Source of the DNA: Crocinitomicaceae bacterium | GTDB lineage: Bacteria; Patescibacteriota; Minisyncoccia; Phycocordibacterales; UBA1006 | Assembly (NCBI GenBank): GCA_047637555.1 | Contig: JBLIKX010000001.1 | Span: forward strand, 8,294-72,293 | DNA: 64,000 bases | Direction of reading: 5' to 3' | Program-made: the position numbers and the translations under genes | Shown: one piece after another, positions 1 to 64,000 of the stretch | Position numbering within the stretch: position 1 is the first letter of the stretch | How the letters are laid out: each line of letters begins with the position of its first letter | Notes under the pieces: generated by a model | Told to the model about the DNA's origin: nothing | Seen by the model: the letters and a program-made list of their open reading frames with translations, nothing else | Database searches by the model: none

Positions 1-72
1 AGATAATACATAATTTAGGGTCATGGAGACATGACTTAGTATAAGTATACCGTATTTTGTTATACTGGATCT

Positions 73-507
73 ATGATTAAGGATTTACTCGAAAAGAAAA
101 AGAAGATAATACTATTTGATGGTGAATGTAATTTGTGCGATTGGTCAGTTAAAGTTCTCCTAAAGAATGATCCAAAAGATATTTTTCACTTTGCTTCATT
201 ACAATCTGAGTTGGGAAAAAAAATTCAAGAACAATATGGAATTGATTCTTCAAAATTACATTCGATTATTTTGATTGATGATTATACAAATCACAAAACA
301 AAAACCTCTGCTATTTTCTCTATAACAGGTTCAATGGGAGCTGCATGGTCATTATTTAATATTTTTTGGATTGTTCCAAAATTTATTCGTGATGCTGTAT
401 ATATGTTTATTGCAAAAAACCGATATACATGGTTCGGGAAGCAAAATACCTGCATGATAATAACTGATGATATACGTCATAAATTTTTAGATCAGCATGA
501 GTACTAA
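73..507 (+). CDS. DCC1-like thiol-disulfide oxidoreductase (DUF393 family)
   Basis: 144 aa; FDGECNLCD CxxC motif near N-terminus and AKNRYTWFG near C-terminus as in DUF393/DCC proteins; TGtTATACT box ends 6 nt before ATG. Confidence 0.75.
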   Translation: MIKDLLEKKKKIILFDGECNLCDWSVKVLLKNDPKDIFHFASLQSELGKKIQEQYGIDSSKLHSIILIDDYTNHKTKTSAIFSITGSMGAAWSLFNIFWIVPKFIRDAVYMFIAKNRYTWFGKQNTCMIITDDIRHKFLDQHEY

Positions 508-919
508 AACATTACCAATGGACCTCGGTGGTAATAATCAACCAAAGGAAGAATTTCAAAATTATGAAAAAATTATTAATGATCGTAGATCTGTTTATTC
601 AGTAAGTATTATTAAAGTTCATGACAAAAAGGGTATTAAGGCTTTTCTTAAAAGAACAAAAAAGATAAAAAACCATGACAAAGCAACACATCATTCTTGG
701 GCCGTACGTATTTCTAATAATGGTGTTATTTATGAATCTAAAAATGATGGAGGTGAGACAGGAGCAGGACAGGTAATCCTACGAATCCTCCAGAAGAAAC
801 ATATGATAGACACAATTGTTTGTGTGACGCGTTGGTATGGAGGTATTAAACTAGAAGCTGACAGGTTCAGGCACGTTCAGGACGCAACCTTCTATGCTTT
901 AAATCAAGTAATACGTTAA
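497..919 (+). CDS. IMPACT/YigZ (UPF0029) family protein
   Basis: 140 aa; ATHHSWAV...DGGETGAGQVIL...VTRWYGGIKL fits the YigZ/IMPACT N-terminal domain pattern; 11-nt overlap with upstream ORF. Confidence 0.7.
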   Translation: MSTKTLPMDLGGNNQPKEEFQNYEKIINDRRSVYSVSIIKVHDKKGIKAFLKRTKKIKNHDKATHHSWAVRISNNGVIYESKNDGGETGAGQVILRILQKKHMIDTIVCVTRWYGGIKLEADRFRHVQDATFYALNQVIR

Positions 920-972
920 CCACAAAGACCATCTCTACTCTTTGTGGTATGGTTTTGGTATAATAAAATTAT

Positions 973-1437
973 ATGAATACTATTATTCACTTGGCGGCAG
1001 ATCATGCGGGTTTTGAAATGAAAGAATTTCTTAAATCAGCTCTAGAAGAACTTGGCTATGATATAAAAGATCATGGGACTTTTTCATATGATCCTGATGA
1101 TGATTTTACTGATTTTATCCCTTTGGCCTCCAATGCTGTATCTCAAAACCCAGAAGATCGTGCCATTATATTTGGGGGTTCAGGAGAGGGCGAAGCCATG
1201 ATGGCAAATAGATTTCCACACGTAAGAGCTACGGCTTATTATCATTTTGACCCTGAGATAATCAAAGTTTCGCGTGAACATAATAATGCAAATATTTTAT
1301 CTATTGGAGCTCGATTTCTTTCAAACGAAGAGGTCTTAGAGTCAGTGTTATTTTGGTTAGAGATACCATTTCCAAATGAAGACAAATATGCCAGAAGAAT
1401 TGAAAACATGGAACTTTCTTCATTTAATGAAGAATAG
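973..1437 (+). CDS. rpiB: ribose-5-phosphate isomerase B
   Basis: 154 aa; LAADHAGFEMK and GSGEGEAMMANRFPHVRA match the RpiB/LacAB pattern; TGgTATAAT box 8 nt before ATG. Confidence 0.85.
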   Translation: MNTIIHLAADHAGFEMKEFLKSALEELGYDIKDHGTFSYDPDDDFTDFIPLASNAVSQNPEDRAIIFGGSGEGEAMMANRFPHVRATAYYHFDPEIIKVSREHNNANILSIGARFLSNEEVLESVLFWLEIPFPNEDKYARRIENMELSSFNEE

Positions 1438-1450
1438 TATTGTATAAGAC

Positions 1451-1945
1451 ATGACATACATTCGAATCTATAAAAGTTTTCAAAAATTTATTGATAAAGA
1501 TGAACATTTTTCTGAAGATCAACAGCAGGAAATATTAAAAAGTTTTGAAGACCCTCGACACAAAAAAATATTTAGACTGAGTGTTATTTTGCTTGTTTGG
1601 AGTACTATTGCAATAACTATTGATTCAACATTTATAGGAGGCGGAGTTATCGCAAGCATTATCAATGGGGCTAATTGGAGATTTTTTATACCTACTGCGA
1701 TTTTTTCTATTGTTAACTTTATTATAAAATTTATTTTTGTGAAGTTCTATTTAAGAGATAGTATTACGAATACTCAGGCTGCCTATTGCGGAATCCCGTA
1801 TGCTGGATCAGCACTTATTCTTGGATTCTTACTACGAGTTGATCCTCTTTTCTTGAAAGGTATTAAACATTATAGGGCTTATATGCTTAAACGTGGATTT
1901 AAATATATCTGTGTAAAATTTAATATAAAACAAAAAGCCTCTTAG
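1451..1945 (+). CDS. hypothetical membrane protein
   Basis: 164 aa with several hydrophobic helices; no recognisable motif. Confidence 0.45.
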   Translation: MTYIRIYKSFQKFIDKDEHFSEDQQQEILKSFEDPRHKKIFRLSVILLVWSTIAITIDSTFIGGGVIASIINGANWRFFIPTAIFSIVNFIIKFIFVKFYLRDSITNTQAAYCGIPYAGSALILGFLLRVDPLFLKGIKHYRAYMLKRGFKYICVKFNIKQKAS

Positions 1946-1952
1946 GCTTTTT
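1932..1952. terminator. bidirectional intrinsic terminator
   Basis: 8-bp stem AAAAAGCC/GGCTTTTT with A-run and T-run flanks; holds the stop codons of both convergent genes. Confidence 0.65.
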
Positions 1953-2406
1953 GTTTTTCCTTAATAAATTCAAGAACTTCTTTTGGGTGACTTATTGGCT
2001 TTACCTTATTCCAATGTTTTACTACTATTCCTTTTTCATTTATCAAGAATGACTCTCGAGAAATACCCTTGTATTTTTTACCAAACATACTTTTATCTTG
2101 CCAAACCCCATATTCTTGAATCATTGTAGTTTCTGTATCTGAAAGAAGAATAATATCTAGACTGTGTTTGTCGCAAAATTTTTGGTGACTTGCTACGCTA
2201 TCTTTCGAAACACCTAATACAATAGCATTGGCTTTTTCAAATTCTTTTTTTAATTCTTGAAAACCTAATGTTTCAGTGGTGCATCCTGGAGTCATATCTT
2301 TTGGGTAAAAATATATAATAATATTTTTACCAATAAATTCTTCTAAAGTTCTAAATTTTCCTGTTTGGTCAGGTAGTGAAAAGTGTGGTGCTTTTTGTTG
2401 TTCCAT
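1942..2406 (-). CDS. bcp: thiol peroxidase, Bcp/PrxQ-type peroxiredoxin
   Basis: 154 aa; PKDMTPGCTTE peroxidatic-Cys motif; TGtTATACT box 8 nt before ATG. Confidence 0.85.
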   Translation of the reverse strand: MEQQKAPHFSLPDQTGKFRTLEEFIGKNIIIYFYPKDMTPGCTTETLGFQELKKEFEKANAIVLGVSKDSVASHQKFCDKHSLDIILLSDTETTMIQEYGVWQDKSMFGKKYKGISRESFLINEKGIVVKHWNKVKPISHPKEVLEFIKEKQKA

Positions 2407-2452
2407 ATGTCTTTAGTATAACATGTATGGGTTTCTAGGTTATAATAAGCCT

Positions 2453-3145
2453 ATGAATCCATATATTATCCCAGCAATAATGCCGCAACGTTTTGAAGAT
2501 ATTGAAGAATCAGCTGGACTTGTTAAAAATCACGTAACTACTATTCAATTAGATCTCATGGATGGTAAATACGTATCTGAAAAAACTTGGCCGTTTTTCT
2601 ACACTACTGACTATGATGTTACAGCCTTAAAAGCTCAAGACAGCTCTCTTCCATATTGGGAGGATGTAAATTATGAGCTTGATCTCATGGCTGAACGACC
2701 CGAAGAAAATCTCGATACTTGGTTAGGGCTTGGTGCTTCTCGTGTTATATTCCATTATAAATCAATACATGATTGGGATAAGATACGTGCTATTGATCCT
2801 GTTATTCGTGATTTCACACAGATTGGTTGCGCTGTAACGATTCATGATAATTTAGATGACGTAGAAAACTTAATAAGTGAAAATATTTTTGATTTTGTGC
2901 AAGTCATGGGTATCTCTCGCGTTGGATATATGGGGGAACCATTTGAAGAAGAGTCATTAACTCTTATTGAAAAGCTTCATAAAAAATATCCAGAACTGAC
3001 CATTACCGTTGATGGTGGAGTATCTCGAGAAACCATCTCTGACTTATATGATGCAGGAGCAATTCGTTTTGTCTCTGGCTCGAGTGTTTTTGGGGGAGGA
3101 ATGGCAAGCGAGAACGTTGAGGATCTTACTGATTTTATAGCCTAA
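2453..3145 (+). CDS. ribulose-phosphate 3-epimerase-like protein (divergent)
   Basis: Start moved to ATG 2453 (TATAAT 6 nt upstream; track start 2423). IQLDLMDGKYV and TVDGGVS resemble Rpe motifs; rest divergent. Confidence 0.55.
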   Translation: MNPYIIPAIMPQRFEDIEESAGLVKNHVTTIQLDLMDGKYVSEKTWPFFYTTDYDVTALKAQDSSLPYWEDVNYELDLMAERPEENLDTWLGLGASRVIFHYKSIHDWDKIRAIDPVIRDFTQIGCAVTIHDNLDDVENLISENIFDFVQVMGISRVGYMGEPFEEESLTLIEKLHKKYPELTITVDGGVSRETISDLYDAGAIRFVSGSSVFGGGMASENVEDLTDFIA

Positions 3146-3202
3146 TTTTTATAGCTATTTTTATTGGAAATGATAATCTAATGTTAAACTAAAAAATTAA
3201 TT

Positions 3203-3555
3203 TTGAAAAAAACAAAAGACAGTTTGTTAATTATTGGAATTAATATCCTCACAACGCTTATCACTATATCGTTAACGCTATATAACGTAAATTGGAATCT
3301 CATTGATTCGTTTTGGTTGTTTATTCATGGTATGGTGCAGGGTTTCCTAATAAATTTTCGTACTTTTTCTTTTTTTCTTTTCTTTTCTTATTTATTGCAT
3401 GGATTATTAAAATTCTTATTCTCTATTTTTTAAGTAACGAAGAAAAAAAATTTCTACGTAAAAAACATTCAATCCTAGGGGGAATACCTTTTTTTGGATT
3501 TGGATACGGAATTCATTTAAAAATCAAACAAAATAACATTAAGTCTATTACTTAA
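3203..3555 (+). other. overlapping hydrophobic ORF pair, possible frameshifted membrane-protein gene
   Basis: ORFs 3203-3433 and 3313-3555 overlap by 120 nt in different frames across T-rich runs (3355-3385); both very hydrophobic; first uses TTG start. Confidence 0.25.
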
Positions 3556-4672
3556 AGTAGGTAATAGATTTTTTTATTATAAAAATTATTTTCGATGAAA
3601 AGATTTTTTTAATTTTTTGTAATAAGGATTTTTTAGTGAATATTTTTCTCGCACCTAATGATTTTGAAAATCTTTTTTTACTATTACCCTTTATCTTGTA
3701 ATATATTTCTAATTTTTCTGGAGGCATATTGATGACCTCTTTGCATGAAGTTGAACAAGTCATTTCCATTTTTTGTTTGCAATGCATACACTGAAGAAAT
3801 AAAAGATTACAGGCATAATTGACGCAGTTTACATGCCGATCACATTTATTTTTACATTGATTACAGTGAGATATTATTATATCTCCAATTTTTTCTGGGT
3901 CTCTTTTATCAAATACGTAATTAGAGCCAAGGAATCTATTCTCTAGTCCCTCGCGCTCTACTTGGTGTTTATAATCAATAATGCCACCATGTAATTGATT
4001 AGTATCCTTAAACCCTTTATCTTTTAGATAGGCAGATGCTTTTTCACAACGTATACCCCCAGTGCAATACAGTAATATTTTTTTGTTCTCGCTCCCTGAT
4101 AACTCCGCAGCAACCACAGGTAATCCCTCACGGAAAGTATCTATTTGCGGAGTGATTGCTCCATCAAAATAACCAATTTCAGATTCATAATGATTGCGCA
4201 TATCAACCACAATTGAATTATTATCTTTCATAGCCTTGTTGAATTCTCCCGCAGTGAGATGATTACCCACATTTTCAATATCGTAATTACCCAAGGTCAA
4301 ACCGTCAGCCACAATTTTTTTTCTTATTCTTACTGAGAGGCGATGAAAAGAGGTGTTATGGTGAACTCCGATTTTAAGAGGTACATTGTTAAATTCAGAG
4401 ATAGTATAAAGTTCAGATTTAAATTGATCCCAGTTATGTTCAGGAACCGACATTTGAGCATTGATTCCCTCAGATGCAATATAAATTCTACCAAGACAAT
4501 CTAGTCGTTCCCAGGTGGAGAAAAGTCTCTCGTGCATTTCTCTCGTATTATTGATTACAATATATTTATATAATGAAACAGTGATTCGATTAAATGTTTC
4601 ACTTTTAAGTTTGAGAATTGCTTCTTCTTTGGATAAGCCATAAGGTATTTGTTTTTTACCAATTCGTTGCAT
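3548..4672 (-). CDS. trhO: rhodanese-domain protein, UPF0176/TrhO (tRNA U34 hydroxylase) family
   Basis: 374 aa; active-site loop YCTGGIRCEKAS as in YceA/TrhO; Cys-rich C-terminal tail; TAGAAT 6 nt before ATG. Confidence 0.75.
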   Translation of the reverse strand: MQRIGKKQIPYGLSKEEAILKLKSETFNRITVSLYKYIVINNTREMHERLFSTWERLDCLGRIYIASEGINAQMSVPEHNWDQFKSELYTISEFNNVPLKIGVHHNTSFHRLSVRIRKKIVADGLTLGNYDIENVGNHLTAGEFNKAMKDNNSIVVDMRNHYESEIGYFDGAITPQIDTFREGLPVVAAELSGSENKKILLYCTGGIRCEKASAYLKDKGFKDTNQLHGGIIDYKHQVEREGLENRFLGSNYVFDKRDPEKIGDIIISHCNQCKNKCDRHVNCVNYACNLLFLQCMHCKQKMEMTCSTSCKEVINMPPEKLEIYYKIKGNSKKRFSKSLGARKIFTKKSLLQKIKKIFSSKIIFIIKKSITYFK

Positions 4673-4983
4673 ATATTTATTCTAACCAAAGGTAAAAATT
4701 TTTCAATAAAAAACTGCACCCTTAACAAGGTATGGATCACTCTTATAGACCTCACAAATCATTTCAAGAACTAATACTTGAAACAAAATTCTTAGTATAG
4801 TTTAGGATACCCAGCAATAACTTTTTAGCGTGAACTCTCTCCAGCACAACTTTTTTAGTACAACAGAGACATATTGACCTCAACCGAGGGTCCTGTATTC
4901 AAATATAAACTCTAGAGTGCAATGTTTTTTTTATCACTAGATGTCAATGATCTGTGATTGCATACATCAACGTTTTTGTAATC

Positions 4984-4992
4984 TGCTATAAT
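4984..4992 (+). promoter_or_regulatory. extended -10 box (TGcTATAAT), leaderless layout
   Basis: Hexamer ends 6 nt before the transketolase ATG at 4999; no SD in between. Confidence 0.55.
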
Positions 4993-4998
4993 ATAACT

Positions 4999-5853
4999 AT
5001 GACAGATGAACGAATTAAAGAATTAGAATTAAAAGCAAATGATATTCGCATATCTATTATTGATATGTTAGAAGACGCAGGAAGTGGGCACACGGCTGGT
5101 CCACTAGGGATGGCTGACATGTTTGCAGTATTGTATTTCGAAATCATGCGACATGATCCAGAGAATGTTCATTGGGATGAACGAGACTGGCTCTTTCTCT
5201 CAAATGGACACACTGTTCCTGTACGATATGCAGCAATGGCCCATTCTGGATATTTTCCTCTAGAAGAATTAAAGACGCTACGGAAATTTGGATCAAGGTT
5301 ACAAGGCCACCCAGAACGTCATGCCTTACCGGGAATTGAACATACTGCAGGGCCGTTAGGAACTGGTTTAGGTCAGGCAGCAGGAGTTGCAACTGGACTA
5401 CTATTAGATGGAAAGAAAAATCATGTTTATTGCATTACCGGTGACGGGGAGCTGGATTGCGGAAATATCTGGGAATCAGCTATGTTTGCGGCTCATAATG
5501 GACTATCAAATCTAACGGCTATTGTTGATCGAAATAATATCCAAATTAATGGCGCAACAGAAAACGTCATGAAGTTAGAAGATCTTGCTGATAAATGGAA
5601 GTCATTTGGATGGCATGTAATTGAGATTGATGGGCATAATATCCAACAATTTGTAGACGCGATAAACCAAGCAAAAGCAATTCAAAATAAACCAACCTGT
5701 ATTATTGCTCATACTATTCCAGGAAAAGGAATCAAAGAAATTGAAAACGAGTTTCAATGGCACGGTAAACCACCAACAGCGGAAGAGGAAAAACGTTTCT
5801 TAAAAGAATTGAGGACATTAAGAGGTAAAATTGAGGCGACTCATTCTGAGTAA
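4999..5853 (+). CDS. transketolase, N-terminal (TPP-binding) subunit
   Basis: Start at ATG 4999 (track start 4954 lies upstream of the -10 box); GDGELDCGNIWE...DRNNIQI TPP-binding motif; only the N-terminal half of a transketolase. Confidence 0.85.
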   Translation: MTDERIKELELKANDIRISIIDMLEDAGSGHTAGPLGMADMFAVLYFEIMRHDPENVHWDERDWLFLSNGHTVPVRYAAMAHSGYFPLEELKTLRKFGSRLQGHPERHALPGIEHTAGPLGTGLGQAAGVATGLLLDGKKNHVYCITGDGELDCGNIWESAMFAAHNGLSNLTAIVDRNNIQINGATENVMKLEDLADKWKSFGWHVIEIDGHNIQQFVDAINQAKAIQNKPTCIIAHTIPGKGIKEIENEFQWHGKPPTAEEEKRFLKELRTLRGKIEATHSE

Positions 5854-5855
5854 TT

Positions 5856-6332
5856 ATGGAAAACTACAAACCTAACTCGAGTAATTATAATGAATCTCCC
5901 TTAGAAGTTAACAATAGAAAATTCACTCTTGAACATGAAGTAGCTTCCAATCAACATTTAATTGAAAACAAGTCTGATGTGTTAAAAACATTAAATAATA
6001 AAATATCTAATTTACGAATGGCACTTGTTGGTGCACGAGAGCGAGAGTTTGAAAAAAAATCTAAATTAAAAAATATTAAAGAAATTGAAAAGGCAATAAT
6101 TGAGCTCAGAATAGATAAGGCCGAAGCGAAATTAAAGAATCTAGAATTTGATGAAGTATTAATTTCCCAATTACAAGCTGAAAAGCTAACCGATGAACAG
6201 CTACTTCATACAGATCAGATGATTTTAGAAAACACGCCTGAAGATATAATTGAATTAGATAAAGAAAGATCACTCCTTGAAGAAAGTATAATAGCTACTA
6301 AATTAATTGAATCAAAGTATCAACAAAACTAA
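5856..6332 (+). CDS. hypothetical acidic coiled-coil protein
   Basis: 158 aa, heptad-rich, no known motif; starts 2 nt after tkt-N stop and ends 1 nt before tkt-C start. Confidence 0.5.
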   Translation: MENYKPNSSNYNESPLEVNNRKFTLEHEVASNQHLIENKSDVLKTLNNKISNLRMALVGAREREFEKKSKLKNIKEIEKAIIELRIDKAEAKLKNLEFDEVLISQLQAEKLTDEQLLHTDQMILENTPEDIIELDKERSLLEESIIATKLIESKYQQN

Positions 6333-6333
6333 T

Positions 6334-7320
6334 ATGATTAACACAGAATTAAAATTACATACTGATGTATTTAATACAGAGGAATTACCACATGCAGCAA
6401 CACGTGATGGTTTTGGGAAAGGTCTTGTCGAAGCAGGGGAGAGGGATGATCGAGTAATGGCATTATGCGCAGATCTCGCTGAGTCTACTCGAGCACATTG
6501 GTTCAAAGAAAAGTTTCCAGAGCGGTATGTCGAGGTAGGTGTAGCAGAGCAAAATCTAATGGCAGTTGCATCAGGACTAGCTAATTATGGAAAAATTCCT
6601 TTTGCTATGTCTTATGCTGCATTCTCTCCAGGTAGAAATTGGGAACAAATTAGGTCAACCGTTGCATTGAATGATGTACCAGTAAACATTGTAGGAGCTC
6701 ATGCTGGAGTGTCTGTTGGTCCAGATGGAGCAACACATCAGGCACTAGAGGATATTGCCACTATGCGCGTATTACCAAATATGATTGTTATAGTTCCATC
6801 CGATAGTGAAGAGGCACGAAAGGCAACACTAGCTATAGCTGCAAATAACAAACCTTCATATATTCGTTTGGCACGAGCAAAAACACCTGTTTATACGACA
6901 ACTGAAACATCTTTTGAAGTTGGAGTACCGCAGGTCGTATATCAATCTCGAAATCCAAAAATAGGAATAATTGCCTGTGGTTCATTGGTATATCAATCAA
7001 TACTTGCAGCAGAAGAGTTGAAAAAGGAAGGAATCGAAGTTTCTGTTATGAATCTCTCTACTATCAAACCTATGAATGAAAAAATGGTGACTGATTTCGC
7101 TAAAAATGTTGATCATATCGTAACCGCTGAAGAACACCAAATACATGGAGGAATGGGGTCTGCTGTTGCAGAAGTTTTGTCTCAGTATCACCCGACAAAG
7201 ATGTCGTTTATTGGTATGCACGATCGTTATGGTGAGTCAGGGACTCCTGACGAATTATTAGAGAATTTTGGATTTACTAAATCTGGAATCATTAATCACA
7301 TCAAGGAACAATTAACGTAA
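6334..7320 (+). CDS. transketolase, C-terminal (pyrimidine-binding) subunit
   Basis: Start at ATG 6334 (MINTELK); EVGVAEQNLMAVASGLA motif; C-terminal half of a transketolase. Confidence 0.85.
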   Translation: MINTELKLHTDVFNTEELPHAATRDGFGKGLVEAGERDDRVMALCADLAESTRAHWFKEKFPERYVEVGVAEQNLMAVASGLANYGKIPFAMSYAAFSPGRNWEQIRSTVALNDVPVNIVGAHAGVSVGPDGATHQALEDIATMRVLPNMIVIVPSDSEEARKATLAIAANNKPSYIRLARAKTPVYTTTETSFEVGVPQVVYQSRNPKIGIIACGSLVYQSILAAEELKKEGIEVSVMNLSTIKPMNEKMVTDFAKNVDHIVTAEEHQIHGGMGSAVAEVLSQYHPTKMSFIGMHDRYGESGTPDELLENFGFTKSGIINHIKEQLT

Positions 7321-7378
7321 TTAAAAATAGATCATAAGATTTGTTTTTAATTTATTATTTTGAGTGTAAAATAATAAT

Positions 7379-7549
7379 ATGATAAAAAATAGTGCGTATC
7401 TTTTTATATTTCTCCTTTTTTGTATGATGGCTTTTATGTGGTTTACTATTGATCAAAAAGATGTTCCCGAAAAAAGTCCTCAATTTAACGAAGAACGTGA
7501 TCAAACAGAAATAGTAGAAAATATTTTTAAAGAGGAGCTAGGAACATAA
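7379..7549 (+). CDS. small hypothetical membrane protein (56 aa)
   Basis: ORF below the track cut-off; one hydrophobic helix then acidic tail; followed directly by a 12-bp hairpin. Confidence 0.35.
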   Translation: MIKNSAYLFIFLLFCMMAFMWFTIDQKDVPEKSPQFNEERDQTEIVENIFKEELGT

Positions 7550-7550
7550 A

Positions 7551-7579
7551 ATCCATCAGAATTTATCATTCTGATGGAT
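7551..7579. terminator. bidirectional intrinsic terminator
   Basis: Perfect 12-bp stem ATCCATCAGAAT/ATTCTGATGGAT, 5-nt loop; contains the TGA stop of the minus-strand ORF. Confidence 0.7.
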
Positions 7580-7907
7580 TATTTTCTTTTGAAATCATTT
7601 TAAGTTTCTCTAAATTCACTGGAGATATTATTTGAAGAGTCGCTTCAATGTTTGAACTTGCTTTAGACTTTTGTTCTTCAAGAGATAATTTCTTCTGATT
7701 GTTTTCATTAGTTTCAGGAAGCTCTCGGAGTTGCTTCTCAAGATCATTTATTGTTTCAGACAAATTTAAAATAAGATCTATATGGATGCTTTCACGGTTG
7801 TTATATTTTTCCTCCATATTAGAAGCATGTTCATTAGCAAATGCTTCTTTTTCATCGTTACTGAGGTGGTTATTTTTTGGCGTTTCAAGGTTAGGTTCGA
7901 AGTTCAT
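7566..7907 (-). CDS. hypothetical acidic coiled-coil protein, paralog of ORF 5856-6332
   Basis: 113 aa; N-terminus MNFEPN...NEHASN parallels MENYKPN...LEHEVASN with equal spacing; TATAAT 6 nt before ATG; TGA stop. Confidence 0.45.
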   Translation of the reverse strand: MNFEPNLETPKNNHLSNDEKEAFANEHASNMEEKYNNRESIHIDLILNLSETINDLEKQLRELPETNENNQKKLSLEEQKSKASSNIEATLQIISPVNLEKLKMISKENNPSE

Positions 7908-8162
7908 ATTTTTATTATACCAAATAAATGTTTAAAATCTAGAATCTATCCAGCATGTCTTAAATTAATATGTTCTAACTATTGTTTTAATTTTTAATAC
8001 TATTATATATATTCTTAGATTTCCATAGCGCTCCTTCTTTTTGTAAGTATTCTTTTTTTAAGATATTCTATTTTTGCTAAATTATTTCAACAGTGTCTAT
8101 GAAGTGACTATCTTTACTTATTTTTAAATTATTAAATAAACTTTCCATGTTATTTTTATATC

Positions 8163-8191
8163 AAAAAATACCAGAAATTCTGGTATTTTTT
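8163..8191. terminator. bidirectional intrinsic terminator
   Basis: ATACCAG-aaatt-CTGGTAT stem flanked by A6 and T6 runs, just downstream of the PfkB-kinase stop. Confidence 0.7.
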
Positions 8192-8201
8192 AAGTGATAT
8201 T

Positions 8202-9206
8202 CTAGATTTTTTCTGGTTTATAATCTTCTGGTGCATTAGCAAGATATTCTTCAAGTTGCTCTTGTGTGAGTAATCCTTCTTGAGCTCCAATATATTGAAC
8301 AACGTTCATAGAGTTAATTGGCGCCCATGATAATGCTTCAGCAACTGTTTTTCCATGTCCCAGAGCAATAGTAAATGCTGATGAAAATGAATCCCCAGCA
8401 CCTGTTCGTTCTACTGGTGGTTTTGGGTCTGGGTAAATTCGATGGAACCAATACTCATCATTATATGAATCGTAGGCATAGGCTCCATCAGGTCCATCAG
8501 TAATACATACAATTTTTGGACCAAGTTCATGCATTTGTTTCATAAGATTTTTTATATCATCTGAGTCTATTTTAAGAATCTTTTGAGCTTCTTCTACGTT
8601 ACAGAAAAACACCTCAGTCGCTGAGTAAATATCTGAAAGTTTTTCTTTACCGAGAGAAATTTGGAATGTTCCTGGTTGAAACGCCATTTTGATATTATTT
8701 TCTTTTATCCAAGTTGCAATATCTGCGTGATATTGCATCGAATCTTCTCCAACAGAAGAGAAATAGACCCACTTAGGAATGAGATCTTCTGTTTGCTTGG
8801 CAAGATCGTAGTTATAGTTCTCATGTTTAATAAGAATTGTTCGCTCTGCTTGAAAAGATAGAACATAATGATAATTAGTATTTTTACCATCTTCTACTGT
8901 TACATAATCAGTGATTACTCCATTTTCTTTTAGCGCTTCAATACATTCTTTACCGAATTGATCATTTCCTACATGTGTCATTGTCGTTGAGGTCAAACCT
9001 AATCGTGCCGCAGATACTGCTGCGTTTGGACCATTACCAACTGCCTTCACTACCTTTACGCTGTCATACGGAATTTTGTCCCCAAATCGCATTTCAAGCA
9101 TCTCAGTTCCGTTATGTTCCTCTACCTCAGCATCTTGTAATTTAATAAATGCATCAATTACGATGTCACCGATTGCTAAGAAATCGATATTTTTTTCTTT
9201 ATTCAT
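8202..9206 (-). CDS. PfkB/ribokinase-family carbohydrate kinase
   Basis: 334 aa; GAGDSFSSAF near C-terminus and N-terminal GDIVID typical of PfkB kinases; TGaTATAAT 6 nt before ATG. Confidence 0.8.
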   Translation of the reverse strand: MNKEKNIDFLAIGDIVIDAFIKLQDAEVEEHNGTEMLEMRFGDKIPYDSVKVVKAVGNGPNAAVSAARLGLTSTTMTHVGNDQFGKECIEALKENGVITDYVTVEDGKNTNYHYVLSFQAERTILIKHENYNYDLAKQTEDLIPKWVYFSSVGEDSMQYHADIATWIKENNIKMAFQPGTFQISLGKEKLSDIYSATEVFFCNVEEAQKILKIDSDDIKNLMKQMHELGPKIVCITDGPDGAYAYDSYNDEYWFHRIYPDPKPPVERTGAGDSFSSAFTIALGHGKTVAEALSWAPINSMNVVQYIGAQEGLLTQEQLEEYLANAPEDYKPEKI

Positions 9207-9253
9207 GATCAGATTATATCATATCTTTATCTGCGTGATATAATAACTCTTAT

Positions 9254-10135
9254 ATGAAAACATTAAAAGAATATTTATACGATGCTCAAAAGAACAACAG
9301 AGCTATTGCCCATTTTAACGTTGCAAATTCAGATATGCTGATGTCTATCTTTGCTGCTGCACAAAAAGTATCTCAAGATACAGATGAGAAGATCCCTGTA
9401 GTAATTGGGGTTTCAGAAGGAGAGCGTGATTCATTTGGAGTGACGCAAATTGTTGACTATGTAACGAGCTTACGTAACGAACATGATTATCCAATTTTTT
9501 TAAATGCTGATCACACATATTCTGTAGAACGAACCTGTGAAGCTATTGACGCTGGTTTTGATATGGTTATTTATGATGGGGCGAAAATTTCTCATCAAGA
9601 AAACCTTGAAAATACGAAAGCAGTCGTTGCTTATCGTAATAAGGTAAATCCTGAATGTTTAGTAGAGGCTGAGTTTGGTTTTATTGGTGGGGGTTCAAAT
9701 ATTAAAGATGAAATTCCAGAAGGTGTTTCAGAAGCGACCATGACAAAACCAGAAGAAGCAAAAGATTTTGTTGATGCTTCGGGGGTAGAGGTACTAGCTC
9801 CTTCAGTAGGAAACTTACACGGAATGGTAAAATCTGGTAATCCTGCATTAAATGCTGAACGTGTATCTGCCATCTGGGAAGCAACAAAAACTCCTCTTGT
9901 ATTGCACGGAGGTTCAGGGTCAAGTGATGAAGATTTTATAAAAGTTATAAACGCAGGAATTTCACTGATCCACATTAGTACTGAACTACGAATTGCATAT
10001 CGAAAAGGTATAGAAGAAGCATTTGCTTCTGATGCAGAAGTTCTGGCTCCATATAAATATTTCAAACAAGCACAAACAAATGTTATGTTGATAGCTGAAG
10101 AACGAATACGTTTGTTTTGGGGTTTAATAGTATAG
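9254..10135 (+). CDS. fba: class II fructose/ketose-bisphosphate aldolase
   Basis: 293 aa; NADHTYS, GNLHG and LVLHGGSGS motifs of class II aldolases; TGaTATAAT 9 nt before ATG. Confidence 0.8.
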   Translation: MKTLKEYLYDAQKNNRAIAHFNVANSDMLMSIFAAAQKVSQDTDEKIPVVIGVSEGERDSFGVTQIVDYVTSLRNEHDYPIFLNADHTYSVERTCEAIDAGFDMVIYDGAKISHQENLENTKAVVAYRNKVNPECLVEAEFGFIGGGSNIKDEIPEGVSEATMTKPEEAKDFVDASGVEVLAPSVGNLHGMVKSGNPALNAERVSAIWEATKTPLVLHGGSGSSDEDFIKVINAGISLIHISTELRIAYRKGIEEAFASDAEVLAPYKYFKQAQTNVMLIAEERIRLFWGLIV

Positions 10136-10211
10136 TTTGACAAAATGTTATTACGTTACATAACTGTGGATAACTCGTTGACCATATGATTGCTTGCTTG
10201 TAAGGTATTGG

Positions 10212-10235
10212 AAGTTCTCATTTGAGAGCTTTTTT
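10212..10235 (+). terminator. intrinsic terminator (fba terminator or leader attenuator)
   Basis: GTTCTC-attt-GAGAGC stem (one G-U) followed by T6. Confidence 0.55.
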
Positions 10236-10270
10236 AGTTACGGAGTTTCGCGGAGCACATATCGCATTTT

Positions 10271-10891
10271 ATGACACAATATATATTACCTAAAAAAGTT
10301 ATTACTAATATATTCATCAAGAATGTATACAAAACACTTATTATTATCTATTCGTTCTACCTCACCTTTTCACCACAGGTTTTTGCCTTAAGCGCTGACG
10401 CACCTCTTGGTGGAGAGTCATTTTCACAAATCGTGTTTAATGATACTGCTGCCCTAGAACGACAATCACAAAAACTTCAAGATCAATTAGATACTGAGCG
10501 TATCGAAAAAATACGAAAGTATTATGCACGATACGACTTACCATTACAGTATGAAGCAGAACATTTTGTTACGGCTGCTAATGAGTATGGTATTGATTGG
10601 CGTCTTGTTGCTGCTATTGGATTTATTGAATCTACCGGTGGTAAATTTGCCTGTTCAACAGCGGATTACTCTGCTTTTGGTTGGGGGTCATGTAAAATTG
10701 ACTTTGAATCTTATGCAGATTCAATCGATGTGATCTCACTAAATCTGGGTGGACATAATCCAAATACCGATCAATGGTATGCTGGAAAAGATGTCAAAGG
10801 AATTCTGAATATGTATAATCCAAATCATATTCGAGCAAATTATGATGGAATGGTTATGAAACAAATGGAAATGATTTCATCAACAATCTAA
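10271..10891 (+). CDS. secreted/anchored protein with lytic-transglycosylase-like segment
   Basis: 206 aa; N-terminal hydrophobic anchor; AAIGFIESTGGKF resembles the catalytic E-S region of SLT/muramidase-like domains (weak). Confidence 0.4.
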   Translation: MTQYILPKKVITNIFIKNVYKTLIIIYSFYLTFSPQVFALSADAPLGGESFSQIVFNDTAALERQSQKLQDQLDTERIEKIRKYYARYDLPLQYEAEHFVTAANEYGIDWRLVAAIGFIESTGGKFACSTADYSAFGWGSCKIDFESYADSIDVISLNLGGHNPNTDQWYAGKDVKGILNMYNPNHIRANYDGMVMKQMEMISSTI

Positions 10892-10903
10892 ATATTTTGT
10901 AAA

Positions 10904-10936
10904 TAAAAAAACCAAGATAATTACCTTGGTTTTTTA
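10904..10936. terminator. bidirectional intrinsic terminator
   Basis: ACCAAG-ataattac-CTTGGT stem flanked by A7 and T5 between convergent genes. Confidence 0.65.
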
Positions 10937-10975
10937 TATATTATTTTAGGGTTAAGGGGACATAGAATCTACAGA

Positions 10976-11419
10976 TCATAAACAAGAATCTAATTTTTCC
11001 ATAGCTATTGCCAAAACATAATCAGAGGGTTCTGAACCAACGATATCTTCGTAAATCTCTGTACTTCCAGCACAGCGAACCAGAATATTAACATTCTGCA
11101 TTGCCGCATCATTGAATGATTTTTTTTGAGATAGATCATTTAGCATTTCTGGAAAATTTTCCGATATTATATCCTTAATCTTCCTTGGGACATTGGGATT
11201 AATTGTATCTTCTATAATACTAAATTCACGTTTAATAACATTTCCGTCTTTATAATCCTCATCCTTAAATTGGATATCAAAGTAGGTTTTGTGCTTTTTA
11301 TTAAACTCTAACTCTTTGTCTTTATAGTTTTGAATATCTTGATTTGAGAGGAAATAAGCATTATCTAAATCAAGTTCTTTTATAAAAGACTGCTTAAATG
11401 TTTTTGATATATTTTCCAT
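10976..11419 (-). CDS. hypothetical protein
   Basis: Start taken at MENISKTF (track start 11464 would abut truB); no motif; TGA stop. Confidence 0.4.
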   Translation of the reverse strand: MENISKTFKQSFIKELDLDNAYFLSNQDIQNYKDKELEFNKKHKTYFDIQFKDEDYKDGNVIKREFSIIEDTINPNVPRKIKDIISENFPEMLNDLSQKKSFNDAAMQNVNILVRCAGSTEIYEDIVGSEPSDYVLAIAMEKLDSCL

Positions 11420-11494
11420 TTTCTTAGTTTTTACTATTATAAATAATAATAAATATTTAGTCAAATGATATGCCTATGGTATTCTAGGCAAAGT

Positions 11495-12241
11495 ATGAAT
11501 AAACCAAAGGCAAAAAACTACTTTGAACCAGATATTCTTTTGGTGCATAAACCAGTTGGAATAAGTTCTTTTGATGTGATTCGTCGCTTACGTGTAATTT
11601 TAGGTATTCGAAAAATTGGACATGCGGGAACACTCGACCCATTGGCACATGGCTTGATGATTGTTGGTATTGGAACGGGTACCAAAAAATTAACTGATTA
11701 TTTAAAACAAGACAAGACATATATTGCAGAGATTCTTGTGGGTAAATCAACTACAACAGGAGATTTAGAAGGTGAAATCGTTAAGGAAGTTTATGTTGAA
11801 AAGACTGATATGAATTCGTCTAATATTGAGATGGAGTTAATACACATGAAAGGCTCTCACACGCTCCAGGTACCCCTATATTCAGCCATTAAGGTTCAAG
11901 GTAAGGCTTTGTATGCTTATGCTAGAGCAGGTCAAAAACCACCCTATATTCCAGAAAAAGAAATGAACATCAAGAGTATTCAATATATGGACGATTACCG
12001 TTCTGGTAAATATCATATTATCCAGGTGCGCTTAAATGTTAGCTCGGGCTCATATATTAGAACTCTTGGTGAAGAATTCGGTCGTAGAGTTGGTTACCCT
12101 GCAACATTAAAGGGTTTGTATCGTATATCTATTGGAGAACATTTAGATAAAAACGCTTATCATTTTCCTTCTAGGAAAAAGCCCTACCACGGAATTGTTC
12201 GTGCTATAATTGAATTGTTATTCGGTAAAAAATCAAAATAA
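11495..12241 (+). CDS. truB: tRNA pseudouridine(55) synthase
   Basis: HAGTLDPLAHGLMIVGIG catalytic-Asp motif; start moved to ATG 11495. Confidence 0.85.
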   Translation: MNKPKAKNYFEPDILLVHKPVGISSFDVIRRLRVILGIRKIGHAGTLDPLAHGLMIVGIGTGTKKLTDYLKQDKTYIAEILVGKSTTTGDLEGEIVKEVYVEKTDMNSSNIEMELIHMKGSHTLQVPLYSAIKVQGKALYAYARAGQKPPYIPEKEMNIKSIQYMDDYRSGKYHIIQVRLNVSSGSYIRTLGEEFGRRVGYPATLKGLYRISIGEHLDKNAYHFPSRKKPYHGIVRAIIELLFGKKSK

Positions 12242-12245
12242 AAGT

Positions 12246-12599
12246 ATGAATATTTATTTTCAAACAACAAACATTAAAGTTACTCAAGATGAGAAAAATT
12301 TTATGGCCAATCGTATGTATGTTTTGAATAAATTCTTTTCATGGGATACCAGTACTTATATTGAGATTGAACGTACACGAAAAAGTTATAATGGACATGA
12401 TCTTTATTACGTTTCAATTAAAATCGATGATCCTGAGTATCAATATTTTGCAGAGGAATATCGTGAAAATGTACGCAGTGCGTTTGATCATGCGTATGGA
12501 GATGCATTTAGACTGGTTCGTTCTCACCGAAGTAAATCACGAAATCTAGTAAGGCGAGCTGGGTTAAAAATTAAACGATTATTTAAACGACAAATATAG
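12246..12599 (+). CDS. hpf: ribosome hibernation/RaiA (S30AE) family protein
   Basis: Start at MNIYFQTTNIKVT; overall beta-alpha pattern and AFDHAYGDAFRLVRSHRSK tail resemble HPF/RaiA. Confidence 0.55.
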   Translation: MNIYFQTTNIKVTQDEKNFMANRMYVLNKFFSWDTSTYIEIERTRKSYNGHDLYYVSIKIDDPEYQYFAEEYRENVRSAFDHAYGDAFRLVRSHRSKSRNLVRRAGLKIKRLFKRQI

Positions 12600-12601
12600 A
12601 C

Positions 12602-13324
12602 ATGAAAAAAAATATTAAAATTATATTGGGTGTTATTATACTGACTACGATTGTTTTTATTGCATACAAGTTCACACCCGGGCAAATTGAAACTGATATC
12701 GACATGCTTGTTGACGTTCCTAGTCAATCAGCTACTCTAAATACATTAGCCGATAATACTGGCGCTCCGACATCAGAAACAAATGAAAGTAATTCTGATC
12801 AATCGAAAGAAGCATCAGAAGAAAACCAAGAAAATACTATGAAAGCAACATTTAACACAAGCAAGGGATCATTTGAAATTGAATTATTTAATGACTTAGC
12901 CCCAAAAACAGTAGAAAATTTTGTGAAACTGGCAGAATCAAATTTCTATGATGAGGTAAAGTTCCACCGAGTTATCAAGAATTTTATGATTCAAGCTGGA
13001 GACCCATTGTCAAAAGATGATGATATGTCAGATCGATGGGGAACAGGTGGTCCGGGGTATAGTTTTGAGGATGAAATTCACGGAGAGAACTTCAATATCC
13101 GAGGAACAATATCAATGGCAAATGCTGGTCCAGACACGAATGGATCACAGTTCTTTATTAATACAAACCCAGATGATAATAGTTTCCTTGACGGTAAACA
13201 TACCGTTTTTGGAAAAATAATTTCAGGAATGGACGTTGTAGATTCTATCGAGAATGTAGAAAAATTCCCCAATGACCGTCCTGTTGAGGCAGTGATTATT
13301 ACTTCAATAACTATCAACAAATAA
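12602..13324 (+). CDS. cyclophilin-type peptidyl-prolyl isomerase, membrane anchored
   Basis: FHRVIKNFMIQAGDP and GSQFFI motifs; N-terminal TM helix plus low-complexity linker. Confidence 0.85.
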   Translation: MKKNIKIILGVIILTTIVFIAYKFTPGQIETDIDMLVDVPSQSATLNTLADNTGAPTSETNESNSDQSKEASEENQENTMKATFNTSKGSFEIELFNDLAPKTVENFVKLAESNFYDEVKFHRVIKNFMIQAGDPLSKDDDMSDRWGTGGPGYSFEDEIHGENFNIRGTISMANAGPDTNGSQFFINTNPDDNSFLDGKHTVFGKIISGMDVVDSIENVEKFPNDRPVEAVIITSITINK

Positions 13325-13325
13325 T

Positions 13326-13472
13326 ATGGAAACAAAAGATTTTAGTGGAGGTGATTTCAAGGATTTAGAAAACGAGACTTCAAAAACAGCAGAAGATATT
13401 GCTAGAGAATTGCAAAATGAAATTGAAGCTCTTGGTACAAAAAACCCTAACGAAGATAATTCAGTAGAATAA
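13326..13472 (+). CDS. small acidic hypothetical protein (48 aa)
   Basis: ORF below track cut-off, 1 nt after PPIase stop, followed by a terminator. Confidence 0.3.
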   Translation: METKDFSGGDFKDLENETSKTAEDIARELQNEIEALGTKNPNEDNSVE

Positions 13473-13492
13473 AAAACGCGATAGCGTTTTTT
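13471..13492. terminator. bidirectional intrinsic terminator
   Basis: AACGC-gata-GCGTT stem with A6 and T6 flanks. Confidence 0.6.
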
Positions 13493-13499
13493 ATTATTT

Positions 13500-13967
13500 T
13501 TACCCTTTCTTTTTCACAAACTCTGTTTTAATTGCTAGGGTAGATTTACCTATTCGACAATCAATATATGCTGGATCTCCTGTTAATTTAATTTTTTCTA
13601 GTGCGGTACCTTGTTTAAGATTCAGAGAAGAACCTTTTACATCAAGGTCACGCGTAAGGAGAACAGTATCACCATCATCAAGGATTTTTCCATTACTACA
13701 TTTTGTAATACCTTCTTCTCCTGGAGGATTACTCATGAGGTTTTCTAATTCTTGTTTTGTTGGGTTGCTGTAGTTTTCATCGTAAATAACGAGTGTTGGC
13801 GTAATACGTTTTCCATTATTAATTTCCATTACTTTTTGGGTGTATTCTTGTCCATGATCCTTATCATCAATTGCATATAAAGTGTAGGAGAAATCTCTTT
13901 CTTTTAATTGTGCAATTACTCGGTTGGTATCCTTACACCACTCTGCTCCATAGATTTCAATATTCAT
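13500..13967 (-). CDS. mycoredoxin/NrdH-like domain fused to PhnA (YjdM) C-terminal domain
   Basis: N-terminal 80 aa paralogous to ORF 14028-14330 but with WCKDT instead of CxxC; C-terminal NGKILDDGDTVLLTRDLDVKGSS...IDCRIG...KTEFVKKK aligns closely with E. coli PhnA/YjdM C-terminal domain. Confidence 0.7.
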   Translation of the reverse strand: MNIEIYGAEWCKDTNRVIAQLKERDFSYTLYAIDDKDHGQEYTQKVMEINNGKRITPTLVIYDENYSNPTKQELENLMSNPPGEEGITKCSNGKILDDGDTVLLTRDLDVKGSSLNLKQGTALEKIKLTGDPAYIDCRIGKSTLAIKTEFVKKKG

Positions 13968-14027
13968 AATTTTAGTATATCCAATTGCCCATAAAAAAAC
14001 ACTCGATAATGAGTATTTTTTTATGTG

Positions 14028-14330
14028 CTATTGGCAATCTGTATTACAAACACCAGTAATATTGTTAATGGTTACTTCTTTGTTAAGGTTTAAAAGAGTA
14101 CTCAATTCTTTGACGCTAGGGTTGGTAAATTGTTCATCATCAATAATAAATGTTGGTATGCTACGTTTACCATTATTGAGATCTATAACAATCTGAGAAT
14201 ATTCTTTTCCCATTTTTTCATCTTCAATATCAAGATAGGTATACTCCGTGTTGTTTTCCGCTAATATTTTTTTAGATCGAACACAGTCTCCACACCAATC
14301 TGCACCATACATAATAATTTCTTTGTTCAT
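14028..14330 (-). CDS. glutaredoxin-like protein (mycoredoxin/NrdH type)
   Basis: 100 aa; WCGDC active site and NNGKRSIPTF...FTNPS pattern as in mycoredoxin-like proteins. Confidence 0.7.
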   Translation of the reverse strand: MNKEIIMYGADWCGDCVRSKKILAENNTEYTYLDIEDEKMGKEYSQIVIDLNNGKRSIPTFIIDDEQFTNPSVKELSTLLNLNKEVTINNITGVCNTDCQ

Positions 14331-14355
14331 ACTTTTATCATAGCAAAATATTTAA

Positions 14356-14913
14356 CTAGCGCGAAGATTTTTTCATGTACTTTTTGTTGTAGATGGGTTG
14401 CCTATCAAATAATTGAATATGATTATGGTGATAAAATCGTTCATATCCAACCATTGTAGATATCAAGAAAAATACACTTGATAGTATTCCTACTGGCGTG
14501 AATACTACAATGTTATGAATAACCCATAATATCATCGCAATAATCAAATAGATTCGCATGTTACGATCTCTATCGCTAAAGGCGGCAAGGGTTCCCATAA
14601 CTCCAGCAATCACAGGTAAGGCGCTAATAATACCAGCATGATTAAACCAACCGGCAATAATAATAATTACAATGAAAAATATTTTAACCCATTTTTTATG
14701 AGTAAATATACTTGTTAACCAACGACTTCCTGTAACAAAAGTTATAACACCTGCCTGAGGTATTCCAAGTAAGAGAAAATGAGTACCTCGAAACAACGAT
14801 GATATAAAAAACATAACTCGCATAACGACAGGATTTTTAATTTGTGCTGAGGTTACGGAAATTCCCAGAGCAATACCAGCAAAGATTTGTGACCAAATAA
14901 ATAGTGTTAACAT
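14356..14913 (-). CDS. polytopic membrane protein (YgjV-like?)
   Basis: 185 aa, about 5-6 hydrophobic helices; family assignment tentative. Confidence 0.45.
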   Translation of the reverse strand: MLTLFIWSQIFAGIALGISVTSAQIKNPVVMRVMFFISSLFRGTHFLLLGIPQAGVITFVTGSRWLTSIFTHKKWVKIFFIVIIIIAGWFNHAGIISALPVIAGVMGTLAAFSDRDRNMRIYLIIAMILWVIHNIVVFTPVGILSSVFFLISTMVGYERFYHHNHIQLFDRQPIYNKKYMKKSSR

Positions 14914-14914
14914 A

Positions 14915-15745
14915 TTATTTTCGGTTTAAGTAATCTTGATAATCCATTTCATTTTTTCCTTCTGGAATAATACGCTTAATGGTGAAGGAATTATTGGAAT
15001 ATTCAGCGTCAGTAATTTTCAAACGAACTTTGTTATCAAAAATAAAAGTACCAGGCCATCCATAATAGGCCCTATATTTTCGATCACGAGTGTGATTATT
15101 ATCATGGGTAATATCTCCATCTGCTTTTACAATTTTTCCACAGTATGTTGCTAGGGAATGGTCTTGTTCTATTGGTGTACAATTTCCTAAAATATATTCA
15201 GGTAAAATTTCCGCAAGAACTTTTCCTCCATCATGAGCTAGCATATGAAATAAATCAGGTTTTAAAAGATCTGACTCTAAAGGGAATTGTGACTGAGTAA
15301 TGATAGGACCTTCGTCCATTTTCAAAGTCATTTGCATGATCGTCGAACCAGTTTCATCATCACCATTAAGGATTGCTGACTCGATAGGTGAGGCACCACG
15401 ATATTTAGGGAGTAGTGATGTATGCACATTGAGCACTCCAAGCCTTGGGATGTTGAGTAGTTTTTGAGAAACAATATATCCATACGAGGCAACAATATAT
15501 AAATCATCATCCCTTTTTTCTAATTGTTCTATAATATATTTTGGTTTCTCTGGTTGCCAACATTCAATTCCGTGCTCGTCAGCCCATACCTTAACAGGTG
15601 GGGCTGTCATAATATGTTTCCGTCCAACAGATCGGTCGGGTGCTGTGATTATCAATGAAGGCATATAACCCACACTTTTTAATTCCTCGAGAACTATTAC
15701 TGAAAATTCAGGTGTTCCAAAATAAACAAATTGAGTATCTTTCAT
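14915..15745 (-). CDS. fmt: methionyl-tRNA formyltransferase
   Basis: 276 aa; HTSLLPKYRGASPIESAILNGD motif; TATACT 6 nt before ATG. Confidence 0.85.
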   Translation of the reverse strand: MKDTQFVYFGTPEFSVIVLEELKSVGYMPSLIITAPDRSVGRKHIMTAPPVKVWADEHGIECWQPEKPKYIIEQLEKRDDDLYIVASYGYIVSQKLLNIPRLGVLNVHTSLLPKYRGASPIESAILNGDDETGSTIMQMTLKMDEGPIITQSQFPLESDLLKPDLFHMLAHDGGKVLAEILPEYILGNCTPIEQDHSLATYCGKIVKADGDITHDNNHTRDRKYRAYYGWPGTFIFDNKVRLKITDAEYSNNSFTIKRIIPEGKNEMDYQDYLNRK

Positions 15746-15804
15746 GTGTACAGTATAGGTAAAAAAATAATTTCGTCATCTTACAAAAAACTGATATAAA
15801 AAAT

Positions 15805-16185
15805 AAAGGATTTACCTTAATTAAACTACTCATTATTATTGTAATTATAGGTGTATTGGCAACTATCATAATTGGTTCGTCTGGTGATGTTTGTAATGAA
15901 GCTCTTGATTCAAAGGCAAAGACAAGACCCTCACAGACCCAAATTCAGGCTGAGCTATAATCATTTGATACAGGTTCCTATACAGAGCTTTATGATACAG
16001 ATACTCTTAGCTTTATGGTATTTCAAACTTTAGATAATGTTTGGGGCACACAAGATATTTCAAATACTAATGTCAGTGCAGGCGAGGACAATTTATAGTT
16101 CTCTGTATCACGAAGCCCTTCTAGTAAATAATACTACAGCAACACAGGAGTCAGCATTGCTTGCTGGACATGCTCATCCTGTTAA
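15805..16185 (+). pseudogene. decayed type IV pilin/pseudopilin gene
   Basis: Reads KGFTLIKLLIIIVIIGVLATIIIGS...KAKTRPSQTQIQAEL*SFDTGSY: a pilin N-terminal helix and ARD..IQ.ALELY..DNGSY-like box. No in-frame start codon upstream, Glu5 replaced by Lys, and in-frame stops at 15958, 16096 and 16129. Confidence 0.7.
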
Positions 16186-16208
16186 CAACGATGATAAAAA
16201 TTGTAATT

Positions 16209-16230
16209 AAAAACACCTCTAGGTGTTTTT
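16209..16230. terminator. bidirectional intrinsic terminator
   Basis: AAACACC-tcta-GGTGTTT hairpin with A/T flanks next to the def stop. Confidence 0.6.
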
Positions 16231-16747
16231 AATTTTCATTCAAGACATCATCAATCTCATCTTGGGTCATATCTCGTAATTTACGTGCCTTGTCTACAAA
16301 TAATATTCCATGTAAATGATCTGTTTCATGTTGAAAAATATGAGCTAATAGTTCGTCTGCCGATTCGGTAAATTTATTTCCATATTCATCATAGGCCTCA
16401 ATAGTAGCTTCTTTAGACCGTTCTACATCACCAACTTTCCAACGACAGGATAGACATCCTTCGCGCATCCACTTTTTTTTCTCAGATGTTTCAATGATTA
16501 CAGGGTTAATATATACCAAATGTTCTCCTTGTGGCTCTTCAAATATAAAAGGGGCAACGGTGAAAATTTGATATGATTCACCAATTTGTGGAGCCGCAAT
16601 AGCCACGCCGTCACTCTGAGTGGTGAGTGATTCATGTAAATCTGAAATAATAGATTGAATTTTTTCTGAGGTAATTTTTGTTGGATCGACATACTCAGCT
16701 TTTTGCCGAAGGACCTTTTTCCCCATCTGAATAATATCTCGTTTCAT
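16229..16747 (-). CDS. def: peptide deformylase
   Basis: GVAIAAPQIG, EGCLS and HETDHLHG motifs; start moved to MKRD (16747) because the track N-terminus MLFSSFNFTLRD is read from the tandem repeat. Confidence 0.85.
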   Translation of the reverse strand: MKRDIIQMGKKVLRQKAEYVDPTKITSEKIQSIISDLHESLTTQSDGVAIAAPQIGESYQIFTVAPFIFEEPQGEHLVYINPVIIETSEKKKWMREGCLSCRWKVGDVERSKEATIEAYDEYGNKFTESADELLAHIFQHETDHLHGILFVDKARKLRDMTQDEIDDVLNEN

Positions 16748-16765
16748 ATCTCTTAGAGTAAAATT

Positions 16766-16947
16766 AAATGAAGAAAAGAGCAATAGCGACTATTATGAAT
16801 TTATGCTGTGCGAAATGAAGAAAAGAGCAATAGCGACTATTATGAATTTATGCTGTGCGAAATGAAGAAAAGAGCAATAGCGACTATTATGAATTTATGC
16901 TGTGCGAAATGAAGAAAAGAGCAATAGCGACTATTATGAATTTATGC
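16766..16947. repeat. perfect 47-bp tandem repeat, 3.9 copies
   Basis: Units 16766-16812, 16813-16859, 16860-16906 identical; 41-nt partial unit 16907-16947; unit aaatgaagaaaagagcaatagcgactattatgaatttatgctgtgcg. Confidence 0.95.
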
Positions 16948-16971
16948 AAAATAAAAAACACTTTAAGCTAG
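16768..16971 (+). CDS. four tandem ATGA-coupled micro-ORFs (3x MKKRAIATIMNLCCAK, 1x MKKRAIATIMNLCKIKNTLS)
   Basis: ORFs 16768-16818, 16815-16865, 16862-16912, 16909-16971. Each TGA overlaps the next ATG. TAGAGT box 8 nt before the first ATG. Expression unproven. Confidence 0.3.
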
Positions 16972-16983
16972 GTTTAAAGTGTT
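16957..16983. terminator. bidirectional intrinsic terminator
   Basis: AACACTTTAA-gctagg-TTTAAAGTGTT stem with A/T runs; contains hisS stop and the last micro-ORF stop. Confidence 0.7.
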
Positions 16984-18269
16984 TTTAGATAATCAGAAAG
17001 TTCAGAGATCTTAATAATTTTTTGTTTCCGTGTGCTCATGTCACGAACAATTACGGTTCCATCCATCGCTTCTTTCTGACCAAAAATTAATGTATACGGA
17101 ATACCTAATGTCTCTGCGGTTCCTAATTGTGCCCCAAGAGTATTCTTTGATAAAGAATGCTTGATTGGATAGTGCTTTTTACGCATTATTTCAATAATAT
17201 CAAAAGCTTTGGCTTTGGCTTCATATCCTAGTTGAATAAAGAAGAATTTTGCTTTTTTCCTTATTTTGGGATTATAGGTTCCTTCTTTTGAAATTTCAAG
17301 AATACGGTCTACTCCAAGTCCAAGCCCTACAGCAGGCACATCTTTGTTGTGTCCCATTGATTTTGCCAGTCCATCATATCGTCCGCCTCCCCCTAGTGCA
17401 ATTGATTGATTGCCATCTTTATCTAATGTGACATATTCAAACACAGTGTGCGTGTAGTAATCTAACCCACGAACCAGAGCATGGTCTATTTCATAGGGAA
17501 TACCTGCAGCCTCTAGGTATTCAAGTACTGACTTAAAATGTTTTTTACTGACGATATTTAAATTATCAATAATAGTTGGAGCTTGCTCGTTAATTTTTTT
17601 AGTATCAGGCTCTTTTGAGTCAAGAACACGGAGTGGATTTGTGTCGAGTCGAGCGAGGTCTTTTTCACTGAGGTATTTTTTATTTTTTCTATAAAAAGCC
17701 TTAAGTATTTTAAGATATTCTTTACGAACCTCAGGATCACCCAAGGTATTTATTTTTACAATAATCTCAGCACCAGATTCTTTTATTATTTGATATCCTG
17801 TTTGTATGGTTATGGCATCTAGTACGGCTCTCTCTGAACCAATGATTTCAAGTCCAAACTGATAAAACTGTCGGTAACGCCCTTTTTGAGGTCTTTCATG
17901 TCTAAAGAATGGACCACCATAGTATAAAAATACTGGTTGTGGTTGGTTACCCATTCCATGTTCAATGTATGATCGCATAATACCTGCTGTGCCTTCTGGT
18001 CGCATTACAAGTTTACTTCCACCTTTAGTTTTCAAGCTATACATTTCTTTCTCTACTATGTCGGTATTATCTCCAACACCTTTAACAAAAATTTCTTCAT
18101 GCTCCAGGATTGGCAGTTCAGTCCCAGAAAATCCATAGTATTCAGCAATCTCTTGTGCTTTTTCATAAAAACCTTGTTTTTGATAGAAGGTATCACCTGA
18201 AAGATCTCGCATACCTTTTGGTGCTTGAAGAAGATCTTTTTTGTTTTTTGTTTTTTTGTTTGGAGTCAT
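16974..18269 (-). CDS. hisS: histidyl-tRNA synthetase
   Basis: 431 aa; class II motifs (MRPEGTAG, FRHERPQKGRYRQF, GGGGRYDGL) and anticodon-binding C-terminus. Confidence 0.9.
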   Translation of the reverse strand: MTPNKKTKNKKDLLQAPKGMRDLSGDTFYQKQGFYEKAQEIAEYYGFSGTELPILEHEEIFVKGVGDNTDIVEKEMYSLKTKGGSKLVMRPEGTAGIMRSYIEHGMGNQPQPVFLYYGGPFFRHERPQKGRYRQFYQFGLEIIGSERAVLDAITIQTGYQIIKESGAEIIVKINTLGDPEVRKEYLKILKAFYRKNKKYLSEKDLARLDTNPLRVLDSKEPDTKKINEQAPTIIDNLNIVSKKHFKSVLEYLEAAGIPYEIDHALVRGLDYYTHTVFEYVTLDKDGNQSIALGGGGRYDGLAKSMGHNKDVPAVGLGLGVDRILEISKEGTYNPKIRKKAKFFFIQLGYEAKAKAFDIIEIMRKKHYPIKHSLSKNTLGAQLGTAETLGIPYTLIFGQKEAMDGTVIVRDMSTRKQKIIKISELSDYLKTL

Positions 18270-18323
18270 TGTTTTTTAATACTTAAGCGAGTAGAGGTTT
18301 TGAAATTTCTAATGGAAAAATAG

Positions 18324-18908
18324 CTATAGCTTAATTTCTAATTCTGAAGGTTTAACTTCCCCTGTTCTATAACTTATTTCAGTCAAGGGAAAGAGTCGTA
18401 AAAACGTTTTCCCGACAATTAAGTTTCTATCTAATACACCCCATGATCGTGAATCTGAGCTTTTTTGACGATTATCTCCTAGTACAAAATATTCATCCTT
18501 TTCAAGTTCCCAACTACCATAACTTGAAAAATCCCCATTAAGATAGTTCTCTTTTAGTTGGATTACACTATCATCAGCTTGGGTTATTGTTATTTTACTA
18601 CCATTAATGGCTATATTTTCTCCTGGCAAACCAATTACTCGTTTTATAAGAAATCGTGTATGTTCGGTTGGATAGCGAAACACCACAACATCACCCCGCT
18701 CAGGTTCTGTTGTTCTATAGGAAATTTCATCAATAATGAGATAGTCTCCATTTTCTAAGGTAGGGAACATCGACTCACCATTTACAATAAATGGTTGAGC
18801 AATAAATACGCGGATAGGAATGACCACCGCAAGGACAATAAGAATAAATCTAATGAGCTCTAATATTTCGGATTTAAGTGATTTTTTAGGAGTAGATTCT
18901 GAATTCAT
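18324..18908 (-). CDS. lepB: signal peptidase I
   Basis: 194 aa; GESMFPTL (catalytic Ser) and GDNRQKSSDSR boxes; TAGAAT 6 nt before ATG. Confidence 0.85.
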   Translation of the reverse strand: MNSESTPKKSLKSEILELIRFILIVLAVVIPIRVFIAQPFIVNGESMFPTLENGDYLIIDEISYRTTEPERGDVVVFRYPTEHTRFLIKRVIGLPGENIAINGSKITITQADDSVIQLKENYLNGDFSSYGSWELEKDEYFVLGDNRQKSSDSRSWGVLDRNLIVGKTFLRLFPLTEISYRTGEVKPSELEIKL

Positions 18909-18910
18909 GA

Positions 18911-18920
18911 TACAATTCTA
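18911..18920. promoter_or_regulatory. overlapping divergent -10 boxes (TACAAT on +, TAGAAT on -)
   Basis: 16-bp lepB/DUF192 intergenic region; + box is 8 nt before ATG 18925, - box is 6 nt before ATG 18908. Confidence 0.5.
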
Positions 18921-18924
18921 GCAT

Positions 18925-19410
18925 ATGAGTATGTTTCTCCAAAGGTATTCTGTTTCACAGAAAATTGTTAAACCTCTTATAGCACTTGTAATTATAGCAT
19001 TTGTTATTATTTTTTTTCAGTATTTATCCATAAAGAATAATCAATTTGTTAATCGTAATGATTTATTGGTAATGATAGGTGGCGAGGTACTTGAAACTCA
19101 GATATCAGACCGTCCCGATGAAAGGCGTGTTGGCTTATCAAACCATACATCACTAGGAAAAAATGAAGCAATGCTTTTTGTTTTTGATACACCTGGACCT
19201 CATTCCTTTTGGATGAAAAATATGGATTTTCCAATTGACATTATTTGGTTAGATTCTAACAAAGAGATTATATATATAGAGGAAGATGTCAGCCCAGAGA
19301 CTTATCCAAAAAGTTTCTTTCCAAATAAGAATGCCACATATGTCCTTGAGGTTGTTTCAGGATTTAGCAAAAAAAATAATATACAAATTGGAAATAAATT
19401 ATCATGGTAA
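18925..19410 (+). CDS. DUF192-family protein
   Basis: 161 aa; N-terminal anchor; MLFVF...FWMKNMDFPIDIIWLD pattern typical of DUF192. Confidence 0.6.
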   Translation: MSMFLQRYSVSQKIVKPLIALVIIAFVIIFFQYLSIKNNQFVNRNDLLVMIGGEVLETQISDRPDERRVGLSNHTSLGKNEAMLFVFDTPGPHSFWMKNMDFPIDIIWLDSNKEIIYIEEDVSPETYPKSFFPNKNATYVLEVVSGFSKKNNIQIGNKLSW

Positions 19411-19945
19411 ATTTAGAACAAAAATTAAAAAAAGTACGAGATAGCTTATTCCTATTTTTTAATAATTACTGTTTTTTCACCTATGCTATTTGTGTTTATT
19501 CAAGAAAGAATTAAGTTGACTGAGATTTTTTAGAATATGAATGAGGTCAAGAGCGCAGATAATTAATAAAGAAGAGTATTAATTAATACATTAAATGCTG
19601 AATATTTACTCCCAGTAGTCTTAATTATCTTAGTTGCTTAAGACATACAAATTTGTGCTTATTGCTGACGATTATCATATTAACATTAGGTATATGATTG
19701 AAATTGCAATTATATGAATTATTCTTGAGCTACTCCTTAACTATCCGTCTACCTTAGACTTGTGCAAATTATTCTTGTGATACTTGGTCTTTGGTTAGCT
19801 ATTATTTATCATATTTTTATCCATTTATGATAAATGAACCACTCTGTTTGGTTATTACCTAATGTGCTTGAAAATTAAGCTAATGTGGTAAATTAAATGT
19901 AGTTGCCGACCATGTTTAAACTTAAACAGGTCTGTGGTTATTATC

Positions 19946-19985
19946 GCCATCATAGCTCAGTTGGTAGAGCGCCACCATGGTAAGG
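19946..19985 (+). pseudogene. truncated tRNA-Thr(GGU), 5' ~40 nt only
   Basis: GCCATCA-TA-GCTC-AGTTGGTA-GAGC-G-CCACC-ATGGTAA-GG. D-arm identical to tRNA-Thr(UGU) at 37094-37166. No 3' anticodon-stem strand, T-arm or acceptor 3' strand follows. Confidence 0.7.
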
Positions 19986-20005
19986 ATACGAGGCTGAGTG
20001 AGTAC

Positions 20006-20036
20006 AAAAAAACCACAGCAATAAGCTGTGGTTTTT
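20006..20036. terminator. bidirectional intrinsic terminator
   Basis: AACCACAGC-aataa-GCTGTGGTT stem with A7 and T5 flanks; ends both the tRNA fragment (+) and rnpB (-). Confidence 0.75.
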
Positions 20037-20038
20037 AT

Positions 20039-20366
20039 ATGTTTATGTCGATAAGCCGGATCCTGTCTAGGGTAATCATTTATCTTGATTATATGTCACC
20101 ATATAATTCCTTGCGGCACTCTGAATAAATTCAGTACGACTTTGCATGTGGGTAAGGGTTTAGCCGTTTCACTATCTATGTCACCATAGAAATTCATCTA
20201 CTAGAGATGCCATCATCTTTCGAATTAGGCGTCACTGCTCGCACCTCGCGTATTACTACGGACAGGGGTTACCTGCTACCATTTTTGAACTCCGAAGAGT
20301 AAAACATGTCCGGACTTTCCTCACTTTCTGGTAAACCAGATTCGCGCGATTACCTAACATAAACAT
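20039..20366 (-). ncRNA. rnpB: RNase P RNA, bacterial type A, compact (~328 nt)
   Basis: Minus strand contains GAGGAAAGTCCGGAC (CR-I) and ACAGGATCCGGCTTAT (CR-V) forming P4. P1 is ATGTTTATGT/ACATAAACAT, and P3 is the hairpin CTGG-ttta-CCAG. Also CAGGTAACCCCTG and AGATAAATGATTACC, matching E. coli M1 RNA landmarks. Confidence 0.88.
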
Positions 20367-20400
20367 TAGTAGTGTACGGTATGTTATTAAAAATACAAAT

Positions 20401-20430
20401 AAAAAAAGCAGATATACTGCTTTTCTTTTT
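20401..20430. terminator. bidirectional intrinsic terminator
   Basis: AAAGCAG-atata-CTGCTTT stem with A and T flanks, between the small minus ORF and the rnpB 5' end. Confidence 0.55.
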
Positions 20431-20443
20431 CTAAAAGAAAAAA

Positions 20444-20569
20444 TTATTTTTCCTCTTCTTTTTTTGTAAGTTGAGTTAAATCAAATACCTCACAGTTATA
20501 GCTTTCTCCTGGTTCAGAACAATCGGTCTGGATTGACACTGACATTTCATCTATGGGTGTTTTCTTCAT
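20444..20569 (-). CDS. small hypothetical ORF (41 aa, MKKTPIDEMSVSIQTDCSEPGESYNCEVFDLTQLTKKEEEK)
   Basis: Only ORF in the rnpB-trmD gap; below track cut-off; no SD and no well-placed -10. Confidence 0.25.
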   Translation of the reverse strand: MKKTPIDEMSVSIQTDCSEPGESYNCEVFDLTQLTKKEEEK

Positions 20570-20643
20570 GATACTAAGTTTTTTCTAGTATAGCTAAAAT
20601 ACACTATTCTTGGCAAGTCCTTTTATGTGGATATACTGGATAT

Positions 20644-21336
20644 ATGAACTTCCACATAATAACTATTTTCCCAAACCTTTTTGACTCCTATCTAGGAGAT
20701 TCGATGATGAAAAAAGCCATTGATGCAAAAAAAATAAATATTCAATTCTATAACCCACGAGATTACACTCAGAATAAACATAACAAGGTAGACGACATTC
20801 CTTATGGTGGAGGTCCAGGCATGATCATGACGGTTGATCCTATTATGCGTGCATGGAATTCTGCTCGATATAAAAGGAGCGATAGTAAATTTATACGTCT
20901 CTTAAAAACAGGAAGAATTAATGGGGTAAAGAAATATAAAACCGTAATTTTGTCTCCAGGAGGAATAGAATTTACAACTAACTATGCAAAGGAAGCCGTT
21001 AACAATTACACCGATATCATTTTTATTTGTGGTCGTTATGAAGGAATTGATGCACGTGTTGCTCAGATTATTGGAGTTGAGGCAGAGGATGTTTCTATTG
21101 GTAATTATGTATTAACTGGGGGGGAATTACCTACGATGGTCATGATTGATTCAATTTCACGCCAAATAGACGGAGTTTTAGGAAATACTAATTCACGAGA
21201 GGAAGAGCGTATTTCGTCACACGAAATGTATACACGCCCAGCTGAGTATAAACATAATAAAAAAACCTATTCAGTACCAGATGTTCTTACGAAAGGGAAC
21301 CACAAGTTAATAAATGAATGGAGAAAAAACCACTAA
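20644..21336 (+). CDS. trmD: tRNA (guanine37-N1)-methyltransferase
   Basis: 230 aa; YGGGPGMIM, ICGRYEGIDARV, SIGNYVLTGGELP motifs; TATACT 6 nt before ATG. Confidence 0.9.
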   Translation: MNFHIITIFPNLFDSYLGDSMMKKAIDAKKINIQFYNPRDYTQNKHNKVDDIPYGGGPGMIMTVDPIMRAWNSARYKRSDSKFIRLLKTGRINGVKKYKTVILSPGGIEFTTNYAKEAVNNYTDIIFICGRYEGIDARVAQIIGVEAEDVSIGNYVLTGGELPTMVMIDSISRQIDGVLGNTNSREEERISSHEMYTRPAEYKHNKKTYSVPDVLTKGNHKLINEWRKNH

Positions 21337-21398
21337 TGAGATATTGCTTTTTGATTTATTTTTAGTAAATGGTATAGTTAAAAAAAATCTTATAAGAT

Positions 21399-21938
21399 AT
21401 GAACTATAGAAAAAAAGAACAGATTCTAATTCCTAGAGATAGACATTCTTCTGATATGAGCACTATTTTTATTTCAGATCATGATTTATTCCCAACTCAG
21501 CTCAAGGTTATTGAAAAGATGCACGGACATGATAAGAGGCAGATAGAAAACATAACGAGCACTCACTTACCTAATCGCTATGTTTCATTTCAAGATTGGA
21601 TAGAAGTTGTCATGAATTATGTACATGACCCTAGTGTTTCTGGTATTTATATTGTAATACATCGAGAATGGAAGACTAGATTCATCAAAGAATATATAGA
21701 ACCTGGAAAGGTTAATGGGGCTTTGATTGGTTGGTTTACGGGGTTTGGTGAAAAAGAATATCTTAGTCATGTAAAACAAAAAATGACTTATATATGGCAT
21801 GGTTGCGTTCTTGATTTTGATATCGAGAAAAATTTTGGAAGGACCCCTGTTATTAAGAAACATCGCAAGAAAAAAGATTCTATTTCTGAACTTAAAATAA
21901 CAAGGCCGAATAAAACACAACAAAGAAGAAAAAAATAG
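21399..21938 (+). CDS. hypothetical protein with basic C-terminal tail
   Basis: 179 aa; no recognisable motif; Lys/Arg-rich last 35 residues. Confidence 0.4.
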   Translation: MNYRKKEQILIPRDRHSSDMSTIFISDHDLFPTQLKVIEKMHGHDKRQIENITSTHLPNRYVSFQDWIEVVMNYVHDPSVSGIYIVIHREWKTRFIKEYIEPGKVNGALIGWFTGFGEKEYLSHVKQKMTYIWHGCVLDFDIEKNFGRTPVIKKHRKKKDSISELKITRPNKTQQRRKK

Positions 21939-21940
21939 TA

Positions 21941-21975
21941 AAAACCCCCATATATTTTAAGTATATGGGTTTTTA
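21941..21975 (+). terminator. intrinsic terminator
   Basis: CCCATATA-ttttaag-TATATGGG stem followed by T5. Confidence 0.65.
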
Positions 21976-21978
21976 TAT

Positions 21979-22006
21979 TTGACATTTCAAAAATTGAATT
22001 TATAAT
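21979..22006 (+). promoter_or_regulatory. consensus sigma-70 promoter TTGACA-N16-TATAAT
   Basis: TTGACA 21979-21984, TATAAT 22001-22006; about 30-nt A/T-only leader to helicase ATG. Confidence 0.65.
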
Positions 22007-22041
22007 TGATTTAAAATAAATAATAATTTAATAAAAAAAAT

Positions 22042-23208
22042 ATGAAAAAAAAATGTGATTTTGGATCAAAAGCTTTTAATATTGCTGCATATTTACTTAT
22101 TAATAAGATTAAAAATATTACTTTTGATGGTGCTGCTGGCACAGGAAAAACTACTTTTGCTCGCAGGTTAAAAGAATTTTGCGAGATAAAAGGGATAAAT
22201 GTTGCACTCACAGCTGTAACTGGAACTGCTGCAAATAATATTGGTGGTGTAACTATCTCTAGTTTTTGCCAGTTGAGAACTTACAATTTAGAAGACCATG
22301 AGATTATTGAGCGTAATCAATTAGTTACTGCATTGTTGCGGCTAGTAAAAATACTTGTTATTGATGAAGTTAGTATGCTAACTGATGAGCAATTAAGACA
22401 AATAAACATTGCATGTCAGGCGGCAAAAGGAAACAAAAAACCTTTTGGTGGTATTTCTGTATTGCTAATGGGCGATCTTTGCCAACTTGAGCCTATAGAG
22501 ATCAACGATGATGAAATTATTGCTATCGATTCTGTCTTGGAAACAAAAGAGTATTTAAAAAAACTAAATTTTACTCAAATTCGTTTAAAAAAAAATTATA
22601 GACAGACAGATGAAAGAAGTCTTTATTTTTTAAATTCTTTAAGAAATATGATTGTTAATAAATCCATTAATAAAACAAAGATTAATGAGTTGTTTAATTT
22701 TCTCAAAAAAAATACTTCTCATGGAATACATCTTTATTCAAACATTAAAGATGTACCCTTAGAAGAGTTTAACCCAAGTCATTATTATTATTCAAAAGGT
22801 AATGCTCCTTATACGGCACTTCCTATAATGTATGGTTATAATTATCTAATAACAAAAAATACTGATAATTATTTTAATGGTCAGCATATTGTTCTAAGCG
22901 AAGATAACGAAGAAGAATTTCTTTATCAAGACTTTTTATATAAAAAAGAGTCAGGTTTTGATAATAATGGTACAGCATGCTTGCACACTGTTTTTGATAG
23001 GGTTATTGCAGAATATTTAGCATTGATTCCTTTGAGTGATATGACAACACGTCGCGTTCAAGGATCTACCTTTGATTCAGGATGCATTGCATCTGAATTT
23101 TTTGCTGAAGATAATAAGGTACTTCAAGTATCTTTAATTGGTTGGCTGAAAACATTATATACAGCACTTGGTAGATTTAGAGATCTATCTAATGTTTCGT
23201 TGTGTTAA
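22042..23208 (+). CDS. PIF1/RecD-like superfamily 1 helicase
   Basis: 388 aa; Walker A GAAGTGKTT, Walker B VLVIDEVSM, LLMGDLCQLEPI, YRQTD, TTRRVQGSTFD and LYTALGRFR boxes in SF1/PIF1 order. Confidence 0.7.
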   Translation: MKKKCDFGSKAFNIAAYLLINKIKNITFDGAAGTGKTTFARRLKEFCEIKGINVALTAVTGTAANNIGGVTISSFCQLRTYNLEDHEIIERNQLVTALLRLVKILVIDEVSMLTDEQLRQINIACQAAKGNKKPFGGISVLLMGDLCQLEPIEINDDEIIAIDSVLETKEYLKKLNFTQIRLKKNYRQTDERSLYFLNSLRNMIVNKSINKTKINELFNFLKKNTSHGIHLYSNIKDVPLEEFNPSHYYYSKGNAPYTALPIMYGYNYLITKNTDNYFNGQHIVLSEDNEEEFLYQDFLYKKESGFDNNGTACLHTVFDRVIAEYLALIPLSDMTTRRVQGSTFDSGCIASEFFAEDNKVLQVSLIGWLKTLYTALGRFRDLSNVSLC

Positions 23209-23219
23209 CTAAATAATTC

Positions 23220-23255
23220 AGACCTAAAGCAAACATTTGCTTTAGGTCTTTTATT
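23220..23255 (+). terminator. intrinsic terminator
   Basis: 13-bp stem AGACCTAAAGCAA/TTGCTTTAGGTCT followed by TTTTATTT. Confidence 0.75.
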
Positions 23256-23481
23256 TGGTATAATAAAATTAAAGTCAATATTAACCCAAGGGCTGTGTAA
23301 AAAAAATTGTTTTTTATTTAAAACAATCTGCACACATAATGTTTAATTTTAAAACAAAAAATCTTCATTTAAACTAGCAAAGAAACGTAAAAAGTCATAA
23401 TATTATTTTAATTGATAAATTATAAATAATTTATGCCAAAATCTGATTGAGTTCAGCTACAATAATTTTTAGAATACGGTT

Positions 23482-23540
23482 ATGAAAAAAATGGTTTATA
23501 AGGAGGTGTGGGTTTTATGAAAAAGTCCACATCTAACTAG
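23482..23540 (+). CDS. leaderless micro-ORF pair (MKKMVYKEVWVL, then MKKSTSN) joined by ATGA overlap
   Basis: TTGAGT-N17-TAGAAT-N6-ATG at 23447-23484; internal AAGGAGGTG at 23500-23508, 10 nt before the second ATG (23517). Confidence 0.3.
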
Positions 23541-23570
23541 ATAAAAAGCGTAATTTAAAATATATAATTA

Positions 23571-23603
23571 AGAGCAATACCCTTCTATTGCTCTTTAAAT
23601 TTT
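23571..23603 (+). terminator. hairpin/terminator closing the micro-ORF unit
   Basis: 9-bp stem AGAGCAATA/TATTGCTCT, then TTTAAATTTT (interrupted T-run). Confidence 0.5.
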
Positions 23604-23629
23604 GACAATTGTAAAAAAATTCGTAATAT
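23602..23629 (+). promoter_or_regulatory. rpoB promoter TTGACA-N16-TAATAT
   Basis: TTGACA 23602-23607, TAATAT 23624-23629; implies ~130-nt rpoB leader. Confidence 0.6.
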
Positions 23630-23766
23630 GCTTAGTACCTAATATCTGATTGAGTTCCTGTTGCATTAGGGTTGCTGTACAACATTATTATATGTTTATC
23701 TCCTTACTAACCCTTAAAAAAGTATAAAACTAAAACACCAAAGTCTTCTTTGGTGCATTTACCGTT

Positions 23767-26700
23767 ATGAATACACGAGAAAAAAAATATTTTTCAAAAT
23801 ATAAAGATCCATTGATTGAAATGCCAAACCTGGTTGAAAATCAAATTGAATCGTTTGAAAAATTTATGAACGGAGGCCTTCAAGAGTCAATTATGGAGTT
23901 CTCTCCAGTTATGGATTACTCAGAAAAGAAATTTGAATTAAATTTCTTGGAATTTTCAGTTGAAAATCCAGAATTTGACGAATACTATGCTCGAGAGAAT
24001 AAAAAAACCTATGAAGCCCGATTAAAGGCCAAGGTCTCTCTTTATAATAAAACACTGGATTCCACGAAAGAAGAAGAAATTTTCTTAACTGAAATTCCAT
24101 TCATGACACCTCATGGTACCTTTATTATTAATGGTATTGAGCGAGTTATTGTGCCTCAGTTAGCACGATCATATGGAGTATTCTTTACCATGGATGACCA
24201 TATTAAGGGTCCATTCTTTGGAGCTAAACTTATTCCTGCACGAGGGGCGTGGATTGAATTTGAATCTAACAAGGATGGAGCCATTTATGTTCGAATCGAT
24301 AAAAAACGTAAGTTTGCTGCAACAGCACTATTGCGTGTTTTTGGATTGGAAACAACCGAAGAAATACTTGAAGCTTTCAAACATGATGAAGTAGCGTACA
24401 AACAAGTTGAAGCAACCCTAGCAAAAGATACCTCATTAGATAAACAAGAAGCTTACGCTGATGTATATCGACGGATTAGAGACGGAGAAGTAGCATCACC
24501 CGATGCACTTGTTGAATATTTTGAAGCTATTTTTGGAGATACCTTATATGATATGTCAGAAGTAGGCCGATATCATTTCAATAAACGATTTGACAAAGAA
24601 CTTCCAAAGAAAGGAGTTTACGAGCAAACACTTCAAGTTGAAGATCTAGTTATTATAATGACAAAGATCGCTCATATGAACATTGACCCAACATCAAAGG
24701 CTGATGATATTGATCATCTTGGTTCAAGGCGTGTACGATTCGTAGGAGAATTGTTGGAGCAAAAGGTAAGACAAGCTCTTTCTCAAATGAAACGAAATAT
24801 TAGAGATAGAATGTCGACTGTTGATAATGATACGACAGGATCAATGACCTTGATTAACCAACGTCCATTCCAAGCTCGAATGAAAGAGTTTTTTGCGACA
24901 TCTCAATTGTCACAATATATGGATCAGGAAAACGCACTATCAGAAATTTCTCACTTGCGGACACTCTCTGCTCTTGGACCTGGAGGTCTTACGCGAGAGC
25001 GTGCTGGATTTGAGGTACGGGATGTTCACCCGTCTCATTATGGACGTGTATGTCCAATCCACACTCCAGAGGGACAAAATATTGGATTGATTCTGCGTAT
25101 GAGTGTTTATGCTCGAATTAATAATTTCGGAATGATCGAAGCTCCGTATGCGAAAGTTATTAAAGGAAAGGTTACAGGGGAAATTGAATATCTTAACGCA
25201 ATGGATGAGGAGAAATATAATATTGCCCATGCATCAAACCCATATGAAAAAAATGGTAAATTCACTAATGAAATTGTAGAGGCTCGTATTAAAACACGAC
25301 CAGGTATTTGTACGCGAGAAGATGTTGATTATATTGACGTTGCGACAAACGCAGCATTTTCAGTTGCAACATCATTGATTCCATTTTTGGAGGCTGATGA
25401 TGCAAATCGATCTCTTATGGGGTCAAACATGATGAAGCAAGCCGTACCATTGGTAGTTCCACAAGCTCCACTTGTTGGAACAGGTATGGAAGGAAAAGCG
25501 GCACTGGATACTGGTCGCGTGGTTATTTCACGTTCAAACGGAACAGTCGTTGAGTCAGATGGTAAGCATATTGTCGTTAAGGATTCAAAAGGAAATCTTG
25601 AAACATATAATTTAATTAACTTTATTCGAACGAATTCAAACTCATTCTTCCATCAACGGTCAATAGTTTCATCAGGTCAAAAAGTTAAAAAAGATGAAGT
25701 ACTCGCTGATACTTCCACAACAGAAGGAGGACAATTAGCTATTGGTCAAAATGTCCTTGTGGCATTTATGTGTTGGAATGGGCAAAACTTTGAGGATGCA
25801 ATCATTCTTTCAGAAAAACTTGTTAAGAACTCAATTTTTACTTCAATTCGAATTGATGAATACGAATGTGTTGTTCGTGATACAAAACTAGGAGAAGAAC
25901 AAACTACAACCGACATTCCAAACGTAGGAGAAGGAAAGCTTGGAAATCTTGATGAAGATGGAATTATCCGTGTTGGAGCATACGTAGGAGAAAACGATAT
26001 CCTCGTTGGTAAGGTTACACCAAAGGGTGAAACTGAACTTACACCAGAAGAAAAACTTTTACGATCAATTTTTGGAGAAAAATCACGAGATGTAAAAGAC
26101 ACATCCCTTCGCCTAGGATACGGAAAAAAAGGACGAATTATTGGGGTAAAAATATTCTCACGAGATGCAGGGCATAAACTTGAATCAGGAGTATTAAAGA
26201 AGGTTTATATTGAAATTGCACAACTACGAAATATCAAGGTTGGAGATAAACTTGCTGGACGTCACGGAAACAAAGGGGTTATTTCTATTGTTCTTCCAGA
26301 GGAAGATATGCCATACATGGCTGACGGAACACCTATTGATGTTATTTTGACGCCACTTGGAATTCCTTCACGTATGAACTTGGGACAAATTCTTGAAATG
26401 CATCTAGGGCTGGCAGCGGATGCTCTAGGTTACCAAGCAATTGTTCCTTCGTTTGCCGGAGCAACTGCTGATGAAATTGCAGAGGAACTTGAAAAGGCTG
26501 GATTCTCTGGTACAGGTAAGGTAACGCTCTTTGATGGTCGAACAGGAGAAAAGTTTGATCAAGATATTGCGGTTGGGTATATGTATATCTTGAAACTGCA
26601 CCACATGATCGATGACAAAATGCACGCGCGTTCAATCGGACCATACTCACTAATCACCCAACAACCTCTTGGTGGTAAGGCTCAATCTGGTGGACAACGA

Positions 26701-27006
26701 TTTGGAGAAATGGAGGTTTGGGCTCTTGAAGGATACGGAGCAGCGCATACCTTGCGTGAAATGTTAACCATTAAATCAGATGATGTCGTTGGTCGATCAG
26801 CTGCCTTTGATTCTATTATTAAAGGTCAAAAGATTACTCAACAGAATACACCTGCTTCATTTGAAGTGTTGGTAAATTATCTGAGAGGATTATGTCTTGA
26901 TGTTAATCTTGATATTATTCGAGAAAACAACCTTATTAGTATTGATGAAGATGCTGTTGTGGAAGTAGAAGCAACAGAGGTAATCTCAGAATCAGATAAC
27001 GCATAA
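23767..27006 (+). CDS. rpoB: DNA-directed RNA polymerase subunit beta
   Basis: 1079 aa; conserved blocks throughout (e.g. GRHGNKGV, NLGQILE, GGQRFGEMEVWALE). Confidence 0.97.
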   Translation: MNTREKKYFSKYKDPLIEMPNLVENQIESFEKFMNGGLQESIMEFSPVMDYSEKKFELNFLEFSVENPEFDEYYARENKKTYEARLKAKVSLYNKTLDSTKEEEIFLTEIPFMTPHGTFIINGIERVIVPQLARSYGVFFTMDDHIKGPFFGAKLIPARGAWIEFESNKDGAIYVRIDKKRKFAATALLRVFGLETTEEILEAFKHDEVAYKQVEATLAKDTSLDKQEAYADVYRRIRDGEVASPDALVEYFEAIFGDTLYDMSEVGRYHFNKRFDKELPKKGVYEQTLQVEDLVIIMTKIAHMNIDPTSKADDIDHLGSRRVRFVGELLEQKVRQALSQMKRNIRDRMSTVDNDTTGSMTLINQRPFQARMKEFFATSQLSQYMDQENALSEISHLRTLSALGPGGLTRERAGFEVRDVHPSHYGRVCPIHTPEGQNIGLILRMSVYARINNFGMIEAPYAKVIKGKVTGEIEYLNAMDEEKYNIAHASNPYEKNGKFTNEIVEARIKTRPGICTREDVDYIDVATNAAFSVATSLIPFLEADDANRSLMGSNMMKQAVPLVVPQAPLVGTGMEGKAALDTGRVVISRSNGTVVESDGKHIVVKDSKGNLETYNLINFIRTNSNSFFHQRSIVSSGQKVKKDEVLADTSTTEGGQLAIGQNVLVAFMCWNGQNFEDAIILSEKLVKNSIFTSIRIDEYECVVRDTKLGEEQTTTDIPNVGEGKLGNLDEDGIIRVGAYVGENDILVGKVTPKGETELTPEEKLLRSIFGEKSRDVKDTSLRLGYGKKGRIIGVKIFSRDAGHKLESGVLKKVYIEIAQLRNIKVGDKLAGRHGNKGVISIVLPEEDMPYMADGTPIDVILTPLGIPSRMNLGQILEMHLGLAADALGYQAIVPSFAGATADEIAEELEKAGFSGTGKVTLFDGRTGEKFDQDIAVGYMYILKLHHMIDDKMHARSIGPYSLITQQPLGGKAQSGGQRFGEMEVWALEGYGAAHTLREMLTIKSDDVVGRSAAFDSIIKGQKITQQNTPASFEVLVNYLRGLCLDVNLDIIRENNLISIDEDAVVEVEATEVISESDNA

Positions 27007-27011
27007 TTATT

Positions 27012-30000
27012 ATGAATACAACAGATACTATGAAAAAGATTCAACAAGAAAAACAGGTTTCAATCCGCTTGGCTTCACCGGAAAAAATTCGGTCATGGTC
27101 TCATGGTGAGGTAGCCAAGCCAGAAACAATTAACTATAGAACAGGTCGTTCTGAAAGGAATGGACTCTTTGATGAGAGAATTTTTGGTCCAGAAAAAGAT
27201 TACGAATGTTACTGTGGAAAATACAAAGGTATTCGTTATCGTGATATTGTATGTGAAAAATGTGGAGTTGAGGTAACACGAGCTATTGTCCGTCGTTCGC
27301 GAATGGGACACATTGGTTTGGCTTCACCCGTTGCCCATATTTGGTTCTTACGAGGGATACCATCACGAATGGGATTGGTACTTAACATACCTGTTTCAAA
27401 ACTAGAAAAAGTTATTTATTTTGCAAGTTACATCATTACTGATGTACACCAGGATGTAAAAGAAAATGTATTGAAGGAGTTGCAGCGAGAATACAAGGCA
27501 AAGCAAAAAACTCTTGAATCAGATGAAGACAAAGAGAAGTTGAAAGGTCTTTTTGATAAAACAAAAAAACAGATTCAAGATATTGTTCTTTATAGTGTTA
27601 TTTCTGAAGATGAATATAACATCTATTCACTAAAATTTGGTTCAATTTTTGAAGCAGGTATTGGTGCAGAAGCAATTTTTTACATCTTCAAGACACTTGA
27701 TCTAGATGTGATTGAGGTAGAGCTTGGAGCTGCAGTAAACGCTACAAAGTCAGTTGCTGTTCGAACAAAAATCGAAAAGCGACTTTCACTTTTACGGTCA
27801 CTTAATCGAGAAAATATCCGTCCAGAATGGATGTTCCTTGAAGTGATCCCAGTTATTCCTCCGGCTTTGCGACCTATGGTTGCTCTTGAAGGAGGACGAT
27901 ATGCAACATCTGATGTTAATGATCTATATCGACGTGTAATCAACCGAAATAATCGTTTGAAGAAACTCATGAAAATTGGAGCACCAGATGTAATTTTAAG
28001 AAACGAAAAACGTATTCTTCAAGAAGCATGTGATTCGCTTATTGATAATACTATTCGTAAGCATTCAGGAACGGTTGCCAAATCTTCATCACAAAAACGA
28101 AATCTTAAATCTCTTTCAGACCAGCTAAAGGGTAAGCAAGGTTTGTTCCGACAAAATCTTCTTGGTAAACGTGTAGATTATTCTGGGCGTTCTGTTATTG
28201 TTGTTGGTCCAAAACTAGGAATCGACCAATGTGGTATTCCTAAAAACATGGCACTTGAACTTTTCCGACCATTTGTTATTTCAAAGATTATTGATCGTGA
28301 AATGGCGTTTAATGTACGTGGAGCAGGAAAATTACTTGAATCACCAACAGACGAAATTTGGGATATTCTTGAAAATATTATTGATGGTAAATATGTTCTT
28401 TTAAACCGTGCCCCAACATTACACCGACTTTCAATCCGAGCATTCAAGCCAATTCTTATTGAAGGAAAAGCTATTCAGCTGCACCCACTTTCGGTTAACG
28501 GATTTAATGCGGACTTTGATGGAGATCAAATGGCCGTACATGTACCGCTTTCAGAAGAAGCACAATACGAAGCTAAAGAGCTTATGGCTGCAAGCAAAAA
28601 TTTATTGCGACCAGCATCAGGTGAACCAACGGTTGCTCCATCACAGGATATGGTTTTAGGAGTGTACTGGATGACCAAAGCCATTGAAGGAGCTTTAGGA
28701 GAAGGAAAGATTTTTTCATCACCAAACGAAGCTATTACTTGTTATGATTTTGACAAGGTAGATTTCCGAGCAAAAATTTACGTACTTCCAACAGATTCAT
28801 CACGATATGATGAATTCGAAGGAAAGCCATTTGAAACAACCGTAGGGCGACTATTATTTAATAGTATTATGCCTAGTGACTTTGGTTATTTGAATCAAGA
28901 CATTAAGAAGAAAGATATTTCAAAAATTATTGCACGATTAATTGAAAAATATGGTATTGCTGCAACAGCTCCTGTTGTTGATAAAATTAAAGACTTTGGA
29001 TTCAAATATGTAACCTTCTCTGGTTCAACATTTGGTTATTCAGATGCAATTATTCCAAAGGAAAAGCACGCTATTATTGACACTGGGCGAAAGGCGGCTT
29101 TAGAGATTCAAGGTCAATATGATGAAGGTCTTATCTCTGAACCAGAACGATATCGAAAAACTATCGAATTATGGGAAGGGGTTAAGGTTGAAGTTGAAAA
29201 GGTTATTGGAGAAAATCTTCATAAATCTGAATCAATTTACGACATGGTTACTTCTGGAGCTCGTGGTTCAACATCAAACATGTTGCAAATGGGTGGTATG
29301 AAGGGTGTTATTGTTAACGCATCAGGACGTGCGATTGATTTCCCAATTTTAAGTTCATATAAAGAAGGGCTTACACCTATTGAGTACTTTATTACAACTC
29401 ATGGATCGCGTAAGGGTCTTACTGATACGGCTCTAAAAACAGCTTCTGCTGGATACCTAACACGTCGACTTCATGATGTTGCTCAAGATGTTGTAGTAAC
29501 AGAAGAAGACTGTAAAACAAAGAAGCATATTATTGCGACTGATATTAATTATGATGGAATTATTAAACCGCTCTTGGAAAATATTCTTGGACGTGTTACA
29601 TCTTCAAAAATTGTCGATGCAAAAGGAGAGACAGTTCTCAAGAAGAACCATCTTATTACTCGTAATGATGCAGAGACAGTTGTTGCCGCTGGTATTACTG
29701 AGGTTGCAGTACGAACACCAATCAAATGTGATTCACTTCATGGTGTCTGCCAAAAATGTTACGGGCTTGATCTTGGGCGAAATGCTTTGGTTAAGGTTGG
29801 AGAAGCAGTAGGAACTATTGCTTCTCAATCAATTGGTGAGCCAGGAACACAACTAACACTTCGAACTTTCCACGCGGGAGGGGTTACAGGGTTAGATATT
29901 ACGACGGGTCTACCTCGTATTGAAGAGTTGTTTGAGAAACGTTCAAACATTAAATCACCAGCACTTATCTCTAAAACAGGAGGTCTTGTTGTTGATGTAA

Positions 30001-30707
30001 GAGAAAAGGAAGGTGTTAAGATTATTGAAGTATTATCTGATACTGAAATTACCGTTGGGGCAAATAAAACAAGAACGATTGAATATGCTCTTGATAAAAG
30101 ACGTACTCCTGTTGTAAAGAAAAATGACCGTGTAGAGGTTGGAGATCTGGTTACAGATGGTTCTGCAAGTATCGATGATTTATTTGATATTGCAGGTACT
30201 TCTCGTGCACAAGAGTATGTAATTTCTGAGGTAGCAAAAGTTTATGAATTAAACTCTGCACCAGTTTCAAAAAAACACATTGAAATTATTGCACGATTGA
30301 TGTTCTCTCGACGTAAAATTACTTCACCAGGAGATACAAAATTCTCAACAGGAGATGTTGTTGAATACATTGAACTTACTCAAGAGAATAACCTTGTAGA
30401 AGCTGAAGGAAAACTAGGAGCAAAAGCGGTAACCGTTGTAAAAGGTATCTCAGAGGTAGCTCTTTCAACTAAATCATGGTTATCATCTGCATCATTCCAA
30501 CATACCACTCGTATTTTGGTATCAGCAGCAGCAGGTGGAGAAATTGATGAATTGAGAGGTCTAAAAGAAAACGTTATTGTTGGAAATCTTATCCCAGCAG
30601 GAACTGGATTCAGAAATGATTTTATCTCGTTTGATAAAATGCCAGGACGAGTTCGAGCAGGAGAAATTAAATCTCTTGAGGCTGAACTTGGAGATAATAT
30701 TTCATAA
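27012..30707 (+). CDS. rpoC: DNA-directed RNA polymerase subunit beta'
   Basis: 1231 aa; zinc motif CYCGKYKG...CEKCG and catalytic [12 protein letters not shown]. Confidence 0.97.
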
Positions 30708-30720
30708 TTAAATCATTACC

Positions 30721-32463
30721 ATGAAAAACACCGACATCATTAAAGATAAATTGAATATCGTAGATGTGGTGGGATCATATGTAAAGCTTGAAAAGGCAGG
30801 AAAGACATACAAAGGAAAATCACCCTTTACTAATGAAAAAACCCCATCATTCTTTGTTTCACCAGAGAAGGGTTTTTTCTATTGTTTTTCAAGTGGTAAG
30901 GGTGGTGATATTTTTACTTTTGTCCAAGAAATTGAGCGCATCGAATTCCATGATGCACTTAAGTTACTTGCCGAAAAAGCAGGTATAAAGTTAGAATCAA
31001 ACGCTATTTCATTAGAAAAACATAATGAAACAACTATCCGATTCAAGGTTTTGGATGATATTACAAAATGGTATGAAATTAACTTGAGGAAAAACACTGA
31101 AGTAGTCGAGCATCTTTTAAAAAGAGGTCTTACCAAGGAAACAATCATTAAGTTTCGGCTTGGTTTTTCATTAGATGCATGGCGTGAATGTTATGAATAT
31201 CTTCATTCCCGAAAATATCGAGACCAAGACATCGAATCTGTCGGATTGATTATTAAAAAAGAAGGAAGTGGGTATTATGATCGATTTAGATCACGAATTA
31301 TGTTTCCTCTTATGGATGGGCGTGGACGAGTTGTTGGTTTTTCCGGACGTATATTTACTGATGATCCAGATACTCAGGGTGCCAAATACATCAATAGCCC
31401 AGAAGGTCCCTTGTTTGATAAATCAGAGGTTCTCTACGGCTATCACACAGCTAAGACATCAATGAGTAAGGAAGATGCATGTATTCTCGTAGAAGGACAG
31501 TTTGATGTAGTTATGGCTCAGCAGGCTGGATATATTCACACGGTAGCCATATCAGGAACAGGACTAACTGATCATCATATAAATATGATCAAACGTTTTA
31601 CTGATAACATCTTCCTGGCGCTTGATAGTGATAAGGCCGGAGTCAAAGCTACACGTCGAAGTGTTCTTGCCGCTTATCGGCACGGCATGCAGGTAAAAAT
31701 TATTATGATGCTTGATGGCATGGATCCAGCTGATACTATTGTTCATAGTAAAGAACAGTGGGATCTCTGTGTTCATGACTCAAAAGATTATATAGATTAT
31801 CGACTGGAATTATTCAATCGAGTAGATCACACCTTCGAAGAAAAAAAGAAACTTGTAGATACTGACCTTTTTACCTTTGTATATCTGATGAAAAGCTCAA
31901 TGGTCCAAGATAGGGTGTTGCAAAAATTAGCATTATTTTTAGGAGTAAGCATAGAGGCTGTACGAAATGATTTCACAAGTTTTAAACCTGATCAAGATGA
32001 TATTATTAAATCTGATAATCATTTTGTTTATACAAAGAATGTATCTCCGATATCTGAACGAGATATCAAAAGGGAAGTAGCGCTTATCACTCATTTTACA
32101 AAAGACCAAGACTACGAAATTGAACTTGAGATTCAGGCTCAAATTGAAGCTTTGTATAGCGAACTCTACGATGAAGAATTAAAGACTACCATCGCAGAGT
32201 TACCCGAAACTGAAAAAAACATGCAGTTGTTTATCTTACAAGATAAATACAAAGATACATCAGAAAAATCATTTGGATCTATGTTATTAACTATGTTGGC
32301 AGAAGAGAAAATACGTAGACTGGATAATCGCTCGGCACAGTTGCTTGAAGAAACTCGCCAGACAGAATCAAAAGCAGACGGAGAAAAACTGGCTGAATTA
32401 ACGGTTGAGCTTCAAAAAATACTTTTATTAAAAAAAGATTTAAAAAATCTTATTCAAAAATAA
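30721..32463 (+). CDS. dnaG: DNA primase
   Basis: 580 aa; EKTPSF box, TOPRIM (ILVEGQFDV...LDSDKAG); zinc-ribbon ligands largely substituted (see findings). Confidence 0.9.
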   Translation: MKNTDIIKDKLNIVDVVGSYVKLEKAGKTYKGKSPFTNEKTPSFFVSPEKGFFYCFSSGKGGDIFTFVQEIERIEFHDALKLLAEKAGIKLESNAISLEKHNETTIRFKVLDDITKWYEINLRKNTEVVEHLLKRGLTKETIIKFRLGFSLDAWRECYEYLHSRKYRDQDIESVGLIIKKEGSGYYDRFRSRIMFPLMDGRGRVVGFSGRIFTDDPDTQGAKYINSPEGPLFDKSEVLYGYHTAKTSMSKEDACILVEGQFDVVMAQQAGYIHTVAISGTGLTDHHINMIKRFTDNIFLALDSDKAGVKATRRSVLAAYRHGMQVKIIMMLDGMDPADTIVHSKEQWDLCVHDSKDYIDYRLELFNRVDHTFEEKKKLVDTDLFTFVYLMKSSMVQDRVLQKLALFLGVSIEAVRNDFTSFKPDQDDIIKSDNHFVYTKNVSPISERDIKREVALITHFTKDQDYEIELEIQAQIEALYSELYDEELKTTIAELPETEKNMQLFILQDKYKDTSEKSFGSMLLTMLAEEKIRRLDNRSAQLLEETRQTESKADGEKLAELTVELQKILLLKKDLKNLIQK

Positions 32464-32598
32464 TTAAACACAGAAATAGTCGCAAGTTGTATCTACTGTT
32501 GTTCATTTATTCCTATAATTTTGTTTTATTTTTCTTGATGTTTCGAAAGAAATTTATAGAGCAAGTTATTTATTTACTAATCAAATTTAAAAACCATC

Positions 32599-33768
32599 AT
32601 GGCACCAAAAAAAATTACAAAAAAAATTACAAAAAAAAAGGTGGATCCTGTGCAAACTCATATTCAAGAGCAACGAGAAATTGAAGCTCGAGATAAAAAA
32701 GCAAAGGCCTTGGTTGAAAAAGGTAAAAAACGTCGTTTTTTAACTTATGCAGAAATCTTAAAGCAATTTCCAGATATTGAAGAGGATGTTATGTTTCTTG
32801 ATGAATTGTATGGGATGCTTGGTGATGCCGAGGTTGAAATTGTTGAAGGTGGAACCAGTTCTGGTGGTGGAGGAATGTTGGACATGACTGACGAGGAATT
32901 ACTGGAAAAAGATTTTGCGACTAAAAAACAACCAGAAACCAAAGATTCTATTCAAATGTATCTTCGTGAAATTGGTAAATATCCACTTATTAAGGCTGCA
33001 GAAGAAGTGTCTCTAGCAAAACGAATCGAATCTGGTGACGATGAAGCAAAAAACCTTCTTGCAAAGGCAAACCTACGTTTGGTAGTCTCGTTAGCTAAAA
33101 AATATGTTGGACGATCTCCAGATCTAACCCTGCTTGATTTAATTCAAGAAGGAAACATCGGATTATTTAAAGCTGTTGAAAAATTTGATTGGACTCGAGG
33201 ATACAAATTCTCAACATATGCAACATGGTGGATTCGTCAATCAATCACGCGGGCACTTGCTGATCAATCTCGAACGATTCGTATACCAGTTCATATGGTT
33301 GAAACAATTTCTAAATACAAACAGGTCTTCAAGCGAATGAGTCAGGGACTAGGTCGTGAGCCATTGCCCGAAGAAATTGCTTTAGAGATGGGTCTTGATG
33401 TTGAAAAGATTCATATGATTGGAAAGATTAACCAAACGACAATGTCACTCGAAGAACCTATTGGTTCAGATGGAGAAGAGAAATCTACGAGAGGTGAATT
33501 TATTGCAGACGAATCAATTCCCTCTCCTGATCGAGATTCTTCAAAAACTATTTTGAAAGATCAACTCCAAGAAATTTTAGATGAGTTAACTGAAAAAGAA
33601 CGAACGATTATTGAATTACGATATGGTCTTGTTGATGGTATCTCTCATACTCTGGAAGAGGTTGGTCGTAAGTTTGATGTTACGCGTGAACGTATACGTC
33701 AGATTGAGGCAAAAGTTCATGAAAAGATTAGGGTTAATGATAAGATTAAGAAGCTTCAAGATTACTAA
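32599..33768 (+). CDS. rpoD: RNA polymerase sigma factor, primary (sigma-70) type
   Basis: 389 aa; regions 1.2-4 ([63 protein letters not shown]). Confidence 0.9.
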
Positions 33769-33772
33769 ATTT

Positions 33773-33801
33773 AAAAACGAGTAAATTCATCTCGTTTTTT
33801 T
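33773..33801 (+). terminator. intrinsic terminator after rpoD
   Basis: AACGAG-taaattcat-CTCGTT stem followed by T7. Confidence 0.65.
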
Positions 33802-34277
33802 ATTTTGTAAAATTAGTTTATTATATCAATCCTCCTTTTAGGAAACAGAAAACATACCCAATACTCTTTATTTTTTTCTAACTTTTTTGAGAGAGATATC
33901 CAGAATCTAATGATTTCTTTAAATTTATAATTTCCTTATATATACCCAGCTCTGTACTCTTAGCTATCTATAAATCTTGGGTGGAAAAAAAAATACAAAA
34001 AATTCAACATGATTTCATGTAGTTGTAGTTGTAGTTGTAGATTTTGATTTTGATCCTATTAATTCATATGCTTGGTTTATTATAAAATTAACTATGAACA
34101 CGATGTATAAACCTCCAGAGAGGGAAAATCAAATGTCATACATTCCCCTATATAAATAAAGGAAAGAAAAATAGTATATAAAGATTTTTCTTTACTATAA
34201 TAAAACAATAATGGCTCCTATATTTTTTATTATAAAATAATGACCTGAGTCTCGTCTTAATGTATAATAGTGCGTAT

Positions 34278-34709
34278 ATGTATTGGAGTGAACTAAAGAA
34301 AAAAACATGGATTGATTGGATTAAAATTATTGTAGCAGTTGATATTGCGGGTGTTGGTATAGGGCTTGTGCTTGGATTTGATATGCATGTGTTTGCTCAC
34401 TTTTTTGGATTTTTATCGCGAATTATATTTGGTATTTTATATGTGTTTGTAGCAGTCCTTATTTTTAAAAGAATCTTCCCGCAAGATCTTGCAAGAGAAG
34501 AACACGTTGAAGCGGAAAAAATGAATGAAGAAATTATTGAAACAACAAATGCTGTTAAAAAAAGTCTAAAAAAAATAGCAAAAAAAATAGCTAAATTCAC
34601 TGATCAAGCACATGCTAAAATTGATAGTGCTTTGGACAAGGTTGAAGATTTTTTTGGCAGACGCAAAAAAGAAGCAGGTGAAGAGATTAAAAAAATGATG
34701 AAGGACTAA
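34278..34709 (+). CDS. hypothetical membrane protein with Lys-rich tail
   Basis: Two hydrophobic helices then charged C-terminus; start set at ATG 34278 (TATAAT 9 nt upstream; track start 34260 lies inside the box). Confidence 0.4.
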   Translation: MYWSELKKKTWIDWIKIIVAVDIAGVGIGLVLGFDMHVFAHFFGFLSRIIFGILYVFVAVLIFKRIFPQDLAREEHVEAEKMNEEIIETTNAVKKSLKKIAKKIAKFTDQAHAKIDSALDKVEDFFGRRKKEAGEEIKKMMKD

Positions 34710-34762
34710 CGTCGTTTTTTTTATTTGAATAAAAAATTAGCTCAGGTAGGATAGTAATAGTT

Positions 34763-36007
34763 ATGGATATAATATACTACCTATTTCTCTTTGTGGCTTT
34801 GTATTTCCAAATTTTCTTTCTTATGAGTTACTTAGAAAATTTTGATTTTTTTAACCTCAAGAAAAAAAATAATTACCCTGCTCTACCTCAAGATGGTTTA
34901 CCCTTGGTGAGTATTGTCGTGGCGTGTTGGAACGAAGACACAACAATTGATTCAACCGTGAAATCAATATTTAATTCTGAATATCCACGAGATAGAATTC
35001 AATTACTATTAGTAAATGATGGTTCAGATGACGCTACCTGGGAGGTCATGCAACAGTATAAAAATGACCCAAAAATTACTCTTATAAATAAAAAAAACGG
35101 TGGAAAATTTACCGCTATTAATTTCGCGCTTGAGCACGTAAAAGGTGACTTAATTGCAACTGTTGATGCTGACACTTTTTTACAACCGACAGCATTGCCT
35201 TTTATGGTTGAACGATTTCTTGGTGATTCTAAATTAGATGCACTAGGAGCAACTATTGTTTTACACAAACCTCATAGTCTTACGCAAATTGCTCAAAGTA
35301 TTGAATATCAGTTATTTGCGTTTACAAAGCTTATTTTGGCTAAAATGCATGGAGCCTTGGTTGTTCCTGGAGCCTTTTCTATGTATCGACCTCGCGTTTT
35401 TAATGAAATTGGTTTATTTAAAGAGGCGCATAAACTAGAAGACCTCGAGTTAACATTTCGTATGCATGAATCCAGAATGAAGGTTGGACAGTCTCGTGAC
35501 GCTATTGCGTATACGAACGCACCAGAGACCGTAGGAGCACTTTTCAGACAACGCATCCGGTGGGGATATGGTTTTATAAAAAACTCTTATGATTACCGCC
35601 ATTTGATTTATAATAAAGACCAAGGTCATTTTGGATTCTTTACCTTACCTATGAGTATTTTTAGTTATCTTTCTATTATTATTTTTTTTATATTATCTTG
35701 GTTTGTTGTTGTTCGAGCTATTATTCAATCTGTGATTCAAGCAAGTCTTGTTGGCTGGTCTACCTTGTTTCAATGGAATGGCTTTGAATTGAACACTCTC
35801 AGTGCTCAAGCGAGTGTATTTATTACGTTAATCTTATACGTTGTTGTTATATTTATGATTTTTTCTGGAAAAAATCTGGTTAATGATCGGTCAAAAAATC
35901 CATTTCCTATTTTAATATTTTTTGTGCTTTATGGTATTATTGTTCCGTTTTGGGTTATCAAATCAATTTATAATAGTGTTTTTGACAAGAAAGTGATTTG
36001 GCGATAG
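34763..36007 (+). CDS. processive family-2 glycosyltransferase (PgaC/NodC/cellulose-synthase-like), integral membrane
   Basis: 414 aa; VNDGSDD, TVDADT and QRIRWGYG (QxxRW) motifs plus N- and C-terminal TM helices. Confidence 0.75.
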   Translation: MDIIYYLFLFVALYFQIFFLMSYLENFDFFNLKKKNNYPALPQDGLPLVSIVVACWNEDTTIDSTVKSIFNSEYPRDRIQLLLVNDGSDDATWEVMQQYKNDPKITLINKKNGGKFTAINFALEHVKGDLIATVDADTFLQPTALPFMVERFLGDSKLDALGATIVLHKPHSLTQIAQSIEYQLFAFTKLILAKMHGALVVPGAFSMYRPRVFNEIGLFKEAHKLEDLELTFRMHESRMKVGQSRDAIAYTNAPETVGALFRQRIRWGYGFIKNSYDYRHLIYNKDQGHFGFFTLPMSIFSYLSIIIFFILSWFVVVRAIIQSVIQASLVGWSTLFQWNGFELNTLSAQASVFITLILYVVVIFMIFSGKNLVNDRSKNPFPILIFFVLYGIIVPFWVIKSIYNSVFDKKVIWR

Positions 36008-36196
36008 TCTGTTGTTGTTTTAGTAATCTTTCTTATATATCCAGAGCGTTCAAAACTAAATTTACTAAAATAAACGGTCAATAGTTACTATTATTTTTTG
36101 TATATCTTTCATTCTAAAATAATACCTCAGAGTATTTTTCTATCGTAATCTCCTTCTTCTCTTCGTTTATTGAAGTATATGTGATAGATTTTGATT

Positions 36197-37072
36197 ATGA
36201 AAAAATATATTATTACCTTTTTAATTACCTCAACTATATTTCTCTCTGCCTTTTTTATTAGCGATAGAGTTAATGTTAGTCGTATTGAACAACTCGATAA
36301 TGTACAAGAAAAAATATCACTAAATATATTAACTACAGAAACACGTTTTGCACTTCTTGAGGAGTCTTCATGTGAAAATATCTTTGAAGGCAGTCAACTA
36401 GAGGTTGGAATAACAAAGGATTTAAATCAATTAGTAACGCGTATTAAATTCCTAGAAAGTGAACTAGGAGGGAATAATCAAGATGTGCAAATTTTAAAAC
36501 AACGTTATACCTTGCTACAAATCAAAGATTTTCTTTTGGTGAGAAAATTAAGTCAAAAATGTGAGTATACCATTCCAACCGTACTTTATTTCTATACGTC
36601 AGATTGCTTTGATTGCCGAAGACAATCGATTATTTTAGATCAAATTAGATCTGAATATAACCAAGTGCGTGTATACTGGATGGATTCTTCTCTTGATGAG
36701 CCTACAACAAATACTCTGGAACGTTTATATAATATTGAAACTTATCCAACGATGGTACTTGGCGATGAGAACTATTCAGGATTTATTTCTTATGATAATT
36801 TTTCAAGGAAATTATTGCTTTGGTCTAAGGATAATAATATTAATCTTCTATCAGAAGAAGATCTTATTCGGATAGGGCGTGGTCGTCAATATATTCTTTC
36901 TTTGGATAGATATTCACAACTACAAAGTAAAAATATTTCATTTGGTAAGGAGATCAATAATATATATGAATATTTCGTGACAACTATGAATGGAGAGGAA
37001 CCAGAATTAGTTCAACTTGAATATACAGATGGGGAATTTCTAGTAAAAATAGTTCCAAATAAAAACACTTAA
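36197..37072 (+). CDS. membrane-anchored thioredoxin-fold protein
   Basis: N-terminal TM helix; YFYTSDCFDCRRQ (CxxC) and ETYPTMVL resemble a thioredoxin fold; TAGATT 6 nt before ATG. Confidence 0.5.
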   Translation: MKKYIITFLITSTIFLSAFFISDRVNVSRIEQLDNVQEKISLNILTTETRFALLEESSCENIFEGSQLEVGITKDLNQLVTRIKFLESELGGNNQDVQILKQRYTLLQIKDFLLVRKLSQKCEYTIPTVLYFYTSDCFDCRRQSIILDQIRSEYNQVRVYWMDSSLDEPTTNTLERLYNIETYPTMVLGDENYSGFISYDNFSRKLLLWSKDNNINLLSEEDLIRIGRGRQYILSLDRYSQLQSKNISFGKEINNIYEYFVTTMNGEEPELVQLEYTDGEFLVKIVPNKNT

Positions 37073-37086
37073 TCAGTGTTTTTTTA
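37061..37086. terminator. bidirectional intrinsic terminator
   Basis: AACACT-taatc-AGTGTT stem, A5/T5 flanks; the loop carries the stop codon of ORF 36197-37072; also follows the tRNA on the minus strand. Confidence 0.65.
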
Positions 37087-37093
37087 TTTTATG

Positions 37094-37166
37094 AGCCACC
37101 TATCAGATTCGAACTGATGACCTATTGTTTACAAAACAATTGCTCTACCAACTGAGCTAAGGTGGC
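37094..37166 (-). tRNA. tRNA-Thr(UGU)
   Basis: Minus strand GCCACCT-TA-GCTC-AGTTGGTA-GAGC-A-ATTGT-TTTGTAA-ACAAT-AGGTC-ATCAG-TTCGAAT-CTGAT-AGGTGGC-T. Full 73-nt cloverleaf; CCA not encoded. Confidence 0.92.
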
Positions 37167-37188
37167 ATATAAACCTAATTAATTAAGT

Positions 37189-37533
37189 TTATAATGTTGG
37201 CTTTTCTTTTATTTTAGTAATAAAAGAAGAGGGTTTTTCTTTGTAAGTATCAGAATGAAGTTTCATTCTGATAAAATATTTTAATTTATTAACAGGTAAC
37301 TGACTATAATCAAGAGCTTTTTTAAGGCTTATATGAGTAAGTGCAGAGACATATTTTTTTAAATTAATTGATTTTGTTTGAGCATTAGAAAGTCGTTTCT
37401 CAAATCGAACACTATCGATATTACACGATCTCTTAATAATCTGCAATAGATTACTCTTTGTCTTTTTGTGTTCCAGAAAAAGAAGTACTCCAGTTCCCGA
37501 AACAGCAATCCCTAAGAGATATACAAATATCAT
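37189..37533 (-). CDS. hypothetical membrane-anchored protein
   Basis: 114 aa; one N-terminal TM helix, basic remainder; TATAAT 7 nt before ATG. Confidence 0.35.
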   Translation of the reverse strand: MIFVYLLGIAVSGTGVLLFLEHKKTKSNLLQIIKRSCNIDSVRFEKRLSNAQTKSINLKKYVSALTHISLKKALDYSQLPVNKLKYFIRMKLHSDTYKEKPSSFITKIKEKPTL

Positions 37534-37541
37534 GCGATTGA

Positions 37542-37994
37542 TTATACCGCAAATCGAGAGAATTCTGAAACTTCAATTCGCTCTCCTATCTTTAGAGTTG
37601 CTTCTTCAACAAGCTTAGCAATCGTAATTTCTGGATTTTTTATGAATGGTTGTTCTAAAAGTTCCTCAATATTTTCTGTTCCCATTGCAGCAATATGCAT
37701 ACCAACATTATGAGCAAGAGAAATAAAATCCTCATTCCGTGCTACATAGTCAGTTTCACATCCTAATTTTACAAGAACACCAATAGTGTTATTTGGATGG
37801 ATATACGCGCTTACGATTCCAGCAGCTAATTCTCGGTCAGCTTTTTTGGCTGCATTTTTAGCTGAGATTTCTCGTAATAATTCTTTCGCCTTAGTTATGT
37901 CCCCAGCGGCTTCTGTTAATGCTTCTTTACATTTACCAATAGAAACTCCTGTTTCTTCCCGAAGAGTTTTAATTTGTTCTACAGAAATATCCAT
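37542..37994 (-). CDS. tsf: elongation factor Ts, unusually short (150 aa)
   Basis: UBA-like N-terminus TLREETGVSIGKCKEALTEAAGDITKAKELLRE plus one core subdomain; start set at MDISVEQ (1 nt after rpsB stop; track start 38015 overlaps rpsB). Confidence 0.75.
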   Translation of the reverse strand: MDISVEQIKTLREETGVSIGKCKEALTEAAGDITKAKELLREISAKNAAKKADRELAAGIVSAYIHPNNTIGVLVKLGCETDYVARNEDFISLAHNVGMHIAAMGTENIEELLEQPFIKNPEITIAKLVEEATLKIGERIEVSEFSRFAV

Positions 37995-37995
37995 A

Positions 37996-38673
37996 TTATT
38001 TAAGTCCATCAGCAATCTTTTGTGTAAAGAAGTTGATTGATGAAACGTTAGTATCGTTTGCTACGATTGGGTGAGTAATAACCGATACATCACAGTCTGT
38101 GTTTGCAATAGCAATAACTGGAATATTCATTTGCCGTGCTTCTGTGACAGCGATCTCTTCTTTCTTTGGGTCAATAACAAAAAGTGCAGCAGGCGCTCGC
38201 TTGAGAGCCTTGATTCCTCCGAACTTCTTTTCAAGTCGTTCCATTTCTCGACCCAACATAAGTTTTTCTTTTTTGTTGGCTGCGATTAATTCTCCTTTTT
38301 CTGTTTGATCTTCCAGTTTAACTAATCGATCTACACGTTTTTTAATTTCACTCGCGTTAGTAAGAGTTCCTCCTAACCATCGTTCAGTTACAAAAGGCAT
38401 ATCAATAAGTTCAGCAGCAGCTCTCATAATTTGTCGCGCTTCCGCCTTTGTTCCAACAAATAATACTTGTTTATCTGCTTTCTTTAATTCCAATAAGAAC
38501 TCTAGTGCAGAAGCCAATTGAACTGATGTTTTTTCTAGATCAATGATATCTTTCTTTTGACGTGAGTCAAAAATGAACTCACGTGCTGATGGGTGACGTC
38601 GAGATTTTGAGTATCCAACATGTGCTCCAGCTTCGAACATTTCGTTCACAAGAGCTTCGTTTACTTTTGCCAT
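37996..38673 (-). CDS. rpsB: 30S ribosomal protein S2
   Basis: 225 aa; AGAHVGYSKSRRHP and following S2 signature blocks. Confidence 0.95.
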   Translation of the reverse strand: MAKVNEALVNEMFEAGAHVGYSKSRRHPSAREFIFDSRQKKDIIDLEKTSVQLASALEFLLELKKADKQVLFVGTKAEARQIMRAAAELIDMPFVTERWLGGTLTNASEIKKRVDRLVKLEDQTEKGELIAANKKEKLMLGREMERLEKKFGGIKALKRAPAALFVIDPKKEEIAVTEARQMNIPVIAIANTDCDVSVITHPIVANDTNVSSINFFTQKIADGLK

Positions 38674-38809
38674 AATTTAAATTTTTTAGAAAATCTTGCA
38701 CAATAGTTTTTAATAATAATTTCTATCGTTTGTTCTCACGTTCGACGGTGAGGGGAGAAGACTAACTACAACATCTGACAGATCATTCCCACAAGTTTTT
38801 ACCCAACCT

Positions 38810-38837
38810 ATATTACTTATTATTGTTATTTTTACAA
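38810..38837 (-). promoter_or_regulatory. candidate rpsB promoter TTGTAA-N16-TAATAT
   Basis: Minus strand; implies ~135-nt leader containing the hairpin at 38734-38753. Confidence 0.4.
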
Positions 38838-39221
38838 GATAAAAGTTATTATAAATAGCTGCTCTTTCTATTTTAAATATTCTCCCTTAATATTATCTAC
38901 TTCTAAGATATATAGGCACTCCAGAGTCTATAGCATTTGAGTAAGCCCTCTTTTCCATGTAAAACTGAGAAGAAAGTTGAGTACTATTTTTTTCACAATA
39001 CCAAGAATAGTATGGATATATTCTATTTTAGTATCAAGAATTGAAACATTTTCATATTACGCTTTTTTCTTTTCATACTTTTCATTCACTAGATTGTCTT
39101 TTTTTTATATTTCTCATTTTTTGCAACCCCTTAACTATATTAAATCATAAAATACATAATTTTATATTTTTTAATGTGAAGATATTGAAATATCTTATAG
39201 TTCGCGTATTATGGAATCTAT

Positions 39222-40475
39222 ATGAAACAGTCACAGTTATTCACAAAAACGCGGAAAGAAGCACCATCAGATGAAGTATCAAAAAACGCACAACTTTTAA
39301 TTAGAGCAGGTTACATTAATAAAGAATTAGCTGGAGTGTATGACCTGTTACCTCTCGGAATGAAGGTAGTTGAAAACATCAAAGAAATCATACGGCAAGA
39401 AATGAACGCAATAAACGGGCAAGAATTCATTATGTCTTCTCTTCAATCAAAAGAGGTTTGGGCAGCAACAAACCGATGGGATGAAGATATTGTAGATGTA
39501 TGGTTTAAATCGGACTTGCATGCAGGAGGTCAGGTCGGATTTGGTTGGTCTCACGAAGAACCAATTGTGAATATGATGAAAAATCACGTGTCATCATACA
39601 AAGACCTTCCAATTTATGTATACCAGTTCCAAAATAAATTCCGGAATGAATTACGTGCCAAATCAGGAATGATGCGTGGAAGAGAGTTTATTATGAAAGA
39701 TATGTATTCGTTCTCAGTTGACGAAGCTCAACATGAGGATTTTTATCAAAAAACTATTGATGCTTACAAACGTTGTTACGACCGATTAGGTCTTGGTAAC
39801 GATACTTTTGTAACTTTTGCAGCAGGAGGTGCTTTTACTGAATTTAGTCATGAATTCCAAACTATTTGTGAGACAGGTGAAGATGAGATTTATATAAATA
39901 GAGAAAAAGGTATTGCTATTAATCATGAAGTTTACAGCGATGCTACTCTAAAAAAACTAGGTGTATCTGCGGATGATCTTGAGAAAGTAAAAACTGCAGA
40001 AACAGGTAATATTTTTAATTTTGGAACTCAAAAATGTGAAGAAATGGACTTGTATATAAATAATGATCAAGGTAAACGAATTCCAATTCATCTCGGTTCG
40101 TATGGTATTGGTGTTACTCGTGTTATGGGAGTTATCGTTGAGAATATGTCTGATGAGAATGGTATTATTTGGCCAGAAGAAATTGCTCCGTTTACCATTC
40201 ACCTTGTAACTTTTGGTAAAAACGAAAATATTATCAGGGAAGCTGAGAATTTATATCATGATCTCAAAAAAGCTGGTATTGAAGTACTATTTGATGATCG
40301 AGATGCTGGACCAGGACAGAAACTGAATGATGCAGATCTTATGGGGATGCCATATCGTATTGTATACTCAGAAAAATCTTTTGAAAAAGGTGGCGTAGAA
40401 ATTACTAAACGTGAATCAGGTGATACTGAATATATTGATCCCGCACGAGTAATTGCTTATTTCACTGAAGGTTAA
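39222..40475 (+). CDS. proS: prolyl-tRNA synthetase (short form, no INS editing domain)
   Basis: 417 aa; bacterial-type N-terminus MKQSQLFTKTRKEAPSDEVSKNAQLLIRAGYI, class II motifs (FRNELRAKSGMMRGREF, GSYGIGVTR). About 150 aa shorter than E. coli ProRS. Confidence 0.85.
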   Translation: MKQSQLFTKTRKEAPSDEVSKNAQLLIRAGYINKELAGVYDLLPLGMKVVENIKEIIRQEMNAINGQEFIMSSLQSKEVWAATNRWDEDIVDVWFKSDLHAGGQVGFGWSHEEPIVNMMKNHVSSYKDLPIYVYQFQNKFRNELRAKSGMMRGREFIMKDMYSFSVDEAQHEDFYQKTIDAYKRCYDRLGLGNDTFVTFAAGGAFTEFSHEFQTICETGEDEIYINREKGIAINHEVYSDATLKKLGVSADDLEKVKTAETGNIFNFGTQKCEEMDLYINNDQGKRIPIHLGSYGIGVTRVMGVIVENMSDENGIIWPEEIAPFTIHLVTFGKNENIIREAENLYHDLKKAGIEVLFDDRDAGPGQKLNDADLMGMPYRIVYSEKSFEKGGVEITKRESGDTEYIDPARVIAYFTEG

Positions 40476-40483
40476 AAAATACT

Positions 40484-41539
40484 ATGAATAGTTTTTTACA
40501 AAAAATTTATAATAAATTCTCAAATGATATTGGAATTGATTTAGGTACAGCAAATACACTTGTTCATGTAAAAGGACAGGGTGTTTTAATCAACGAACCA
40601 TCGGTTGTTGCCATGAATACAAAAACAAATCGAGTAGTCGCTGTCGGGAATGACGCTCGAGAAATGCTAGGGAGAAATCCAGGGCACATTGACGTTATTC
40701 GACCACTAGTAGATGGTGTAATTTCAGATTTTGATGTTACCGAAGAAATGCTTTCATATTTAATTCGAAAGGCAGAATCTAAATCAAAGAAGTTTTTTAG
40801 ACCACGCGTTATTGTTGGGGTACCATCAGGAATAACCAACGTGGAACACCGTGCCGTTTATGATGCTTCTCACAATGCTGGAGCCAGAGAAGTTTATATT
40901 ATTGAAGAACCAATGGCTGCGGCTGTTGGGTTGGGACTACCGGTTCTCGAACCTGTAGGTTCAATGGTTATTGATATTGGCGGAGGTACCACCGATATTG
41001 CGGTTATATCTCTAGCTGGAGTGGTTCAGTCCAAAAATATTAAAATTGCTGGAGATAAGCTAAATCAAGATATCATTACCTATCTTCGTGATGAGTTTAA
41101 AATTCTTGTAGGAGAAAAAACAGCAGAAGAAATTAAAATCAAAATTGGTGCAATCAGTGATCACGAACAACTTGAATCAGAAATCAGAGGGAGAGATATT
41201 ATTACTGGTTTACCTCGGCAAATTTTGGTAAACAATTATGATATTCGCGAGGCAATTAATCACTCTATTTTAATCATTGTTGAGGGGGTAAAAGAGGTAC
41301 TTGAAAAAACACCACCAGAAATTGTTTCTGATGTTATGCAGCGAGGTATTTATCTTGTTGGAGGTGGAGCTATGATTGGTGGATTAGATGAACTTTTAAG
41401 GCGTGAATTAGAAATACCTGTTTACGTAGGAGAAGATCCTTTGTATGCAGTCGTAGTTGGAACGGGATTAGTGCTTGATCGGATCGACGATTATAAAGAA
41501 GTCCTAATTCACGAAGATGATGAGTTACCGTTACGATAA
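40484..41539 (+). CDS. mreB: rod-shape protein MreB
   Basis: 351 aa; actin-fold motifs IGIDLGTANT, DIGGGTTDIAV, YLVGGGAMIGGLDE. Confidence 0.92.
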   Translation: MNSFLQKIYNKFSNDIGIDLGTANTLVHVKGQGVLINEPSVVAMNTKTNRVVAVGNDAREMLGRNPGHIDVIRPLVDGVISDFDVTEEMLSYLIRKAESKSKKFFRPRVIVGVPSGITNVEHRAVYDASHNAGAREVYIIEEPMAAAVGLGLPVLEPVGSMVIDIGGGTTDIAVISLAGVVQSKNIKIAGDKLNQDIITYLRDEFKILVGEKTAEEIKIKIGAISDHEQLESEIRGRDIITGLPRQILVNNYDIREAINHSILIIVEGVKEVLEKTPPEIVSDVMQRGIYLVGGGAMIGGLDELLRRELEIPVYVGEDPLYAVVVGTGLVLDRIDDYKEVLIHEDDELPLR

Positions 41540-42305
41540 GCAAAGACAGGTACGAAAACGTTGGTATATTTTTGGTACCATTTTTTTACTAATTGCCTTA
41601 TTTACACCAATATATTCTTGGTTTTTTGACATGCTTGAAAAACCGTTTGAGAAAAATTGGTCAGACCGAATTGCGTTAGAGGTTGAATCAAAAAATATTT
41701 TTCAATCATTCTATAACAAACAACGTATTATTGATGAAAATCAAACGCTAAAAGAAGATGTTAGACGATTAGAAATAGATAATCTACGTACTCGTTATTT
41801 ATCAGAGGAATTGGAGAAAAATTTATTATTACAAGAATTAACTAATATAGTACCTGCACATGTTGTACGTCGTGATATTTATGGCTCATCTGATATTTTT
41901 TTGATCAACCAAGGTGACGATACTGGATTGGCTGTTGGTGATAAGGTACTAAATTACAATAAAGTACTAATAGGGTATATTTCAGAGTTATATGATACAA
42001 GCTCAGAAGTAACATTATTTTCTCACGTGGATGAAACGCGAAATGGGATTCTATTTCCACATGATATTACGCTAAATGTTGAAGGGCATGGAAATGGTAC
42101 CTTTAAAATAAATGCTCCACGTGAGATTAATATAGTTGAGAATGATATATTTTATGATTTAGAAAATCCTGGTTTTATTATTGGAATTGTAAGAGAGGTA
42201 GTGTTTGACGCTCGAGACCCATTTAAACAAGTATACCTATCGTACCCTATGAGCCTTAATGAAATAAATTTAGTTGGAATTAAAAAAAGCACCCAAATCA
42301 ATTAG
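41517..42305 (+). CDS. mreC: rod-shape protein MreC
   Basis: 262 aa; N-terminal TM helix, coiled coil, beta-rich C-terminus; directly follows and overlaps mreB. Confidence 0.65.
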   Translation: MMSYRYDKQRQVRKRWYIFGTIFLLIALFTPIYSWFFDMLEKPFEKNWSDRIALEVESKNIFQSFYNKQRIIDENQTLKEDVRRLEIDNLRTRYLSEELEKNLLLQELTNIVPAHVVRRDIYGSSDIFLINQGDDTGLAVGDKVLNYNKVLIGYISELYDTSSEVTLFSHVDETRNGILFPHDITLNVEGHGNGTFKINAPREINIVENDIFYDLENPGFIIGIVREVVFDARDPFKQVYLSYPMSLNEINLVGIKKSTQIN

Positions 42306-42416
42306 TATTGAATGGGTGTTTTATATTCGTATAGGCATAAAATCACTATTTTTTACATTGTCTTTTTAGTAATTTAAATAATTCTTCCTTTTTAATTACT
42401 CTTGGGTATACTTTGA

Positions 42417-43649
<1,233 letters not shown>

Positions 43650-43651
<2 letters not shown>

Positions 43652-43928
43652 ATCCTTCAATAACTGAAACAACTTTTTTTATCTTAACGCTCCCGTTAAA
43701 ATGTTTTTTTCGAGTATGACTGAATTTTACAGTTCCTTCTTTTAAGGCGAACAATGTATGATCTTTTCCGATTCCTACATTAACTCCTGCCATGGTTTTT
43801 GTACCACGTTGTCGAACAATAATTGATCCAACTTGTGCTGATTGTCCGTCAGCTAGTTTCAATCCTAAATACTTTGGATTTGAATCTCGGAGGTTTTTTG
43901 CCGAACCACCGGCTTTCCTATGTGCCAT
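43650..43928 (-). CDS. rpmA: 50S ribosomal protein L27
   Basis: 92 aa; [22 protein letters not shown]...IIVRQRGTK. Confidence 0.95.
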
Positions 43929-43999
43929 ATATAATTACGAGTTCTTATAAACAAGAACCTTGTGTAGTATACTTAGTGTTAATAATAGAAAGCAGGATA

Positions 44000-44398
44000 A
44001 TGGGTCCTAACAATCAGAGTAACATGCGGATTATAAACAAAGTAAACAAAAAAATCAAGGACCTGGTACATCATAAATGGTTTGATGAGGTTTTGTGGGT
44101 TACCCTTATTATGTTTGTGGGACTTGGTATGTTTTCCTTTGGGGTAGTGTACCAACGCCATGCATATCTAGAGCGTAATCCTCTACTCATCGAATATTCT
44201 GATGAAGCAATTGCTTTATGGGAAACCTATCAAAATATTAAAACAGAGAACCAAGAATTCTTTGGCTCAAAGAATGGATCGATAGTCTATCCTGTTGGAT
44301 GTACAAAAGGAAATCGTATTAAAGAAGAGAATATAGTATTTTTTGGAAGTTTAAATGATGCAACTGAAAGAGGATATAAAAAAGTAGAAGGGTGTTAA
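44000..44398 (+). CDS. hypothetical bitopic membrane protein with C-terminal Cys pair
   Basis: Start set at MGPNN (track start 43823 runs antisense through rpmA). One TM helix. C-terminal YPVGC...F.S...A...GYKKVEGC loosely resembles small Ada-like metal-binding domains. Confidence 0.4.
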   Translation: MGPNNQSNMRIINKVNKKIKDLVHHKWFDEVLWVTLIMFVGLGMFSFGVVYQRHAYLERNPLLIEYSDEAIALWETYQNIKTENQEFFGSKNGSIVYPVGCTKGNRIKEENIVFFGSLNDATERGYKKVEGC

Positions 44399-44405
44399 TT
44401 AGGTA

Positions 44406-44687
44406 TTATAAAAAACGAAACTGCTCACCTAAATTTTCTTTTAAAATATTCATGATCACTTCTGGCGAGACGTCATCATATATCCTAAACTGCTGTTTAT
44501 ACATTTTCCCAGTTACTGTTAGTAAATGACATCCAGATTCTGAGCTGTGTTTAACTGTAGTTCTATGGTCTCGTCTACCTTTAATAGAAATGATAATTCC
44601 ATAGCTGGTATTAATAATCCTATGTTTTTTAAGAAGTTTATTGATAATTCTGACTGAGTTTATTGCGGTTGTTTTGGAGCCTCTCAT
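44406..44687 (-). CDS. hypothetical protein
   Basis: 93 aa, basic, no recognisable motif. Confidence 0.3.
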   Translation of the reverse strand: MRGSKTTAINSVRIINKLLKKHRIINTSYGIIISIKGRRDHRTTVKHSSESGCHLLTVTGKMYKQQFRIYDDVSPEVIMNILKENLGEQFRFL

Positions 44688-44761
44688 AATTATTGTTTTA
44701 GGAATTTTCTCTGGTTATCCAGAAAAATTTATTGAAATAAATGAGCGCTAGTGAATATTAT

Positions 44762-44877
44762 TTACGGTATACTCTTGGTTATAGAACTGTACCTCGAGTG
44801 TATTTCGATTTTTACAGTCACTTTCGCTTTCTTAAAAATTATGCAATTCATAATAGTCGCTGAACTCCTTTATTCAT
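44762..44877 (-). CDS. micro-ORF pair homologous to the 47-bp array unit (MNKGVQRLL, then 29-aa MNCIIFKKAKVTVKIEIHSRYSSITKSIP)
   Basis: 17/17 identity to the array core plus extended similarity; ATGA junction at 44848-44851; internal AAGGAG; TATAGT 3 nt before first ATG. Confidence 0.25.
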
Positions 44878-45135
44878 CTAACTATAGCACGTTGACACAT
44901 TTTATGACTTTGTTAATGTGGTCGGAGATTAAAAGTAGTCACTAATTAAATAATTCAAAAATCATTTTTAAATGCACTTAAATTCAGTACGACCATCAAG
45001 CATTTTTCCAAGAGTTAACTATTTTAATAAACCTCGAAAAAAGTAAATATTTCTTCATAAAACAACAATACTTCTATTTTTTTTTGAGGTATTTTTTATT
45101 TCCTTATCATGCTAAATCTGCCATTATTTACAAAT

Positions 45136-45648
45136 ATGAATACATCAAAAGAAGTTACTCTTATCGAATTTTTATTTGTTATCTCAATTATTGGATTATT
45201 ATCCACCATTATTGTAGGCAGCTTGTGCGATGATCGAGCTTGAGATATTAAACAACTTGGAAGTATTAGAACAATTCAAATGGCATTAGAAATTTATAAT
45301 TTAGATAATGGTTTTTATCCCCCACATGCTGTTTAACTTGCGTTCAACCTAATTCATCTAAGGGTGCTTAGGTATAAAGTCCATATACTTCTTGGGAAAA
45401 TCTAAGTTTTGGACTAGGAATCACATTAGTTGTTGATATTATAAATTATGAAGGTTTGAGTACCACAATTGGAGATAGACTATATAATTATGATTATTTC
45501 AAATCTGTTCCTAGTTACCCAAAAGGTTCAGGATATTTTATTAAAGTTAAACTAAAATCAGATTTTTCCTGCAACTACTTTAGATCCTGAGGTTAAACCT
45601 TGTGATACGGGTACTAAATATTATTAGGGTTCTGGTATTACCATATGA
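45136..45648 (+). pseudogene. decayed type IV pilin/pseudopilin gene
   Basis: MNTSKEVTLIEFLFVISIIGLLSTIIVGSL..DRA*DIKQLGSIRTIQMALEIYNLDNGFYP, then pilin-like pieces in the other two frames (YNYDYF..GYFIKVKLKSD; LDPEVKPCDTGTKYY*GSG). Gly-1 lost; at least 5 stops and at least 2 frameshifts. Confidence 0.7.
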
Positions 45649-45713
45649 GCATCTCCTCTTTTACAAGTTCTCGTAGGGCTTTTTTGTTTTAATAAATTCG
45701 CTATAGTGTTTGT

Positions 45714-47744
45714 ATGTCACAAAAGTTTAATCTTCAATCAGAATATTCACCTGCAGGTGATCAGCCAAAGGCCATAGAGACTCTCGTTAGTGGACTTAAA
45801 AAAGGTCAGGAAAAACAAACACTCCTAGGAATAACCGGTTCAGGTAAAACTTTTACGATGGCAAATGTGATCCAGCAAGTCCAACAGCCAACTTTGGTTA
45901 TTGCCCACAACAAGACACTTGCTGCTCAATTAGCACAGGAATTTCAAGAATTTTTTCCAGAGAATGCCGTTCATTATTTTGTTTCCTATTATGATTACTA
46001 TCAGCCTGAGGCCTATGTTACAGCGAGTGATACATACATCGAAAAAGACGCACAAATTAATGATGAAATTAATCGCCTTCGTCATGCAACAACTCAATCC
46101 TTGTTACTACGTAATGATGTAATTATTGTGGCATCTGTTTCGTGTATTTATGGTTTAGGTTCACCGAAAGAGTATTTTGACAAAAACTTTTTAATTACGG
46201 TTGGTGAGAAATTATCTAAAATAGATATTATGCGGCGACTCGTTGAAATTCAATTTGATAGAACAACGGCCGATCTTACTCCTGGAGCATTTCGTTCGAT
46301 AGGAAACACTATTGATATTATGCCAACGTCGTCTGAAAAGATTATGTACAGTATTGATATCACAGGAGGGGTGGTAGATCAAATTCAAGTCATTAATCCT
46401 GTTTCAGGAGTTATCCTAGAAGAAATTGATCATATTGTTATTTTTCCAGCAAAACATTTTATGACTGATGGTGACAAGAAAGAGACTGCCATGAAACTTA
46501 TTAAGGAAGAATTAAATAAATCTCTAGCAGAATTTCAAAAGGAAAATAAATATTTAGAATATGACCGTTTAAAGCGTCGGACAGAATATGATTTGGCAAT
46601 GATTCGTGAGGTTGGTTATTGTTCAGGTATTGAAAACTATTCGAGACACCTTTCTGGTAAGAAAGAAGGAGAGGCTCCAGACACACTAATCTCATATTTT
46701 CCTCATGATAAAAACGGCAAACCAGAATTCCTAACAATTATAGATGAGTCTCACATGACGATTCCACAAATCCGTGCGATGTATGCAGGCGATCAATCTC
46801 GAAAAGGAAATTTAGTACAACACGGATTCAGACTACCTAGTGCCAAAGACAACCGGCCCTTACAATTTCCTGAATTTGAGAATCGTGTTGGTCAGCAAGT
46901 CTACGTTTCGGCAACACCAGCAGATTATGAACGAGAGGTCTCAGAAACCCTGGTTGAGCAAATTATTCGTCCAACAGGACTCCTAGATCCAATCGTAGAA
47001 CAACACGGTGTAAAGGCTCGAACAGAGGACGATTATCCAGGTCAAATTCAACATTTTATTGCTCAGGCACAAATTGATATTGAAAAAGGCGGACGGGTAC
47101 TCGCAACAACGCTCACCAAAAAAATGGCAGAGGATTTATCAATATACCTCAAGGATAAAGAAATAAAGGCAGAGTATTTACATAGTGATGTAAAGACCAT
47201 GGACCGTATCAAAATTATTACTGAGTTTAGGAAGGGAAGCTTTGATATTTTGATTGGGGTTAATTTATTACGTGAAGGGTTAGATTTACCAGAGGTAACC
47301 TTAATTGGGATTCTTGACGCAGATAAGGCAGGGTTTTTGCGTTCTAAAACATCATTAGTTCAAACAATTGGACGTGCTGCTCGTAATCAGAATGGTCGTG
47401 TTATTGTCTATGCTGATCATATGACAGAAGCTCTTGAATTTGCGGTTTCTGAAACAGCTCGTCGCCGAAAATTGCAACAGATCCATAATAAAAAGAATAA
47501 CATCACTCCAGCGACAATTAAAAAAACTATTCATGATATTACCGAACGTATGCAATCAGAACATGTAAAGACGGTTTTGAGTGAAATGGAAACAGATCTT
47601 TCTGCCTTTAGTGGGAATATTAAAAAATTAATTAAGTATAAAAAGAGGGCAATGAACGATGCTGTGAAGGAGTTAGATTTTGAACGTGCGGCTATTGTAC
47701 GGGATCAGTTGATTGAGTTGGAGGGAAGGCTAGGTGAAGAATAA
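45714..47744 (+). CDS. uvrB: excinuclease ABC subunit B
   Basis: 676 aa; GITGSGKTF Walker A, helicase motifs, C-terminal UVR domain; TATAGT 6 nt before ATG. Confidence 0.95.
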   Translation: MSQKFNLQSEYSPAGDQPKAIETLVSGLKKGQEKQTLLGITGSGKTFTMANVIQQVQQPTLVIAHNKTLAAQLAQEFQEFFPENAVHYFVSYYDYYQPEAYVTASDTYIEKDAQINDEINRLRHATTQSLLLRNDVIIVASVSCIYGLGSPKEYFDKNFLITVGEKLSKIDIMRRLVEIQFDRTTADLTPGAFRSIGNTIDIMPTSSEKIMYSIDITGGVVDQIQVINPVSGVILEEIDHIVIFPAKHFMTDGDKKETAMKLIKEELNKSLAEFQKENKYLEYDRLKRRTEYDLAMIREVGYCSGIENYSRHLSGKKEGEAPDTLISYFPHDKNGKPEFLTIIDESHMTIPQIRAMYAGDQSRKGNLVQHGFRLPSAKDNRPLQFPEFENRVGQQVYVSATPADYEREVSETLVEQIIRPTGLLDPIVEQHGVKARTEDDYPGQIQHFIAQAQIDIEKGGRVLATTLTKKMAEDLSIYLKDKEIKAEYLHSDVKTMDRIKIITEFRKGSFDILIGVNLLREGLDLPEVTLIGILDADKAGFLRSKTSLVQTIGRAARNQNGRVIVYADHMTEALEFAVSETARRRKLQQIHNKKNNITPATIKKTIHDITERMQSEHVKTVLSEMETDLSAFSGNIKKLIKYKKRAMNDAVKELDFERAAIVRDQLIELEGRLGEE

Positions 47745-48240
47745 AAAACCAGTTATTAAGGTTTTTTATTTTAAATTCATATGAAATAAAAACATATTCT
47801 TTTTCGATGACACTGTATATTCCTAAAATACTAAAAAATATAATGATTCTTCATAACTACAAGTATCAAGTATTTTATAATTCTTATCTCTATACTAGGA
47901 GCAAAAAAAGTTCTTAGCTCTGGAACATTAAGACTCTTCACTATTAATATAAATGAAATTGTTGTTGTTCTTTGAACATAAATACAAAAAAATTCTAGAG
48001 CAAGAAAAATTTTTCAAACGGTTTTGGAATAAAAAAATCTTGTTTATATCTTTTTTCTTCTCCATACATCTATTTTTTTTATTTTAACTATTTTGAATTA
48101 CTGTAGTAAATGAATAAACGAGTGCAACGATTATAGTATTTTTTTTACTGAATTTTCTAGATCCTTATTGAAAATACCTAGAACATTTTTAGGTAGACTT
48201 TCCATATAAAACTTTCTGACTATAATGAAAGAATACTATT

Positions 48241-50886
48241 ATGGCAAAAGCAGATCAAAATAAAATAAACCAGGAATGGATTACTATTAAGGGTGCGCGA
48301 ACGCATAACTTGAAAGATATCGATGTTCAAATCCCTCGTAATAAAATGACCGTTATTACAGGTCTTTCGGGGTCAGGAAAATCATCGTTGGCATTTGATA
48401 CGATATTTGCGGAAGGACAACGACGATATGTTGAATCACTATCGAGTTATGCGCGTCAATTCTTGAACCAAATGTCGAAACCTGATGTAGATGAAATTAC
48501 AGGTCTCTCCCCAGCGATTTCAATTGATCAAAAAACACGATCAAATAATCCACGTTCAACGATTGCGACTATTACAGAAATCTATGATTATTTGCGTATT
48601 CTCTACGCACGAATAGGACAGCCATTTTCTCCTATTTCTGGTTTACGGATCAAAAAACTTTCAAATCAAGAAATTCTAGATTTTGTTTTTAAGATTGTGG
48701 AAAAAAACAAAGATCCTAAAAAAGCTAAAAAGGTTATGGGAGTGTCGGTTGATGAAATGCAGGTACATATTTTAACACCAGTCATTCGAGGAAGAAAAGG
48801 TGAGCACTATCAATTAATGTATGACATGTTGAACAAGGGATACGCCAAGGCCCGCGTTGATGGATCAATGAAGAGTCTACGCAAACAAATAAAACTGACT
48901 AAAACAAAAAAACATGACATTGACTTTGTTGTGGATAGTTTTGCCGTTCATGAATTTACAGATAACCCGGACGATGTACGATTGCGACTAGGAGAGGCGG
49001 TAGAGAAGGCTATCGACGAGTCAGAAGGGATGATCAAGATCCTTGTTGAAACAGAATCAGGTGAATTAATTGATGAAACATTGATGTCTGCGAAATTAGT
49101 TTGTCCGGAAGATGGGTATGTTTTTCCCGAGATTGAACCACGACTTTTTTCGTTTAACTCACCCTACGGTGCATGTCCTACTTGTAATGGACTAGGAACA
49201 AAGCATATGTTTGGGGAAGATGTTTGCCCTGAATGTATGGGTGCACGATTAAGACCAGAAGCCTTGCAAGTGTTTCTTGGAAAATATGACAAAGATAATA
49301 ATGTTGTTGATCACGAAGACCATCGAAAAAACATCGATGATTTTGTTGATATGAAAATCTCAGAGGCCTATGAATTCATGGCTGAAATTGATCTAACCGA
49401 AAAAGAAGCAAAAATTGCAGCACCGCTATTACGAGAAATTGAAAACCGTCTTGAGTTTCTTATGTCTGTTGGGTTGGAATATCTTTCATTAGGTCGCCGA
49501 GCTCATACGCTCTCTGGTGGAGAGTCTCAGCGTATTCGTTTAGCGTCACAACTAGGTTCTCAACTTGTTGGGGCTCTATATGTACTTGACGAGCCAACGA
49601 TTGGTCTGCATGCACGCGATAATAAACGCCTTATTCAAACCCTTCGTGAGCTGACTGAAAAAGGAAATACTATTATCGTAGTAGAACACGATGAGGAAAC
49701 AATTTTTGCATCTGACTATTTAATAGAGATTGGTCCAGGTGCAGGAAAGCACGGGGGAGAAGTAATTGTTGCTGATGAATTACAAAAATTATTAAAGTCT
49801 CCAGCATCTATTAAGAAATCACTTACCTTGCAATATCTGACCGGTAAGAAAAAGATTGAATTACCAATAAGACGACGCACCAAAGACAAGGGGGGAATTG
49901 CTATCGAAGGTATTGTTCATAATAATTTAAAGAATGTGAATATTGAAATTCCATTAAATAAACTAACCTGTATCACCGGTGTTTCTGGATCTGGAAAATC
50001 ATCATTTATGCATGGGGTTTTGGCTAAAAATATGGAAGCACGTCTATCACGACGGAATAAATCAAATGAGGTTATTCGTGCACACACGGCACATGGATTT
50101 AGTCAGATTTCTCGGGGAATTGTAATTGATCAGTCTCCTATTGGAAGAACACCTCGTAGTAACCCGGCAACGTATACAGGAGCCTTTGATCATATCCGCG
50201 ACCTCTTTGCCGAAACAACCGAAGCGCAAATTCGTGGTTGGAAGGCCGGACGGTTTTCGTTTAATACCAAAGGAGGAAGATGTGAGGCTTGTCAGGGGCG
50301 AGGAACAGTAGCTGTTGAAATGGGATTTCTACCGACTGTTCATGTGACCTGTGATGTCTGTATGGGAAAACGCTACGAAAAAGAAACCTTACAGGTTCAA
50401 TTTAAAGGAAAGAATATTTACCAAGTTTTAGAGATGAATATTGAAGACGCACAAAAATTCTTTGGTGATATTCCAGCAATTAATGATCGTTTGGTTACAA
50501 TGTTACAAACAGGGTTAGGTTATTTAAAATTGGGACAACCAGCTAATACTCTCTCTGGAGGAGAATCACAACGCGTAAAGATCTCTTCTGAATTATACCG
50601 ACCTCAATTAGATAAAACATTGTATCTATTAGATGAGCCAACGGTTGGTCTACATTTTGAAGATGTAAAAAAATTAATTGAAATTATTCAACGATTGGTA
50701 AACAAAGGTAATACTGTTGTGGTAATCGAACATAATATGGATTTGATTAAATGTTCAGATTATATGATTGATTTTGGTCCAAAATCAGGAGACGAAGGAG
50801 GAAAGGTAGTCGCAAAGGGTACCCCAGAAAATATTGTAGATAATAAAAATTCAGTAACCGGAGAATTCTTACGAAAACATTTATAA
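48241..50886 (+). CDS. uvrA: excinuclease ABC subunit A
   Basis: 881 aa; two ABC modules (GLSGSGKSS, GVSGSGKSS; LSGGESQR twice) and zinc modules. Confidence 0.95.
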   Translation: MAKADQNKINQEWITIKGARTHNLKDIDVQIPRNKMTVITGLSGSGKSSLAFDTIFAEGQRRYVESLSSYARQFLNQMSKPDVDEITGLSPAISIDQKTRSNNPRSTIATITEIYDYLRILYARIGQPFSPISGLRIKKLSNQEILDFVFKIVEKNKDPKKAKKVMGVSVDEMQVHILTPVIRGRKGEHYQLMYDMLNKGYAKARVDGSMKSLRKQIKLTKTKKHDIDFVVDSFAVHEFTDNPDDVRLRLGEAVEKAIDESEGMIKILVETESGELIDETLMSAKLVCPEDGYVFPEIEPRLFSFNSPYGACPTCNGLGTKHMFGEDVCPECMGARLRPEALQVFLGKYDKDNNVVDHEDHRKNIDDFVDMKISEAYEFMAEIDLTEKEAKIAAPLLREIENRLEFLMSVGLEYLSLGRRAHTLSGGESQRIRLASQLGSQLVGALYVLDEPTIGLHARDNKRLIQTLRELTEKGNTIIVVEHDEETIFASDYLIEIGPGAGKHGGEVIVADELQKLLKSPASIKKSLTLQYLTGKKKIELPIRRRTKDKGGIAIEGIVHNNLKNVNIEIPLNKLTCITGVSGSGKSSFMHGVLAKNMEARLSRRNKSNEVIRAHTAHGFSQISRGIVIDQSPIGRTPRSNPATYTGAFDHIRDLFAETTEAQIRGWKAGRFSFNTKGGRCEACQGRGTVAVEMGFLPTVHVTCDVCMGKRYEKETLQVQFKGKNIYQVLEMNIEDAQKFFGDIPAINDRLVTMLQTGLGYLKLGQPANTLSGGESQRVKISSELYRPQLDKTLYLLDEPTVGLHFEDVKKLIEIIQRLVNKGNTVVVIEHNMDLIKCSDYMIDFGPKSGDEGGKVVAKGTPENIVDNKNSVTGEFLRKHL

Positions 50887-50913
50887 AAAAACCACTCAAC
50901 CTTGAGTGGTTTT
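50885..50913 (+). terminator. intrinsic terminator after uvrA
   Basis: ACCACTC-aacctt-GAGTGGT stem, short T-run. Confidence 0.5.
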
Positions 50914-51178
50914 AACTTATTGACGATGTTTTTTCCTCTTAAATCACTAAAATTATGATAGGAATAAAGATGAGTGGTTTGTATTTTAGGTTTTAAATAT
51001 TTATTTTTATCTTCTTATTTGAACCTAATTTCAGCTTACTGAGTAGTTCAATAATATTCCTTTTATTTACAATACTCATATAATTCTATTTTGTAAATAC
51101 CCCTTTCAAGGGTCTTGCTAATAATAATACTCTATGTTATCGTGACGGAAGTACAGATAAAATTTGCGAATATATATT

Positions 51179-52249
51179 ATGAAAAAAATACGAAAAATTA
51201 AACTAAACTTTAAACCACAAACCTCTTCAAAAAAACTTTTGAAAGGATTAAAAAATAGAGATCGTTATGTCCTTGAAAGTCGTTTTGGACTTGAAGACAT
51301 CAATAAAAAAACTTTAGAAGCTATTGGTCAAGAATATGATATTACACGAGAACGTGTCCGTCAAATTCAAGACGCTGCCTTAAAAGCCATTCGTAAATCT
51401 GATAATTATGAAGAAGCTCGAGAAGTTTTTGAAGAAATTGAAACAATGATAAACAATTTTGGTGGAGTTGTTTCTGAAGACCATTTTCTTGATCATACAC
51501 ATGAGGATGAATTAATTCAGAATCATATTCATTTTCATCTTGTTATAGGTGATACTTTTAAGAAGCACAAGGAAGATAAAAAATTCCGTGCTCGTTGGTC
51601 AGTAAATGGAGAATTAACTGACAAGGTTCACTCAGCATTAGAAAAACTACACGACCATGTAACTGACGAAGAACTTCTTTCGGAAGAACAAATGGTTCTA
51701 AAATTCCTCGATCGTTTAGATGGTGTTGAGGATGGTTATGTAGATAATGAGATTGCTCAGCAATTTCTTATGCTTTCAAAACTTGTGGCTAAAAATCCAC
51801 TTGGTGATTGGGGATTAACATCTTCACAAAATATTTCAGTTCGAGGTATTCGTGATTATGCCTACCTCATTATGAAAAAAAATGGTTCACCTATGCACTT
51901 TAGAGAAGTGGCTGAATCTATCACTGATACCTTTGATAAAAAAGCTCATCCTGCAACAACTCATAATGAGTTAATCAAAGATGACAGATTTGTTCTTGTT
52001 GGAAGAGGGATGTATGGATTGAAAGAATGGGGTTATCGATCAGGCGTTGTAAAAGATGTCATTCGAGACCTTATTGATGAGCGTGGTCCATTAGCAAAAG
52101 AAGAAATTATTGAATCTGTTCTCAAGGAACGATATCTGAAAGAAAATACTATTTTAGTAAATCTCTCTAATAAGGATTACTTTAAGAAGGACGAAGATGG
52201 AAAGTACGTTCTCGCTGAGGGAGCAAAGAAAAAACTTAAAAATAAGTAA
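51179..52249 (+). CDS. sigma-70 region-4-like HTH protein with C-terminal HARE-HTH-like domain
   Basis: N-terminus RYVLESRFGL...TLEAIGQEYDITRERVRQIQDAALKAIRK resembles sigma region 4. C-terminus MHFREVAESI...HNELIKDDRFVLVGRGMYGLKEW resembles the HARE-HTH/RpoE-delta N-domain. Confidence 0.5.
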   Translation: MKKIRKIKLNFKPQTSSKKLLKGLKNRDRYVLESRFGLEDINKKTLEAIGQEYDITRERVRQIQDAALKAIRKSDNYEEAREVFEEIETMINNFGGVVSEDHFLDHTHEDELIQNHIHFHLVIGDTFKKHKEDKKFRARWSVNGELTDKVHSALEKLHDHVTDEELLSEEQMVLKFLDRLDGVEDGYVDNEIAQQFLMLSKLVAKNPLGDWGLTSSQNISVRGIRDYAYLIMKKNGSPMHFREVAESITDTFDKKAHPATTHNELIKDDRFVLVGRGMYGLKEWGYRSGVVKDVIRDLIDERGPLAKEEIIESVLKERYLKENTILVNLSNKDYFKKDEDGKYVLAEGAKKKLKNK

Positions 52250-52251
52250 AC

Positions 52252-52279
52252 AAAAAAACATACTCTGTATGTTTTTTTG
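52252..52279 (+). terminator. intrinsic terminator
   Basis: ACATAC-tct-GTATGT stem with A7/T7 flanks. Confidence 0.6.
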
Positions 52280-52309
52280 TTTTGTATATTAAAGTGATAC
52301 ACTAATGGT

Positions 52310-53518
52310 ATGAATGTAGTTATATCTGCAATAATTAATACAGCTTTTGTTTGGCTTCCTGTTATCTTAGGGGTTGTTTTTTGGAAAACATATCTTTCTT
52401 ATAAGCAGAAAGCTTTTTTGGGAAATATAACATATACCATGTTGGAAATCAGTATCCCTAGAAATGTCTATAAATCTCCACAAGCAATGGAGATCGTTAT
52501 TGATGTTCTTCATCATCTTGGTGGAGGAGCTATGGGTAAATATAATCGTATATGGGATGGCGCTGTCTTATATCCTTCATCGTTGGAGTTAGTATCTATC
52601 GAAGGAAAAATTTATTTCTTTATTAGATGTTCTGATAAATTAGCACGAACCGTAAAAACCGCTCTTTATTCACAATACCCTCAGGCTGAAATTAATGAAG
52701 TTGATGATTATACACGCTATGTGCCTAATTATAATTATCACCAAGACTCTTGGAGTTTATATGGAGCTGATTATAAACTAGCAAAGGATGATTTTATGCC
52801 AATTAAAACTTATATTGATTATGAGTTAGATAAAAATGTAGGCTCGTTAGATGAAGAACAGAAAATTGACCCTATTGCGCCACTATTAGAATATTTGGGA
52901 ACGATCAGGTCTGGTGAGCAAATATGGATTCAATTCATTGTGCGTGCTGATCAATTTACAACATGGAGATCTGAAGCTAAAAAATTTATTGAGGAAGTAA
53001 TGGGAAGAGGGAAGCCTATTTTGGATGATGAACCATTTACTACTGTTAAATTAACACATGCCGAGCAAGAACAAGTAAAGGCAATTGAAAGAAGTCTGTC
53101 AAAGTCTGCCTTCGAATGTACTGTGCGTGCCCTATATATGGCACGAAAAGAAAATGAAAATAAAGGAGTTAAGGGCTTTTTTAAGGGACCAATTTTTAAA
53201 GCTTTTAATTCTAATTATCTAAATGCATTTCGAAAAAATGAAGATACTACCTATGATTGGATTTGGCAGGATCTCACAGGATCACGCTATCCGATACTTC
53301 AAAGACGGTTTTTCAATGATTATGTTGAGCGTGCTGGTTTAAATGAAGGGTTCTTGAGGTATGTAAATTTCTTATGGTATAAACGTAATAAACCTATGGT
53401 TTTAACCAGTGAGGAATTAGCTACCCTGTTTCATATTCCTGGACGTGTATCTGAAACAACCGCTGTTGAGCGAATTGAAGCTACAAAATCAGAACCACCA
53501 ACAAACCTACCGATGTAA
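52310..53518 (+). CDS. hypothetical membrane protein
   Basis: 402 aa; N-terminal TM helix then LEISIPRNVYKSPQAMEIVIDVLHHLGG. From memory this resembles N-terminal regions of CPR TraD/VirD4-like proteins, but no ATPase motifs are present. Confidence 0.35.
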   Translation: MNVVISAIINTAFVWLPVILGVVFWKTYLSYKQKAFLGNITYTMLEISIPRNVYKSPQAMEIVIDVLHHLGGGAMGKYNRIWDGAVLYPSSLELVSIEGKIYFFIRCSDKLARTVKTALYSQYPQAEINEVDDYTRYVPNYNYHQDSWSLYGADYKLAKDDFMPIKTYIDYELDKNVGSLDEEQKIDPIAPLLEYLGTIRSGEQIWIQFIVRADQFTTWRSEAKKFIEEVMGRGKPILDDEPFTTVKLTHAEQEQVKAIERSLSKSAFECTVRALYMARKENENKGVKGFFKGPIFKAFNSNYLNAFRKNEDTTYDWIWQDLTGSRYPILQRRFFNDYVERAGLNEGFLRYVNFLWYKRNKPMVLTSEELATLFHIPGRVSETTAVERIEATKSEPPTNLPM

Positions 53519-53523
53519 TTACT

Positions 53524-54504
53524 ATGTCTGAATATCTGTATCTGTATAAAAAGCAAAATAATCATTTGAAGAAAAAATTGATATACCTTATTAGTTTTTT
53601 TGTTATTGTGGGACTTCTATTTTTGGTGTTTCTCTATAGTCATATTTTTGGATCACAATCGCTTGAGTTAGAAAAACAAATCACTATTCCTCAAGGGTTT
53701 TCATTAAATAAAACTGCAGAATTATTAGTTTCAGAAGGTGTTCTTAATTCTCGAATAAGTCTTATTTTACTTGATAAACAGCAAGGCATATCAGTAAAAG
53801 CAGGAGATTATTTATTCTCAGGAATACAATACCCACGAGAGATTGCACAACGATTAAATACGGGAGCACATGGAGATGTATATATAAAATTAACGATTCC
53901 CGAAGGTTCTACTTTGATACAGGTAGCTGATATTATTTCCCGCTCCTCATTTGAATTCGATAAAGACGTATTTGAAAAAGAAACAAAAGGTTTGGAAGGA
54001 TATTTATTCCCAGATACCTACAGTTTCTTACCGTCTACTGATACCTCAGAGATTGTACGGGTTCTTACACAAACCTTTAGAAATAAAACAGATTCATTGC
54101 AAGTAGAAATCCAAAAATCTAGTAGATCCCTTAAAGATATTATTATTATGGCCTCTCTCTTAGAGAAAGAAGCTACTGGCAACATTGAAGAACAAAAAAC
54201 AGTTGCTGGCATTCTCTGGAAACGTCTTGATCAGGGTAAATTACTCCAAGTTGATGCACCCTTTAAATATATTTATGGGGAAGTTAAGGCTTCTGACTTG
54301 CGCAAGGACGGTCCTTATAATACTTATACTCGCTTAGGACTGACACCTACACCAATTGGGAATCCTGGTTTAGCCTCAATTCAGGCGGCAATTAACCCTA
54401 CTCAAAGTCCTTATTATTTTTACCTGCATGGTAAAAATGGAAATATTTATTATGGCGTTACCTATAGGGAGCATATTAATAATATTAATCGCTATTTACG
54501 GTAA
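53524..54504 (+). CDS. mltG: endolytic murein transglycosylase MltG (YceG family)
   Basis: 326 aa; N-terminal TM helix, LLEKEA, LLQVDAPFKY and YNTYTRLGLTPTPIGNPG motifs. Confidence 0.85.
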   Translation: MSEYLYLYKKQNNHLKKKLIYLISFFVIVGLLFLVFLYSHIFGSQSLELEKQITIPQGFSLNKTAELLVSEGVLNSRISLILLDKQQGISVKAGDYLFSGIQYPREIAQRLNTGAHGDVYIKLTIPEGSTLIQVADIISRSSFEFDKDVFEKETKGLEGYLFPDTYSFLPSTDTSEIVRVLTQTFRNKTDSLQVEIQKSSRSLKDIIIMASLLEKEATGNIEEQKTVAGILWKRLDQGKLLQVDAPFKYIYGEVKASDLRKDGPYNTYTRLGLTPTPIGNPGLASIQAAINPTQSPYYFYLHGKNGNIYYGVTYREHINNINRYLR

Positions 54505-54529
54505 ATAGTGATTGTGTACAATACAAGGT

Positions 54530-55069
54530 ATGAAGAATAAGAACTTAGCATTTATTGATATTGAGACTACTGGTTTTGACCCTGAGACACAGGAGATTAT
54601 TGAAATTGGTTGTGTCATTATAAAACAAAACGAAGGAGTTCCTGGTGAAATAGTAGAAGAATTTGAATTAAAAATCAAACCTGAAAAATTAGAAAACGCA
54701 GACCCAGAAGCACTTTCAATTAATGGGTATAACGAAGCAGAATGGTTATTTGCATCGAACTTAAAACAGGCTATGAAAGTTTTTGCAGATAAAACCAAAG
54801 AATGCATTTTTGTCGCACACAATGCTGCATTTGATTGGTCGTTTATTGCAAAAGCATTTGTTACAACAGGTGTCAAAAATAAAATGTTCTATGCTAAAAT
54901 CGATACTATTTCATTTGCCTTTGCCAAACTACACAAGGATGCAACTGTTACTCGATATAATTTAGGTTCTCTTTGTGACAGATTTGGTATTACGAATGAT
55001 CGTGCCCATACTGCTCTAGCTGATACGCATGCAACTCTTGAGGTATATAAAAAACTTCTTGAGCTATAA
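54530..55069 (+). CDS. DnaQ-like 3'-5' exonuclease
   Basis: Exo I FIDIETTG, Exo II VAHNAAFDWSF, Exo III HTALADTHAT; start at ATG 54530 (TACAAT 7 nt upstream). Confidence 0.75.
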   Translation: MKNKNLAFIDIETTGFDPETQEIIEIGCVIIKQNEGVPGEIVEEFELKIKPEKLENADPEALSINGYNEAEWLFASNLKQAMKVFADKTKECIFVAHNAAFDWSFIAKAFVTTGVKNKMFYAKIDTISFAFAKLHKDATVTRYNLGSLCDRFGITNDRAHTALADTHATLEVYKKLLEL

Positions 55070-55093
55070 AAAAGACACTGAAAAGTGTTTTTA
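55068..55093 (+). terminator. intrinsic terminator
   Basis: ACACT-gaaa-AGTGT stem with A/T flanks. Confidence 0.5.
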
Positions 55094-55130
55094 TCTTGGA
55101 TTAGAGATTATGATATAATAAAAGTATATT

Positions 55131-55556
55131 ATGCGATACCGAGTATCATGTGGAGTTATACCAGTACATATAAACACGAATGGAAAGATTCGTTTTTTAC
55201 TAGTGCAAGGGCACGGTGACTATTGGGGTTTTCCAAAAGGGCATAAAGAAGGTAACGAAACCCATCTACAAACAGCAATTCGTGAGCTACAAGAGGAAAC
55301 GCAATTAGTAGCTGATAGTTTTTTTGGTAACACTATTTTTACAGAACGATATCGTATACCTAAAAAACGAGGAAGCGATATTATTAAAAAAGTTATTTAT
55401 TTTATTGGTATTATATCTGATACTCGGGTAGTTAGGCAGACTACAGAACTTAAAAATCACGGCTGGTTTAGCTTTGAAGATGCACAGTCAAAACTTTTAG
55501 AGAATCGGGTTGTGATGCTTTCTGAGTTAATGCATTTGCTAGAAAAAAATACTTGA
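55131..55556 (+). CDS. NUDIX hydrolase (Ap4A-hydrolase-like)
   Basis: 141 aa; Nudix box GFPKGHKEGNETHLQTAIRELQEETQL; TGA stop. Confidence 0.8.
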   Translation: MRYRVSCGVIPVHINTNGKIRFLLVQGHGDYWGFPKGHKEGNETHLQTAIRELQEETQLVADSFFGNTIFTERYRIPKKRGSDIIKKVIYFIGIISDTRVVRQTTELKNHGWFSFEDAQSKLLENRVVMLSELMHLLEKNT

Positions 55557-55601
55557 CGTATTTTTTTTAATATGTATTCTTAAGCTAGAAAAAGCCACAC
55601 A

Positions 55602-56453
55602 ATGAAAAAAAATAAAAATGCTAAAAAAGCAAGGCAAGCAAGAATTGCTCGAAAGCAAAGAATAGCAAATATTAATAAGCAGACAAGGCAGGCTAAAAAT
55701 CTTAAGAAACATATTATTCTTTCATACAAAATAGATGAACCTCGTATATTTAAGGTGCTTAAAGAAGAATTTAAAAAAGAATTTACTTCTAATGAATTCC
55801 CAGTAACAGTTACCTCATTAGGGGCGACAGATACTTCTCCTTACCCAAGAATTCAAGTTATATTTCGTTATTTATTATGGAAGCAAGAAGAAGTATTTAC
55901 TTTTTATATTACTGATAGTCCGAGGCTACTAGCATTTGTTGATGCTAATGCTTATGATGTATGGTACCAAATAGGTAAAATTCAAGATTTTCAAGATGAA
56001 AAGAAATTATCAAAAAAAATCCGAGAGATAATTATCTCAAAGAAAAAAGGGAGTAATACTGAATTTAAATTTCTTAAATTTCTGCAATCCGTTATTCCAA
56101 ATTATTTCGAGGTAAAATACGGAAGTAATTTAGATGGGTTAAATATTGATTTTTTTATAGCTAAAAAAGGATGCAAATTCGGCGAAGGTTTTCAAGTTAA
56201 AAGTTCATCTCTTTTTATAGATAGTGAAGGAAAAAAAATAGGTGAAGTAGTAAAAAACTCTTTTCTCCTCATTAAGGATAAAGTTCCTAAACCTATAAAT
56301 GCAGATTATGAATATGCTATTAATGATATCCATACTGTTTATTTAGATAAAAAGACTTTTATTTTACGTGATGGTTTCGGAGACCGCCCCGCAGAACCCA
56401 CTATTTTAGAATTAATTTCTAAACTGGAATCTGAATATTCGAAAACAAACTAA
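55602..56453 (+). CDS. hypothetical protein, basic N-terminus, possible PD-(D/E)xK nuclease-like core
   Basis: 283 aa; 35-aa Lys/Arg-rich N-terminus; LDGLNIDFFIAKKG...GFQVKSSS resembles the D...(D/E/Q)xK strand pair of DUF4365-like endonuclease folds (weak, by eye). Confidence 0.35.
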   Translation: MKKNKNAKKARQARIARKQRIANINKQTRQAKNLKKHIILSYKIDEPRIFKVLKEEFKKEFTSNEFPVTVTSLGATDTSPYPRIQVIFRYLLWKQEEVFTFYITDSPRLLAFVDANAYDVWYQIGKIQDFQDEKKLSKKIREIIISKKKGSNTEFKFLKFLQSVIPNYFEVKYGSNLDGLNIDFFIAKKGCKFGEGFQVKSSSLFIDSEGKKIGEVVKNSFLLIKDKVPKPINADYEYAINDIHTVYLDKKTFILRDGFGDRPAEPTILELISKLESEYSKTN

Positions 56454-56508
56454 TACATTGCTTTACTTATCAATCTATGAATATAGACTAATAACGTAAA
56501 GTTTTTTT

Positions 56509-57600
56509 ATGCAAAAACAAGAAAATAAAAAAACAATATTCGTAGGGGTTTCTGGTGGGGTAGACTCATCGGTTTCTGCTGCACTCTTAAAAGATCAGGG
56601 ATATTATGTCGTTGGTGTTTTTATGCGCACATGGCAACCAGATTGGATTGAATGTACTTGGACAGACGAACGGCGTGATGCTATGCGAGTTTGTGCTCAT
56701 TTAGATATCCCTTTCGTAGAGCTAGATCTAGAAAAAGAATACAAAGAAGGTGTAGCTGATTATATGATTAGTGAATATCGTTCTGGCAGGACTCCAAACC
56801 CAGATGTTATGTGTAATAGAGAGGTTAAGTTCGGTGGCTTCTTGAAATGGGCACTGGAAAAAGGTGCTGATTATATCGCGACTGGTCATTACGTAGATAG
56901 GCTTGTTGATGCTGTTGGTACTGTTACTATGTTGCGCGGTAATGATGCTCAAAAAGATCAGTCATATTTTCTTTGGACACTCGAACAAGAGCAATTAAGA
57001 CACGTTCGTTTTCCAATAGGAAACATTCCAAAATCTAAAGTCCGAAAATTAGCAAAACAATATAATCTACCAACAGCAACAAAAAAAGACTCACAAGGTA
57101 TTTGCTTTATTGGAGAAATAGATATGAAAGATTTCCTGGGGCATTATATTGATGAGCAACCAGGTGAGGTTGTAAATGTTTTTGGGGACAAAATTGGTAC
57201 ACACAAAGGGTCATTATTTTATACTATTTCAGAACGTCATGGTTTCACTATTAATCCTCAATACAAAGGAACGAATGACAAACCCTATTATGTTATTGCC
57301 AAAGATCTTGAGCTAAATACTATTACGGTTTCTCAGGAACCAAAAAAAAACCAAGGAACTAAGAAAAAAGTATCACTTATTGATATTGTTGATAATAAAA
57401 ATCATCTCAAAAAAGGAATGATACTTCAGGTGCAAATTCGCTATAGAGGTCAGGTAAAGAATATCAAGATTTTAGATATTAATTGCGAACAAAAAACAGC
57501 AGAAATAGAATTTTTTGAATCTGATGCTACTCTTGCAGCAGGGCAGTCAGTAGTTTTCTATAGAGAACAGGAATGCCTTGGAGGAGGTATTCTTGCCTAA
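56509..57600 (+). CDS. mnmA: tRNA 2-thiouridine(34) synthase
   Basis: 363 aa; PP-loop VGVSGGVDSSVSA, catalytic Cys region NPDVMCNREVKFG and DSQGICFIG. Confidence 0.9.
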   Translation: MQKQENKKTIFVGVSGGVDSSVSAALLKDQGYYVVGVFMRTWQPDWIECTWTDERRDAMRVCAHLDIPFVELDLEKEYKEGVADYMISEYRSGRTPNPDVMCNREVKFGGFLKWALEKGADYIATGHYVDRLVDAVGTVTMLRGNDAQKDQSYFLWTLEQEQLRHVRFPIGNIPKSKVRKLAKQYNLPTATKKDSQGICFIGEIDMKDFLGHYIDEQPGEVVNVFGDKIGTHKGSLFYTISERHGFTINPQYKGTNDKPYYVIAKDLELNTITVSQEPKKNQGTKKKVSLIDIVDNKNHLKKGMILQVQIRYRGQVKNIKILDINCEQKTAEIEFFESDATLAAGQSVVFYREQECLGGGILA

Positions 57601-57957
57601 ATTTAATATATATTGTTTTATTCAACTAATGGGTTTATCTATGATTTCTGATAATTTTTTTTGCTACATGCTACATTAATGAAGTAAGTGCCGCTTATGA
57701 ATCAGGTGAAATTATTGGAGAGCATTATTGAAAATTAGCTATTGCAATTAACAAAAATACAATTTACCAAGTGTTACAAGATCTAAAGAATAAGCTGCAT
57801 TTCTATTTTTATTAATAAGTGCACTTGCTCCTAAAATTGGATTTAGTCATGGAAAATGGTGAAGACGGTTTGCCCTAACACTAGGGTACATACTCGTGCG
57901 GGTCTAGCTTGTCTTTATTTTATGGTGTAGCATTTAATTTTTTTTAGAAAATAATAA

Positions 57958-57984
57958 CCCCCGAGTTTATCGGGGGACTTTTTT
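57958..57984 (+). terminator. strong intrinsic terminator of an unassigned unit
   Basis: GC-rich 7-bp stem CCCCCGA-gttta-TCGGGGG followed by ACTTTTTT. Confidence 0.75.
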
Positions 57985-58014
57985 ATCTAAAGTGTATCAT
58001 GGTAGTATATAATT

Positions 58015-58494
58015 ATGACAGAATTTGAAATGATATTACGATTGGTACTAGCCTTAGTACTTGGTGCGTTTATTGGCGTAGAGCGAATCCATGCAGGAAA
58101 AAGTGCAGGAATTAGAACTCTCGGATTGGTTGCCTTGGGTTCAGCATTATTTACTATTATCTCGGAAAACGTTGTTGCTGGGTATCCTGGTCTAGACGTT
58201 GATCCATTACGCGTTGGTGCTCAGATAGTAACAGGTATTGGTTTCTTAGGAGCTGGTATGATTATATTTAAGCAAGATCACCTTTCAAACCTTACAACAG
58301 CTGCTGGGGTTTGGGTTGCGGCAGGAATTGGAATGTCGGTTGGTTTTGGTATGTATGGAGTGGGGATTGCGGTAACTATACTTGTTATTATTACCTTTTC
58401 TTTAATGCTTAATTTAGAAATTTACGTTAAACGATTATTTAACAAAAATAACCATTCACAAAAAAATGACCTTACTGAATCTGCTATGAAATAG
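58015..58494 (+). CDS. mgtC: MgtC/SapB-family membrane protein
   Basis: 159 aa; RLVLALVLGAFIGVER...GIRTLGLVALGSALF pattern; TGgTAGTAT 6 nt before ATG. Confidence 0.8.
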   Translation: MTEFEMILRLVLALVLGAFIGVERIHAGKSAGIRTLGLVALGSALFTIISENVVAGYPGLDVDPLRVGAQIVTGIGFLGAGMIIFKQDHLSNLTTAAGVWVAAGIGMSVGFGMYGVGIAVTILVIITFSLMLNLEIYVKRLFNKNNHSQKNDLTESAMK

Positions 58495-58558
58495 TTATTG
58501 ATACAAACCTTGTAGGATTTTTCTTGCTCAAAATGAGTCTTCATCTACAATATACGAG

Positions 58559-59197
58559 ATGAATGTTACTGATGTTTCAAAAAAATACTTATGGATAGAG
58601 CTTATATTACTCTTTGTAATTATTCCTCTTTTACTTGCTCTTCCAGCTTTTATAGAATTAAAAATATTCTCTGTAATAATCGGTTTTGTATATGTACTAT
58701 TCGCTCTCTATGAATATACAAAATTCAAAATTAAAAAACCTCAAAAAAAGCTTATTACATTTTTTTGGAAATCAATTATATTTCGTCTAATTCCAATTAT
58801 AATTTTTGGTCTTATTTTTATAAAATTTATATCACCTGAATCTTTCTTTCGTTTGGTTATTGAGGATACTCGTTTGTGGATAGTAATTATTTTTTTCTAT
58901 AGTCTTGGTTCGGTATTACCTCAAGAGATTATTTACCGAAATTTCTTTTTTCAAAGATACCACTCGTTAATATTGAATCGGAAGTTATTTATTATTATAA
59001 ATGCATTTCTTTTTGCAATAAGTCATTCTTTTCTTAATAGTTGGATTGTTATCGCTGTTACGTTCTTGGGTGGATTAATGTTTGCTTTGACCTATGAAAA
59101 AACTAGATCTACGATATTAGTCACCATAGAGCACTCACTCTATGGTTTAGTATTATTTACAATTGGAATTGGCCCATTACTTGCGTTTCCATCTTAG
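58559..59197 (+). CDS. CPBP-family intramembrane metalloprotease (CAAX protease-like)
   Basis: 212 aa polytopic; PQEIIYRNFFF, FAISHSF and EHSLYG motifs. Confidence 0.7.
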   Translation: MNVTDVSKKYLWIELILLFVIIPLLLALPAFIELKIFSVIIGFVYVLFALYEYTKFKIKKPQKKLITFFWKSIIFRLIPIIIFGLIFIKFISPESFFRLVIEDTRLWIVIIFFYSLGSVLPQEIIYRNFFFQRYHSLILNRKLFIIINAFLFAISHSFLNSWIVIAVTFLGGLMFALTYEKTRSTILVTIEHSLYGLVLFTIGIGPLLAFPS

Positions 59198-59345
59198 AAA
59201 AAAACTTAACAGAAATCTCGTATTTATTTTTGTTGCAGAAATTAAATAGATAAAAAGAGAAGTGCTACTATTGTGGATCTATGTAATAAATATAAATCGA
59301 CTTTTTTAATTTGTTTTTTGCCTTCTTTCATTTAGAATGATAGAT

Positions 59346-61157
59346 ATGACATCACAGGAAATACGAAAACGATTCTTAGCGTTCTTTGAAAAACGCGGAC
59401 ATGCTATCTTGCCTTCAGCATCATTAATTACTACTGATGATCCAAAGGCCACAAATGCAACATTATTCAATACTGCGGGTATGCAACCCTTGATTCCTTT
59501 TTTAATGGGACAAAAACATGATACTGGAAAGCGTCTCGCAAGTTCACAAAAATGTGTGCGAACAGGTGACCTGGAAGAAGTCGGTGATAATACTCACGTG
59601 ACATTCTTTGAGATGCTTGGGAACTGGTCTCTTGGTGATTATTTTAAAAAGGAGGCTATCTCTTGGTCATGGGAATTCCTGACTGATACTGATGAAGGTC
59701 TTGGTCTTGATCCAGAGCGTTTATATGTAACAGTATTTATTGGAAATGATATGGTTCCACGTGATAATGAGGCTGTAGAAATTTGGAAACAGTTTATTCC
59801 TGAAAATCGAATTTATTACCGAGACTCAAAAGACAACTGGTGGACCGCAGGACCTAATTCTCCAGCAGGACCATCAACTGAAATATTTTATGACCTTACC
59901 GGAGAACTTGGTGATCTATCTGATACAGAATTTGAAAAAGCTGATAAAGATCAACAGGTCGTGGAGATTTGGAACGATGTATTTATGGTATATAAACAAG
60001 AAAGAGGTGAGGTAACAGGTAAACTCTCACAGAGAAATGTGGATACGGGTGCAGGGTTGGAGCGTTTAACTGCAGTTACGCAAGGAAAAAATAATATTTT
60101 TGATACTGATTTATTTTTACCACTACTAAATATCATAAAGGAAAATGCAGAAAAATATGAACAAAAGCATGCCCGAATTTTAGCTGATCATATTAAGACA
60201 TCTGTATTTCTCATTAATGATGGTGTTATTATTTCAAATACAGGGCGAGGGTATGTACTACGACGTATATTAAGGCGGGCTTATTCATCACTCGAAGCAA
60301 TGGAATGTTCTGAAAAAATTATTCCAGAACTTATTCATACTGTTGTTAATATGTATAAAGATTTATATTTTAAAAATGTTGATGAAAAGAAGATAGCAAT
60401 TAAAATAAAGGTAGTTGCAACAGAAATGGATAAGGTTATTAATATCATCAAGCGTGGAGTAAAAATATTTAAGAAAATAAAAGAAAATCCACATACCTTG
60501 ATTACAGGAAAATTTTTAATGGATCTAGAGCAAACCCAAGGTCTGCCATTATCTATGTCAAAAAAATTGGCCAAAAAATTCGGTATTGAAATTTCAGATG
60601 ACTCATTAGAGGAATGTAAAAAAATAAGAGTTGAACATCAGGAACTATCTCGAACGGGAGCAGATCAAAAATTTAAAGGAGGTTTATCTCAGGACACACC
60701 AAAAATTAGAGCACTTCATACCGCTACGCACTTGATGCTTGCTGGTCTTCGTAAGGAACTCGGAAATGACGTTCATCAAAAAGGTTCAAATATTACCGAA
60801 GAGAGAACACGTTTTGATTTTACGCATGGAGAAAAAGTTTCTCGAGAGATATTAAATAAGGTGGAATTATATGTAAGGGATGCAATTACTACAAATGCGA
60901 AAATGGGCGTTCAGTTAATGGAAAAGGAAAAGGCAAAGAATTCTGATGTTGTTGGTTCATTTTGGGAAAAATATCCAGATATCGTAAAGGTATGGACTAT
61001 TATAGATAAAGACCAAAATATTTACTCAAAGGAATTGTGCGGAGGACCACATGTGGAAGATCTATCACAGATTGCAGAATTTGGGGTATTTAAAATAAAA
61101 AAAGAGGAATCGTCATCCGCAGGCGTTCGTCGTATCAAAGCCATTCTGGAAAAATAA
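59346..61157 (+). CDS. alaS: alanyl-tRNA synthetase, short form (603 aa)
   Basis: Start at MTSQEIRKRF (TAGAAT 7 nt upstream). Catalytic motifs FNTAGMQPL and SQKCVRTGD...THVTFFEMLGNWSLGDYFK; editing-domain HTATHLM...CGGPHV. The sequence ends about 40 residues after CGGPHV. Confidence 0.85.
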   Translation: MTSQEIRKRFLAFFEKRGHAILPSASLITTDDPKATNATLFNTAGMQPLIPFLMGQKHDTGKRLASSQKCVRTGDLEEVGDNTHVTFFEMLGNWSLGDYFKKEAISWSWEFLTDTDEGLGLDPERLYVTVFIGNDMVPRDNEAVEIWKQFIPENRIYYRDSKDNWWTAGPNSPAGPSTEIFYDLTGELGDLSDTEFEKADKDQQVVEIWNDVFMVYKQERGEVTGKLSQRNVDTGAGLERLTAVTQGKNNIFDTDLFLPLLNIIKENAEKYEQKHARILADHIKTSVFLINDGVIISNTGRGYVLRRILRRAYSSLEAMECSEKIIPELIHTVVNMYKDLYFKNVDEKKIAIKIKVVATEMDKVINIIKRGVKIFKKIKENPHTLITGKFLMDLEQTQGLPLSMSKKLAKKFGIEISDDSLEECKKIRVEHQELSRTGADQKFKGGLSQDTPKIRALHTATHLMLAGLRKELGNDVHQKGSNITEERTRFDFTHGEKVSREILNKVELYVRDAITTNAKMGVQLMEKEKAKNSDVVGSFWEKYPDIVKVWTIIDKDQNIYSKELCGGPHVEDLSQIAEFGVFKIKKEESSSAGVRRIKAILEK

Positions 61158-61182
61158 AACACGTAACGACGTGTTTTATTTT
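61156..61182 (+). terminator. intrinsic terminator after alaS
   Basis: AACACGT-aacg-ACGTGTT stem followed by TTATTTT. Confidence 0.6.
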
Positions 61183-61199
61183 GTGATATAATTAAATAT

Positions 61200-61541
61200 A
61201 TGAAAAAAGCCTTTGAATTAGTCCTTGTATTTATTATTTTTTACGGTGTTTATTCTGCGTTCAATAAAATTACATCAGGTTTCATGCCAGAATTATCAAA
61301 ATTCTGGGTGGTTATTATTAGTCTCCTAGTAGCAGCAGGGTTACTCCTGTTATACTCAGGAATCCTTGTTTCAAGAACAAAACTCAAATTAACTGAAAAA
61401 ATGACTAAAACTGTTGTAGAATTGGAACACAAGATTCACGAAAAAGAAGTTGAGATAGAACATAAAGATTCAGAGTTAAAAAATGCTTTTAAGATCAAGC
61501 ATTCAGTAGAAGAAGAAGCGGAGAAAACCCTGCAAAATTAA
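61200..61541 (+). CDS. small membrane protein with C-terminal coiled coil
   Basis: 113 aa; two TM helices then charged heptads; TGaTATAAT 7 nt before ATG. Confidence 0.4.
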   Translation: MKKAFELVLVFIIFYGVYSAFNKITSGFMPELSKFWVVIISLLVAAGLLLLYSGILVSRTKLKLTEKMTKTVVELEHKIHEKEVEIEHKDSELKNAFKIKHSVEEEAEKTLQN

Positions 61542-61563
61542 GAGTTACTTGCCCTATAGTGCT

Positions 61564-62724
61564 ATGTCAAAAAAAATTACTACAAAAAAAAATACCATCA
61601 TTTTCGATATAGATAGTTCATCAATTGGAGCTGCATTAGTTCAATATGGTTATACTGTAAACAAAAAAAATATTTCAACTATTGAGCTGTGTTCTGTTCG
61701 TAAGAATATTACTGGTGGCAATAAATATTCATTTGAAGAATTTTTTAAGAGAACAGCGAGAACTTTAGATGAAGTTGCTCAAGAAATTTATCTCCAATCA
61801 CTCGTACCATTAGACGAAATAGTTATTAATGTCGCTGTTCCTTGGTCGAGTTCACAAAAAAGGAACCTAGTGTATTCTTCAAAAAAAGCTTTTCTTTTTA
61901 CTCATGAGTTATCTACAAAACTTATTCACCAGGATTCTGAACTTTCTTTTGATATAAATATCGACTATGCGGGACATGATGTTGAATTAATACAAAGAAA
62001 AAATCTAGAAGTATATGGAAACGGATACCCTATGAGAAATCCAATAGGTAAAGAAGTCTCAGATATTGAGATACATTTTCTTACATCAGTAATGTCTTCA
62101 GGTACTAAAAATATTTTTACTGACATCATTGAAAGAGTATTTCATAGAACTCCGCGATTTATATCGAACACTTTTGTTCAATATCAGGAACTACGTGTAC
62201 TTTTGCCTCATGTTGATAATGCGGTAATCGTTGATATCAGTGGTGAGGTAACTGAAATGATTGTTGTTAAGGAAGATAATCTATTACATATTGGATCTAT
62301 TCCTGTTGGAACGCAGGGCATCATTCGTCATTTATCTGATGAATTACATATATCTCCCGCAAAAGCACGTACTCTTGTAGATTTATACAAAAACACAGGT
62401 CTTGGTGTTGAATCAAAAGAAACTCAAAATGCTATCAAAAAATCATTTAGGTATTGGTTCAGAGAATTTTATACCCTGCTTGATGACTACAGCAAGCAAG
62501 GACTCCTCCCTCATGTTTTGATCGTTAATGCTCATAATGAAGTTAGGTCGTGGTTTGAAGAATTACTCATGGCAGAGGATTCCCTCAGAGAACATATGCA
62601 TACACAGGGACGAATCGAACTTCTTCATATTCCAATACGAAGTTCTGATGCGAATACTACACACGCTTTTTTGGATCCAGCTCTGGGTATTATTGCTGCG
62701 TATATTGAGCAAGAAACAAAATAA
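61564..62724 (+). CDS. actin-fold ATPase-like protein (distant FtsA/PilM-like)
   Basis: IIFDIDSSSIGAALV (phosphate-1-like) and VVDISGEVTEMIVV...IPVGTQGI (phosphate-2/adenosine-like) in actin-fold order; start ATG 61564 preferred over TTG 61549. Confidence 0.4.
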   Translation: MSKKITTKKNTIIFDIDSSSIGAALVQYGYTVNKKNISTIELCSVRKNITGGNKYSFEEFFKRTARTLDEVAQEIYLQSLVPLDEIVINVAVPWSSSQKRNLVYSSKKAFLFTHELSTKLIHQDSELSFDINIDYAGHDVELIQRKNLEVYGNGYPMRNPIGKEVSDIEIHFLTSVMSSGTKNIFTDIIERVFHRTPRFISNTFVQYQELRVLLPHVDNAVIVDISGEVTEMIVVKEDNLLHIGSIPVGTQGIIRHLSDELHISPAKARTLVDLYKNTGLGVESKETQNAIKKSFRYWFREFYTLLDDYSKQGLLPHVLIVNAHNEVRSWFEELLMAEDSLREHMHTQGRIELLHIPIRSSDANTTHAFLDPALGIIAAYIEQETK

Positions 62725-62729
62725 AAAGT

Positions 62730-64000
62730 ATGAAAAAATCTGGTCGAAAAAAAAATATAGATGGCATTTCATTGCGAAAAAAAAGAACGAGAGCAACTCG
62801 TTCTTTTCATAAAGCAAAGCCGGCTGTAAAAATACCTCTTAATGTATCTACAAAACCAATTACTCGAAGAAGAGATTTAAATATAAAACTCTTCTCTCGC
62901 AAGGAATTACTAAAAAACACACCTCTATATATTTCAAAAGAAGTACTCCCTAGAAGAAACAGGCAGATAAAGAAAAAAATTATTCACACTATTGACAAGG
63001 TTTTCAATCATAAAATCACTTCTTTATTTATTAAGATAATTATTGTGGTTGCTGCTATTTTCATTTTTTTTAATAATCGAGACAGAACTACAATGACCGT
63101 TCGGCCACATTATCAGTACCTTGAGTTATCAGAGTTAATTAAGGTATATAAAAACCCAAAGGAAGGAGATTTAGGTTTTGATATCATTGCTATAACTGAA
63201 GAGGTAACATCTTCGGTAATAGCAGACGAAGAACGCCCAATGCTGGTTAAATCTTCAGGCGAAATAATTATTTATAATAATTATAGTACAGAACCTCAAC
63301 GATTGATTCCTGAGACGCGCTTCAAAACGGCGGGAGGAAAGATTTTTTTCTTAGGAAAGGAAGAAGTAATTATCCCTGGTAAGGTAGGTGATAACATAGG
63401 TAGTACTACGGCTATTGTATATGCAGAAAAAGCAGGGGAACAATATAATATAGATACTACCGATTTTAGCGTTCCAGGTTTTAAGGAGTCTGGATTGATT
63501 GATAAGTATAATGGAATATATGCAGTCTCTACACAAATGATGGAAGGGGGGTTCATTGGGAGTGAAGCATATGTTTCTGAAAATGAACGTTTAAAGGCAG
63601 AACAAGCATTAAGCATAGATCTTGTTGATCGACTCCGCAGTAGACTTAATAGGGAAAAAACAGAGAATACTTTCTTAGTAGAGGGGAGTGAAAAGTATAG
63701 GTTTAAAGAGTCAGAATACCTTTCAGATGCTCTTGGTTCTGCGGGTGTATTATCCCAACGGGGAACTATTCTCGCTATTGTTGTAGGTAATAAATTCCTA
63801 GGTGAATACATTGCAGATAATTATTTTGAAATAAGTGATACTGAAAGTGTTAAGATGTTACAGTATGATGATGCACGCTTAACACTCAATAATAATACTT
63901 TTGATTTTGAGAATAGTGATATTGCCGAAATTAATGTTTCAGGTTCACTTCTTTATGTATGGAACATTAATAAAGAGTCATTAGCAAATAACATAACAAA
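62730..64000 (+). CDS. hypothetical bitopic membrane protein, 3'-truncated by window end
   Basis: Open frame from ATG 62730 to the window edge (absent from the track because no stop is reached). Basic ~100-aa N-terminus, TM helix IKIIIVVAAIFIFF, then a large extracytoplasmic part. The 171-aa antisense track ORF 63296-63811 is its shadow. Confidence 0.55.
   Translation, partial: MKKSGRKKNIDGISLRKKRTRATRSFHKAKPAVKIPLNVSTKPITRRRDLNIKLFSRKELLKNTPLYISKEVLPRRNRQIKKKIIHTIDKVFNHKITSLFIKIIIVVAAIFIFFNNRDRTTMTVRPHYQYLELSELIKVYKNPKEGDLGFDIIAITEEVTSSVIADEERPMLVKSSGEIIIYNNYSTEPQRLIPETRFKTAGGKIFFLGKEEVIIPGKVGDNIGSTTAIVYAEKAGEQYNIDTTDFSVPGFKESGLIDKYNGIYAVSTQMMEGGFIGSEAYVSENERLKAEQALSIDLVDRLRSRLNREKTENTFLVEGSEKYRFKESEYLSDALGSAGVLSQRGTILAIVVGNKFLGEYIADNYFEISDTESVKMLQYDDARLTLNNNTFDFENSDIAEINVSGSLLYVWNINKESLANNIT

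Follow-up and report, generated by a model that had tools for sequence, protein, structure and literature searches.

Extended -10 elements next to start codons suggest leaderless mRNAs and Shine-Dalgarno-independent initiation in a member of Paceibacteria

The analysed stretch of DNA (the window, 64,000 nucleotides, 34% G+C) was derived from an uncultured ultra-small bacterium of the class Paceibacteria (Parcubacteria/OD1, now Minisyncoccia; CPR/Patescibacteria), and it raises the question of whether the TAnnnT hexamers present shortly before many of its start codons are promoter elements from which leaderless mRNAs are transcribed. The leaderless layout is already known from Actinobacteria, Deinococcus and archaea. 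No description of a leaderless or Shine-Dalgarno (SD)-free layout in the Paceibacteria lineage was found in the literature, and the only CPR transcription-start set found there, that of Nanosynbacter, was inferred from coverage and not from experimental 5′ ends.

A sequence-only reading had listed 30 ATGs as leaderless starts of unit-first genes, and in all 30 cases a TAnnnT hexamer was found upstream with its end 6-9 nt from the ATG, the identities being TATAAT, TATACT, TAGAAT, TACAAT and others as claimed (Table 1). As unit-first genes 28 of them were solid, whereas the ATGs 16768(+) and 23482(+) were found to open mini-ORFs that are not credible genes. The former, of 16 aa, was rejected as it lies within a tandem repeat of 3.9 perfect 47-nt copies, and the latter, of 12 aa, as it is not conserved in the relatives. 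The truB start at 11495 is probably one more leaderless case, and about 28-29 of the approximately 46 transcription-unit starts are predicted to have a -10 box placed for an mRNA 5′ end at or near the AUG.

Table 1. Start-proximal hexamers, leadered promoters and the principal sigma factor gene in the window (spacer, nucleotides between hexamer and ATG; Pfam n = p, residue n aligned to profile position p)
Feature	Position	Strand	Hexamer with extension	Spacer (nt)	ATG	Remarks
DCC1-like thiol-disulfide oxidoreductase	58..75	+	TGtTATACT	6	73	
RpiB	956..975	+	TGgTATAAT	8	973	Pfam 5 = 1
AhpC/peroxiredoxin	2404..2423	-	TGtTATACT	8	2406	Pfam 4 = 3; divergent from 2453
Ribulose-phosphate 3-epimerase	2438..2455	+	GgtTATAAT	6	2453	Pfam 5 = 2; ORF extendable to 2423
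Rhodanese/UPF0176 protein	4670..4687	-	GgtTAGAAT	6	4672	
Transketolase N-terminal subunit	4984..5001	+	TGcTATAAT	6	4999	ORF extendable to GTG 4954
Hypothetical protein, 113 aa	7905..7922	-	TGgTATAAT	6	7907	
PfkB-family kinase	9204..9221	-	TGaTATAAT	6	9206	Divergent from 9254
Class II fructose-bisphosphate aldolase	9236..9256	+	TGaTATAAT	9	9254	Pfam 3 = 2
TruB (candidate beyond the 30)	11477..11497	+	TGgTATTCT	9	11495	First ORF ATG 11465
Glutaredoxin-PhnA/YjdM fusion	13965..13982	-	GgaTATACT	6	13967	Pfam 3 = 1
Glutaredoxin-like protein	14328..14345	-	TGcTATGAT	6	14330	Pfam 5 = 1
Methionyl-tRNA formyltransferase	15743..15760	-	TATACT	6	15745	Same in ortholog of relative L007
Peptide deformylase (def)	16745..16763	-	TACTCT	7	16747	Pfam 3 = 2; hexamer at 8/6 nt in relatives L007/L008; ORF extendable to TTG 16783
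Doubtful site, 16-aa mini-ORF	16751..16770	+	TAGAGT	8	16768	
Signal peptidase I (lepB)	18906..18923	-	TGcTAGAAT	6	18908	Hexamer overlaps opposite-strand hexamer of 18925; divergent arrangement (16 nt) and both hexamers kept in L007, L008
DUF192 protein	18908..18927	+	TGaTACAAT	8	18925	
TrmD	20629..20646	+	GgaTATACT	6	20644	Hexamer kept at 6-8 nt in orthologs of L007-L010, L012, L013
PIF1-type helicase promoter, leadered	21979..22006	+	TTGACA-N16-TATAAT			Leader ~30 nt; terminator 21947-21969 just upstream
Doubtful site, 12-aa ORF	23467..23484	+	TAGAAT	6	23482	
rpoB promoter, leadered	23602..23629	+	TTGACA-N16-TAATAT			Leader ~130 nt; conserved in 27 species
rpoD/sigA	32599..33768	+				Principal sigma; region 3.0 (H/E) and region 4.2 residues conserved
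Hypothetical protein, 143 aa	34260..34280	+	TATAAT	9	34278	Public call also 143 aa; TGgTACAAT, TGgTATAAT, TATAAT at 6-9 nt in orthologs L006-L008
Thioredoxin-like protein	36182..36199	+	TGaTAGATT	6	36197	
Hypothetical protein, 114 aa	37531..37549	-	GgTATAAT	7	37533	Internal promoter, at tsf end
rpsB-tsf promoter, leadered	38810..38837	-	TTGTAA-N16-TAATAT			Leader ~130 nt
Class II aminoacyl-tRNA synthetase	39204..39224	+	TATTAT	9	39222	
Queuine tRNA-ribosyltransferase	42404..42422	+	GgTATACT	7	42420	
UvrB	45699..45716	+	TATAGT	6	45714	
DUF8128 protein	52295..52312	+	TGaTACACT	6	52310	Strong terminator 52248-52282, 13 nt upstream
RNase T/DEDDh exonuclease	54514..54532	+	TACAAT	7	54530	Pfam 8 = 2; public call begins at TTG 54512
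MgtC family	58000..58017	+	TGgTAGTAT	6	58015	Upstream terminator 57958-57976
Rce1-like protease	58543..58561	+	TACAAT	7	58559	
Alanyl-tRNA synthetase	59330..59348	+	TAGAAT	7	59346	Pfam 5 = 1; public call begins at 59337
Hypothetical protein, 113 aa	61184..61202	+	TGaTATAAT	7	61200	Heads FtsA-like cluster

For an objective start set, 61 non-overlapping ORFs with a minimum length of 90 aa were taken, each represented by its first ATG, and TANNNT with a spacer of 6-9 nt to the ATG was counted as a match. Such a match was found at 27 of the 61 starts, far above chance as had been claimed, against 214 of the 2253 remaining ATGs of the window (9.5%; binomial p=1.5e-12), and the positional enrichment also held over shuffled upstream regions of 40 nt, in which 11.8 +/- 2.9 matches were expected among the 61 starts (19%). 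The chance rate of about 1 in 8 estimated earlier falls between these two controls. When at most one mismatch to TATAAT was allowed, 21 of the 61 starts were found to contain the motif against a background of 2.6% (p=2.7e-18). The spacer was 6 nt in 15 of the 27 matches, followed by 7 nt in 7, 8 nt in 3 and 9 nt in 2, and the neighbouring positions contained 0-6. When the scan began from the motif, the ATG of an ORF of 60 aa or more was found to follow the 220 TGNTANNNT sites at spacers 6/7/8/9 in 9/2/3/2 cases, other positions giving about 0.5 each. At the modal spacer of 6 nt the seventh base after the hexamer, where transcription is expected to start, is the A of the ATG, whereas spacers of 8-9 nt imply leaders of 1-3 nt and thus mRNAs that are not strictly leaderless.

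The hexamers may be real -10 elements of mRNAs that are functionally leadered, with transcription starting elsewhere or with translation starting from a downstream in-frame codon, so that the listed ATGs lie in short 5′ UTRs; this was considered unlikely. It is favoured by the first Pfam-aligned residue lying far from the ATG in the DUF192 protein (57), the Rce1-like protease (106) and TrmD (22), by the public gene call of 210 aa for TrmD against 230 aa from the listed ATG, and by -10-like boxes 10-20 nt upstream at 55131, 48241, 21399 and 11419, which would give leaders of about 4-14 nt. It is argued against by the spacer distribution, which is sharply peaked at 6 nt and not spread, by the Pfam domains, which begin within residues 1-16 for many of the listed ATGs and for most of the domains, by the N-terminal M-x-F of TrmD, which was conserved in more than 50 species with the orthologs aligned from residue 1, and by the lack of an SD or another identifiable signal at downstream starts. 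The listed ATG was the first possible start codon of its ORF in 21 of the 30. Among the start corrections proposed earlier, that to 34278 was borne out by the orthologs and the public gene call, whereas 59346, 54530, 2453 and 4999 are Pfam-compatible and plausible.

The TG/G(-14) extension, the coupling status and the upstream terminators were features not used in site selection. The sites were found to contain G at -14 in 21/30, T at -15 in 17/30 and T at -17 in 22/30; the TG extension described earlier as frequent was present in its canonical form at -15/-14 in 14/30. This strong enrichment corresponds to an extended -10 with the consensus TnTGnTAnAAT, and all three features support a promoter function. 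The motif was present at only 2 of the 15 tightly coupled internal genes against 28 of the 46 other genes (Fisher p=0.002), and terminators were found shortly before several sites, directly so at 52310 and 58015. Overall, terminators were in excess, with counts of 14, 24 and 19 where about 9.5 would be expected. The motif was found on both strands of the 16-nt and 47-nt divergent intergenic regions, and the hexamers of the divergent pair 18908/18925 overlap at 18911-18920 as had been claimed. For the gene of RNase P RNA, TACACT was found 5 nt ahead of the point at which the model begins, closely following a terminator; this fits -10-proximal starts in general. The sites 37533, 14330, 54530 and 61200 lie 8-60 nt behind a same-strand gene, and read-through polycistronic transcripts may exist there alongside the leaderless ones. 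The RpoD encoded in the window is, by its conserved residues, of the canonical SigA type and is the presumed reader of the start-proximal promoters.

These features bear on a reading of the motif not as a promoter but as an RNA-level signal that, on leadered mRNAs, would bind ribosomes or enhance translation independently of an SD, much like the Bacteroidota non-SD motif (GeneMarkS-2 group B); this reading was rated a shade lower and is improbable. A genome without any SD would need some other initiation signal, and the motif lies at the usual RBS distance, the promoter and the RBS sharing a distance of 6-8 nt in GeneMarkS-2 (PMC6028130). Such a signal should, however, precede internal cistrons too, which is the GeneMarkS-2 criterion for group B (PMC6028130), yet 13 of the 15 tightly coupled genes were without it. 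TG/G(-14) and T(-17) agree with the contacts of sigma region 3.0 and play no part in an RBS, and the placement directly behind terminators, on both strands of the divergent regions and ahead of the RNase P RNA gene also argues against an RNA-level signal.

In 80 related species, the layout was found at 288 of 942 starts against a background of 6.5% (p=5e-111), and TG preceded 41% of the start-proximal hexamers against 6.6% of other hexamers. The logo of 226 sites contained TnTGnTAnAAT with a faint -35, and the motif-first scan gave 72/56/26/20 at spacers 6/7/8/9 against about 10 elsewhere, with 65 of the 80 species contributing. The signal was also present in relatives whose G+C content reached 49-64%. 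At the orthologous starts of trmD, def, lepB and the hypothetical protein at 34278 the hexamer was kept and the flanks had diverged. The dnaG start was of the leaderless type only in lineages with dnaG at the head of a unit, and the rpoB start hardly ever was (6/74). Of the tightly coupled starts in the relatives, 19% scored positive, a measure of how noisy the first-ATG/TANNNT criterion is. The explanation by chance, with TAnnnT being common in DNA of 34% G+C and favourable cases being picked, can draw on the 11.8 matches still yielded by shuffled regions and on the 2 of 30 sites that are spurious mini-ORFs, but it is already refuted by the enrichment of the loose and the strict motif, the peak at spacer 6, the replication in G+C-richer relatives and the independently enriched TG extension.

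The absence of an SD claimed by the sequence-only reading held throughout: no SD was seen upstream of the genes of the window, ribosomal-protein genes included, and GGAG, GAGG or AGGA at -20 to -4 was found in 0 of 30 leaderless-type and at most 2 of 31 other starts, with no excess over random positions in either group. The non-leaderless starts were found to contain A-rich, G-poor upstream sequences with A at -3 and T at -1, and in the relatives (n=654) G was down to 9-14% at -8 to -1. Operon-internal cistrons were placed mostly from a 23-nt overlap to a 13-nt gap relative to the preceding gene. The three full -35/N16/-10 promoters of rpoB, the helicase and rpsB were as described, with their hexamers confirmed. 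The anti-SD motif CCTCCT was detected in just 48% of the 16S genes from Parcubacteria, with bS21 frequently missing (PMC9297842). In Bacteroidota the anti-SD is present yet unused, and the same might hold for an anti-SD here; we infer its loss or disuse.

In the proposed mechanism, the canonical SigA-type sigma would bind the extended -10 (TnTGnTAnAAT), the -35 being vestigial, at a distance of 6 nt, or in fewer cases 7-9 nt, upstream of the ATG. At this distance RNA polymerase would start at the A of the AUG or 1-3 nt upstream and yield a leaderless mRNA, and the ribosome with fMet-tRNA would bind the 5′-terminal AUG directly, without SD pairing. The other genes, namely the operon-internal cistrons and the few leadered units, are likewise SD-free. 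Their translation would presumably start through ribosome binding to unstructured RNA without an SD, through termination-reinitiation coupling, or through both. All computational tests that were run agree with -10-only promoters placing the transcription start at the AUG or within 0-3 nt of it, and this placement is supported. With a probability of about 0.8, an extended -10 read by a SigA-type sigma would produce leaderless mRNAs at about 28-29 of the approximately 46 unit starts of this bacterium, with SD-independent initiation throughout.

The 30 ATG codons for which the sequence-only reading had proposed leaderless mRNAs were all found to carry a TAnnnT hexamer (-10 box) ending 6-9 nt upstream, and each coordinate, when checked, contained the sequence described. 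As gene starts these sites stood with the exception of 16768 (+) and 23482 (+) (genes are named by the coordinate of their ATG), which are not credible genes; about 28 remain. The former was rejected as a 16-codon ORF within a perfect tandem repeat of 47 nt x 3.9 copies, and the latter as a 12-codon ORF surrounded by a stretch that is unalignable between relatives. The tandem repeat occupies the def-hisS gap with 100% identity between its copies, and each unit contains ATGAAGAAAAGAGCAATAGCGAC...; the repeat is the origin of the spurious start at 16768.

An objective set of starts, which avoids circular start-picking, was built from 61 non-overlapping ORFs (90 aa or longer), each represented by its first ATG. 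TANNNT was found at a spacer (the nucleotides between the hexamer end and the ATG) of 6-9 nt in 27 of the 61 starts against 214 of the 2253 other ATGs of the window (9.5%; binomial p=1.5e-12), and shuffling of the 40 nt upstream of the 61 starts gave 11.8 +/- 2.9 matches. Hexamers with at most one mismatch to TATAAT were present at 21/61 starts against 2.6% (p=2.7e-18). The spacer of 6 nt was found in 15 starts, followed by 7 nt in seven, 8 nt in three and 9 nt in two, and the other positions contained 0-6. Counted from the motif, 220 TGNTANNNT sites were found to be followed at spacers 6, 7, 8 and 9 by an ATG that opens an ORF of 60 aa or more in nine, two, three and two cases, respectively, against a background of about 0.5 per position away from these spacers. 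The positional scan of TANNNT against shuffled upstream regions, named by the sequence-only reading as a check, bore out the peak at spacer 6-9 in the window. truB is probably a case that this reading had missed, with TGgTATTCT followed by 9 nt and an ATG at 11495 that lies ten codons downstream of the start of the longest ORF. An out-of-sample leaderless-type start was found on the right extension of the contig (L087), about 4.4 kb beyond the right end of the window, where a terminator hairpin is followed by TGtTATAAT, 7 nt and the ATG of a 92-aa protein (hyp92). The genes infA, rpsM, rpsK, rpsD, rpoA, rplQ, rplM and rpsI on the same extension contained neither the box nor a Shine-Dalgarno (SD) sequence.

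The hexamer is considered a promoter because four lines independent of the choice of sites point to it, namely the extended -10 element, the restriction to unit starts, the terminators and the canonical sigma factor. The 30 hexamer-aligned sites were found to contain T(-17) in 22, T(-15) in 17 and G(-14) in 21 cases, which gives the extended -10 element TnTGnTAnAAT, and the complete TG at -15/-14 was present in 14/30 sites. The only -35-like signal was T(-34) in 24/30 sites, which would agree with a vestigial TTG spaced by 16 nt as in the three full promoters. The hexamer was present in 2/15 genes lying at most 15 nt behind the preceding gene against 28/46 of the others (Fisher p=0.002); this scarcity at internal cistrons is unlike a ribosome-binding signal, which would be expected there too. 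Intrinsic terminators were enriched, with 14, 24 and 19 predicted where about 9.5 would be expected, and strong terminators were located directly upstream of several boxes, including those of 52310 and 58015 (see table). The window encodes the principal sigma factor, which could be aligned with solved SigA chains over its full length (E about 1e-103). In this group-1 sigma factor (RpoD), region 3.0 retains both H and E of the HMxE motif, which reads the TG extension of extended -10 promoters, and region 4.2 is likewise kept. Full -35/-10 promoters are not the rule, because two-hexamer sigma-70 matches did not exceed those in shuffled sequences (85 against 93, 80 against 82 and 65 against 84).

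Two other properties of the leaderless-type starts were set aside. A preference for AAN as second codon (22/30 window sites) was dropped as a signal, the values in relatives being 31% against 29%, and the pyrimidine at -1 (29/30 sites) was rejected as diagnostic, being found also in 24/31 non-leaderless starts and in 67% in relatives.

The absence of SD sequences described by the sequence-only reading was confirmed, and GGAG, GAGG or AGGA was found at -20 to -4 in 0/30 leaderless-type starts. The same tetramers were present in at most 2/31 other starts, not above random positions, and SD was absent also at the ribosomal-protein genes rpsB and rpmA. The non-leaderless starts were found to be A-rich and G-poor, with A(-3) in 22/31, A(-6) in 22/31 and T(-1) in 20/31. 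Internal cistrons overlapped the gene before them by up to 23 nt or followed it after at most 13 nt, a spacing that would fit coupling or reinitiation. The full promoters were found in the form already described, with TTGACA-N16-TAATAT and a leader of about 130 nt for rpoB, TTGACA-N16-TATAAT and a leader of about 30 nt for the PIF1-type helicase, and TTGTAA-N16-TAATAT on the minus strand and a leader of about 130 nt for rpsB. A few other units contained a -10-like box 10-20 nt upstream, which implies very short leaders.

Features of the window and of its right contig extension, with the starts of Pfam domains in leaderless-type proteins
Feature	Position (strand)	Content	Pfam start (residue, profile position)
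Split transketolase, N-terminal subunit	4999-5853		
Intervening ORF	5856-6332	158 aa, unannotated	
Split transketolase, C-terminal subunit	6334-7320		
Tandem repeat	16766-16947	47 nt x 3.9 copies	
tRNA-like fragment	~19947-19990 (+)	like tRNA 5' half (GCCATCATAGCTCAGTTGGTAGAGCGCCACC...)	
Terminator after tRNA-like fragment	20008-20036		
RNase P RNA	20036-20365 (-)	bacterial class A, full length, 96.6 bits, E=6e-30	
Terminator just upstream of RNase P RNA gene	20401-20427		
Bidirectional terminator	23220-23249	strong	
Orphan promoter	23252-23260	TGgTATAAT, no ATG 6-9 nt downstream	
Upstream 12-mer copy	23443-23454	CTGATTGAGTTC, about 200 nt upstream of the leader copy	
Box after upstream 12-mer copy	23470-23475	TAGAAT	
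SD-like sequence	23497-23505	AAGGAGGTG, 8 nt before ATG of 7-codon ORF	
rpoB leader	23602-23700	TTGACA-N16/17-TAnnnT promoter and hairpin	
12-mer copy in rpoB leader	23646-23657	CTGATTGAGTTC	
Principal sigma factor	32599-33768		
ORF-free stretch	44688-45713	1 kb	
Sigma70 region 4 and HARE-HTH protein	51179-52249 (+)	356 aa	
Terminator before 52310	52248-52282	strong	
Terminator before 58015	57958-57976	strong	
hyp92 start on L087	17140-17180	terminator hairpin, TGtTATAAT, 7 nt, ATG	
RpiB			5, 1
Rpe			5, 2
FBA			3, 2
AhpC			4, 3
Def			3, 2
Two glutaredoxins			3, 1 and 5, 1
AlaRS	59346		5, 1
RNase T	54530		8, 2
MgtC			10, 1

The 64-kb window was found to contain 34% G+C, about 61 protein genes, one tRNA-Thr and the RNase P RNA. 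Its gene content is housekeeping, with pentose-phosphate and glycolysis enzymes and aminoacyl-tRNA synthetases as well as fmt, def, lepB, trmD, rpoB-rpoC-dnaG-rpoD, rpsB-tsf, mreBC and uvrAB, and the presence of fmt, def and infA (the last in the contig extension) shows a bacterial initiation machinery. The upstream neighbours of rpoB were trmD and the helicase, not rplJL. Exact copies of RpoB were confined to contigs from metagenomes (JGI 3300054693 and 3300054976; Logan runs SRR2841xxxx). The closest RpoB among GTDB species representatives was that of a 'Candidatus Paceibacteria' MAG (92% identity), followed by matches of 61-83% in Paceibacterota/Parcubacteria bins (Nomura-, Taylor-, Yonath-, Zambryskii-, Kaiser-, Adler- and Vogelbacteria). 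By these RpoB matches and by taxonomy the window belongs to Parcubacteria/Paceibacteria, in NCBI the class Minisyncoccia of the phylum Minisyncoccota (Patescibacteria/CPR). The contig was extended by 7.5 kb to the right and by 1.6 kb to the left (L086) with no rRNA gained; the conserved 16S 3' region, searched for in the window as well as in the 99 fetched loci, gave no true match, no rRNA was present in any of them, and the rplK-rplA region (uL1) was not found in the 64-kb window or its 7.5-kb extension.

Related species were represented by 80 rpoB-centred loci (about 1.4 Mb, 30-64% G+C). The hexamer was found at spacer 6-9 in 288/942 first-ATG starts of the relatives, the rate at other ATGs being 6.5% (p=5e-111), with the spacer peak at 6 nt, and TG preceded 41% of the start-proximal hexamers against 6.6% of all others. 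Counted from the motif, ORF-opening ATGs were present 72, 56, 26 and 20 times at spacers 6, 7, 8 and 9, respectively, against about 10 elsewhere, and at least one was found in 65/80 species. The logo of 226 sites was again TnTGnTAnAAT with a faint -35. SD-like tetramers were found before only 7% of the starts in relatives, and G fell to 9-14% at -8 to -1 in the 654 non-leaderless starts. Tightly coupled starts, those of operon-internal cistrons, were positive in 19% against 29-37%, a contrast weaker than in the window, and the first-ATG/TANNNT criterion is noisy in that these 19% score positive. In the closest species, the hexamer was kept at 6-9 nt before trmD, def, lepB and the 34278 gene while the flanks diverge, and the 16-nt divergent lepB/DUF192 region kept both overlapping boxes. 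Comparison of orthologs showed dnaG to be of the leaderless type only where it heads a unit, and rpoB to be of this type almost never (6/74 orthologs). As the hexamer layout is both kept and enriched in related genomes, it is a property of the lineage and not peculiar to the window.

Transcription usually starts at the seventh base after the -10 hexamer. A spacer of 6 nt places this base on the A of the ATG, and spacers of 7-9 nt give leaders of 1-3 nt. RNA polymerase with SigA would start transcription at the A of the AUG from extended -10 elements, the ribosome would load directly onto the 5'-terminal AUG, and the remaining cistrons would initiate without SD. As judged from the promoter layout, most of the approximately 28 genes are predicted to yield mRNAs with 5' UTRs of at most 3 nt, with a probability of roughly 0.8. 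Some of them (37533, 14330, 54530 and 61200) are probably also carried on read-through transcripts. Logan/JGI contigs were rejected as a proxy for transcripts, since all nine contigs with the 61200 gene span its start and are DNA assemblies.

The start codons themselves were found to be consistently placed, 21/30 of the listed ATGs being the first ATG, GTG or TTG after an in-frame stop. Pfam domains begin near the N-terminus in many leaderless-type proteins (see table), and the N-terminal M-x-F of TrmD was kept in more than 50 orthologs. The public (JGI) calls differ from the promoter-plus-ATG starts, with TrmD (20644) of 210 aa against 230, RNase T called from a TTG at 54512 and AlaRS called from 59337, three codons too long by the promoter-plus-ATG reading. 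The truB start is probably 11495 and not 11465, the gene being probably called ten codons too long. Public calls in the lineage misplace starts because gene finders expect a ribosome-binding site, and similar mis-calls are likely throughout CPR annotations.

The rpoB leader was found to contain a TTGACA-N16/17-TAnnnT promoter conserved in 27 species (window and L006-L084, the rpoB-centred loci), followed 12-17 nt later by the invariant GATTGAGTT. This 9-mer is located in a hairpin loop, the arms of which vary between the 27 species yet stay complementary (for example CCTAAT/ATTAGG, CTTCA/TGAAG, GATTG/CAATC and CAAGC/GCTTG). The position-constrained stem score was 138.5 against 103 +/- 5.8 in shuffles and 101.5 +/- 6 with the arms swapped between species, reached in 0/2000 trials in both cases. 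Only this stem test was significant; the unconstrained longest-stem test was not (161 against 154 +/- 6), MAFFT alignment with RNAalifold gave 0 pairs and no Rfam family matched the leader. The hairpin is a candidate new cis-regulatory RNA. The 12-mer CTGATTGAGTTC was found twice, in the leader and upstream of it, where it just precedes a TAGAAT box; the second copy may be due to chance, because at least two matches (one mismatch allowed) were present in 6/100 shuffles of the window. Upstream of rpoB, where the sequence is not conserved, AAGGAGGTG was also found, a perfect SD sequence in a genome otherwise without SD.

Other observations concern the non-coding and the unusual genes of the window. 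The RNase P RNA is absent from the default annotation because its score lies below the Rfam gathering score of 100; its gene contained TACACT 5 nt before the first model position, with a terminator just upstream. For the nearby fragment that resembles a tRNA 5' half, a matching 3' half was not found and ARAGORN and Rfam gave no call; it may represent what is left of a tRNA, or a tRNA of unusual or split form. The strong bidirectional terminator is immediately followed by an orphan promoter, which could drive a small RNA in the gene-free 23.26-23.6 kb stretch. The ORF-free stretch of 1 kb contained no ORF above 64 aa and no Rfam match at E up to 1, and is flanked by a 93-aa gene and the leaderless-type uvrB. 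The two transketolase subunits and the ORF between them are all three tightly coupled. The 356-aa protein combines a Sigma70 region 4 domain at its N-terminus with HARE-HTH, a domain whose fold is that of the delta subunit of RNA polymerase; this transcription-related architecture is unusual.

The closest described pattern is group C of GeneMarkS-2, with the Pribnow box 6-8 nt before first-in-operon starts and 25-50% of operons leaderless, while internal and leadered genes keep SD sites; 90% of Actinobacteria and 97% of Deinococcus-Thermus fall into this group (PMC6028130). As in Mycobacterium tuberculosis and Deinococcus deserti of this group, the window contained a TANNNT -10 box before first-in-operon AUGs, its restriction to unit starts and no SD between promoter and start. 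The window departs from group C by one trait, the total absence of SD: internal and leadered genes also lack it, with at most 2/31 starts SD-like. The leaderless type makes up about 60% of its unit starts, above the range of group C; its genome is AT-rich and not GC-rich, its promoters bear a Firmicute-like TnTG extension, and Paceibacteria/CPR are not among the lineages reported for the group.

In haloarchaea (Haloferax volcanii and Halobacterium salinarum; GeneMarkS-2 group D), transcripts are mostly leaderless, and the leadered mRNAs of Haloferax are independent of SD pairing. The window resembles them in its high leaderless fraction and in a genome that would work largely without SD-anti-SD pairing, and differs in that its promoters are bacterial extended -10 elements of the sigma-70 type, in contrast to TATA/BRE at about -26 and archaeal initiation factors. 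Bacteroidota (group B) are not predominantly leaderless; their promoters, TAnnTTTG with TTG at -33, are read by a divergent sigma A, and their anti-SD (the 16S 3' end) is retained but sequestered. Baez et al. 2019 reportedly described 'Kozak-like' A-rich upstream regions in this phylum, and the non-leaderless genes of the window are likewise A-rich and G-poor upstream, without SD. Unlike in Bacteroidota, the sigma factor and the -10 of the window are canonical, and the logo TnTGnTAnAAT is not the group B promoter with TAnnTTTG at -7. A non-SD motif common to first and internal genes, as in group B, was not present either, since the hexamer is missing from 13/15 internal genes, which show only A-richness upstream. 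Extended -10 promoters ('TGn', or the TRTG -16 region of Gram-positive bacteria) share with those of the window the TG upstream of TAnnnT, the weak or absent -35 and a group-1 sigma factor with the TG-contacting residues of region 3.0. Unlike in the usual promoters of this kind, the element is set in the window such that +1 would coincide with the start codon, and full -35/-10 promoters, few in number, serve only the leadered units rpoB, rpsB and the helicase.

In Parcubacteria, CCTCCT was found in only 48% of the 16S genes, overlapping the uL1-lacking group, and bS21 was frequently absent, the functional meaning being called unclear (Tsurumaki et al. 2022, PMC9297842). That study covered rRNA and ribosomal proteins, with no mention of mRNA layout, promoters or leaderless genes (PMC9297842). 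The window shares the class-level lineage with the anti-SD-lacking Parcubacteria. The search of the literature library gave nothing linking CPR, Patescibacteria or Parcubacteria with leaderless genes, the literature on Shine-Dalgarno and Patescibacteria contained nothing relevant to a leaderless layout, and the only CPR transcription-start set found was that of Nanosynbacter, which is coverage-inferred.

It appears slightly better than an even guess that a class-level lineage, at least the sampled Paceibacteria of the Nomura, Kaiser, Yonath, Taylor and Zambryski type, has abandoned SD/anti-SD pairing wholly and uses two modes of initiation, one leaderless, for most first cistrons, on mRNAs from promoters with an extended -10 only, and one SD-independent, by A-rich context or by coupling/reinitiation, for the rest. 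The leaderless and SD-free layout offers a mechanism for the lack of the anti-SD in part of the Parcubacteria, the ribosomes of CPR being reduced. If true, such an abandonment of SD/anti-SD pairing would match, on the functional side, the unexplained loss of the anti-SD, with the frequent loss of bS21 and uL1, in about half of the Parcubacteria, and these reduced ribosomes would be a natural bacterial model of SD-free translation, like haloarchaea or mitochondria. Extensive leaderless initiation would then be known, besides Actinobacteria and Deinococcus-Thermus, from a third bacterial radiation, a very large one; this is a concrete hypothesis that is testable in Minisyncoccus, its first cultured member. 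The promoter-plus-ATG model would put right the start codons in thousands of CPR MAGs, and the compact promoters (about 15 nt, without UTR) suit genome streamlining and would be useful expression parts for these organisms.

Follow-up and report, generated by a model that had tools for sequence, protein, structure and literature searches.

The question raised by this locus is what a perfect tandem repeat represents in the short interval between hisS and def: a set of coupled coding units, a small-RNA gene, a regulator of def, an assembly artefact or a repeat of another origin. It was addressed in a window comprising the whole 64,000-nt stretch of DNA analysed, whose numbering is used throughout. 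Both flanking genes lie on the - strand, def (peptide deformylase) at 16229–16747, with PF01327 matched on the identical product, and hisS (histidyl-tRNA synthetase) at 16974–18269, supported by PF13393, PF00587, PF03129 and homologues. The array occupies 16766–16947 (+ strand; TRF and exact matches) and spans 182 nt, in which four 41-nt cores (AAATGAAG...TTTATGC; 16766–16806, 16813–16853, 16860–16900 and 16907–16947) are separated by three copies of an invariant 6-nt linker, TGTGCG. Tandem Repeats Finder reported a period of 47, 3.9 copies, 100% matches and a score of 364, and no other array with a period above 21 was found in the window. The 41-mer occurs exactly four times at 47-nt spacing, compared with an expectation of 0.00 from shuffles, which confirmed the perfect 47-bp array of the preliminary description.

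The array site is bordered by the hisS terminator on one side and by a putative leaderless def promoter on the other. The intrinsic terminator hairpin of hisS (16953–16985, - strand) consists in predicted folds of a 13-bp stem followed by TTTTTTATTTT, overlaps the hisS stop codon (16974–16976) and also folds on the + strand, with 15 bp followed by UUUUU. A hairpin with a T-run was present at the matching place in the eight loci of relatives displayed. A generic scan for sigma-70 promoters and terminators returned nothing inside the array, and missed the hisS terminator because its stem has fewer than three G-C pairs. The array neighbours are hisS, def, fmt and lepB, and the Pfam families of the genes within ~5 kb are DUF192, S26, HisS, Def, Fmt, YgjV, glutaredoxin, YjdM, PPIase, S30AE and TruB. 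The 483-nt def–fmt gap was considered as a DoxX remnant, which was rejected as tblastn with the DoxX protein of one relative (L014) found nothing there. AAAAT borders the array block at both ends, and the linker TGTGCG is missing from both flanks. In agreement with the preliminary description, the array is thus not a simple duplication of its present flank, and a single simple duplication is insufficient to explain it; either an initial event with filler or the import of a ready-made array would have to be assumed to account for the linker.

The core is not confined to this site. It is one copy of a ~40-nt element, namely the hairpin-1 (Box A/Box B) module of a dispersed structured element, whose sense strand corresponds to the window + strand at the array. 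The array units scored 39.5–40.3 bits with an nhmmer profile (E ~1e-10) and 30–39 bits with covariance model R1 (E 2e-5 to 1.6e-3). A second copy at 44808–44882 (- strand; R1 33.6 bits) has a 17-mer in common with the array core, base for base, and resembles it in the flanking sequence as well, to a degree equalled by 1/150 shuffles; it is preceded just upstream by a strong extended -10 (TGCTATAGT). Relative to the core it carries a 1-nt deletion that breaks the peptide frame; being a paralogue, ~82% identical with this 1-nt indel, it was rejected as direct donor of the core. A third, diverged copy with both hairpins lies at 48105–48187 (+ strand; R1 40.1 bits, E 1.6e-5), between uvrB and the next gene. 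Outside the window, the core-internal 17-mer matched 53 GTDB contigs, ~12 of them from Paceibacterota or Saccharibacteria, whose flanks are conserved; several of these genomes were hit twice, and the profile search retrieved further diverged copies of the family. R1 yielded 37–101 bits in loci of CPR bacteria (Patescibacteria) and, in 296 kb of non-CPR loci with the identical 17-mer, one weak match only (E 0.07).

Family members often begin at the stop codon of a co-oriented upstream gene and otherwise lie in promoter regions. A search of the members for a promoter of their own gave no consistent -10 at a fixed distance, and recR, dnaB and rplU, near which several members lie elsewhere, are not present in this window. 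Blastn found no match to the element in phage records, and viral contigs gave one chance match, inside a coding region, and the element was therefore judged not to be phage-borne. Rfam 15 returned nothing at gathering threshold in the window and nothing at the element positions with E up to 1–10. In the literature, coverage of which was incomplete, no described CPR element of this kind was found, a weak sign of novelty.

The full element comprises two hairpins. In hairpin 1, Box A (uAAAUGAnnAAA) pairs with Box B (UAUUnnGAAUUUa) around tandem G.A, with a conserved apical sGAGCGuAGCGACU; hairpin 2, a variable 12-bp stem with a 2-nt bulge, follows directly. This two-hairpin structure is conserved in the family through compensatory base changes, as judged from the aligned sequences: the RNAalifold consensus showed double changes at 14 of the 23 pairs, and paired cells amounted to 91.8%, compared with 76% in shuffles, none of which (0/500) reached the observed value on any measure. 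Slid controls gave 3–5 covarying pairs, and the picture was unchanged with a 24-sequence alignment. G-U pairs outnumbered A-C combinations by 26 to 9, which identifies the structured strand as the window + strand. The orthologous copies L035 and L070 agree at 34/37 positions of hairpin 1 and differ in hairpin 2 by compensatory changes, and their flanks are unalignable, a pattern that points to selection. Together with the positions of the family, the conservation of hairpin 1 in sequence and of hairpin 2 in structure suggests a module that acts in untranslated regions at the RNA level, in protein binding, stability or processing.

Within the array, every unit retains hairpin 1 with one G.A mismatch at a covarying dinucleotide (AG/AU). 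Hairpin 2 is lacking: internal units run into TGTGCG and the next unit, and what comes after the terminal unit is the hisS terminator, already present in relatives devoid of the array. Of note, the mismatch in a covarying helix, and the fact that internal units without hairpin 2 may differ in behaviour from full family members, both count against the explanation that we favour below.

The preliminary description had read the + strand as four translationally coupled micro-ORFs (16768–16818, 16815–16865, 16862–16912 and 16909–16971), which would encode a dosage-amplified, Cys-containing peptide of 16–20 residues from a leaderless mRNA. The ORFs exist as described: MKKRAIATIMNLCCAK is encoded three times, every TGA overlaps the next ATG, and the terminal ORF (MKKRAIATIMNLCKIKNTLS) stops at 16971, 2 nt from the hisS stop codon. 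However, the coupling carries no weight as a sign of coding, because the period equals 3x16-1, so that any frame started at the ATG of an ATGA meets the TGA of the next unit's ATGA after 16 codons. The other features arise readily by chance: the window has 0.31 ATGA per 47 nt, 49% of window ATGs are followed by at least 16 open codons, and 13.7% of all window ATGs have a -10-like box 4–10 nt upstream, as the first ORF has at 8 nt. The idea of a conserved reading frame did not survive comparison with the family either. Where a 4-nt spacer separates the two conserved boxes, members keep a frame M(N/K)K(G/R)(A/V)xATI(M/L)N(L) open, but this spacer varies between 2 and 4 nt, and about half of the members have a 2–3-nt spacer or early stops. 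Such 1–2-nt indels, or stops after 3–5 codons (L035, L039a, L047a/b, L054b and L070a), imply that the peptide frame is not conserved; the positions covary instead as base pairs (AU/AU, GC/GC, AG/CU, AC/GU), which coding leaves unexplained. Gene callers placed no gene inside the array in five contigs, Pfam gave no match for the micro-ORF peptides (e.g. MKKRAIATIMNLC), no Shine-Dalgarno sequence was found at the micro-ORFs, and the - strand of the unit has one open frame, without ATG. We infer that the micro-ORFs follow from the repeat period and are not a selected feature, and regard a coding function as highly improbable. As a general caution, perfect repeats whose period is not a multiple of three yield "coupled" ORFs arithmetically.

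De Bruijn graphs represent a perfect 47-nt period as a loop, so that the genome might carry a single core, or some other number, inflated by the assembler. The array was present in six JGI contigs from six other samples, and the flanks of the array-bearing contigs were 99.9–100% identical. Three cores were counted in L001, L003 and L004, four in L002/L009, L010 and the window, and at least 4.8 in L006, where the array runs off the contig end. These numbers derive from short-read assemblies, and as a perfect repeat of 182 nt is longer than common k-mers and reads, the difference between three and four could partly be the assembler's. Disagreement between assemblies and the truncated contig would fit an artefact, but six independent sample assemblies carry at least three cores, and a three-core array (135 nt) should be spannable by 150-nt reads or k=127. 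In addition, three Logan contigs (k=31) all end exactly 30 nt inside the first core, the behaviour expected of a repeat boundary. The Logan unitigs of these three further runs fork precisely at the boundary of the core, for which at least two copies are needed. An artefact of a single assembly was therefore not borne out, and inflation of the array by assemblers is highly improbable.

The array was absent from every relative examined (HisS 73–83% identical, or Def 64–65%). In these the hisS–def spacer measures 36–63 nt (L011, L012, L014, L015/L016, L017 and L018), with the exception of L076, in which a reverse-strand gene sits between hisS and def. R1 detected no element in 77 kb of syntenic DNA of relatives, and metagenome contigs searched with Def yielded only three distant relatives, none with the core. 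An exact 24-mer from the core gave 0 matches against GTDB genomes, which places the representative of the species outside that collection. At the junction, the window reads GTGTTTTTTATTTT[array+AATTT]TACTCT where relatives have GTGTTTTTT(N)TTTTACACT, so that the block between the T-tract of the hisS terminator and the -10 box of def is found in this lineage only. The very recent expansion proposed at the outset as one candidate thus held: the copies are identical, their assembled number differs between near-identical contigs, and relatives are devoid of the array.

The array is therefore probably a young minisatellite (VNTR), in which the 41-nt hairpin-1 module of a non-coding structured family of Patescibacteria is repeated together with a 6-nt linker. 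The module may have been amplified by slipped-strand mispairing or by unequal recombination between identical cores.

The same data bear on a second reading, in which the array is a non-coding-RNA gene in its own right. A -10-like box, TAGAGT (16754–16759, + strand), lies 6 nt before the array start and, as described previously, 8 nt before the first ATG (16768). With a weight matrix built from the window's own -10 boxes, TCTTAGAGT scored 4.4, within the top 0.6% of all window 9-mers and in the low tail of real promoters (range 2.7–10.8, median 8.7). With its start ~7 nt past TAGAGT, on the first array base, and its end at the bidirectional hisS terminator, the transcript would measure ~220 nt and contain four hairpin-1 modules. 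Such an RNA would offer the conserved hairpin in three to five copies and might, for example, bind or sponge a factor recognising hairpin 1 in a multivalent manner. The structured strand of the family is indeed the + strand, the box lies at the right distance, and the hairpin with U-run folds on this strand too. Moreover, a -10-like box is found just upstream of the members in L041, L042, L072 and at 44.8 kb in the window, those of L041 and L042 have their own terminators ~200 nt downstream, and full elements occur in tandem in L070 and L020. Against this, TAGAGT has neither a TG extension nor a -35 box, most family members lack a promoter-like site at a fixed distance, the units carry the mismatch mentioned above, and the whole-array RNA folds no better than shuffles on the + strand (z = -1.65), as is also the case on the - strand (z = -0.62). 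As no relative has the array, any function would be lineage-specific and very recent. Overall, an RNA gene is a doubtful though tangible possibility. Of the self-contained transcription unit originally envisaged, the -10-like box before the array and the bidirectional terminator-type hairpin after it stand, but the coupled coding ORFs do not. TAGAGT overlaps the def -10 candidate but is not, as had been claimed, its exact reverse complement, which is AGAGTA at 16755–16760, offset by 1 nt.

That candidate, TACTCT (16755–16760, - strand), was verified to lie 7 nt upstream of the def ATG (16745–16747). It forms part of a putative leaderless promoter with a 17-nt spacer and a -35 box TTGCTC (16778–16783, - strand) situated within the def-proximal core, which would thereby supply the -35 element of def; this role is proposed from spacing and relatives only. 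In relatives, def is preceded by TTGCAT, TTGCAA or TTGGTA, 16–17 nt, TACACT, 6 nt and ATG, the corresponding -35 box of some of them lay in the terminator loop, and the same leaderless grammar was seen window-wide. The def -10 itself scored poorly (1.2) with the window's own matrix. The TTGCTC box depends on the array variant GAGCAAT; the closest family variant (L036) has GAGCGAT at this place and would not provide it.

This arrangement invites the proposal that the array is a tunable regulator on the def strand, changing expression with copy number as in phase-variable promoters, by means of repeated TTGCTC boxes or of T-rich UGCUCUUUU tracts in read-through hisS transcripts. The array lies directly upstream of the def -10, its def-proximal unit fits the conserved -35 position, assembled copy number varies, and the - strand of the unit contains UGCUCUUU, which we take to be the core of rrn boxA. 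However, the boxA-like string is not kept in the family consensus, the - strand RNA shows no excess structure, and the upstream TTGCTC copies have no -10 partner at 16–18 nt. Extra copies leave the -35/-10 geometry unchanged, so that a change in copy number is probably near-neutral for def, and tuning of def by the array is quite unlikely.

Viewed as a minisatellite, the array invites comparison with several known systems. MIRU-VNTR units of Mycobacterium measure 40–100 bp and are found in intergenic tandem at several loci per genome; their sites are filled or empty between relatives, with short direct repeats at the borders, and they contain small ORFs with overlapping stops and starts (PMC3184786). 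Likewise, the unit described here has 47 bp and is repeated in intergenic tandem, the core is found at three loci within 64 kb, relatives have an empty site, and AAAAT lies at both block ends. Copy number may also differ between close strains, the short-read assemblies giving 3, 4 and at least 4.8 copies in contigs 99.9–100% identical elsewhere. MIRU ORFs, however, share the orientation of the flanking genes in a polycistron, with whose stop and start codons they overlap, whereas the array ORFs are on the + strand, antisense to both - strand neighbours, between a terminator and a promoter. The two are unrelated in sequence, and the present family crosses classes of a phylum and has a covariation-supported fold.

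The pneumococcal BOX element (boxA-boxB(n)-boxC) is a modular dispersed intergenic repeat with a ~45-bp module in variable tandem number. Here, too, one module of a dispersed modular repeat is present in apparently variable tandem number, but there is no sequence similarity and only the 5' module is amplified, at the single locus seen. The family resembles REP/BIME and MITE-like elements in consisting of small intergenic hairpin repeats, often right after stop codons and sometimes clustered, but no associated transposase was seen; selfish repeats do not usually show the sequence conservation that hairpin 1 has across distant genomes and at orthologous sites.

TIGR arrays likewise place short structured units in tandem in CPR bacteria and share the weak UGA motifs of box C/D type, but their units carry two variable 8–12-nt spacers and adjoin a Nop-domain Tas gene (PMC12045711). 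This identity was rejected, as all units are identical and no Nop-domain (Tas) family was found among the genes within ~5 kb. A CRISPR array was also rejected, given the invariant 6-nt linker and the lack of unique spacers; an Rfam CRISPR-DR34 match was at chance level (E 3.4). In type III toxin–antitoxin systems, ToxI comprises perfect tandem units of ~36–47 nt, with a promoter upstream and a terminator downstream. The array is likewise perfect, with a candidate promoter before and a terminator after it, but what lies downstream is antisense hisS and not a same-strand toxin gene, and PADLOC found 0 families among six neighbouring proteins, so that ToxI was discarded. Further candidates were dropped on inspection by eye for inconsistent support: a kissing interaction of the SD-like loop AAAGGAG with the UUUCCU loop of hairpin 2; a K-turn or box C/D, a hammerhead core and ops/JUMPstart; SigH-, ECF- and sigma-54-type promoters; and a dif site, ARG boxes, integron attC and IS200/IS605 ends.

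As a probable variable-number repeat, the locus would provide a strain-level marker for an uncultured Paceibacterota population, and it exemplifies how, in a genome with leaderless mRNAs, a compact junction of terminator and promoter can be rewired when a repeat inserts. Its wider value lies in the ~80-nt element family, which has strong covariation support, is not in Rfam 15 and keeps its sequence across distant CPR genomes as well as at orthologous sites. We put forward, tentatively and with low confidence, that the element constitutes an undescribed class of functional structured RNA of Paceibacteria and Saccharibacteria, with the array as a small-RNA sponge made of three to five hairpin-1 copies. 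If so, the sequence-conserved hairpin 1 would serve as the domain that binds a protein or ligand, hairpin 2 being conserved in structure only, and the array RNA, running from the TAGAGT box to the bidirectional terminator, could act as a multivalent sponge at a dose varying with copy number. CPR bacteria have small genomes and a reduced ribosome and RNA-processing machinery and, to our knowledge, very few non-coding RNAs or structured repeats are known from them. A conserved multi-copy hairpin thus offers a concrete handle for finding its binding partner.

Tandem Repeats Finder returned the array between hisS and def (16766–16947, + strand) as a repeat of period 47 with 3.9 copies and 100% identity, in agreement with the preliminary description, and as the only repeat in the 64-kb window whose period exceeds 21. 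The array comprises four 41-nt cores and three invariant TGTGCG linkers; the core occurred four times at 47-nt spacing and not once in shuffled sequences. The adjoining hisS (16974–18269, − strand) ends at its 3′ side in a 13-bp hairpin followed by TTTTTTATTTT, and def (16229–16747, − strand) is preceded by the array and then by AATTT-TACTCT-AAGAGAT-ATG. The TAGAGT box (16754–16759) reported earlier is present, and the last micro-ORF does end 2 nt short of the hisS stop codon. The box had also been equated with the reverse complement of the def TACTCT; the two overlap but do not coincide, as that complement, AGAGTA, is offset by one base (16755–16760).

The host belongs to the Patescibacteria (CPR) and is a relative of Paceibacteria; its closest HisS relatives are 79–83% identical, and the named ones are all labelled Candidatus Pacebacteria. 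Leaderless mRNAs are widespread in the window, with example gene starts at 973, 4999, 7907, 9206, 9254 and 61200. In 26 of the 58 long ORFs, the ATG follows the end of a TAnnnT box at 6–10 nt (mode 6), in most cases with TGn or GGn in front of the box; no Shine-Dalgarno sequence was found at these 26, and the −35 signal at the leaderless genes is a weak TTG. The gap between def and fmt (15746–16228) spans 483 nt with no convincing ORF. This distance is ~40 nt in most relatives, and one relative locus (L014) has a DoxX gene on the opposite strand there; a tblastn search of the gap with the L014 DoxX protein detected no DoxX remnant.

When the rest of the window was searched with short words of the array unit, an exact 17-mer (AGCGACTATTATGAATT) emerged at 44845–44861 on the − strand, with flanks similar to the unit and a 1-nt deletion; the local score was reached by 1 of 150 shuffles. 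The same 17-mer was present in 53 GTDB contigs, about 12 of them from Paceibacterota or Saccharibacteria, several genomes of which were matched twice, even though CPR genomes make up little of the GTDB collection. The flanks were conserved in these matches, and there only. The consensus of the resulting family, uAAAUGA[NN]AAAsGAG(N2-4)AGCGACUAUU[N'N']GAAUUUa, corresponds to the whole 41-nt core, with Box A and Box B as its pairing parts, and the core is usually followed in family copies by a ~40-nt hairpin of variable sequence. Further diverged copies were found by profile. Within the window, a second copy (44808–44882, − strand) has no clear hairpin 2 and is preceded by a strong extended −10 (TGCTATAGT), and a third (48105–48187, + strand) carries an insertion inside Box B and has kept hairpin 2. 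The covariance model of the element, R1, scored 37–101 bits at CPR loci, 40.1 bits at the third copy, 33.6 bits at the second and 30–39 bits at the array units. It gave a single weak match (E 0.07) in 296 kb of non-CPR loci with the same 17-mer, and none in 77 kb of hisS–def syntenic DNA of relatives. No matching family was found in Rfam 15, and literature searches returned no description of such an element.

RNAalifold predicted for hairpin 1 a stem of 5 bp, a tandem G.A/A.G and 4 bp, topped by conserved apical sequence that includes a 2-bp mini-stem, and for hairpin 2 a 12-bp stem with a 2-nt bulge; double changes occurred at 14 of the 23 consensus pairs. The variable dinucleotides of Box A and Box B co-vary (AU/AU, GC/GC, AG/CU and AC/GU). 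In the MAFFT alignment, paired cells amounted to 91.8% versus 76% in shuffles, and none of 500 shuffles reached any of the observed pairing measures. A control with sliding pair partners yielded 3–5 covarying pairs, and a model-based alignment of 24 members agreed with the MAFFT result. The excess of G-U over A-C pairs (26 vs 9) argues that the structured strand is the sense strand of the element, which for the array is the window + strand. The family is thus a structured and non-coding one. At one orthologous site represented by two contigs (L035 and L070), with flanking proteins ~70% identical, hairpin 1 is identical at 34 of 37 positions, hairpin 2 differs by compensatory changes and the surrounding spacer cannot be aligned, a pattern that points to purifying selection on the element rather than mere recent spread.

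Many family members start where an upstream gene of the same orientation has its stop codon, and most have no promoter at a fixed distance, which suggests a position in untranslated regions as a rule. Complete elements, two to three in direct tandem at ~110–125-nt spacing and with diverged sequences, were found at L070 2621–2827 and L020 7323–7576, so the family seems prone to local multiplication. Some copies have particular surroundings. The second window copy lies in ~1 kb without a long ORF (44690–45710), where a 44-aa ORF (45109–45243, + strand) resembles type IV pilins at its N-terminus (KEVTLIEFLFVISIIGLLSTII) and is apparently truncated. At L058 (7224–7345 and downstream), a 17-nt direct repeat (GGAGAGGTGGCAGAGCG), which constitutes the 5′ end of the neighbouring tRNA gene, flanks the copy and ~60 further nt, suggestive of an insertion or duplication at the tRNA gene. 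One Pacebacteria MAG contains paralogous units of ~210–250 nt (L041 7521–7760 and, reversed, L042 4110–4352), each of which combines hairpin 1 with a TAGAAT box, a G+C-rich stretch and a terminator of its own; L042 additionally has a 41-nt insertion. They may represent small RNA genes or else an extended form of the element. Matches to the T-box leader below the gathering score of 93 were obtained at L072 7427–7594 (56.7 bits), with the element on one side and an aminoacyl-tRNA synthetase gene on the other, and at L041 2834–3012 (− strand; 44.7 bits). A contig labelled as a Patiriisocius sp. MAG (L031) carries a full element and the CPR-like neighbours pth and lepB, and is possibly of CPR origin, having been placed in a Flavobacteriia MAG at binning.

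The micro-ORFs and ATGA overlaps of the preliminary description are present in the array, yet their reading as four coupled coding genes is not supported. Since 47 = 3 × 16 − 1, a frame opened at the ATG of ATGA runs for 16 codons and then meets the TGA in the ATGA of the following unit, so that the coupling follows from the period and needs only one ATGA and 15 stop-free codons. ATGA is expected 0.31 times per 47 nt of window, 49% of the ATGs in the window open frames of 16 codons or more, and 13.7% of all window ATGs have a −10-like box 4–10 nt upstream. Gene callers placed no gene within the array in five contigs, and the peptides matched no Pfam family. Across the family, the spacer between Box A and Box B varies between 2 and 4 nt and many copies have stops after 3–5 codons; hence, no reading frame is maintained.

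Nine relative loci (HisS 73–83% or Def 64–65% identical) were compared. In eight, the hisS–def spacer spans 36–63 nt, which are taken up by a terminator hairpin with its T-run and by a leaderless promoter of def (TTGCAT/TTGCAA/TTGGTA, 16–17 nt, TACACT, 6 nt, ATG), the −35 of which lies in some within the hisS terminator loop; the ninth (L076) has a reverse-strand gene between hisS and def. In L018, L011 and L015, the loop or the 3′ arm of the hairpin accommodates the −35 hexamer and the −10 adjoins the T-run, with terminator and promoter overlapping within 36–52 nt. Without the array block, which is bordered by AAAAT on both sides, the window reads GTGTTTTTTATTTTACTCTAAGAGATATG and is collinear with, for example, L018 (GTGTTTTTTCTTTTACACTAGAGTTATG), which marks the block as an insertion specific to this lineage, placed between T-run and def −10 box. 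With the array present, TTGCTC alone among TTG-type hexamers has the correct spacing (17 nt) from TACTCT; it is located in the def-proximal core, antisense to the element. This core would thereby give def a hexamer at the conserved −35 position, a string present solely because the array variant has GAGCAAT, the closest family variant (L036) being GAGCGAT. Additional units leave the geometry of the def promoter unaltered.

Near-identical contigs from other samples (99.9–100% identical to the window) were retrieved via the exact HisS and Def proteins. The hisS–def spacer is 179 nt with three cores in L001, L003 and L004, and 226 nt with four cores in L002/L009 and L010; L006 has four cores plus 33 nt of a fifth, where the contig ends. 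Three Logan contigs (k=31) end exactly 30 nt inside the first core, as is typical of repeat boundaries, and at least nine data sets thus contain a genuine repeat. The copy numbers of three, four and five were read from assemblies and may be either true alleles or assembler choices; a three-core array of 135 nt should assemble unambiguously, whereas a 182-nt array would give rise to a loop in the graph.

On the + strand, TCTTAGAGT is a modest −10 (window-derived score 4.4; def's own box, 1.2; the box before the 44.8-kb copy, 8.9), and the predicted fold of the hisS terminator hairpin could end + strand transcripts too, so an RNA of ~220 nt with four hairpin-1 modules is possible. Every unit reads UUGCUCUUUUCUUCA on the − strand (16778–16792), including UGCUCUUU, a match to the core of the rrn/lambda boxA antitermination motif; this is probably a coincidence, as the family consensus does not keep UGCUCUUU.

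Each array unit consists of hairpin 1 and a short linker, the GCG of which can pair within the array with the UGC of AUGC and lengthen the stem. Internal units have no hairpin 2, and the terminal unit is followed by the hisS terminator, which predates the array. The array is thus best read as a tandem amplification of one module, hairpin 1, of a dispersed element. Very recent slippage or unequal exchange would have produced the copies, because they are perfectly identical and variable in number, which favours the recent slippage expansion listed among the original alternatives. In pneumococcal BOX elements, the boxB module is amplified in tandem, which the array resembles. MIRU loci are likewise tandem amplifications of one module of a dispersed element (PMC3184786). 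Other repeat types were rejected: a TIGR array requires variable dual spacers and a Tas gene, a CRISPR array unique spacers and a ToxI array a downstream toxin gene, all absent here. The array is, accordingly, an intergenic minisatellite, an ordinary kind of object, and the source of its module is an apparently undescribed, well-supported family of structured elements of CPR bacteria.
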